Below are positions 1 through 26,146 of a stretch of DNA of 26,146 bases, piece after piece. The notes beneath the pieces are model-generated. The model had not been told where the DNA came from. It worked only from the letters and a program-made list of their open reading frames with translations, and did not search any database. The DNA lies in IMG/VR virus record IMGVR_UViG_3300024283_000178, positions 1 through 26,146 of that record. One strand, written 5' to 3'. Origin of the DNA: a virus (taxonomy: Duplodnaviria > Caudoviricetes). Positions within the stretch are counted from its first letter, which is position 1; every line of letters begins with the position of its first letter. The translations under genes and the position numbers were made by a program.

Positions 1-1261
1 GGACGAGCAGTTGAGCGCGTCGTTCCGGCAGCAGCAATCGGCGTTGACGCAGCGCATCCGCGAACTCACGCAGGTGGTCGAGCAGCGGCGCGGCGAATGT
101 TCCTCGTTTGTTTCGCGCAAGGAACAGGCCGAATCCGAGATGCAGGAATCGCGTTCGCAGATCGGGCGTTTGCAGCATGACCGCGAACAGGTCAATGCGC
201 AGGCGGCGGAATTGATCAGCCAGAAAAACGCGCAGGACTCCGAGATCGGCACGCGCGAGGAAAATTTACGGTCGCACCGCAGCCGTCTGATGGAAGTGCA
301 AAACCAGCGCGGCACCCTGGAGGTCGAGCTGGCGCAGAGAAACATGTCGGTGCAGAACCTGCGCGAGAAGATGCAGCAGAAGTATCATCTCAATCTCGAA
401 GACATCCGCAGCGAGTGCATCACCATCACCTACGCCGACGAAGGTCCGGCTCAGGTCGAGACGCTCACGCCCGAACAGATGGCGGCGGCCGGCGCGGCGA
501 CGGATTGGAAGGCCGTGGGCCAGCAGATCGAGGCGTTGCAGAAACGGCTCGACGAAATCGGCCCGGTGAATCTCGTGGCCATCGAGGAATACGAGGAAAC
601 CGAGCAGCGCCATACTTTCCTGACGCAGCAGCACGACGACCTGGTCAACGCCAAGACGCAACTGCTCGAGGTCATCAACCGCATCAACACCCAGACGCGC
701 GAGATGTTCCTGACGACCTTTGAACGCATCCGCGACAATTTCCGCGCGATGTTCACCGACGTCTTCGGCGGCGGCAAGGCGGACTTGATTCTCGCCGACG
801 AAAACGACGTGCTGGAAAGCGGCATTGACATCGTCGCGCGTCCGCCCGGCAAACAATTGCAGGGCATCTCGCTGCTGTCCGGCGGCGAACAGACGATGGT
901 GGCCGTGTCGCTGTTGTTCTCGATCTATCAGGTCAAGCCGAGCCCGTTCTGCGTGCTGGACGAATTGGACGCGCCGCTCGACGAATCGAACATCAACCGT
1001 TTTGTGCGCGTGCTGCAACGCTTCATCACGCAATCGCAGTTCATCATCATCACGCACAACAAGCGCACCATCGGCATGGCCGACGTGCTTTACGGCGTGA
1101 CGATGGAGGAACACGGCGTGAGCAAGATCGTCAGCGTGAAGTTCCACAAGGCGAACGAAACGCAGACCACGACCGCCACCTCCGGCACGCCGCTGGTGAA
1201 GATGGATCAGCCCGATGCCTCCGAACCGGCGGCAAATATCGAAACCACGCCGGCAACGTGA
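1..1261 (+). CDS. smc: Chromosome segregation protein SMC, C-terminal part (5'-truncated by window edge)
   Basis: Coiled coil followed by IGPVNLVAIEEYEE, ABC signature LSGGE, Walker B CVLDELDAPLD, H-loop IITHNK; frame is open to the window start. Confidence 0.97.
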   Translation, partial: DEQLSASFRQQQSALTQRIRELTQVVEQRRGECSSFVSRKEQAESEMQESRSQIGRLQHDREQVNAQAAELISQKNAQDSEIGTREENLRSHRSRLMEVQNQRGTLEVELAQRNMSVQNLREKMQQKYHLNLEDIRSECITITYADEGPAQVETLTPEQMAAAGAATDWKAVGQQIEALQKRLDEIGPVNLVAIEEYEETEQRHTFLTQQHDDLVNAKTQLLEVINRINTQTREMFLTTFERIRDNFRAMFTDVFGGGKADLILADENDVLESGIDIVARPPGKQLQGISLLSGGEQTMVAVSLLFSIYQVKPSPFCVLDELDAPLDESNINRFVRVLQRFITQSQFIIITHNKRTIGMADVLYGVTMEEHGVSKIVSVKFHKANETQTTTATSGTPLVKMDQPDASEPAANIETTPAT

Positions 1262-1268
1262 ACCGGGA

Positions 1269-1341
1269 TGTAGGAGACGACGTGAGGAGACTCTGACTAA
1301 ATCCCGGATTTGAAATGGGTCTCGTCACCTCGTCTCCTACA
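1269..1341. repeat. GTAG-type REP doublet (inverted repeat), possibly also the smc terminator
   Basis: Arms TGTAGGAGACGACGTGAGGAGAC (1269-1291) and GTCTCGTCACCTCGTCTCCTACA (1319-1341), 21/23 complementary; GTAG at the outer ends; internal palindrome AAATCCCGGATTT. Confidence 0.75.
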
Positions 1342-1355
1342 AATTAAAACGTCCG

Positions 1356-1390
1356 CCCTCACCCTGACCCTCTCCCCCGGGGAGAGGGGA
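1356..1390. repeat. CCCTCACCC-CCCTCTCCC/GGGAGAGGG palindromic intergenic repeat (REP-like)
   Basis: CCCTCACCCTGACCCTCTCCCCCGGGGAGAGGG with hairpin at 1368-1388; resembles a widespread bacterial intergenic repeat. Confidence 0.7.
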
Positions 1391-1699
1391 CAGCCAGCGC
1401 GCATTTTAAGTTTTTCGAAAGATTATCCGGCCAATCCAGCCGTGGATTTGTCAAAAGCGCGGGGAATGTGAAAGCTGTAAAAAATCGCCGGGTTTGAAAC
1501 AGTCTAGCATCGGTTTGATACACTTTGGCCGTTCTGCGGGTTCCTTGCAAGCCACCTGAATGACAGCCGAATTGATCCAGTCTTTGACGTTTAGGCCGAA
1601 TTCAGCCTCCACAGATGCCCGCCATGGCGTTTTGTCACCTGTTTAATGTCCCTGTAGCGGGCGTTTAACGACCCATTAAAGCCCCGGCCAAGCATTCAG

Positions 1700-2965
1700 T
1701 CACGGCCAGAGGGTCTTGAAGAATGCCACGCCGTTCGACAAGAACACCCTCGTCATGGTCACGCCGTTGGAATTCACATCCGAAAAGCTCATGTTCGCCA
1801 TGCCGTTTGTGACGCTGTAAAGGCTCCAAGTATTCGAGGGGTAATAAGCACCGTTGAGCATCCCCATTGGGGGAGTGATCGTGATGGTGTTTTGGTTGAA
1901 GGCTTGGGGCCAAAAGAAATATTGCGGCACGGTGGGCAAAATCGGGATCGTGAAGGTGACAATTCCGCTATTCGTGACGGTCGTATAATTGGTGAAGGTT
2001 GGCCACGCATAAAGGAGCGCCAGATTCGTGCTGGCCTTGATGCTCCAACCGACCACTAAATTGGTGACGGCGATGTTCAAAAGCAGGTTGGTTCCCGACT
2101 TGGAAAGACTGTTCGCGATCGTGAAAGTGGCATTGGCCACGTCAATGACCGTCAGGCCACCTTTTGAAAAAATTGAATGGTTGATTCCATTCGTGTCCCG
2201 CGATGTTCCAAACTGGCCGCTCAAGGCGTTGGCCAGCGTCACGTCCACGTAGTTTTTAGTGGCCGGATTCTGCGCCGTGATCGGGTCTGGGAAATTCCAG
2301 AATTGACCATCTGAATAATTGGTCCGGCCGTTGAGTTCAGGATGATCGATTCCATAGAGCGTGATGGCACCGGGCGCGGAATTACTCTCACCCACGACGG
2401 ACACCAGCACAGTGTTTGTGATGTTCAAGATGCCGGTAGTGTTCGTGAACCAGCTAGCGCCTCCGTTGGTGGAGAGGATCAGATTTTCCACCGAAACGCC
2501 GCCCGGTGTTAAGCCGACACCTGGAATGGTGGGAGGGATCAAGTTCCAAGACTGAAGCTGCGGGAAGCTACCCAGATAATTGCTTCCAGTGAAGACGAAA
2601 TTATTCGAGGAAAAAAGCGTGAAATATTTGCTGCTCAAAACGGCATTGGAAAGGTTGTAGGCCGTGATGGTGTTCGTGTTGGCCGCGATCAATGCACTAT
2701 TACTGGCGATTTGCGATTCAACAAAAATGAAGTCCAGGTTGAACTTGGTGAATGCGTCAAACAGCGTGTCGCCGACGATCACGTTGTTGCTACGCACGAC
2801 GGTATAAACGGCGTTCGTGCAGACGTTGGTAATCGTCATGAGACCGGTGCTGGTGTTCACGTTGGTGGTCAGCGTCGTGGTGTCCACGAATTGAAGGTTG
2901 GTTTGCGCGGCGAGGCGGCCGGCCAGCACCACGAGGGATGAGAGGATCAGGATTTTTATTTTCAT
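1700..2965 (-). CDS. Signal-peptide-bearing tail fibre-like protein
   Basis: MKIKILILSSLVVLAGRLAA-Q signal; GDTLFDAFTKFNLDF and PDPITAQNPATKNYVD fibre-like motifs; IKASTNL..W..QYFF motif; last gene of the tail module. Confidence 0.65.
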   Translation of the reverse strand: MKIKILILSSLVVLAGRLAAQTNLQFVDTTTLTTNVNTSTGLMTITNVCTNAVYTVVRSNNVIVGDTLFDAFTKFNLDFIFVESQIASNSALIAANTNTITAYNLSNAVLSSKYFTLFSSNNFVFTGSNYLGSFPQLQSWNLIPPTIPGVGLTPGGVSVENLILSTNGGASWFTNTTGILNITNTVLVSVVGESNSAPGAITLYGIDHPELNGRTNYSDGQFWNFPDPITAQNPATKNYVDVTLANALSGQFGTSRDTNGINHSIFSKGGLTVIDVANATFTIANSLSKSGTNLLLNIAVTNLVVGWSIKASTNLALLYAWPTFTNYTTVTNSGIVTFTIPILPTVPQYFFWPQAFNQNTITITPPMGMLNGAYYPSNTWSLYSVTNGMANMSFSDVNSNGVTMTRVFLSNGVAFFKTLWP

Positions 2966-2977
2966 AATTTTGATTGG

Positions 2978-4879
2978 TTAGAGTCCGCCGTCCACGTTGT
3001 TTGCGCCAGCGCCAGCGCCTTGGCTGGTGCTGCCCGCACCGACGTTGACGGCCGGCAGTGCAGTGAGATTTGGATATGTGATGTAACCAATGGCCGGAAC
3101 GTCAGTCACGTAAATGGATTCGGGGTGCGGATAATCAGTGCTCGGAAGCTCCTTGGTCATCTGCCAGAGGTAATTGCCGCCGCGCCCGTGTGGGAAGGTG
3201 AGTTTCGGAAATAGCGAACTGATGTCCACCAACGCGCCGCCGCCGATCTGCGCGCCGGGCTTATAGTAGAATTTCTGCGCAAAGTTGGTGGTGGGCGGTG
3301 CATGATGCGGGCTGTTGCCGGGGAGATAACCACGGCTCTTTGACCAAACCAGGCCGCTCGCACCAGTGACGCCGATGATCAACGGGGCTTCGTTGTATTT
3401 GACCGCGCGACCAGCCAGATAAAAAGGCATTGGCGTGCCACAGGTGACATTGGCGCTAATGACGAAAGAAGGGACTGGTAGTCCGTTCGAGGTCGCGAAC
3501 AAAATGATTTGACGGTTCGGCGATGTAGCATCGCCCAGCGCGAGTGCGATCCGGGTATAAGTCAACGCGAAGGGCATTAAGGTCACTGCGAACCCGGTGG
3601 GCGCACCAGTGGGCGTGGAGCCGGTCGAAACGAACGGGGCCGGCTCGGTGGTCACAGGCGATCCGACCGGCGCAACCACGGCGATGCTGATCGCAGCGGT
3701 GTTGCTGTTGCCGGGACCAGCCAGCGACTGAACGAAGTAAGAATAAGTTTGCCCAACCACCACTGTCGTGTCGGTGAAAGTATGAATCAGGCTGGCTCCT
3801 GGAAAGAGCAATGCAATTCGCGTATAGCTGCCAATCACGCCGGCGACCACGTCGGCGCGATACACATCAATGCGGATCGTATTGACCACCGGATTCCAAT
3901 CCAGACGCACCGTCATTGATCCGTCAAAGGTCCAATATCGTTCGCCGGAATTCGTCAGCGTGGTGGCATCCAACATCGCTCGCGCCTTCGTTTCCAGACC
4001 GGCAATTGAGACCGGATCGGAATAAATGGTCTCAGTCCGATACGAATAGATTTCCGTGCCGTAAAGGAATAGCTGATAAGGAGCCAGATGCGGGGAGCCA
4101 GGAATATAGCTCATGATATTGTCACCTGCTGAAGCACCAAAGGCACACAGCCCATTTACGAGGGATTGATGAATTTCAATGCTCGAAATATCCGTGGTCT
4201 TGTCATACGTGTAAACCGTGTTGGGCAGGCCGTATTCAGGGATGTAAGGCTGTGTGTTGCTTGTGTGCAAATCATCGACTCCGGCTTGCGCATCAAACGG
4301 AATTATCACACCGGCCGAACTGCCAATGCTGGATGGAGGGGTTCCCGTCTGCACCTCTGGGACAGACAGCGTTGCGCCGGTGACATTGAAGAACGAATTA
4401 TATTTGGAAGTCACTGTGCCGGCGCTGCCCGCTGTCACGTTGGCCGGTGCTGCGGGAAATGTGCTATAAACCGGATCGCTTAAATCATTCATGCAGTAGG
4501 CAGTGTCGCCCGTGTAGCCTGGTGGCGGGCTGTCAAAGCTTACAGACCCACCATCCGCGCAGCTGCCACTTCCATTGAGCGTCCAACCAAAACCGAGCAA
4601 GATACCAAGCCGCGCCGTCTGCTGCTGCGGAATGGTGTTGCTGTGCCCGCCATAGGTGAAGGTGTGAGACCAGGAGGTCGTCACGGTTTTTTTGGTGAAC
4701 AACCACGGAATCTTTGGGTCGGTCGTTATTCCGCCACCTTTGACCAGCACATTGCCATAGCCGGTATAGGGCAGGCACGAATGAACCGTCTTGACGCCGG
4801 CGGCAAAAACGCCACGCGCCTTCGCATGAGAACGGACGAAGGCTCGCGACCAGGATGATGCAAATGCGTTGCGTGACAT
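2978..4879 (-). CDS. Putative tail tip/receptor-binding protein with an FN3-like segment
   Basis: 633 aa, G/T/S/P-rich; VRLDWNPV..IDVYR..FTDTTVVVGQTYSYFVQS resembles FN3; distal tail position. Confidence 0.55.
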   Translation of the reverse strand: MSRNAFASSWSRAFVRSHAKARGVFAAGVKTVHSCLPYTGYGNVLVKGGGITTDPKIPWLFTKKTVTTSWSHTFTYGGHSNTIPQQQTARLGILLGFGWTLNGSGSCADGGSVSFDSPPPGYTGDTAYCMNDLSDPVYSTFPAAPANVTAGSAGTVTSKYNSFFNVTGATLSVPEVQTGTPPSSIGSSAGVIIPFDAQAGVDDLHTSNTQPYIPEYGLPNTVYTYDKTTDISSIEIHQSLVNGLCAFGASAGDNIMSYIPGSPHLAPYQLFLYGTEIYSYRTETIYSDPVSIAGLETKARAMLDATTLTNSGERYWTFDGSMTVRLDWNPVVNTIRIDVYRADVVAGVIGSYTRIALLFPGASLIHTFTDTTVVVGQTYSYFVQSLAGPGNSNTAAISIAVVAPVGSPVTTEPAPFVSTGSTPTGAPTGFAVTLMPFALTYTRIALALGDATSPNRQIILFATSNGLPVPSFVISANVTCGTPMPFYLAGRAVKYNEAPLIIGVTGASGLVWSKSRGYLPGNSPHHAPPTTNFAQKFYYKPGAQIGGGALVDISSLFPKLTFPHGRGGNYLWQMTKELPSTDYPHPESIYVTDVPAIGYITYPNLTALPAVNVGAGSTSQGAGAGANNVDGGL

Positions 4880-4882
4880 AAC

Positions 4883-5788
4883 TCAGACTTCCGCCCAGGC
4901 TGCCGACGAAAGAAATATCCACGGCACACCGACCAGCGTTGAAGGCGCGGTCGTGCTGAAAGCATTCGCCACGATGATCTTTCCCGGAATGACCGGCGGT
5001 GTGACGTAATTGATTTCGATGTTGCCGCTCGGATCAGTGGCGCTCCGCTTATATTCCGTGATGACGCTGGACACGGTAATGGCCGTGTAAGCATAGCTAA
5101 ACAAAATGCCGTCGATCGTCTCACTGGCGATCTTGCCAACGTCACACCGCAGCTCATAGGGCTTGGCCACTTTGATTACCGAGCCGCCGGCTGTGATGCC
5201 GTCCCATGTGTTGCAGTTCCAATAATCGCCACCGTCGCTGACGACTTTGAATTCCTGTGTGCCACCACCACCGCCAACCCTGGCCCATACACTGGTTGAC
5301 TTGCTACCGGACGTCGTGCAGACCCACATGGCCGGCGTGGCCGGCGTTGAGATGTCCAGGTAACCGTCCGGCGGTTGGAGTGCCAGGTTGAATGTCGCGC
5401 CCGTGCCGGTGCCGCCGGTCACCGTGATCGGATTGGTTGGGTATGCGGTATAAACGCCGACGCGACTGACATGCCAGTCGCTGATCTGCCCGGTCGCTGT
5501 GACGGCGTCCACCGTGATTTGCGGTTGCGTGGTAGCGGTGCCTCCGGCACCGGTCAGCACGTCGCCGGCGACGAAATTAATTCCCGCCGCGACCACTGAA
5601 ACCGCGACCACAAATCCACTCTGCGCCGCACAGTATTTTGCGTTACCGATTTGAAGCGTCGAAGCGGACGGCGCACCATTGCCGGTGAAGATACGCTGCA
5701 CGAGCAAGGGATCGTCCGAATAGACGCTGATGATCTGCGGCGCATTATTGACGACCGCGTGCGTGGCTTGAAATTTCGCGATGCTCAT
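4883..5788 (-). CDS. Putative tail fibre/accessory tail protein
   Basis: FTGNGAPS...DGYLD..T..MWVC fibre-type motif split by a Gly/Thr-rich insert (VTGGTGTGATF); follows the hub gene with a 1-nt gap. Confidence 0.55.
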   Translation of the reverse strand: MSIAKFQATHAVVNNAPQIISVYSDDPLLVQRIFTGNGAPSASTLQIGNAKYCAAQSGFVVAVSVVAAGINFVAGDVLTGAGGTATTQPQITVDAVTATGQISDWHVSRVGVYTAYPTNPITVTGGTGTGATFNLALQPPDGYLDISTPATPAMWVCTTSGSKSTSVWARVGGGGGTQEFKVVSDGGDYWNCNTWDGITAGGSVIKVAKPYELRCDVGKIASETIDGILFSYAYTAITVSSVITEYKRSATDPSGNIEINYVTPPVIPGKIIVANAFSTTAPSTLVGVPWIFLSSAAWAEV

Positions 5789-5789
5789 A

Positions 5790-7688
5790 TCAGTTCAGCT
5801 GGCGGTTGTTAGCCACATCGAGCGCACTGTTCTTCACGGTGGTGACTGCGCCACCGCCATCCACATAGGCATTATGCGACGTCACCGGCAGCGGATCGGC
5901 GGCAACGGAATTTTCCTGCGCATTATCGCTTGGCATATCCACCGTTGACCCCGGCGATGGCTGCCCCGTGACGCGCTCATTGGTGTCAATCTTGGTGAGA
6001 TCGCGATTGTTGAAGAGGTTGAACAACTGAACGAGCTGGCCGGCTTCGAGATGTTCCACCGGACCACAGCGCACCGTGAAGTTGTCGAACGTCGCGCCGG
6101 CACCATCGAGTCGCATCTTATATTCCGTGGACTGAACGGTGGCGCTCATCGTCGTCCACTCCGCAGCGCCGCCCGCCAGATTAACGGCGTGTTTACCGGG
6201 CTTGATCCAGCCATTAAACGGTTTTTCCACCACGGTGTGCGTCAGGTTGTATTGCAGCTGATTGAGCGCGGTGTAGATGTTTTGAGCGAGGTTGGCCGGC
6301 GTGGATTCACCTGTGGTGAGGAATTGACTGAACTGAAAATTGCGGGAAGGCAGATTGACCAGCTTGACGCGAACATGATGACGATGTTCCTTCATCTCAT
6401 GCGTGACGGTTTGATTGCTGCCGGGAATCGTCGTGGTTTTTTTATAGCGAAACACCGCCGTTACAGTTGCCTCAATGACCTGCACTCCGGTCATCCAGGT
6501 GAGAATGGAGCTTTTGGGATCAAGCTCGAATCCATAGGTCAGAATCGTATCAATGGCGTTGCCGGCGTCGTCTTTGACTTGGATGTCTTTTTCGCCGGAG
6601 CCATTGATCGTGGAAGAAAGCAGCGTCAGCACGCCGCCGCCGGACGCCGCCAATTGCCCGCCCTGGGTGACATCCTTGAGCGACGGCATTTTTTTGCGCC
6701 ACCAATTGAGATCAGTCGGATCAAACGCGGAGCTGGTGAGTTTTGCCGTGACCAGAATCGCCTTCGGGCCTTGTAGATCAATCGCAAAGTCCAGGGCGCG
6801 CAGCCCGGTCGTCACGGCTGGCGGATAAATGTCCTGCGGGGTCGAGATCAGATAGCCGGATGAAATCACGCGGTAGAAAAGAGCGACCCGCCGGGGACGC
6901 AATTCAGGGCGCGGCTGGATGTCAGTGGCCGTATGCCGCCGGCCCAGGTTGTCGGTGTAAGAATAAGGCAGTGCGATCGCGATGAGGTTCGTGCGCCGGC
7001 GGACATGGATCGTCGGGATGTTCGTCGAGTAATCAATCTCGGTGAAACAGTCGGGGTGGATGCGCAGGCACATCCTCAACGCTTCGGCGCATTTCAAATT
7101 TTGAACCGGATAGACTGCGCAATAACTCGCCGGGTCAATCGTGCCGATCTGAAGGTTTGCGCCCTGGCTGATGGCCCAGTTCAAAATGTCGGTGATCTGC
7201 TGGCCGGTCGAGATGAGGCCGCCCACGGCCGCCGGCGCGTAGACCTGGCCGGGATTGGGCTGAAAGAGAACGATATTGGTGAACGGATAGGCGACCGCGC
7301 CGCGATACCAAGTCTGGTAAAACGGGCAGTGTTCCAGGAAATACCATTCATCGTCGAAAACGTAACTACTGGAGGACCGGTTCGGATCGGCGGTGCCATT
7401 GCGGTCGGTGCGGAAGCCATCGAACTGTTTGGTGCCGCCCGAATAACCGAGGCCGCCCAGCGCCCGGTCGCTGTAGATTTTGACGCGGGATTCAAACGGG
7501 ATGGCCGGAGCCCGGTGCGGCGGCACGCCGGGCAAGCGCAGGCTGAGCCTGGACGATTTATGAGACTGAAACTGCGCCGTCCAACCGTCACTCACCACTT
7601 TGCCGCCTTCCAACTTGGCGAGATCAGGAAAGCTCATTTCCTGCGTCACGCCATTCGCATCAACAAATTGGATCGTCCAGAAGGTCAT
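5790..7688 (-). CDS. Putative baseplate hub/tail tip protein
   Basis: 632 aa directly after the tape measure (ATGA overlap); QITDILNWA..CAEALRMCLR..EIDYS..PTIHVRRR pattern consistent with hub proteins. Confidence 0.6.
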   Translation of the reverse strand: MTFWTIQFVDANGVTQEMSFPDLAKLEGGKVVSDGWTAQFQSHKSSRLSLRLPGVPPHRAPAIPFESRVKIYSDRALGGLGYSGGTKQFDGFRTDRNGTADPNRSSSSYVFDDEWYFLEHCPFYQTWYRGAVAYPFTNIVLFQPNPGQVYAPAAVGGLISTGQQITDILNWAISQGANLQIGTIDPASYCAVYPVQNLKCAEALRMCLRIHPDCFTEIDYSTNIPTIHVRRRTNLIAIALPYSYTDNLGRRHTATDIQPRPELRPRRVALFYRVISSGYLISTPQDIYPPAVTTGLRALDFAIDLQGPKAILVTAKLTSSAFDPTDLNWWRKKMPSLKDVTQGGQLAASGGGVLTLLSSTINGSGEKDIQVKDDAGNAIDTILTYGFELDPKSSILTWMTGVQVIEATVTAVFRYKKTTTIPGSNQTVTHEMKEHRHHVRVKLVNLPSRNFQFSQFLTTGESTPANLAQNIYTALNQLQYNLTHTVVEKPFNGWIKPGKHAVNLAGGAAEWTTMSATVQSTEYKMRLDGAGATFDNFTVRCGPVEHLEAGQLVQLFNLFNNRDLTKIDTNERVTGQPSPGSTVDMPSDNAQENSVAADPLPVTSHNAYVDGGGAVTTVKNSALDVANNRQLN

Positions 7689-9211
7689 CTGTGATTTTCA
7701 AGCGACGCCAGGACTTGAGCCTTCAGCCTGGTGAAGGCTTCATCAATCGTTGCCTGCTTGGTAATCATTAATTGGAGTAAGTCGTTCGTCTCCTTGGCGG
7801 TCGCGTGATGGCCGAGAATTGCATCCGCGAGCTTTTGTTTTGTCGCGGCTTGCTCCTTGGAAAGTTTGCCGCCGGCATGTTCAACCTGGGAATAATCCTG
7901 AAGCAAACGCACATCGCGGCGGGCGGTGTCATTCGCCTGCCGGTTGGTTGCAACTGGATCGACGGTGGGCGTTCGATTATTCAGATCGTTGAGTGGCGAA
8001 TAAACATTTGCGTTCGGATTGGAACGCAGTGCGGCCACGGCCTGCGCTTGCTGGATGTCTGCCGGCAGTTCCCTGATACGACGCTGGTTTTCCAGGTTGG
8101 CCGCCCGCGCCGCTTCAAATGCGTGGTCGGCATCGGCCTTGGCTCTCGCTTCCGCAGTCAGACCGGCTTCGAGTTGTGACTGGCGCGTCGTCACGTTGTC
8201 TAATTCTTTCAGAGCACGTTGAAGCTCCTCTTCGGCGGCCTTGTTTTCATAATCTTCACCACGCCGATAATTTGGCACTCCAAATGGATCGATTTTAAAG
8301 GAGTATCCCTTCGTCCTTTCGACGTTGGCCTCAGCCTTGGTTACGTCATCAGATTTTTGCTGGCGCAAATTGTCCAACTCCTTTTGAGCAGCTTGAAGTT
8401 TCTGGCGGGCCGCGATGGCCGGCCCTTCGGCGGCGGCTTCGCGTGCGGCCAGCGGTTCTCGGTCCTGTTTTCGTTTATCCAGCTCGGCTTGCAACAATGC
8501 CAGGTCGCCGGCGGGTTTGGCAGTCTCCAACGCGCGCAATTTATCTGCGGTCGCCTCTTTTGATTGGCGAATCTTTTCTTCCATTTCCGCGTGAGTCAGA
8601 TCGTTTTTTGCCGCATTGCGACGAATGTAAGCCTCCTCTTCCCGGCCGGCCATCTCAATAGCATTCTTGGAACCTTCGATCCGGGCGGCTTCCAATTCCT
8701 TCTCACGGGCGATGGCAGTTTTGATCGGATCATTATCTTCGCCGACATGCATCATGTCCGACTGATATTTTCCCAGCGAGATTTTCGCGTCATCCCAAAG
8801 CTGCTTTAGACTCGCGACATTGGCCTGGTGTTCGGCCAATTGTTCTTCGTTCAGCTTTTCGGTCGCCTCGCTGATTTCATCGATGTGCTTTTTTATTTCG
8901 TTGGCGATCGTGGCCAGGGCAATGAGAGCACCGATTGGTCCCATCGCCAGCGCGGCCAGCGCGTGGCCGGCTCCAGGCGCGGAAGCCTCACCGATTTGCT
9001 TCAACAGCAGGTGCAGCGCTTTATGGCTGACATGGGAATGTTCTGCGGCTTCCCCGCCCTTCTCCATTTCCTCGCCAAGTTTTTTTGTGGCCGTGCCGGT
9101 ATTGCCCAGTTCGATCTTCAGCGCCGTCGCCTGTTCGCGCGTGAGTGTGAAGCCGGTGACGTCAGCGAACGTCTTGATGAAGACTTCCAGAGATTTTGAG
9201 GCATCGGCCAT
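7685..9211 (-). CDS. Tape measure protein (short)
   Basis: 508 aa, Ala/Glu/Lys-rich helical, N-terminal LEVFIKT, hydrophobic LAALAMGPIGALIALA segment; precedes the hub gene. Confidence 0.7.
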   Translation of the reverse strand: MADASKSLEVFIKTFADVTGFTLTREQATALKIELGNTGTATKKLGEEMEKGGEAAEHSHVSHKALHLLLKQIGEASAPGAGHALAALAMGPIGALIALATIANEIKKHIDEISEATEKLNEEQLAEHQANVASLKQLWDDAKISLGKYQSDMMHVGEDNDPIKTAIAREKELEAARIEGSKNAIEMAGREEEAYIRRNAAKNDLTHAEMEEKIRQSKEATADKLRALETAKPAGDLALLQAELDKRKQDREPLAAREAAAEGPAIAARQKLQAAQKELDNLRQQKSDDVTKAEANVERTKGYSFKIDPFGVPNYRRGEDYENKAAEEELQRALKELDNVTTRQSQLEAGLTAEARAKADADHAFEAARAANLENQRRIRELPADIQQAQAVAALRSNPNANVYSPLNDLNNRTPTVDPVATNRQANDTARRDVRLLQDYSQVEHAGGKLSKEQAATKQKLADAILGHHATAKETNDLLQLMITKQATIDEAFTRLKAQVLASLENHR

Positions 9212-9226
9212 GTGGCAGTTAGTGAA

Positions 9227-9745
9227 TTAACGAGTTTGGGCGTTCGTGAGTTCAAGACTGGGAGGCATACCGTTAGACTGCACGGTGACGATATTGGTGC
9301 GGCGGATGTTTGCGCCGCCGGGTTGAAAGAATTGACAATCTTGGACGGGATAAATCAGAAGGTGATTGGTCTGGGCCGGATTCCATCCGCCGTTGAGATT
9401 GGTGCTGCTGAACAAATAATAATCCACCAGCAGCGCCGGCGTGTTGGTGACGACGGCAATATTACTGAATGGACTCATGATCAGTTCGCCGTTGATGGCC
9501 TGGTAATCCGACACCGCAAAATAATTCGGGCCGTCCACCAGCGTTCCCTGGTAAACCAGGTTGGTGGCCAAGCCCACGCCGTATTGTTCATAGATCGTTC
9601 CCGGCGCCCAATGACTGAGGACGTAGCCTTGCGGCGTGCCGTTGGTGGGCGCGACCCAAGCGAACTCCAATGCAAAAGCTGAAATGCTGGAAACCTGAAA
9701 CGCTAAAATCAGCAGCAACAGGCGAATGGCTGGCGGTTGGTTCAT
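9227..9745 (-). CDS. Secreted FN3-like protein with STNL-W C-terminal motif
   Basis: Signal MNQPPAIRLLLLILAFQVSSISAFA; FAWVAP..GYVL..NYFAVS..SPFSN FN3-like pattern; SSTNLNGGW..QFF. Confidence 0.65.
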   Translation of the reverse strand: MNQPPAIRLLLLILAFQVSSISAFALEFAWVAPTNGTPQGYVLSHWAPGTIYEQYGVGLATNLVYQGTLVDGPNYFAVSDYQAINGELIMSPFSNIAVVTNTPALLVDYYLFSSTNLNGGWNPAQTNHLLIYPVQDCQFFQPGGANIRRTNIVTVQSNGMPPSLELTNAQTR

Positions 9746-10482
9746 GGTGCCGGAACAAAGGTGAAGCCGTTGGTGGACGGGTTGACGACGAGCGAGAATT
9801 TTGACCCGGCCGCATTGGTTAAGATCAGCCCCGAACCGTCGCCAAAAATGTGATTAACTGAAATATCCCCGTTCGTATTCCACCACCATGGGATGGTGCC
9901 ACCCTGCATGATGACGTAAACATAAGGACTTCTTTGCTGATCGATGCTAGCAACAAATGGGATATTGCCATTAGTTGACGCAATTTGGATGCCACGATAG
10001 CCGTAGATGCGGTCACTGACCGTTAAGTTTCCATATAAATTAACAAGTCCGGTTTGATTATTGGTCAACGCATTCGGTTTATTCGTGAGCAGGTTGTAAT
10101 CGAACGTGCCACCGCCGCCGGGCGACCACCCGGCATATGTCACCAGTCCGTTCGTGATGAGGTTGATCACATTCTGCACTGTGTTGGTGATGGGCACGGA
10201 AAAGCGCAGTGGCACGCGGGATTCGGGAGCAGTTAGAATGTAATCGTTCGGCTGCAGGCTGCGCACCGGGTTGGTGGCACCGGTCCGCGTGATGGTCATG
10301 AACGATCCGGTGTAAAGGTTGGTGCCATCTGTCAGCCACGGATGAACGGCCGTGACCGTGATGCTCTTGGAATAGGCCGAGCCGTTGAAAAAGGATTGCA
10401 GCGGAAACTCGACGAGCGTGCCTCCAAGGCAAATGCTGAAAAGCTGAAAGCTGAAAGCTGAAAGCAAAAGGATTTTTTTCAT
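9742..10482 (-). CDS. Signal-peptide-bearing fibre-like protein (start reassigned to ATG 10482)
   Basis: MKKILLLSAFSFQLFSICLG signal; DYNLLTNKP, FGDGSGL and C-terminal LILTNAAGSKFSLVV fibre-like motifs. Confidence 0.6.
   Translation of the reverse strand: MKKILLLSAFSFQLFSICLGGTLVEFPLQSFFNGSAYSKSITVTAVHPWLTDGTNLYTGSFMTITRTGATNPVRSLQPNDYILTAPESRVPLRFSVPITNTVQNVINLITNGLVTYAGWSPGGGGTFDYNLLTNKPNALTNNQTGLVNLYGNLTVSDRIYGYRGIQIASTNGNIPFVASIDQQRSPYVYVIMQGGTIPWWWNTNGDISVNHIFGDGSGLILTNAAGSKFSLVVNPSTNGFTFVPAP
10435..10465. repeat. Heptamer tandem repeat (GCTGAAA)n inside signal-peptide coding region
   Basis: GCTGAAAA GCTGAAA GCTGAAA GCTGAAA GC. Confidence 0.9.
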
Positions 10483-10505
10483 AATTGGGTGCAGGCCGCG
10501 CCTGC

Positions 10506-11225
10506 TCATTGGTGTTGATAGTTGAGCGTGTTGGTTCCGAACGTGAAAGTGATGTTGGTCACCGCGCCACTCGCATTGGTGAATGTCGTGATGCCGGAAA
10601 TAAATATGATGACATTCGTGGATGGATTGTTTGTGGCCGGCTGGAATCCGAGTGCGAAATTCATGCCCGCCGGCGTGTTTGTCGGCGGTGTGAACGGCAG
10701 TTGCGAATAACTGATCGGTGCAGCATTCGTCGCCGGCTGAAAGCCTTCAGCCGCGAGGATGCCGGCGGGCGTGTTTGTGGCCGGCGCAAAGTGCAGCCAG
10801 TTGGTCACCAGGCCGAAGCCGTTCAGATACGTTCCAGCAAACACGGCCGTGTTGGTGGCATAGACCGACAGGCTCAAAAAATTGGTCGTATCCGGAATTG
10901 AAACGTAGAAGCCGCTGTCCAGATCAGGAAAGTAGATCCGGAACGTGTTTGGGTAAGTCGAATTGGAAAGATACCCGGTGGCATCCGGCGTATTGGTGAC
11001 GATCCGGCCGCCATAAACCATGTTCGTTCCATAAACGATCCAGGTGTTCACCGGCGGCCATGCCTGCATCTGATACGCATTGGTCATCGGCGTGCCATCG
11101 GTGTTTCTGAACGCGCTGAAGTAAGGAGTGGCGCGAACAGTTGAGAGTTGGGAGTTGAGAGTTGAGAGCAGAGCCAGCAGCAGCAGCGTAAGCACTGCGG
11201 CCGTATTTAATTTTGAATTTTTCAT
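10506..11225 (-). CDS. Signal-peptide-bearing fibre-like protein with internal repeats (start reassigned to ATG 11225)
   Basis: MKNSKLNTAAVLTLLLLALLSTLNSQLSTVRA signal; duplicated F.P.TNTPAG....GFQPATN resembling ALGYTP-type fibre repeats. Confidence 0.6.
   Translation of the reverse strand: MKNSKLNTAAVLTLLLLALLSTLNSQLSTVRATPYFSAFRNTDGTPMTNAYQMQAWPPVNTWIVYGTNMVYGGRIVTNTPDATGYLSNSTYPNTFRIYFPDLDSGFYVSIPDTTNFLSLSVYATNTAVFAGTYLNGFGLVTNWLHFAPATNTPAGILAAEGFQPATNAAPISYSQLPFTPPTNTPAGMNFALGFQPATNNPSTNVIIFISGITTFTNASGAVTNITFTFGTNTLNYQHQ
11139..11168. repeat. Heptamer tandem repeat (AGTTGAG)x4 inside signal-peptide coding region
   Basis: AGTTGAG AGTTGGG AGTTGAG AGTTGAG AG; encodes LSTLNSQLST. Confidence 0.9.
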
Positions 11226-11233
11226 TTTTAATT

Positions 11234-11665
11234 TCAAGCTGGAGCGTTGATGGAATAGGAGCCGCCCACGAAGGCGTAGCGGCACCGGGTTGATTGGTCA
11301 CTGGCCGGATCGGGTGTGAATTCTGTCCTGGCGACCGCAGCCATGTAAGTGATGCTGCCGCCCTGCGTGATTTTCAGATCCAAATTTCCAAGCGTTGAAA
11401 ACATGGCCGGATGCGCCGCGAGAAATGTGACGGCCGAATCGGGCGAAGCGTGCTGGCGCTCGATCAGGAAGGAAACCGTCCAAGTGTCGTTGCCATTATC
11501 GTATACGGCCACGCCGCCAGCACCGAAGCCCGGCTCAATCGCCGGTTGCGAGACCGACTTCGGCTGGAAGCCGGAGATGCGCGCACCGAGCGCGGCGACA
11601 GACTCGTCCGCGAGGACGGTCCACCCACCTACACCATTGCCGGCGGCTCTGTATTCGATCTTCAC
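11234..11665 (-). CDS. Hypothetical tail protein, possibly distal-tail (Dit)/tube fold
   Basis: 143 aa, beta-rich, VYDNGNDTWTVSFLIER followed by a helix; located in the tail module. Confidence 0.5.
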   Translation of the reverse strand: MKIEYRAAGNGVGGWTVLADESVAALGARISGFQPKSVSQPAIEPGFGAGGVAVYDNGNDTWTVSFLIERQHASPDSAVTFLAAHPAMFSTLGNLDLKITQGGSITYMAAVARTEFTPDPASDQSTRCRYAFVGGSYSINAPA

Positions 11666-11705
11666 AACAAACGTGACGTTTGATCCCTATTGCGCTTCGT
11701 GCGGA

Positions 11706-11948
11706 CTATTTCGCTGGCGCGGTCGGCGCGGGCGCGGTGGGTGCGGCCGCTGTGTCAGCCGGCTCCGGGTTGGCGACGGTCCATTTTTCGTGTTCGGCGA
11801 GCAGTTCCCCTGCAGCGGAGAGACTGCCCCGGATGCCGGCCACGAAGTGTGAAGCGCCGTGATACTTGTCGGCGACAAGTTGCTGGCCGATGCGCTCAGC
11901 GTCGGCGATGGTTTTCTTGAGGGCGGCGATGTTGATTTGTGATTTCAT
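11706..11948 (-). CDS. Hypothetical protein at the tail assembly chaperone position
   Basis: 80 aa helical with Ala/Pro-rich tail; A-rich leader; directly after the tube gene. Confidence 0.55.
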   Translation of the reverse strand: MKSQINIAALKKTIADAERIGQQLVADKYHGASHFVAGIRGSLSAAGELLAEHEKWTVANPEPADTAAAPTAPAPTAPAK

Positions 11949-12004
11949 AATTGGTCGTTAATGATGTTTTAATTTCTACTTTCTTCTTTCCGAATTTTTG
12001 ATTT

Positions 12005-12916
12005 TCAACTGAACGCCAGGCGCGTGCCGGGCGTCGCGATCGCGCCGACGAAAGCAAATTCGTCGTGGCGTAAAAGTTTGTTGTCGAAGTTATATTTCCC
12101 ACGGAACGGCATCGCCCCTTTGAGCGTCCCGGAAATGCCGCTGCCGGTGACTACCAGGTCGGCGGCGCCGGTGCTCAAGCGCGTGCCGATGACGCCGGGG
12201 AACTGGCCGACGAGCTGCGTGGTCGTCGGGCCTTCGGGTTTGAAGACCATCATGCCGCGATAACCGACGATGCGTTTATCCACCAGGATATTTCCCTGCT
12301 TCACGTCGGCCCATTCCATTTCGTGCTGAAGCTCGAAGCCTTCCTGCGCGAACAACGCGGTGAAGCCGGCGACTGCACCCCACGCGGCGGTGCATTCCGC
12401 TTCCTGATGCCCGGTCGGGAAATCCGATTGATCCCAGGCCACGCCGCTGCTCTGCACCACGAACGCATCAGCATCCGTCAATGCCTTGCCGTTGCCCAAA
12501 AAGGCGGTGTGTTGCGCTGCACCGTAAAGTCCTTTGCCGAGGCCAAAGAAAACATTCGGCATCTTGGACAACGCCGCGCGCGTGAAGACGTGTTGCTCAC
12601 CATCCGCGCCAAGCACGGTGACAGCGCGATTGGCCGCGCCGATGATACGCGCTCCGCCGGCAGCGAAGTTCGTATAAGCGGGCGGCAGGAAGACGCCGCG
12701 ATAGCCAGCGCTCCAGATGCTCTTCGGCGTGTAATCAATCTCGTAAGTGAGACCGATGAGGATCTGATCATCCTTGGTGGTCAGCGACGAGGGGATGTCG
12801 CGGTAGACCGGCTTGGGTGTGATCGTGACGTTTCCTTCGGTGTAGATGACGGTGGCCACGTCGGTGATCTTGCACGGGCCGCCCACGGTGATTTTTGAGA
12901 AGTCAGATGTTGGCAT
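12005..12916 (-). CDS. Major tail tube protein (putative)
   Basis: 303 aa, N-terminal ITVGGPCKI..YTEGNVTI typical of tube proteins; follows head-tail joining genes. Confidence 0.65.
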   Translation of the reverse strand: MPTSDFSKITVGGPCKITDVATVIYTEGNVTITPKPVYRDIPSSLTTKDDQILIGLTYEIDYTPKSIWSAGYRGVFLPPAYTNFAAGGARIIGAANRAVTVLGADGEQHVFTRAALSKMPNVFFGLGKGLYGAAQHTAFLGNGKALTDADAFVVQSSGVAWDQSDFPTGHQEAECTAAWGAVAGFTALFAQEGFELQHEMEWADVKQGNILVDKRIVGYRGMMVFKPEGPTTTQLVGQFPGVIGTRLSTGAADLVVTGSGISGTLKGAMPFRGKYNFDNKLLRHDEFAFVGAIATPGTRLAFS

Positions 12917-12931
12917 AATGCTAGTTTAGAA

Positions 12932-12958
12932 TTGGTGAGTTAGTGAGTTGGTGAGTTA
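12932..12958. repeat. Octamer tandem repeat (TTRGTGAG)x3, intergenic
   Basis: TTGGTGAG TTAGTGAG TTGGTGAG TTA. Confidence 0.8.
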
Positions 12959-13690
12959 AGGCATCGTGAAAGCGCCGACCGGAGAACCGGCGATGCCGTC
13001 TTTGTGGGCCGCCCACAAGATTTGAGAGCCGGAATCCGCCGCGAACTGGCCGGCATATTCTTGCGCGCCGGTTTCGAGCGGGCCGGGAAATGTTTCACCG
13101 TCGAGCGAATACCAGATGTCCGCGTCTGCCGTGAGGTTGGTGAAAGTGACATTGCCGCCGGCAACGGCGATTTGTGGCGTGACGCAAGAGATGAGCGGAT
13201 TCACGGCAAGATTGCATTGCAGCAAAATATCCACCGTCATCATCTTGGAATCGTTCGAGTAATAAGGCAGGAAGCATTCACCGTCCGCGAAGAAACTTCC
13301 GATGTTGCCGAAGCGCGTCTGACCCGCGAGCAATACCTGAAAGCCGATTTCCGAAACGTATTTGTTCGTCCCCTTGTCGGAGAAATTATACAGCGGATGA
13401 ACTTCGCACCGGCACAGCATCGTCATCATGCCTTGCAGGCCGGGCAGGTTCGGATTCTTGTTGCGGAAGCTCGGCTGGAAGACACGCACCGCCGCTCCGA
13501 TCCGGCCGCCCGTTTCCTGCAAGCCCTGGAGCGCGCGATCAATCTTGACGTGGATCGTTTTCGGCGTGATGATTTTGTCACCTTCCTTATACACACGCGG
13601 CGCGGCGACATAGATGTCTTTGAAATAATCCAGCGACCGGTAACGCGCCGCCATGAAAGTTTGCGCGAGTTCAATATTGGTCAAGCTCAT
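12956..13690 (-). CDS. Putative tail completion/terminator protein with C-terminal Fn3-associated (chitobiase C-terminal-like) domain
   Basis: Position before the tube gene; TPQI..VTFT..ADIWYSLDG..P..Y....AAHKDG..S motif. Confidence 0.55.
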   Translation of the reverse strand: MSLTNIELAQTFMAARYRSLDYFKDIYVAAPRVYKEGDKIITPKTIHVKIDRALQGLQETGGRIGAAVRVFQPSFRNKNPNLPGLQGMMTMLCRCEVHPLYNFSDKGTNKYVSEIGFQVLLAGQTRFGNIGSFFADGECFLPYYSNDSKMMTVDILLQCNLAVNPLISCVTPQIAVAGGNVTFTNLTADADIWYSLDGETFPGPLETGAQEYAGQFAADSGSQILWAAHKDGIAGSPVGAFTMP

Positions 13691-14349
13691 GAAGCACCTC
13701 CGGCGTCGCGGCTGGCGCGTTCGATCATCTCGTTCACCGTGTCGCTGGCGACGGACAAAATGTCTTCGTCCGCCGGGATCACTTCCGGGTCGGGATTTTG
13801 CGAAACGGATTTCACGAGCCAGAAATAAACACCGCCACCCGTGACGTGCGTATCGTAACTGCGCGCCCCATTCTTTCCCTTGCGACCGAGATGAACCTGC
13901 GTCGCCGCCGCCTCGACGAGCGCGAATGCTTCCGACCGGCCGCCGACGCGATGCCAGGCCAGTTGCAGGTTGTTAAATTCACCAGGCGTTTTGCCGTAGG
14001 CTTCGGCCCGCGCCGGGATCGCCAGATTTTTTGCGTGGACGGGAAAAATATCGCCGCCCATGAAACGCTGACGGATGCCGATCTGATTGACATTGATGTT
14101 CACGCCATCCGCGACCGCGCTCCAATTCGTGGCCCGCGCCGCCGCCGGCCAGAAGCCGGTTGTGGGATAGCCGTATTTGTTCGTCGGCGCGTGGATGAAA
14201 TGATTCTGAAAAAGATTCACCTCCGCTTCGCCGATGTTGGCGGCGAGTTGCGACGGTGTGAAGAGTCCTTCCAGAGCGACCATCGCAGGACTGACATTGT
14301 CCACAATGTTGATCGCGTATGAGATTGCCATGATGATTAAAAATTTCAT
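13687..14349 (-). CDS. Virion morphogenesis protein (Mu gpG-like, putative)
   Basis: QRFMGGDIFPVHAKNLAIP and FWLVKSVSQ motifs; ATGA-coupled on both sides. Confidence 0.6.
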   Translation of the reverse strand: MKFLIIMAISYAINIVDNVSPAMVALEGLFTPSQLAANIGEAEVNLFQNHFIHAPTNKYGYPTTGFWPAAARATNWSAVADGVNINVNQIGIRQRFMGGDIFPVHAKNLAIPARAEAYGKTPGEFNNLQLAWHRVGGRSEAFALVEAAATQVHLGRKGKNGARSYDTHVTGGGVYFWLVKSVSQNPDPEVIPADEDILSVASDTVNEMIERASRDAGGAS

Positions 14350-15158
14350 GCTGCCACCCCGAAAAGTTCCCCGAGATCCAACGGATGCGGCTCGGCTTTT
14401 TCCCCTGGATCAATCAAGCCGAGTTCTTCAGCGTCGCTGCGCGAAACGCTCTGCACCCACATGCCGGAGTTGAACGCGAAGGGCGGATACGGATTGCCGA
14501 GCGTGTCGTCATAGCCGCCGGCACCGTCGCCGAGCGCCTGCCAGATTTCTGAATCCTTCAGCGCAACCATCCGCCCGGAATCTTCCAGGCACTTGGCCGC
14601 GTCCTCGTCGCCAGATTCATCCGCCGCCGCCGCCCAGCGCGCTTCCCAATCGCGCACCTTCATGCGCTGCTCAAACCGCACCAGCTCTTGGGCGGGGAAT
14701 TGATCCAGGACATCTGGGTTGTTCATCTGAATGAAACGGCCCGCGCCTTGCGCGAGTTCCGTGTTCGTCTTCAGAACGAGATTGATTCTCGGGTTGCTCG
14801 ACAAATCTTTCAGTGTGCCGGCCTCACCCGGTTCCGGCGCATAGCCGAGACCGCGCAATAAATCCTTGATGCCCTGCCGCGCGTAAGCCTGGTTCAAACC
14901 GGTCGTGACGTTGCCTTCAGGATTTTCCGGCGTGACACGATCCGCGCGCTGTTCGGTTTTCGGGTTGATGATGCTCTCCACATCGAATTTATATTGGTCA
15001 AGCAGATCGGTGAGCATCGTGCGGGCGGAAATGAACGATTTCCGTTTGACGGCTGCATCCAGCGTGCGCAGCTCGGCGCTCGACAAGTCTGATGGCAACG
15101 CAGACTTAACCTCGTTCGCCCGCACGGCGGCGGTAAAGGGATGTAATGTGTCGATCAT
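14346..15158 (-). CDS. Minor head morphogenesis protein (Mu gpF/SPP1 gp7-like)
   Basis: SFISAR, RINLVLKTN..AQGAGR, YPPFAFNSG matching the gpF PPxxFNC motif. Confidence 0.75.
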   Translation of the reverse strand: MIDTLHPFTAAVRANEVKSALPSDLSSAELRTLDAAVKRKSFISARTMLTDLLDQYKFDVESIINPKTEQRADRVTPENPEGNVTTGLNQAYARQGIKDLLRGLGYAPEPGEAGTLKDLSSNPRINLVLKTNTELAQGAGRFIQMNNPDVLDQFPAQELVRFEQRMKVRDWEARWAAAADESGDEDAAKCLEDSGRMVALKDSEIWQALGDGAGGYDDTLGNPYPPFAFNSGMWVQSVSRSDAEELGLIDPGEKAEPHPLDLGELFGVAA

Positions 15159-15159
15159 G

Positions 15160-15609
15160 TCAGCCGTTCATTTCGTTTTTCCGGCGACAGGGGGCCGGAC
15201 CAAAGCTGGGCGGCGCGACGGTCGGCTCCATCGGCGCGTCAACTGCATCGTCAGGCTTATCCACCACGTCGGTGCACTCCGCCACGCGATTCAGATCACG
15301 TTCGCGGCGCGCGACGTTGTCGCGCTCATCCTGCGTCAGATCGATTTCCAGCGATATTTTCAGCCGGGCGATAATTAGATCTACGGCAATGTCGCGCAGA
15401 CCTTTCGGGATCTTCGTCAGATCGGAATCCAACTGGTTGCGCTGGCAACTGCCGACCTTGCGGCGCACATGATCCACCACGCCCTGGATGATGCCGGCGG
15501 CGCGATTATCCTGCCCATCGGCAAGCGCTGCGGAATCGCATGCGTCCACGAGCGCGGCGACCTTCGCCTCATAAAGCGTGTCTAAAGTGATGGCGATCCA
15601 GTTGCTCAA
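15160..15609 (-). CDS. Head-tail adaptor (Mu gp36/DUF1320-like)
   Basis: 149 aa helical; IPKGLRDIAVDLIIARL..RDLNRVA pattern; downstream of the capsid genes. Confidence 0.7.
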   Translation of the reverse strand: MSNWIAITLDTLYEAKVAALVDACDSAALADGQDNRAAGIIQGVVDHVRRKVGSCQRNQLDSDLTKIPKGLRDIAVDLIIARLKISLEIDLTQDERDNVARRERDLNRVAECTDVVDKPDDAVDAPMEPTVAPPSFGPAPCRRKNEMNG

Positions 15610-15640
15610 GATGGTTGAGAGTTATTGGCGGGATTCATTT

Positions 15641-15675
15641 TAAAAAGCGGCGGAGGTTTTGCGGCCTCCGCCGCT
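15641..15675 (-). terminator. Intrinsic terminator closing the head transcription unit
   Basis: 11-bp stem AGCGGCGGAGG/CCTCCGCCGCT (15646-15675), followed on the minus strand by a T run. Confidence 0.75.
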
Positions 15676-15697
15676 GATTGTTTTTTGAGGCTCCGTT

Positions 15698-16402
15698 TTA
15701 TGGCGCGTAAGTGCTCCAGCTTGCCTGAACGTAGTTGGTGGATTGGACGGCACCATTGGCACACGTCGCCCAACGGATCAGCGTGACATTGTCCAGAGTG
15801 GCGGCCGGCAGGTTCGTCCAGTTCACCACCAGCGTGGTGCCATTCGCGGTGGTGATCACTGAGATCGGATGCGTTGTGGTCCAGTTGGTGGATGAGTTGT
15901 AGACCGTAGCCACATCGAACGTGTTGGTCGTGTTGCCCGTGGCCGCACCGGAACATTGCAGAAAGTTCCAGAGACTAAGGCCGCGTTTAGCCGCGATTGG
16001 GATCGGATCGCTGTTGACCGTGAGCACCTGACCGGCCGTCAATATGACCTGGCCATTGGTCGAGAGCACGCCGCTGATTGCATTCGTGAACTGGACCGTC
16101 TTGTAGCTGAACAGATCAGCGTGAGCAGACATCGCCAAGGACGCGAACAAGCCAATGATCAGGAGAATAGCCAATTTCGCCGAACCGCCGGCAGTCTCAG
16201 TCTTTTCCTTTTTCGGCTTTGCCTCCCTCTCAACCTTGATCTCGTCGGCCAGGCCGCGCTCAATGAGGTGGGCGGCCAGCTCGTCGGATTGGATTTCGTG
16301 CGTGGCTCCAAGCTTGATGTCGGGACCAAGTTTCTCACCGTGCTCAATGCCGCCGAACTTGGGAGACAGATGGACGTTGCTTTTGAATTGCAGAGTTTTC
16401 AT
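15698..16402 (-). CDS. Post-capsid protein: charged N-domain, internal signal/TM segment, beta-rich C-domain
   Basis: ELAAHLIERGLADE..KPKKEK then KLAILLIIGLFASLAMSAHA-D then a Thr/Asn-rich domain. Confidence 0.75.
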   Translation of the reverse strand: MKTLQFKSNVHLSPKFGGIEHGEKLGPDIKLGATHEIQSDELAAHLIERGLADEIKVEREAKPKKEKTETAGGSAKLAILLIIGLFASLAMSAHADLFSYKTVQFTNAISGVLSTNGQVILTAGQVLTVNSDPIPIAAKRGLSLWNFLQCSGAATGNTTNTFDVATVYNSSTNWTTTHPISVITTANGTTLVVNWTNLPAATLDNVTLIRWATCANGAVQSTNYVQASWSTYAP

Positions 16403-16428
16403 TTTTTATTCGATTGAATTTAAGTTGC

Positions 16429-16463
16429 GCGCAGCGGCCGCCAGTCACGGCGGCCGCCGCACA
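16429..16463 (-). promoter_or_regulatory. Strong RNA hairpin just after the major capsid stop (mRNA stabiliser or partial terminator)
   Basis: GCGGCCGCC-6 nt-GGCGGCCGC core, extendable with G-U pairs on the minus strand; no U tract. Confidence 0.55.
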
Positions 16464-16467
16464 TTGG

Positions 16468-17409
16468 TTAACGGACTGCCGCGACTGCCGCGGTGTTGGT
16501 GACAGACGGCAACGTGGTCCAGTCCATCTTCAGGACCTGGTCACGCTCGTCTTCCGAGGTGTAGGTGCCCGGCTTGAAGAAGCCGCCCATGCGGGCGAAG
16601 GTCTTCATGAAGGAAGGGTCCATCCGGTTGGGCGTGCCGTTACTGGCGAACACGATCACAACATCGTCTAGTAGAAACTGGATGTTTTCCGCGGCGCCGT
16701 CTGCGCCATTATCAATGACCATCTCGGAGCATTGCACTTCCGGGTTGAAGATGAGCAGTCCGCTCACGTCATCAATGTTCGGCGAGACGACGCCGACGCC
16801 GTTCTTCGCGCTCGCACCGCTGGCGATGATGAACTTTTTCTGCACATACCCGTTGTCGCGGAACTGCTGGAATTTGGTGGTGCCGAATAGAACCTTGATG
16901 GCCGCACCGTTCTTCGCCGCCTTTTTCACGGCGAGGATCATCTTGTCCAGGATGGTGATCGGGTTGACGCCATCGTCAGAGAAATCCGCCGCGACCGTGA
17001 GCGGACTCGCGAGCGCCGCCGTCTTGGCAATGGTGACGATTTCGTTTTCCAGCGCAAGTGAACCGGAGTCCGCAATAATGCCCTGGCCTTCCATGATGGA
17101 GAAGGTCAAGGATTCATCCGACAGGCCGCCGATGTTCGGGATCGGAAAATCCAGCGCGTTAGGTTCCAGCGTGCCATTGGCATCCGTGGCGCTGAAGCCA
17201 AGCCGCGTGACCTTGCCATTCACCTGGCGTTTGGTATCCGGCACCTTGAAGCGGTTTTTATCCGAATACACCTTGTATCGGAAGTTGATGTCAGGCACCT
17301 CGCAGAGCGGCGCGATGAACTGGCCAACGGGCCGGATGGCGCGTTGCGACGCCGTGATTGCGTAATTGGTGAGCAGGGGCGAGCCTGCAAGTTGAGCGAT
17401 GCGATTCAT
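16468..17409 (-). CDS. Major capsid protein
   Basis: 313 aa after protease and cement genes; SPLLTNYAI..FIAPLCEVP N-terminus like lambda gpE-type capsids of Mu-like phages. Confidence 0.8.
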   Translation of the reverse strand: MNRIAQLAGSPLLTNYAITASQRAIRPVGQFIAPLCEVPDINFRYKVYSDKNRFKVPDTKRQVNGKVTRLGFSATDANGTLEPNALDFPIPNIGGLSDESLTFSIMEGQGIIADSGSLALENEIVTIAKTAALASPLTVAADFSDDGVNPITILDKMILAVKKAAKNGAAIKVLFGTTKFQQFRDNGYVQKKFIIASGASAKNGVGVVSPNIDDVSGLLIFNPEVQCSEMVIDNGADGAAENIQFLLDDVVIVFASNGTPNRMDPSFMKTFARMGGFFKPGTYTSEDERDQVLKMDWTTLPSVTNTAAVAAVR

Positions 17410-17449
17410 ATTTTTATTCGATTATTTTTATTTCAGGTTCAGGTCACGA

Positions 17450-17893
17450 TTAGAGGTTGAAGGCGCGGTCCGGGATGCGGCGGACCTTGACCGGGTTGGG
17501 AACGACCGCGCCGGCGGCGACCGCCGATTCCGCGACGAACGTGTAAAAGCCCGCGCCGTCGCCGGCCTTGGGTTTGTAAAGCTTGCCAAAGCTGTTCGGT
17601 GAGAGCGCCAGCATGTCCCCCGGATTGATGGCGTTGACGCTGTCGATCAGCACGCGGCAGTTTTCATTAATGCTCGGCGCTTCCGCGATGCTCGGCTGGC
17701 CGATGATGTCGCCGGAGGCGAGGATGTGGCCGGCTTGATCCGCGACGGCCGTGGGCAGCGCAAAGTTCGCGATGCCACCATTGTTTACAATCTTCACCAG
17801 AAGATTTTCTTTGCCGGTCAGATCCACGGAGCCGGGCAACGTGATGTCGCCGACGCGCGTATCGGACTGGCCGGGATTAAGTGCAGAATTCAT
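17450..17893 (-). CDS. Capsid cement/decoration protein (DUF2190-like)
   Basis: 147 aa between scaffold and capsid genes; AINPGDMLALSPNSFGK..VAESAVAAG pattern. Confidence 0.65.
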   Translation of the reverse strand: MNSALNPGQSDTRVGDITLPGSVDLTGKENLLVKIVNNGGIANFALPTAVADQAGHILASGDIIGQPSIAEAPSINENCRVLIDSVNAINPGDMLALSPNSFGKLYKPKAGDGAGFYTFVAESAVAAGAVVPNPVKVRRIPDRAFNL

Positions 17894-17948
17894 ATTTTAT
17901 TTTGTTCGAGTTGAGGTTGGTTCGTTTTTTATATTGGCCGTAACGCAG

Positions 17949-18452
17949 TCACTTGATTTCGCGGGCGGCCATCGCGGTGGCGGTAGCCAGGCCGATGCTG
18001 GGGATTTCTTTCATGATGTTCGTTGCGCGGTTCATCACCTTGACGGCGCGCTCCTGTTCAGCCGCTTCGTCGGTTTCTTCGCCCGTCTGTGCACTCGCAG
18101 CGCCAGTGCCGCGATTCAGCACGCGAGTCGTGGTGGTTTTTTCACCGCCGGCCTTGAAGCCGCAGTCGGTGAGATAACCAACCCGATCAGCGCGGTCCTT
18201 CAAACCAGTTAGGACCGGCTTGAGACGGTTGATGACCTTGGTGTCGGTGATTTTGTGTTCGACCAGGATGCCGTCCACCTGCTCGCCCAGGAGCGTTTGG
18301 TTTTGCGTCTCAAGTTCCGTCTTGCGGTTCTTGAGCGGCGTCAGTTCCGCTTCGGCGGTCGTGGCGCGGTTGAGGATTTTGGTCACTTCCGCGAGGATGG
18401 CGTCTTCGCTTGCCTCGGCGGCGAGACCAAGTTTCGTTGCGATGCTTTTCAT
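17949..18452 (-). CDS. Nested in-frame scaffold protein (Mu gpZ-like)
   Basis: Internal ATG at 18452 preceded by the A-rich leader CAACAAAAAAACAACCAAGTAAAACAA; begins MKSIATKLGL. Confidence 0.6.
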   Translation of the reverse strand: MKSIATKLGLAAEASEDAILAEVTKILNRATTAEAELTPLKNRKTELETQNQTLLGEQVDGILVEHKITDTKVINRLKPVLTGLKDRADRVGYLTDCGFKAGGEKTTTTRVLNRGTGAASAQTGEETDEAAEQERAVKVMNRATNIMKEIPSIGLATATAMAAREIK

Positions 18453-19016
18453 TTGTTTTACTTGGTTGTTTTTTTGTTGGTTAGCCGCCGATGGATCTTC
18501 ATCAGCGAAAGTGGTGGCCGTCTGCAAAGACCTGTTGGTGATGGGCGTTAAAAGTTCCTTGCCGTTGGCCTGGTTGGTGAAGCCGACCGTCTCGATGGCC
18601 ATCACGCGGTATTTGTTGCCTTCGATTTTTTTCAGGTCGCCGCGATCCGCGACGAAGCTGGTGAATTTATATTCGCGATTCTTCACCGCGTTGTCCCCGG
18701 CCGGCGTCAAGCCATCGTCCTTGGCCCAGATGCCGTCGTCGCGTTTTTCAAAATCCTTGAACCAGGCGAGCGCGGCACTGTCCTTGTCCGGATCGTAAAT
18801 GAAATGTTCGCGGCCGGCGTAGATGCCCGGCCAGTTGTCGCCCAGCCGGTTCTTCGCCTTCTCGATGCTGGCAAGGATGGAATCAAGCGCCGGCTCGTCG
18901 AGCACCTGCACCAGCTTGGCTTCGCTGTTGGGCAGCTCCCCTTTCGGCACGATGTGAATCCAGCCGTTGGTTGATACGAGGGGCGCGCGGTTAAAAATGA
19001 TGACGTGGGATTTCAT
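17949..19016 (-). CDS. Prohead protease/scaffold (Mu gpI-like)
   Basis: GWIHIVPKGE, REH, AALAWFK, REYKFTS, VGFTNQ motifs followed by KLGLAAEASEDAILAEV scaffold region. Confidence 0.85.
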   Translation of the reverse strand: MKSHVIIFNRAPLVSTNGWIHIVPKGELPNSEAKLVQVLDEPALDSILASIEKAKNRLGDNWPGIYAGREHFIYDPDKDSAALAWFKDFEKRDDGIWAKDDGLTPAGDNAVKNREYKFTSFVADRGDLKKIEGNKYRVMAIETVGFTNQANGKELLTPITNRSLQTATTFADEDPSAANQQKNNQVKQMKSIATKLGLAAEASEDAILAEVTKILNRATTAEAELTPLKNRKTELETQNQTLLGEQVDGILVEHKITDTKVINRLKPVLTGLKDRADRVGYLTDCGFKAGGEKTTTTRVLNRGTGAASAQTGEETDEAAEQERAVKVMNRATNIMKEIPSIGLATATAMAAREIK

Positions 19017-20695
19017 GGTTTGGAAACGGGTTTATCTTTTAGTCCGGCGAGCAAGGCGGCGGCATTGGCCTGATCCAGGGCGCGCGCAGATTCAGGATCG
19101 GCGGTGATGTCGGCAACGAGCTGATCCCAGTCGGCGAGCAACGCCTGGAGTTTCTGTCTGCGCAGATCAGGATCGGCAATCGCTTCGATGACGGTGAGGC
19201 GGTCGCGCAACAATTTCAGATCGTCGGCCACGGCCGCCGTGAATGCGTCTGCACCCGGCACGCCGGCCCGGTTCTGAATCTTGGTGTCTTTTTCCAGCAG
19301 GCTTTCATCCTGTTGCGCCGCCGGGCCATTCGGCTTGGCCGCGCGCGTCAGTTTATATCCGCTGCGCTCACTGATCTCCTTTGCGTCCGTCTGCAAGCCG
19401 ACACCTTCGAATTTGACGACCGTGTCCGCCACGGTGTTGACATCTTCATCATCCTGGACGGCGAGCGTGAACTGCGCACAAACCGGCTGGCCGGGAAATT
19501 CAGCCTCGAGTTCCTGCGCATCGAAATCTTTGCGCAAAGTTTCGTTGACGCGCTTACCCTTCATCTTGGCGATCTTTTCCCAAACATCGTGATGCTGTTC
19601 GCCGGGGCCTTTATTGAGTCCGCCGCCGGAACCACCGCCGCCATGCGTCAACATGGTGAGCAGGCCGCTGGTGGCGGCCATCACCACGTCTTCATTCTGC
19701 GCGTTGCAGAATGTCTCGAAGGGCGATTCACCACGCACACCAGCGGTCGGGAACTTGATGTCGCTCCCGGCCGGGAGCGCACCACTCACACCATCGGAGA
19801 CTTTTTCCGCCGCTGCCTGGTAGTCGGCCTCCTTGCCGACCTGAATGTTTGGCGGCATGATGACCACGCCCTTGGCCAAGCCGAAGATTTCCACGAACGC
19901 CGCCCAATCCTTCCGCCCCATCAACCAGTTCACGAATGCGATCAATGCGATCTCATAAAGGGGTGACTCGACTTCGCGGATGACGAAATCTTCGCGAGGC
20001 ATCGCTTCGCTTCCGATCCGGCAATTTTCGCCGAAGGTGGATTTGCAAGCACCGAGGCCGACACCGAATCGGGAAATCTCATTATAATAGAAGTCGCCAT
20101 AATAACCGTCGCGCGACCAGGCCCACGGCTCAAGCCAGTAAAGTTCCTGCACGGCCCCATCATTATCGCCGCCTTCGTAATAGTGTTTCTGCAAAACAGC
20201 ATATCCCCGGATGTCCGCCATCACGATCTGGCCGATGGCTTCATTGATGTTCCCGATCAGATCGTAACGCGAGCGCAGATAAGCGCGTTGTTTCTCCGCC
20301 ATCTCAGCCGTGGCACCTGGCGGCAGGACTTTCATCACCTTCACGTCCCAGTCCAATTCTTCAACGCTGGCCAGCAACCGTTCAATGAAGCCCTTGAGCG
20401 TCGGATAACGCTTCTCAGTTTTGCGCAGTAGCAATTGCAACTCCGCATAAGCGCCGCGCTCGGCCGCTTCGAAGATCGTGATGAGCCGGCCCATGACCAG
20501 GCCGCGCAGCGGGTTGTAATTATCCCGCCAGAGATTCGACTTTCGGACCATCTGCGCGTCCGTCTTGCCCGTGCCGAAGGCAGCATAAGCGTCGGCCGTC
20601 GAAGGCGTGGACGGCGGCGCACTGGCGGTCGTGGCCGGCTTGCCGGTGGCCTGCCTGGCGCGGATCCTTTTCGGGATGGATGCAGACTTAGCCAC
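19013..20695 (-). CDS. Portal protein (Mu gp29/DUF935-like); start reassigned to GTG 20695
   Basis: IFEAAERG, ADIRGYAVLQ, KDWAAFVEIFGL motifs; GGGAGGT Shine-Dalgarno upstream of the GTG. Confidence 0.88.
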   Translation of the reverse strand: MAKSASIPKRIRARQATGKPATTASAPPSTPSTADAYAAFGTGKTDAQMVRKSNLWRDNYNPLRGLVMGRLITIFEAAERGAYAELQLLLRKTEKRYPTLKGFIERLLASVEELDWDVKVMKVLPPGATAEMAEKQRAYLRSRYDLIGNINEAIGQIVMADIRGYAVLQKHYYEGGDNDGAVQELYWLEPWAWSRDGYYGDFYYNEISRFGVGLGACKSTFGENCRIGSEAMPREDFVIREVESPLYEIALIAFVNWLMGRKDWAAFVEIFGLAKGVVIMPPNIQVGKEADYQAAAEKVSDGVSGALPAGSDIKFPTAGVRGESPFETFCNAQNEDVVMAATSGLLTMLTHGGGGSGGGLNKGPGEQHHDVWEKIAKMKGKRVNETLRKDFDAQELEAEFPGQPVCAQFTLAVQDDEDVNTVADTVVKFEGVGLQTDAKEISERSGYKLTRAAKPNGPAAQQDESLLEKDTKIQNRAGVPGADAFTAAVADDLKLLRDRLTVIEAIADPDLRRQKLQALLADWDQLVADITADPESARALDQANAAALLAGLKDKPVSKP

Positions 20696-20918
20696 GGCAC
20701 ACCTCCCGTGAAGAGTTGAGGGCAAAAACCCGGAACAGGGCTGCCCCCCCGATTTTGGACTCATTCAAGCCATCTGACGATGCCTTGAAGACGCACCACG
20801 AGCCTTGAATAGCCACCTTTGACATCCTGCGCGCGTCCAAGTGGCTCAAAATCGTCCCAGGGGCATCCAGCGCGACGGATAGGTGGTTAAAATGGGTGAC
20901 CATACGCAAGGATTTCAT
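20688..20918 (-). CDS. Small hypothetical protein between TerL and portal
   Basis: ATGA overlap with the TerL stop and 8-nt overlap with the portal start; no recognisable motif. Confidence 0.35.
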   Translation of the reverse strand: MKSLRMVTHFNHLSVALDAPGTILSHLDARRMSKVAIQGSWCVFKASSDGLNESKIGGAALFRVFALNSSREVCRG

Positions 20919-22510
20919 CCGGCAATGCTCCGATCCCGCCGACTGGCGATAACCCGCCCAGAACGGGAATTTTCAAAGACGTAGATCTTGCCGGGCTCCA
21001 GCAAGGATTCAGATGCGCGAATTGCCAGGGCGAAGGCCCAGAAGTGGTCGGCGTGACCGGCTTCATCCCGAACGGCCGCGATGCTGACCTTGCCACCAGG
21101 GGAAGTGATCCGCTCCGGCTTGCGCAAATCGTCAATCGCATCATTGTCCAACTCGACCTCAATCGTGATGGACTTGCCCTCGAAGCAACCAAGCAGCGCG
21201 GTGGCCATGTTTTCAGTAACCCTGGCCTTTTCTTTTTTCTTGCCCTCGGACTTGAGGTAATTGTTGATGGGCTCGGTTGTGGAAAAATCAATGCCTTGAA
21301 TCCGTTCACCGCCCCACGGCTCCTCCTGGGCATATTCCACCAGACCGAGGCCGAGGCCGGTCATATCAATGCACGCACCCCGGAATTTCGGCAGCTTGCA
21401 AACCAGATCCAATTGCGCCTGCTGGTCTGGCAGCCGCATTCCCGCCATCCGCAACATTCCAATGATGCGCTTGGAGTCGCCGTCCTTTTCCAAAACCGCT
21501 TGCACCGAAAGATCGCGATGCCGGCCCACGTCCTGGCCAAGGTAGAGATCACCTTTTGCCCGGAACATCCGCGCCATCGCAACCGGCGACCATTGCTGGT
21601 CATCAATCGGGATTCCTTCGCGCATGGCCTGCGTGATCAGCTCACTGGTGAGCAGACACATGTTTTCATCATTGAACGCGCATTCGTAATTTTGATCGTA
21701 TGCCCGTTTATCTAACGATTTTTTGCGCGCTTCATCGGGTGTGATCGGCTTCCGCGAGTTGGCGTCATAGACTTTGACGCCCATCTTCCATGCCTCCGAA
21801 CGGGTGACCCGGCAGACCTTGAATCCCGCCGTCGAGGTGAAGACAGTGCCGTCATTGGGACCAGATCCGGCGCACATGCGATAAAACATGTTGTGCTTGC
21901 CATTGCCGGTGGACGCGATGCGGCAGAGGAATTCGGGATTGCTGGAAAGGATCGGCTCGGCCGCCTCCCAAATCGCGTTGCTGTCTTCATGGAAAGCAAA
22001 TTCGTCGAGAATGAGATCACCAGAAAAGCCGCGAGCCGTGCGAGGGTTTGCCGCCAGCACCTTGATGCGGCCGACGTGTTCAACTCCGCTGACGATCCGG
22101 GTGATCCGGATTTCCATGCGCATGTTGTCATAAACGAGATCAGGAGAATCGTCGGAGGATTCAAACGCCGCGCCAGCCACCTTGCAGGCCTGCGCCGCCT
22201 TCAGACAAAATTCCGCACCATTGTCCCGCGAATTGGAAAGCACGGTGACCAGCCAGGTGGGATTGGTTTCGAGCTGCTTGACCAGGCGCGCAACCGCCCA
22301 ATTGGCGAGCGTGTAGGATTTTCCGATCTGCCGGGACCAATGCAGGATCAGCAAACCGGATTCGTTATCCCAAAACACCGGCCGCTGATAAACGCGGAAG
22401 CCCACCACCGGACCCGTGACGGGTGCCAATTGATGGGAAGCGAGTTCCAACGCCGCGACCTTCAACGGCCGTGGGCGATTCGCCTTGCTAGTTTTAGTGC
22501 GGGGCGTCAT
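20915..22510 (-). CDS. Terminase large subunit (Mu gp28-like); start reassigned to ATG 22510
   Basis: Walker A SRQIGKS, ARGFSGDLILDEFA Walker B, STGNG, nuclease GQDVGR, IDMTGLG, HADHFWA. Confidence 0.95.
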   Translation of the reverse strand: MTPRTKTSKANRPRPLKVAALELASHQLAPVTGPVVGFRVYQRPVFWDNESGLLILHWSRQIGKSYTLANWAVARLVKQLETNPTWLVTVLSNSRDNGAEFCLKAAQACKVAGAAFESSDDSPDLVYDNMRMEIRITRIVSGVEHVGRIKVLAANPRTARGFSGDLILDEFAFHEDSNAIWEAAEPILSSNPEFLCRIASTGNGKHNMFYRMCAGSGPNDGTVFTSTAGFKVCRVTRSEAWKMGVKVYDANSRKPITPDEARKKSLDKRAYDQNYECAFNDENMCLLTSELITQAMREGIPIDDQQWSPVAMARMFRAKGDLYLGQDVGRHRDLSVQAVLEKDGDSKRIIGMLRMAGMRLPDQQAQLDLVCKLPKFRGACIDMTGLGLGLVEYAQEEPWGGERIQGIDFSTTEPINNYLKSEGKKKEKARVTENMATALLGCFEGKSITIEVELDNDAIDDLRKPERITSPGGKVSIAAVRDEAGHADHFWAFALAIRASESLLEPGKIYVFENSRSGRVIASRRDRSIAG

Positions 22511-23184
22511 TGATTGCCGGGCCGAGGTTCGGTCGGTGCCTTGCCGAAGAGTTTCTCCATGAACATTTGCGTCTTCTCGGATTCCGAGAGCGTCTTGTTC
22601 GAGGCGATCACCTTGAGCGCCGGCAACGCCTTGAGGCATGCCTTGGCCGCATCGAACTCGAATTGTTCGCGCGCCAATTTGAACTGCTCTTTCATCCGCG
22701 CTTCCGATTCCCGCTTCAGTTCCAGCTTGGCGGTTTCCAATTGGGCGTTGAACTTGGCCGTCTCCTGGTCCAGATCCAAACGCATCGTCGCGCGCCCTTC
22801 CTTGAAGTCGCCCGTCACCAGGCTGCGCCGATAGGACGCACCCAACACCATCTCGCGGATCTGCTCCTTCGAGAGCGAGTCGCCAAATTCCTTGATGAAA
22901 AACTTCTCGTCCGACGCCATCCGCTCCGATTCGTCCTGGCGTTTCTGTTCGTCCGCATCCCACTTTCGGAAGCGCACGATCTGATCGTCGTCCGTCAGAT
23001 TGATGCCAAACTTGAGCCGCAACGATTCCCGCGTGTCCCGCGTGGGCGTGGCCGAAACAAACTGCCCACGCCAGTAATCCCACTGCGAGTCGGTGAACTT
23101 GTCGCGCCACAATTCCTTGAACCGCGTCAACTCCGAGGGCGCGGCGCCCACCGGATTGGCTTTCAGTTTTGTTTTGGCCTTCAT
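22507..23184 (-). CDS. Terminase small subunit (Mu gp27/DUF3486-like, putative)
   Basis: Directly upstream of TerL with ATGA overlap; N-terminal HTH-like region, C-terminal coiled coil. Confidence 0.65.
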   Translation of the reverse strand: MKAKTKLKANPVGAAPSELTRFKELWRDKFTDSQWDYWRGQFVSATPTRDTRESLRLKFGINLTDDDQIVRFRKWDADEQKRQDESERMASDEKFFIKEFGDSLSKEQIREMVLGASYRRSLVTGDFKEGRATMRLDLDQETAKFNAQLETAKLELKRESEARMKEQFKLAREQFEFDAAKACLKALPALKVIASNKTLSESEKTQMFMEKLFGKAPTEPRPGNQ

Positions 23185-23188
23185 TCAT

Positions 23189-23338
23189 TTAGAAACAAAA
23201 GTGCAGTGAACCTACGAACCAGCCGACCGAGACGCGCCAGTGAACCGCCGCGCATGCCGGATCGGCGCAGTCGCCTTTCGTGATGGCGACGGTCGGCAAT
23301 ACCAGGAACATTTCGGGATGGAATTCGGCTTGGATCAT
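23189..23338 (-). CDS. Small hypothetical protein (about 49 aa, Cys/His motif)
   Basis: MIQAEFHPEMFLVLPTVAITKGDCADPACAAVHW...; fills the gap between two genes. Confidence 0.4.
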   Translation of the reverse strand: MIQAEFHPEMFLVLPTVAITKGDCADPACAAVHWRVSVGWFVGSLHFCF

Positions 23339-23355
23339 TTGATTGCCAGTGTGGC

Positions 23356-23628
23356 TCACACCATCTCCAGGCGCGCGGCCTCGCCAGCGTCGCTGATGCT
23401 CCATTTCATTTTGCCCGCGAACTTGGATGGCACGCCGATGGTCCATTTTTTGACGTCGCAAATTTTAATGACGGTCTCCACCTCGGTAGCGCTCGGTTTG
23501 GGATGCACCGCCGGATCGCGCAAGATGGCCGCGTGGATCTCCAGTTCGATGGCCTGGCCGCCGTCGAGCGAATGCAGATAGTCGAGCGCCGCCTTGCACA
23601 ATGAGATTTCGCGTTGGGTCAGATTCAT
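23356..23628 (-). CDS. Small winged-helix-like protein (Mu gp26 position)
   Basis: 90 aa ending KWSISDAGEAARLE; same position as Mu gp26. Confidence 0.55.
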   Translation of the reverse strand: MNLTQREISLCKAALDYLHSLDGGQAIELEIHAAILRDPAVHPKPSATEVETVIKICDVKKWTIGVPSKFAGKMKWSISDAGEAARLEMV

Positions 23629-24056
23629 GGTTGCTTGCCTTTCAATTTGTCGAACAGGTCCAGCGTGGCCTTGAGCTGATCAATCATCTTCTTGGGCAGC
23701 TCATCTATGCGGCTGTCCAGCGCTTCGATCAGGGAAGCCAGATGCTCTTCACGGACAGCCCCGGCTTTGAGGATGGCCTTGTTTTCATCCGATAGATTCT
23801 TCAGCTCGCGTTCGAGCTTCGATTCGCGCTGGTTCCATTCCAGCCGGGTGATGTAGTCACCCTTGGGCTGGTAGTCACCGATGGGCTGAAATTCCTCGCG
23901 GGCCTTTTCCATCATCTCCGCGCCCGTTGGCTTGTCTTTGATGTTGCGCCAAAAATCCATGGCAGCGTTCGCCCCCATGAAGAGGAACATCAGGCAGGCG
24001 CAGAATCCGGCGATCATCACCGGCGGGTCGTAGGCGGATAATTCAGCGAGCAGCAT
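23625..24056 (-). CDS. Single-TM coiled-coil protein (Mu gp25/DUF2730 position)
   Basis: TM MIAGFCACLMFLFMGANAAM followed by coiled coil; between lysis genes and the gp26-like gene. Confidence 0.6.
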   Translation of the reverse strand: MLLAELSAYDPPVMIAGFCACLMFLFMGANAAMDFWRNIKDKPTGAEMMEKAREEFQPIGDYQPKGDYITRLEWNQRESKLERELKNLSDENKAILKAGAVREEHLASLIEALDSRIDELPKKMIDQLKATLDLFDKLKGKQP

Positions 24057-24059
24057 AAA

Positions 24060-24845
24060 TCAGGTTGAGAGTCGGGGAGTTGAGAGTTGAGAGTCAGCCA
24101 GAGCCGTGGTGTAGTTGACCATCTTGTGGTCGTGGATCGGGTCCATCGCGCCGGTGAATTTGCTGATAATGAACGCGCGATAGATTCCCCAAGCATCGCT
24201 GGCCAGCAACCGCACGAACGACGGCGCAGCGATCAAGCCGCCAAAGGAAGGCAGGAAAATTTCCAAGCCAACATGCCGGTAAGGGTCCGTGACGGACGGC
24301 AGATGCGGCACGCGCGCGACGATGTCTTCCTGATAAACCACTCGGAACGTGGATGCGCCCAGGGAAAAATCGTAGAGCCGCTTGAACGCCGCGTTGCCGA
24401 CGCGTGGCTGCCCAAAGGTGTAAACCTGGGCGATGTTGAATCCCTGCCGCTTCAGTTCCAGCGCCACCAGGATCGCCAACGCGCCACCGAGGCTATGGCC
24501 GGTGATGTAAACCGGGCGCGAACCGGCGACGATGCAAGATAGATGATGGCCAAGATCGGCAATGATGCTTTCGTAAGCCGCCAGAAAACCGCGATGCACT
24601 TCGCACCGGTCGCCGTTCGCTTCCTCGACGAGCAGCTCCCGGAAAAATTTCGCGTCGGTGACAAAATCACGCGCATTGCTCGTGCCGCGAAACGCGATGA
24701 TGACGCAGCCGGCCTGCTCGATCACGAGCGCCTGCGTATCCGTCACCTGGTTGCTGACCGTGGGCCGGGCTGAGTAAGCGGCGGCGCTGGCGGCAGCGCA
24801 TTCGCGGGCGTTGACCAGGTCAAAGGTGGTGGCAGTGAGATTCAT
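24060..24845 (-). CDS. Class 3 lipase (alpha/beta hydrolase); start reassigned to ATG 24845
   Basis: IAFRGT, VHRGF, ITGHSLGGALA nucleophile elbow, YTFGQPRVGN, DIVARVP, C-terminal DH. Confidence 0.93.
   Translation of the reverse strand: MNLTATTFDLVNARECAAASAAAYSARPTVSNQVTDTQALVIEQAGCVIIAFRGTSNARDFVTDAKFFRELLVEEANGDRCEVHRGFLAAYESIIADLGHHLSCIVAGSRPVYITGHSLGGALAILVALELKRQGFNIAQVYTFGQPRVGNAAFKRLYDFSLGASTFRVVYQEDIVARVPHLPSVTDPYRHVGLEIFLPSFGGLIAAPSFVRLLASDAWGIYRAFIISKFTGAMDPIHDHKMVNYTTALADSQLSTPRLST
24064..24093. repeat. Degenerate (GTTGAGA)n heptamer repeat at the lipase 3' end
   Basis: GTTGAGA GTCGGGGA GTTGAGA GTTGAGA; encodes SQLSTPRLST. Confidence 0.75.
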
Positions 24846-24964
24846 GGCCGATCGCTCCTCCGATTCAACAGGATCAAGGCGAGACCGCCCGCCGCCGCGA
24901 TGCCGGCAATGAAGCCGACGACCGCGCCTGATCCGAATCCGATAAATGTGCAAAGCGTGTTCAA
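24842..24964 (-). CDS. 40-aa single-TM peptide (holin-like candidate), not in the ORF track
   Basis: TTG start; (M)NTLCTFIGFGSGAVVGFIAGIAAAGGLALILLNRRSDRP; stop overlaps the lipase ATG (ATGA). Confidence 0.55.
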   Translation of the reverse strand: MNTLCTFIGFGSGAVVGFIAGIAAAGGLALILLNRRSDRP

Positions 24965-25055
24965 TTTTTCACTTCCGGTTTTCTGGGACTTTTACCGTGA
25001 ACCCATCTTTCTGTTTGCGTTAGTGACCGCCGCAGCGGTGCGTTTAATTTCTTGG

Positions 25056-25487
25056 CTAATGAGAAACCGGCGTCAGGTTGTTGCCCGTTCCGGTGGCTGA
25101 GTTGATTGGTTCGTGCTGGCCACCGATGATGGTGTTGACCGCGTTTGTTCCGCCCGTGGCGACGGTGGTCGTCATGGCTGCATTGCCGAAGACAGCGCTG
25201 TGACCGTACATCTCGTAGGAGCTGGTGAACTGCGGAATGACCGACGCGTCGGACGGCTGCGCATTGGTGCCGTTCAAGCCGGTCGGGACTTTCACGTATT
25301 CGACCTGACTGCGACCGACCATCAGCTCATAAACCTGCGTGGCCGGGTTCTGACCGATCTTGATGCCGGTCTGCGTGACTGTGACCTTCGTCACGTCTTT
25401 CGTATTGACGGCCGTGGCGCAGCCGGTGACTAGCGTGATGGCCAATGCGGCTGTCGCCGCGATGAGGAGTTTGATTTTAGTTTTCAT
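25056..25487 (-). CDS. Lipoprotein, first gene of the late operon
   Basis: MKTKIKLLIAATAALAITLVTG-C lipobox. Confidence 0.8.
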   Translation of the reverse strand: MKTKIKLLIAATAALAITLVTGCATAVNTKDVTKVTVTQTGIKIGQNPATQVYELMVGRSQVEYVKVPTGLNGTNAQPSDASVIPQFTSSYEMYGHSAVFGNAAMTTTVATGGTNAVNTIIGGQHEPINSATGTGNNLTPVSH

Positions 25488-25749
25488 ATGTGCGTGAGGC
25501 GCTGCCTGTTTTAACGGAGGTTTTTGGTTGGTTTAACTGCGATGTGGAAAAAGCTGGCGACCGGGCCGGAGGAGACCAACCCAGAAGCCAGTGAAGAGCC
25601 GGACGGCTGTATACGGCGGGGAAACGACGAAGACAGGTTCGTCAGCCCTTCAAGTTGTTTGCGATTCGTTTCCCCAAAAATCATGCGAGCAGAGTCGCAT
25701 GGGTTTCAGGAAAGAGAATTAAGCCGCTTAAGCGAAATGGACGGGGGAG

Positions 25750-25781
25750 AAAAAAGAAACCGGAGGGTGGTCTCCTCCGGC
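25750..25781 (-). terminator. Intrinsic terminator after the zinc-ribbon gene
   Basis: Minus strand CCGGAGG-AGACCAC-CCTCCGG-TTTCTTTTTT. Confidence 0.65.
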
Positions 25782-25823
25782 GCGGGCAACTAAATCACAA
25801 CCAACACGGGCGCGTCGAGAAGA

Positions 25824-26146
25824 TTATTTTTCCTGTTGGGCTTTCCACGCTTTGTATTCTGCCACTGGATCGCCCATCGTTGGTGTTGGCAAATCGTCCG
25901 CCGACTGCGCGGACTTCCATTTTTTATATTCTTCAACAGCATCAACGGGCGCGGGAACGTGAATTGGCGGCTTGATGGGGGTTCCCGTCTGGATTTTTTC
26001 TACTTGAACCGCAGTCAGCGTAGATCCGCAGTGCATACATTTTTTTGCGTCATCCGGCACCCGGCCCTTGCAGTCGGGACATTGCCGGCGTTGATCAGGA
26101 AGGAATGCAGCGCCAACCAGCCCGACCGGTCCGAGCAAAGCACCCA
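25824..26146 (-). CDS. Membrane-anchored zinc-ribbon protein (5'-truncated by window edge)
   Basis: LLGPVGLVGAAFL hydrophobic segment, CPDC-x10-CMHC, duplicated D.V.EYK.WK..Q motif. Confidence 0.7.
   Translation of the reverse strand, partial: GALLGPVGLVGAAFLPDQRRQCPDCKGRVPDDAKKCMHCGSTLTAVQVEKIQTGTPIKPPIHVPAPVDAVEEYKKWKSAQSADDLPTPTMGDPVAEYKAWKAQQEK

Follow-up and report, generated by a model that had tools for sequence, protein, structure and literature searches.

Relationship to phage Mu and layout of the late operon

To our knowledge, tailed phages are held to assemble wholly in the cytoplasm. The coat proteins of filamentous phages are virion proteins that cross the membrane via Sec with a cleaved leader, and their particles are extruded through the membrane; the phage considered here differs from them in being of the head-and-tail type with a cytoplasmic core. 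A literature search of titles and abstract openings, in which subscription journals were thinly covered, turned up no account of tailed phages with Sec-exported virion parts. We analyzed a 26,146-nt stretch of DNA (the window), the late operon of a Mu-like prophage whose host is likely a member of the Limisphaerales. We hypothesize, with a probability of about 50%, that this phage exports its spikes and fibres, which are possibly glycosylated and attach to completed particles at the time of lysis. As a virus type, Mu-like phages are known; what would be new is the assembly route. Many uncultured relatives share with the prophage predicted export signals on the gene adjoining the capsid gene and on genes that likely encode tail fibres.

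The window phage has in common with phage Mu the Portal_Mu and Mu protease I families, the terminases, a possible MuB-like ATPase, and the order of lysis slot, membrane coiled-coil gene, small gene and terminase. On the other hand, it differs from Mu in its predicted non-contractile tail of the Dit type, in the leader-bearing genes inside its head and tail modules, in a lipase at the place of the SAR endolysin gp22 of Mu, and in a capsid protein that had no match among 50,697 GenBank phages. All ORFs named in the original prediction were present, every one on the - strand; the starts at 10482 and 11225 agreed with it, and the lipase start is at 24845. The Mu-type portal (19013-20695; PF06074, E 6e-25) and the Mu-type protease I (17949-19016; PF10123, E 4e-15) were both over the cut-off and assign the phage to the Mu-like group. 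The large terminase (20915-22510; PF03237, phrog_2) adjoins a likely small terminase, named by position (22507-23184), which is preceded by a small gene (23356..23628) with a homologue in the same place in L003; we take its product to be Mu gp26-like. The major capsid protein is encoded at 16468..17409 (phrog_1005, E 8e-15). The genes within 12005..15609 had no family match in Pfam or PHROG profiles, and their homologues lie in the same order in relatives; from position and recall, they presumably encode the head-tail adaptor, neck proteins and the likely tail tube. A Dit-like distal tail protein follows (11234..11665; Atlas feature score 0.95, structure TM 0.69-0.73 to Sipho_tail/SPP1_Dit clusters), and the likely tape measure, judged by position and composition, is at 7685-9211. 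Three tail-tip genes within 2978..9211 are leaderless and Thr-Asn-poor by the leader rule and pair counts described below. The prophage is spread over three contigs, with a short unassembled stretch between contigs, and C54 is not joined to the window. An early-region candidate on C54 matched AAA_22 slightly under the cut-off (E 9e-6), its 721-aa neighbour had no Pfam match and matched the same gene of relatives, and Phage-MuB_C was present in the relative L001.

Predicted signal peptides and the fibre-like family

Leaders were called with our own n-region/h-region/AxA rule and not with SignalP. Of 3000 randomly chosen internal windows, 28 triggered the rule; in relatives it fired on 0/82 proteases, 0/68 pre-capsid genes, 1/78 portals and 4/38 terminases; one of its calls in the window (13687-14349) was false. 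N-terminal signal peptides had been claimed for four tail-module genes, and the rule called all four (1700-2965, 9227-9745, 9742-10482 and 10506-11225). The claim that the leader genes are co-oriented with structural genes and tightly packed against or overlapping them also held, with gaps around the three-gene leader cluster of 8, 23, -4 (ATGA overlap) and 15 nt, a 12-nt spacer ahead of 2965 and a 65-nt one behind the capsid gene. The last late gene (1700..2965, 421 aa, 38 Thr-Asn per 1000 residues) presumably carries a fibre-neck-like motif, and the 172-aa product of 9227..9745 (41 per 1000) has what we take to be an FN3-like look; neither had a homologue in the loci compared.

The other two genes, 10506..11225 and 9742..10482, belong to one leader-bearing family of 68 members and are candidate side fibres. 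The former has a signal peptide, a conserved 100-aa N-domain and a variable tail; the latter has a related N-domain (aligned in A6) and a homologue after the Dit-like gene of L202. Family members share a constant N-domain and vary in length, reaching about 1200 aa; a leader was called in 56 of the 68 longer homologues, 5 being without N-terminal sequence. Members also come directly after the Dit-like gene in L224, L120, L221, L030, L034 and L032. The family resembles lambda Stf (phage_tail_N, PF08400) in its predicted beta N-domain of about 100 aa, its variable distal part and, by gene adjacency, its link to the distal tail protein. However, Stf is leaderless, and the fibre-like gene is flanked here by the Dit-like gene and the tape-measure gene. 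In 13 family members there was no Pfam match. The sequence likeness to Stf falls short of significance (hhalign probability 0.4%; about 1000 shuffles included 261 that scored as high), so the Stf reading rests on gene position and on the Atlas lead, where viral and phage_tail_N clusters matched the N-domain at TM 0.64-0.72, below the naming bar. The AF2 model of this domain was poor (pLDDT 54); all fold-search matches had Z <4, with an Ur-lambda chain at Z 3.0, and there was no PDB sequence match. Prediction of a complex between the Dit-like protein and the N-domain scored 0.00, the fold of the partner being uncertain. According to the available text of PMC12617516, the Stf N-domains form a collar outside gpV/gpM, and laboratory lambda is without these fibres; such parts are therefore add-ons.

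The post-capsid fusion gene and the jelly-roll family

The gene at 15698..16402 encodes a small cytoplasmic head-module protein (residues 1-62), a Lys-rich linker, an internal signal peptide and a 139-aa domain predicted to be a jelly-roll. The internal signal peptide had been noticed before, and the protein indeed has a single hydrophobic stretch (residues ~77-93) ending AHA↓D. An independent run spanning 15769-17235 differed in no letter and P0011 carries the identical arrangement, so the fusion is not an assembly error. The counterpart of residues 1-62 is a separate gene of 64-76 aa in six relatives. A frameshift or lost stop was rejected as the origin of the fusion because of the P0011 fusion, the independent run and the opposite order of the two genes in relatives. 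Fusions of exported parts to head proteins recur, with two kinds of N-terminal partners, and in six distant loci the partner is the head-tail adaptor.

The jelly-roll family comprises 249 clusters. The 139-aa domain was modelled well (AF2 pLDDT 92), and the fold search gave a best Z of 8.8 and ranked a phage 7-7-1 capsid chain 50th (Z 7.1), although the match is unspecific. The modelled fold, unspecific by itself, and the gene's place beside the capsid gene together make the domain a candidate capsid spike or decoration. Leader conservation in homologues had been posed as a test of the original prediction; a hydrophobic leader stands right before the domain in 140 of 150 family proteins, and of the remaining 10, 7 are without N-terminal sequence and 3 are below the threshold. 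In 17 of 21 close relatives, the gene immediately following that of the capsid is the jelly-roll gene; it is absent from this position in the other 4, in 7/7 mid-distance and in 80/83 distant relatives; the family is dispensable. Among 401 genomes searched without conditioning on a capsid gene, it lies 3' of the capsid or capsid-position gene in all six that matched, and these positions likely include other capsid families. The called host genes hold no copy of it. A 13-bp terminator-like hairpin follows the fusion gene (15646..15675, T run on the - strand); a general terminator 3' of the post-capsid gene was rejected, the hairpin being present in 1 of 19 relatives.

Thr-Asn bias and possible glycosylation

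Thr-Asn pairs are the top signature of the exported proteins of the host, where they occur 9.5 times per 1000 residues (observed/expected 1.97, vs. 0.86 for Asn-Thr and 0.84 for Ser-Asn), against 2.9 per 1000 in cytoplasmic proteins. In the window, the corresponding values are 46.6 for the five parts predicted to be exported, 4.3 for the core and 4.5 for the leaderless tail tip. In the fusion proteins, the increase comes after the leader: there are 2 pairs in 1661 residues before it and 110 in 2201 after it, and adaptor fusions have 1 in 810 and 44 in 2369, respectively. Furthermore, in an alignment of 122 divergent sequences, four Thr-Asn columns of the jelly-roll domain are conserved in 94-113 of them. 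The host encodes two TMEM260-like genes, and STT3 was not found in its genome (93.7% complete). The human TMEM260 sequon is not Thr-Asn according to the available text of bioRxiv 10.64898/2026.09.21.753134, and a literature search limited to titles and abstract openings, with thin coverage of subscription journals, gave no report of a Thr-Asn sequon. The exported parts are possibly glycosylated at these pairs. The 139-aa domain, with its four conserved pairs, offers a small, well-folded reporter for an undescribed Thr-Asn signal.

Lysis slot, lipase and host wall

Lipolytic enzymes in lysis cassettes have already been described, as in mycobacteriophage LysB and the Psa phage lipase (PMC12173070, available text). 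In that account the Psa lipase adjoins a holin and an endolysin, whereas no endolysin was found beside the lipase in the 18 loci compared here. The window lipase (24060..24845) is a leaderless class 3 enzyme (PF01764, E 1.4e-32) with GHSLG at 116 and the accompanying Asp and His, and it occupies the endolysin slot of Mu, as does its counterpart in 17 of 18 other loci. A leader was called in 1 of 120 homologues, and no viral contig matched in the lipase search. The first gene of the slot (25056..25487), in a spanin-like position, was called a lipoprotein by the leader heuristic (LVTG↓C23), and in 14 of 17 other loci the lipase is preceded, at a distance of at most two genes, by a lipoprotein or leader gene. 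An open frame at 24842..24964 encodes a 40-aa peptide with a single hydrophobic stretch that overlaps the lipase start; it had no Pfam or PHROG family and is possibly holin-like. The product of 23625..24056, with an N-terminal membrane segment and a coiled coil, resembles the Mu releasin gp25 by position and topology (topology from the available text of PMC9239132); there was no DUF2730 match, and it is place and topology alone that fit gp25.

The original prediction of a class 3 lipase and no recognisable peptidoglycan hydrolase in the lysis cassette was confirmed, as Pfam found no such hydrolase among the 29 window ORFs. The same was true of the likely early region (27 genes on contigs C54 and C112), and no wall hydrolase was found among 90 neighbours of the 18 lipase loci. 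SLT-like genes on C136 and C23 sit among host genes and had no Pfam family match. How particles would pass the wall without an endolysin is left unexplained by the best reading. MurD and MurE were not found over the cut-off in the host; MurD was present in 3 of 10 lipase-cassette hosts tested, and the MurD-positive hosts G138 and G206 had no obvious endolysin in the slot, a few of the genes there being profile-scanned. The loss of MurD was thus rejected as a complete explanation of the endolysin's absence. Through the lipase cassette and the loss of MurD/MurE, the wall chemistry of these soil bacteria becomes testable.

Proposed two-compartment assembly and alternative readings

In the assembly route that we propose, the head and tail core would be built in the cytoplasm, while the predicted capsid spike and side fibres would be sent through the host Sec pathway into the periplasm, where their leaders are likely cut off and Thr-Asn pairs possibly glycosylated. 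The lipase cassette would then likely break the inner membrane, after which the exported parts could dock onto the finished particles. Cleavage of the fusion protein would leave the small head protein anchored to the inner membrane via the spent leader, which might keep heads close to the exported parts. If true, a second compartment would be added to tailed-phage assembly, given conserved export signals on capsid-linked and fibre-like genes across hundreds of clusters, and a bacterial virus would gain host glycosylation, as eukaryotic viruses do via the secretory route. It is a tentative and rather doubtful extension that a widespread group of tailed phages of the PVC superphylum combines two-compartment assembly, spikes and fibres coated with host sugars by a periplasmic Thr-Asn modification system of the host, and exit by lipase because the wall is without normal cross-links, with some members tethered to the membrane via head fusions.

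The main rival to the virion reading is that the leader genes are cell-surface morons: former fibre and decoration genes turned into cell-envelope conversion genes of the Lom/Cor/Llp type, whose products stay out of the particle and act on the cell, where they block rival phages or receptors. Lambda lom is a leader-bearing gene of this type, co-oriented within the tail region between J and stf, and the leader genes here are dispensable and variable. Moreover, 9227-9745 and the end of 1700-2965 may resemble host surface modules, and the Thr-Asn richness suits any exported protein of the host; it points to export, and a cell-surface protein would share it. We nevertheless consider this reading unlikely. 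Lom is an outer-membrane protein, whereas the genes here have predicted spike- or fibre-like folds and fixed structural neighbours: the jelly-roll gene directly 3' of capsid genes, likely of other families too, the fibre family 3' of the Dit-like gene, and recurring fusions to head-tail adaptor and head proteins. Promoter-like sites numbered 9 against 8.0 expected, in a sigma-70 scan that may miss the host's promoters, and the GC3 of the leader genes (0.63-0.72) is similar to that of their neighbours, so the moron-like combination of own promoter and terminator, odd base composition and variable position was not found.

It is improbable that the leaders serve as membrane tethers and not for export, with head and tail parts assembling on the inner membrane from the cytoplasmic side and a protease trimming them. 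The adaptor and head-protein fusions would then anchor core parts, and hydrophobic N-terminal extensions do occur on 5 of 122 capsid genes (L003, L122, L073, L077 and L076), the L003 gene being without ATG at the usual start. Against this stand the single h-regions with AxA-type end sites across 140 proteins and the increase of Thr-Asn solely after the leader, in agreement with an external location of that part. Of the maturation routes first suggested, the addition of fibres in the periplasm or at lysis agrees best with the conserved leaders, fixed positions and Thr-Asn bias. The other, in which maturation takes place across the inner membrane and the particles exit membrane-wrapped or in vesicles while the lipase remodels lipid without wall lysis, is very improbable, even though it would suit the missing wall hydrolases, a host without MurD and MurE over the cut-off, and the membrane-tethered head fusions. 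The tail is of the ordinary Dit type and the lipase is leaderless. Leader-bearing head or tail genes occur together with ordinary CHAP or amidase endolysins in L086, L066, L096 and L112, which points to normal lysis and against envelope release, as does the lipase-like gene adjoining a phage lysozyme in L173. Likewise, L001 encodes a leader-bearing RlpA-like lytic transglycosylase elsewhere.

Leader-bearing proteins of the late operon

Leaders, i.e., signal-peptide-like hydrophobic stretches, were called with a purpose-made simple rule; about 1% of random windows gave a false call, and for most core genes of relatives the false rate was near zero. In the window, the rule called the lipoprotein (25056-25487) and all four tail-module genes for which N-terminal signal peptides had originally been predicted (1700-2965, 9227-9745, 9742-10482, and 10506-11225), with one false call. 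The internal signal peptide proposed for the post-capsid gene (15698-16402) was also confirmed: the leader ends AHA|D, and an independent run spanning this region had no difference in sequence. A short stretch inside the leader of 10506-11225 (window:11139-11166) is common to several contigs of runs X2 and X3, which then diverge, and the coding DNA of other leaders also has short inverted or repeated words.

The post-capsid domain has a predicted jelly-roll fold (pLDDT 92) with unspecific structural matches. A profile built from six mature domains detected a family of 249 clusters at 50% identity. The leader is conserved in 140 of the best 150 of these, being N-terminal in 119 and behind a longer N-terminal part in 21, while 3 fell under the threshold and 7 had no N-terminus. 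Within the family, the leaders of P0010, P0027, P0093, P0094, P0136, and P0141 start with what we take to be a prepilin-like N-terminus. From 239 gathered capsid loci (one self-match excluded), the capsid gene was called in 226, giving 122 representatives at 90%. Where 700 nt or more lay downstream, a member of the jelly-roll family came immediately after the capsid gene in 17/21 close, 0/7 mid-distance, and 3/83 distant relatives; in 29 of these 83 distant relatives, one of the first two genes, or both, had a leader of some kind. A search with the jelly-roll domain alone matched 6/401 genomes, all six with the gene directly behind the capsid gene, which in two was assigned solely from its position and size. 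Of the 56 loci that extend 8 kb past the capsid gene on its downstream side, 38 have one or more leader genes.

In the tail module, 9742-10482 and 10506-11225 follow the Dit-like (distal tail) gene (11234-11665) and have a 100-aa N-domain in common. In its Atlas model, this domain is similar to viral proteins and to phage_tail_N clusters (TM 0.64-0.72, below the threshold for naming), and sequence tests against lambda Stf were negative. In Ur-lambda, twelve Stf N-domains make an outer collar on gpV/gpM (PMC12617516). Homologues of these two genes lie behind the Dit-like gene in seven loci (with a weak leader in L221), and a leader was found in 56/68 longer homologues with a query profile whose leader columns came from 2 of 13 rows. 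No homologue of 1700-2965 or 9227-9745 was found among 7294 proteins of the gathered loci and host.

Residues 1-62 of the post-capsid fusion form a separate gene, located after the leader gene, in six relatives, and other jelly-roll clusters carry a second kind of N-terminal partner. In six distant loci (L189, L138, L152, L166, L117, and L277), a leader inside the protein links the head-tail adaptor to a fibre-like part of considerable length; other loci have two separate genes instead. Furthermore, five capsid genes (L003:9845-10930 and those of L122, L073, L077, and L076) encode an N-terminal extension that is hydrophobic and about 40-180 residues long. Loci L021, L023, L026, and L028, of one family, have portal-protease-capsid cassettes amid host genes with no tail genes nearby. 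The same head-tail element (L030-L035) occupies one chromosomal site in genomes G132, G300, and G178 of one family; neither a transposase nor a MuB gene is obvious in the part that was read, and the element is a candidate domesticated, gene-transfer-agent-like element.

Thr-Asn was the strongest common dipeptide bias in host exported proteins, with an observed/expected ratio of 1.97 (n=655) versus 1.39 in cytoplasmic proteins (n=1431), and the reverse pair was not enriched in the exported set. The five window leader proteins have 26-54 Thr-Asn per 1000, at or above the 95th percentile of host exported proteins, against about 4 for core proteins and tip proteins that lack a leader; the corresponding values in close relatives are 37 and 5. 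In fusion proteins, the bias begins after the leader. The host carries two TMEM260-like genes. TMEM260 is described as an O-mannosyltransferase (PMC10214176), and the sequon quoted for the human enzyme (bioRxiv 10.64898/2026.09.21.753134) differs from Thr-Asn.

Lysis slot and particle assembly

The lysis slot of Mu holds gp25, which is a membrane protein, along with spanins and a SAR endolysin (PMC9239132), whereas that of the window holds a class 3 lipase (24060-24845). A search of 400 genomes gave the lipase at 18 loci in 15 genomes other than the host; it lies at most three genes from a gp25-like gene in 17/18 loci and has a lipoprotein or leader gene upstream in 14/17. Of 93 neighbours at distances up to 1.5 kb, 90 were called, and none of these is a wall hydrolase. 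In relative L001, a dual-specificity-phosphatase-like gene, likely a lipoprotein (L007:14178-14681), directly precedes the lipase, and an RlpA-like gene lies in the middle region. The lysis-slot gene L120:1569-2363 had no Pfam match; we presume it to be permuted NlpC/P60-like, another possible lipid-acting enzyme. The SLT-like ORF of relative L002 has related host genes (G000:C136:464-919 and C23:6739-7371), neither with a Pfam match.

Several findings are mutually consistent: the leader genes keep fixed positions among structural genes, the predicted folds are those of add-on parts, the leaders are conserved and look cleavable, the export signature is confined to the region past the leader, and some carriers have ordinary lysis genes. 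The simplest account, to which we give a probability of about 0.5, is export of the leader-bearing parts to the periplasm, where they would likely be modified, perhaps by glycosylation, and docking on particles when the compartments mix at lysis, in which the lipase may have a role. The same leaders could belong to conversion genes, which we consider rather unlikely, or serve as membrane tethers, which seems improbable. The release of particles in an envelope, one of the options originally proposed, is the least probable. When the region upstream of the terminase was scanned in 34 capsid loci, six had a wall hydrolase (one lysozyme, three amidases, and two CHAP, with one under the cut-off), and leader genes lie downstream of the capsid gene in four of these six, which argues against envelope release. 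Within limited literature coverage, no published report of the periplasmic export route was found.

Prophage setting and host wall

The window lies at G000:C135:43443-69588 of the host assembly and contains one minus-strand operon (25487 to 1700) after a host gene that we take to be smc-like. Family matches comprised the large terminase, Mu-type portal and protease, major capsid protein, and class 3 lipase. The early region is likely on contig C54 and the first 4.5 kb of C112, and a pentapeptide-type repeat is common to the ends of both. The capsid protein had no match among 50,697 GenBank phages; the Mu-like virus type itself is already known. The host likely belongs to Verrucomicrobia subdivision 3 / Limisphaerales, because its nearest named relatives carry one or the other name.

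The host has retained MurA along with two penicillin-binding proteins; it has only three Mur-ligase matches and no MurD or MurE over the cut-off. Its division cluster (G000:C132:19048-33873) is contiguous without murD/murE, and likely murC; under the gene names that we assume, it retains murA, a MurF-like ligase, mraY, murG, and penicillin-binding proteins. This suggests an unusual host wall. MurD is missing in 31/81 near-complete genomes of the order. Among the 10 of 15 lipase hosts tested, it is missing in seven, five of them from one family, which is only suggestive of an association between the lipase cassette and MurD loss.
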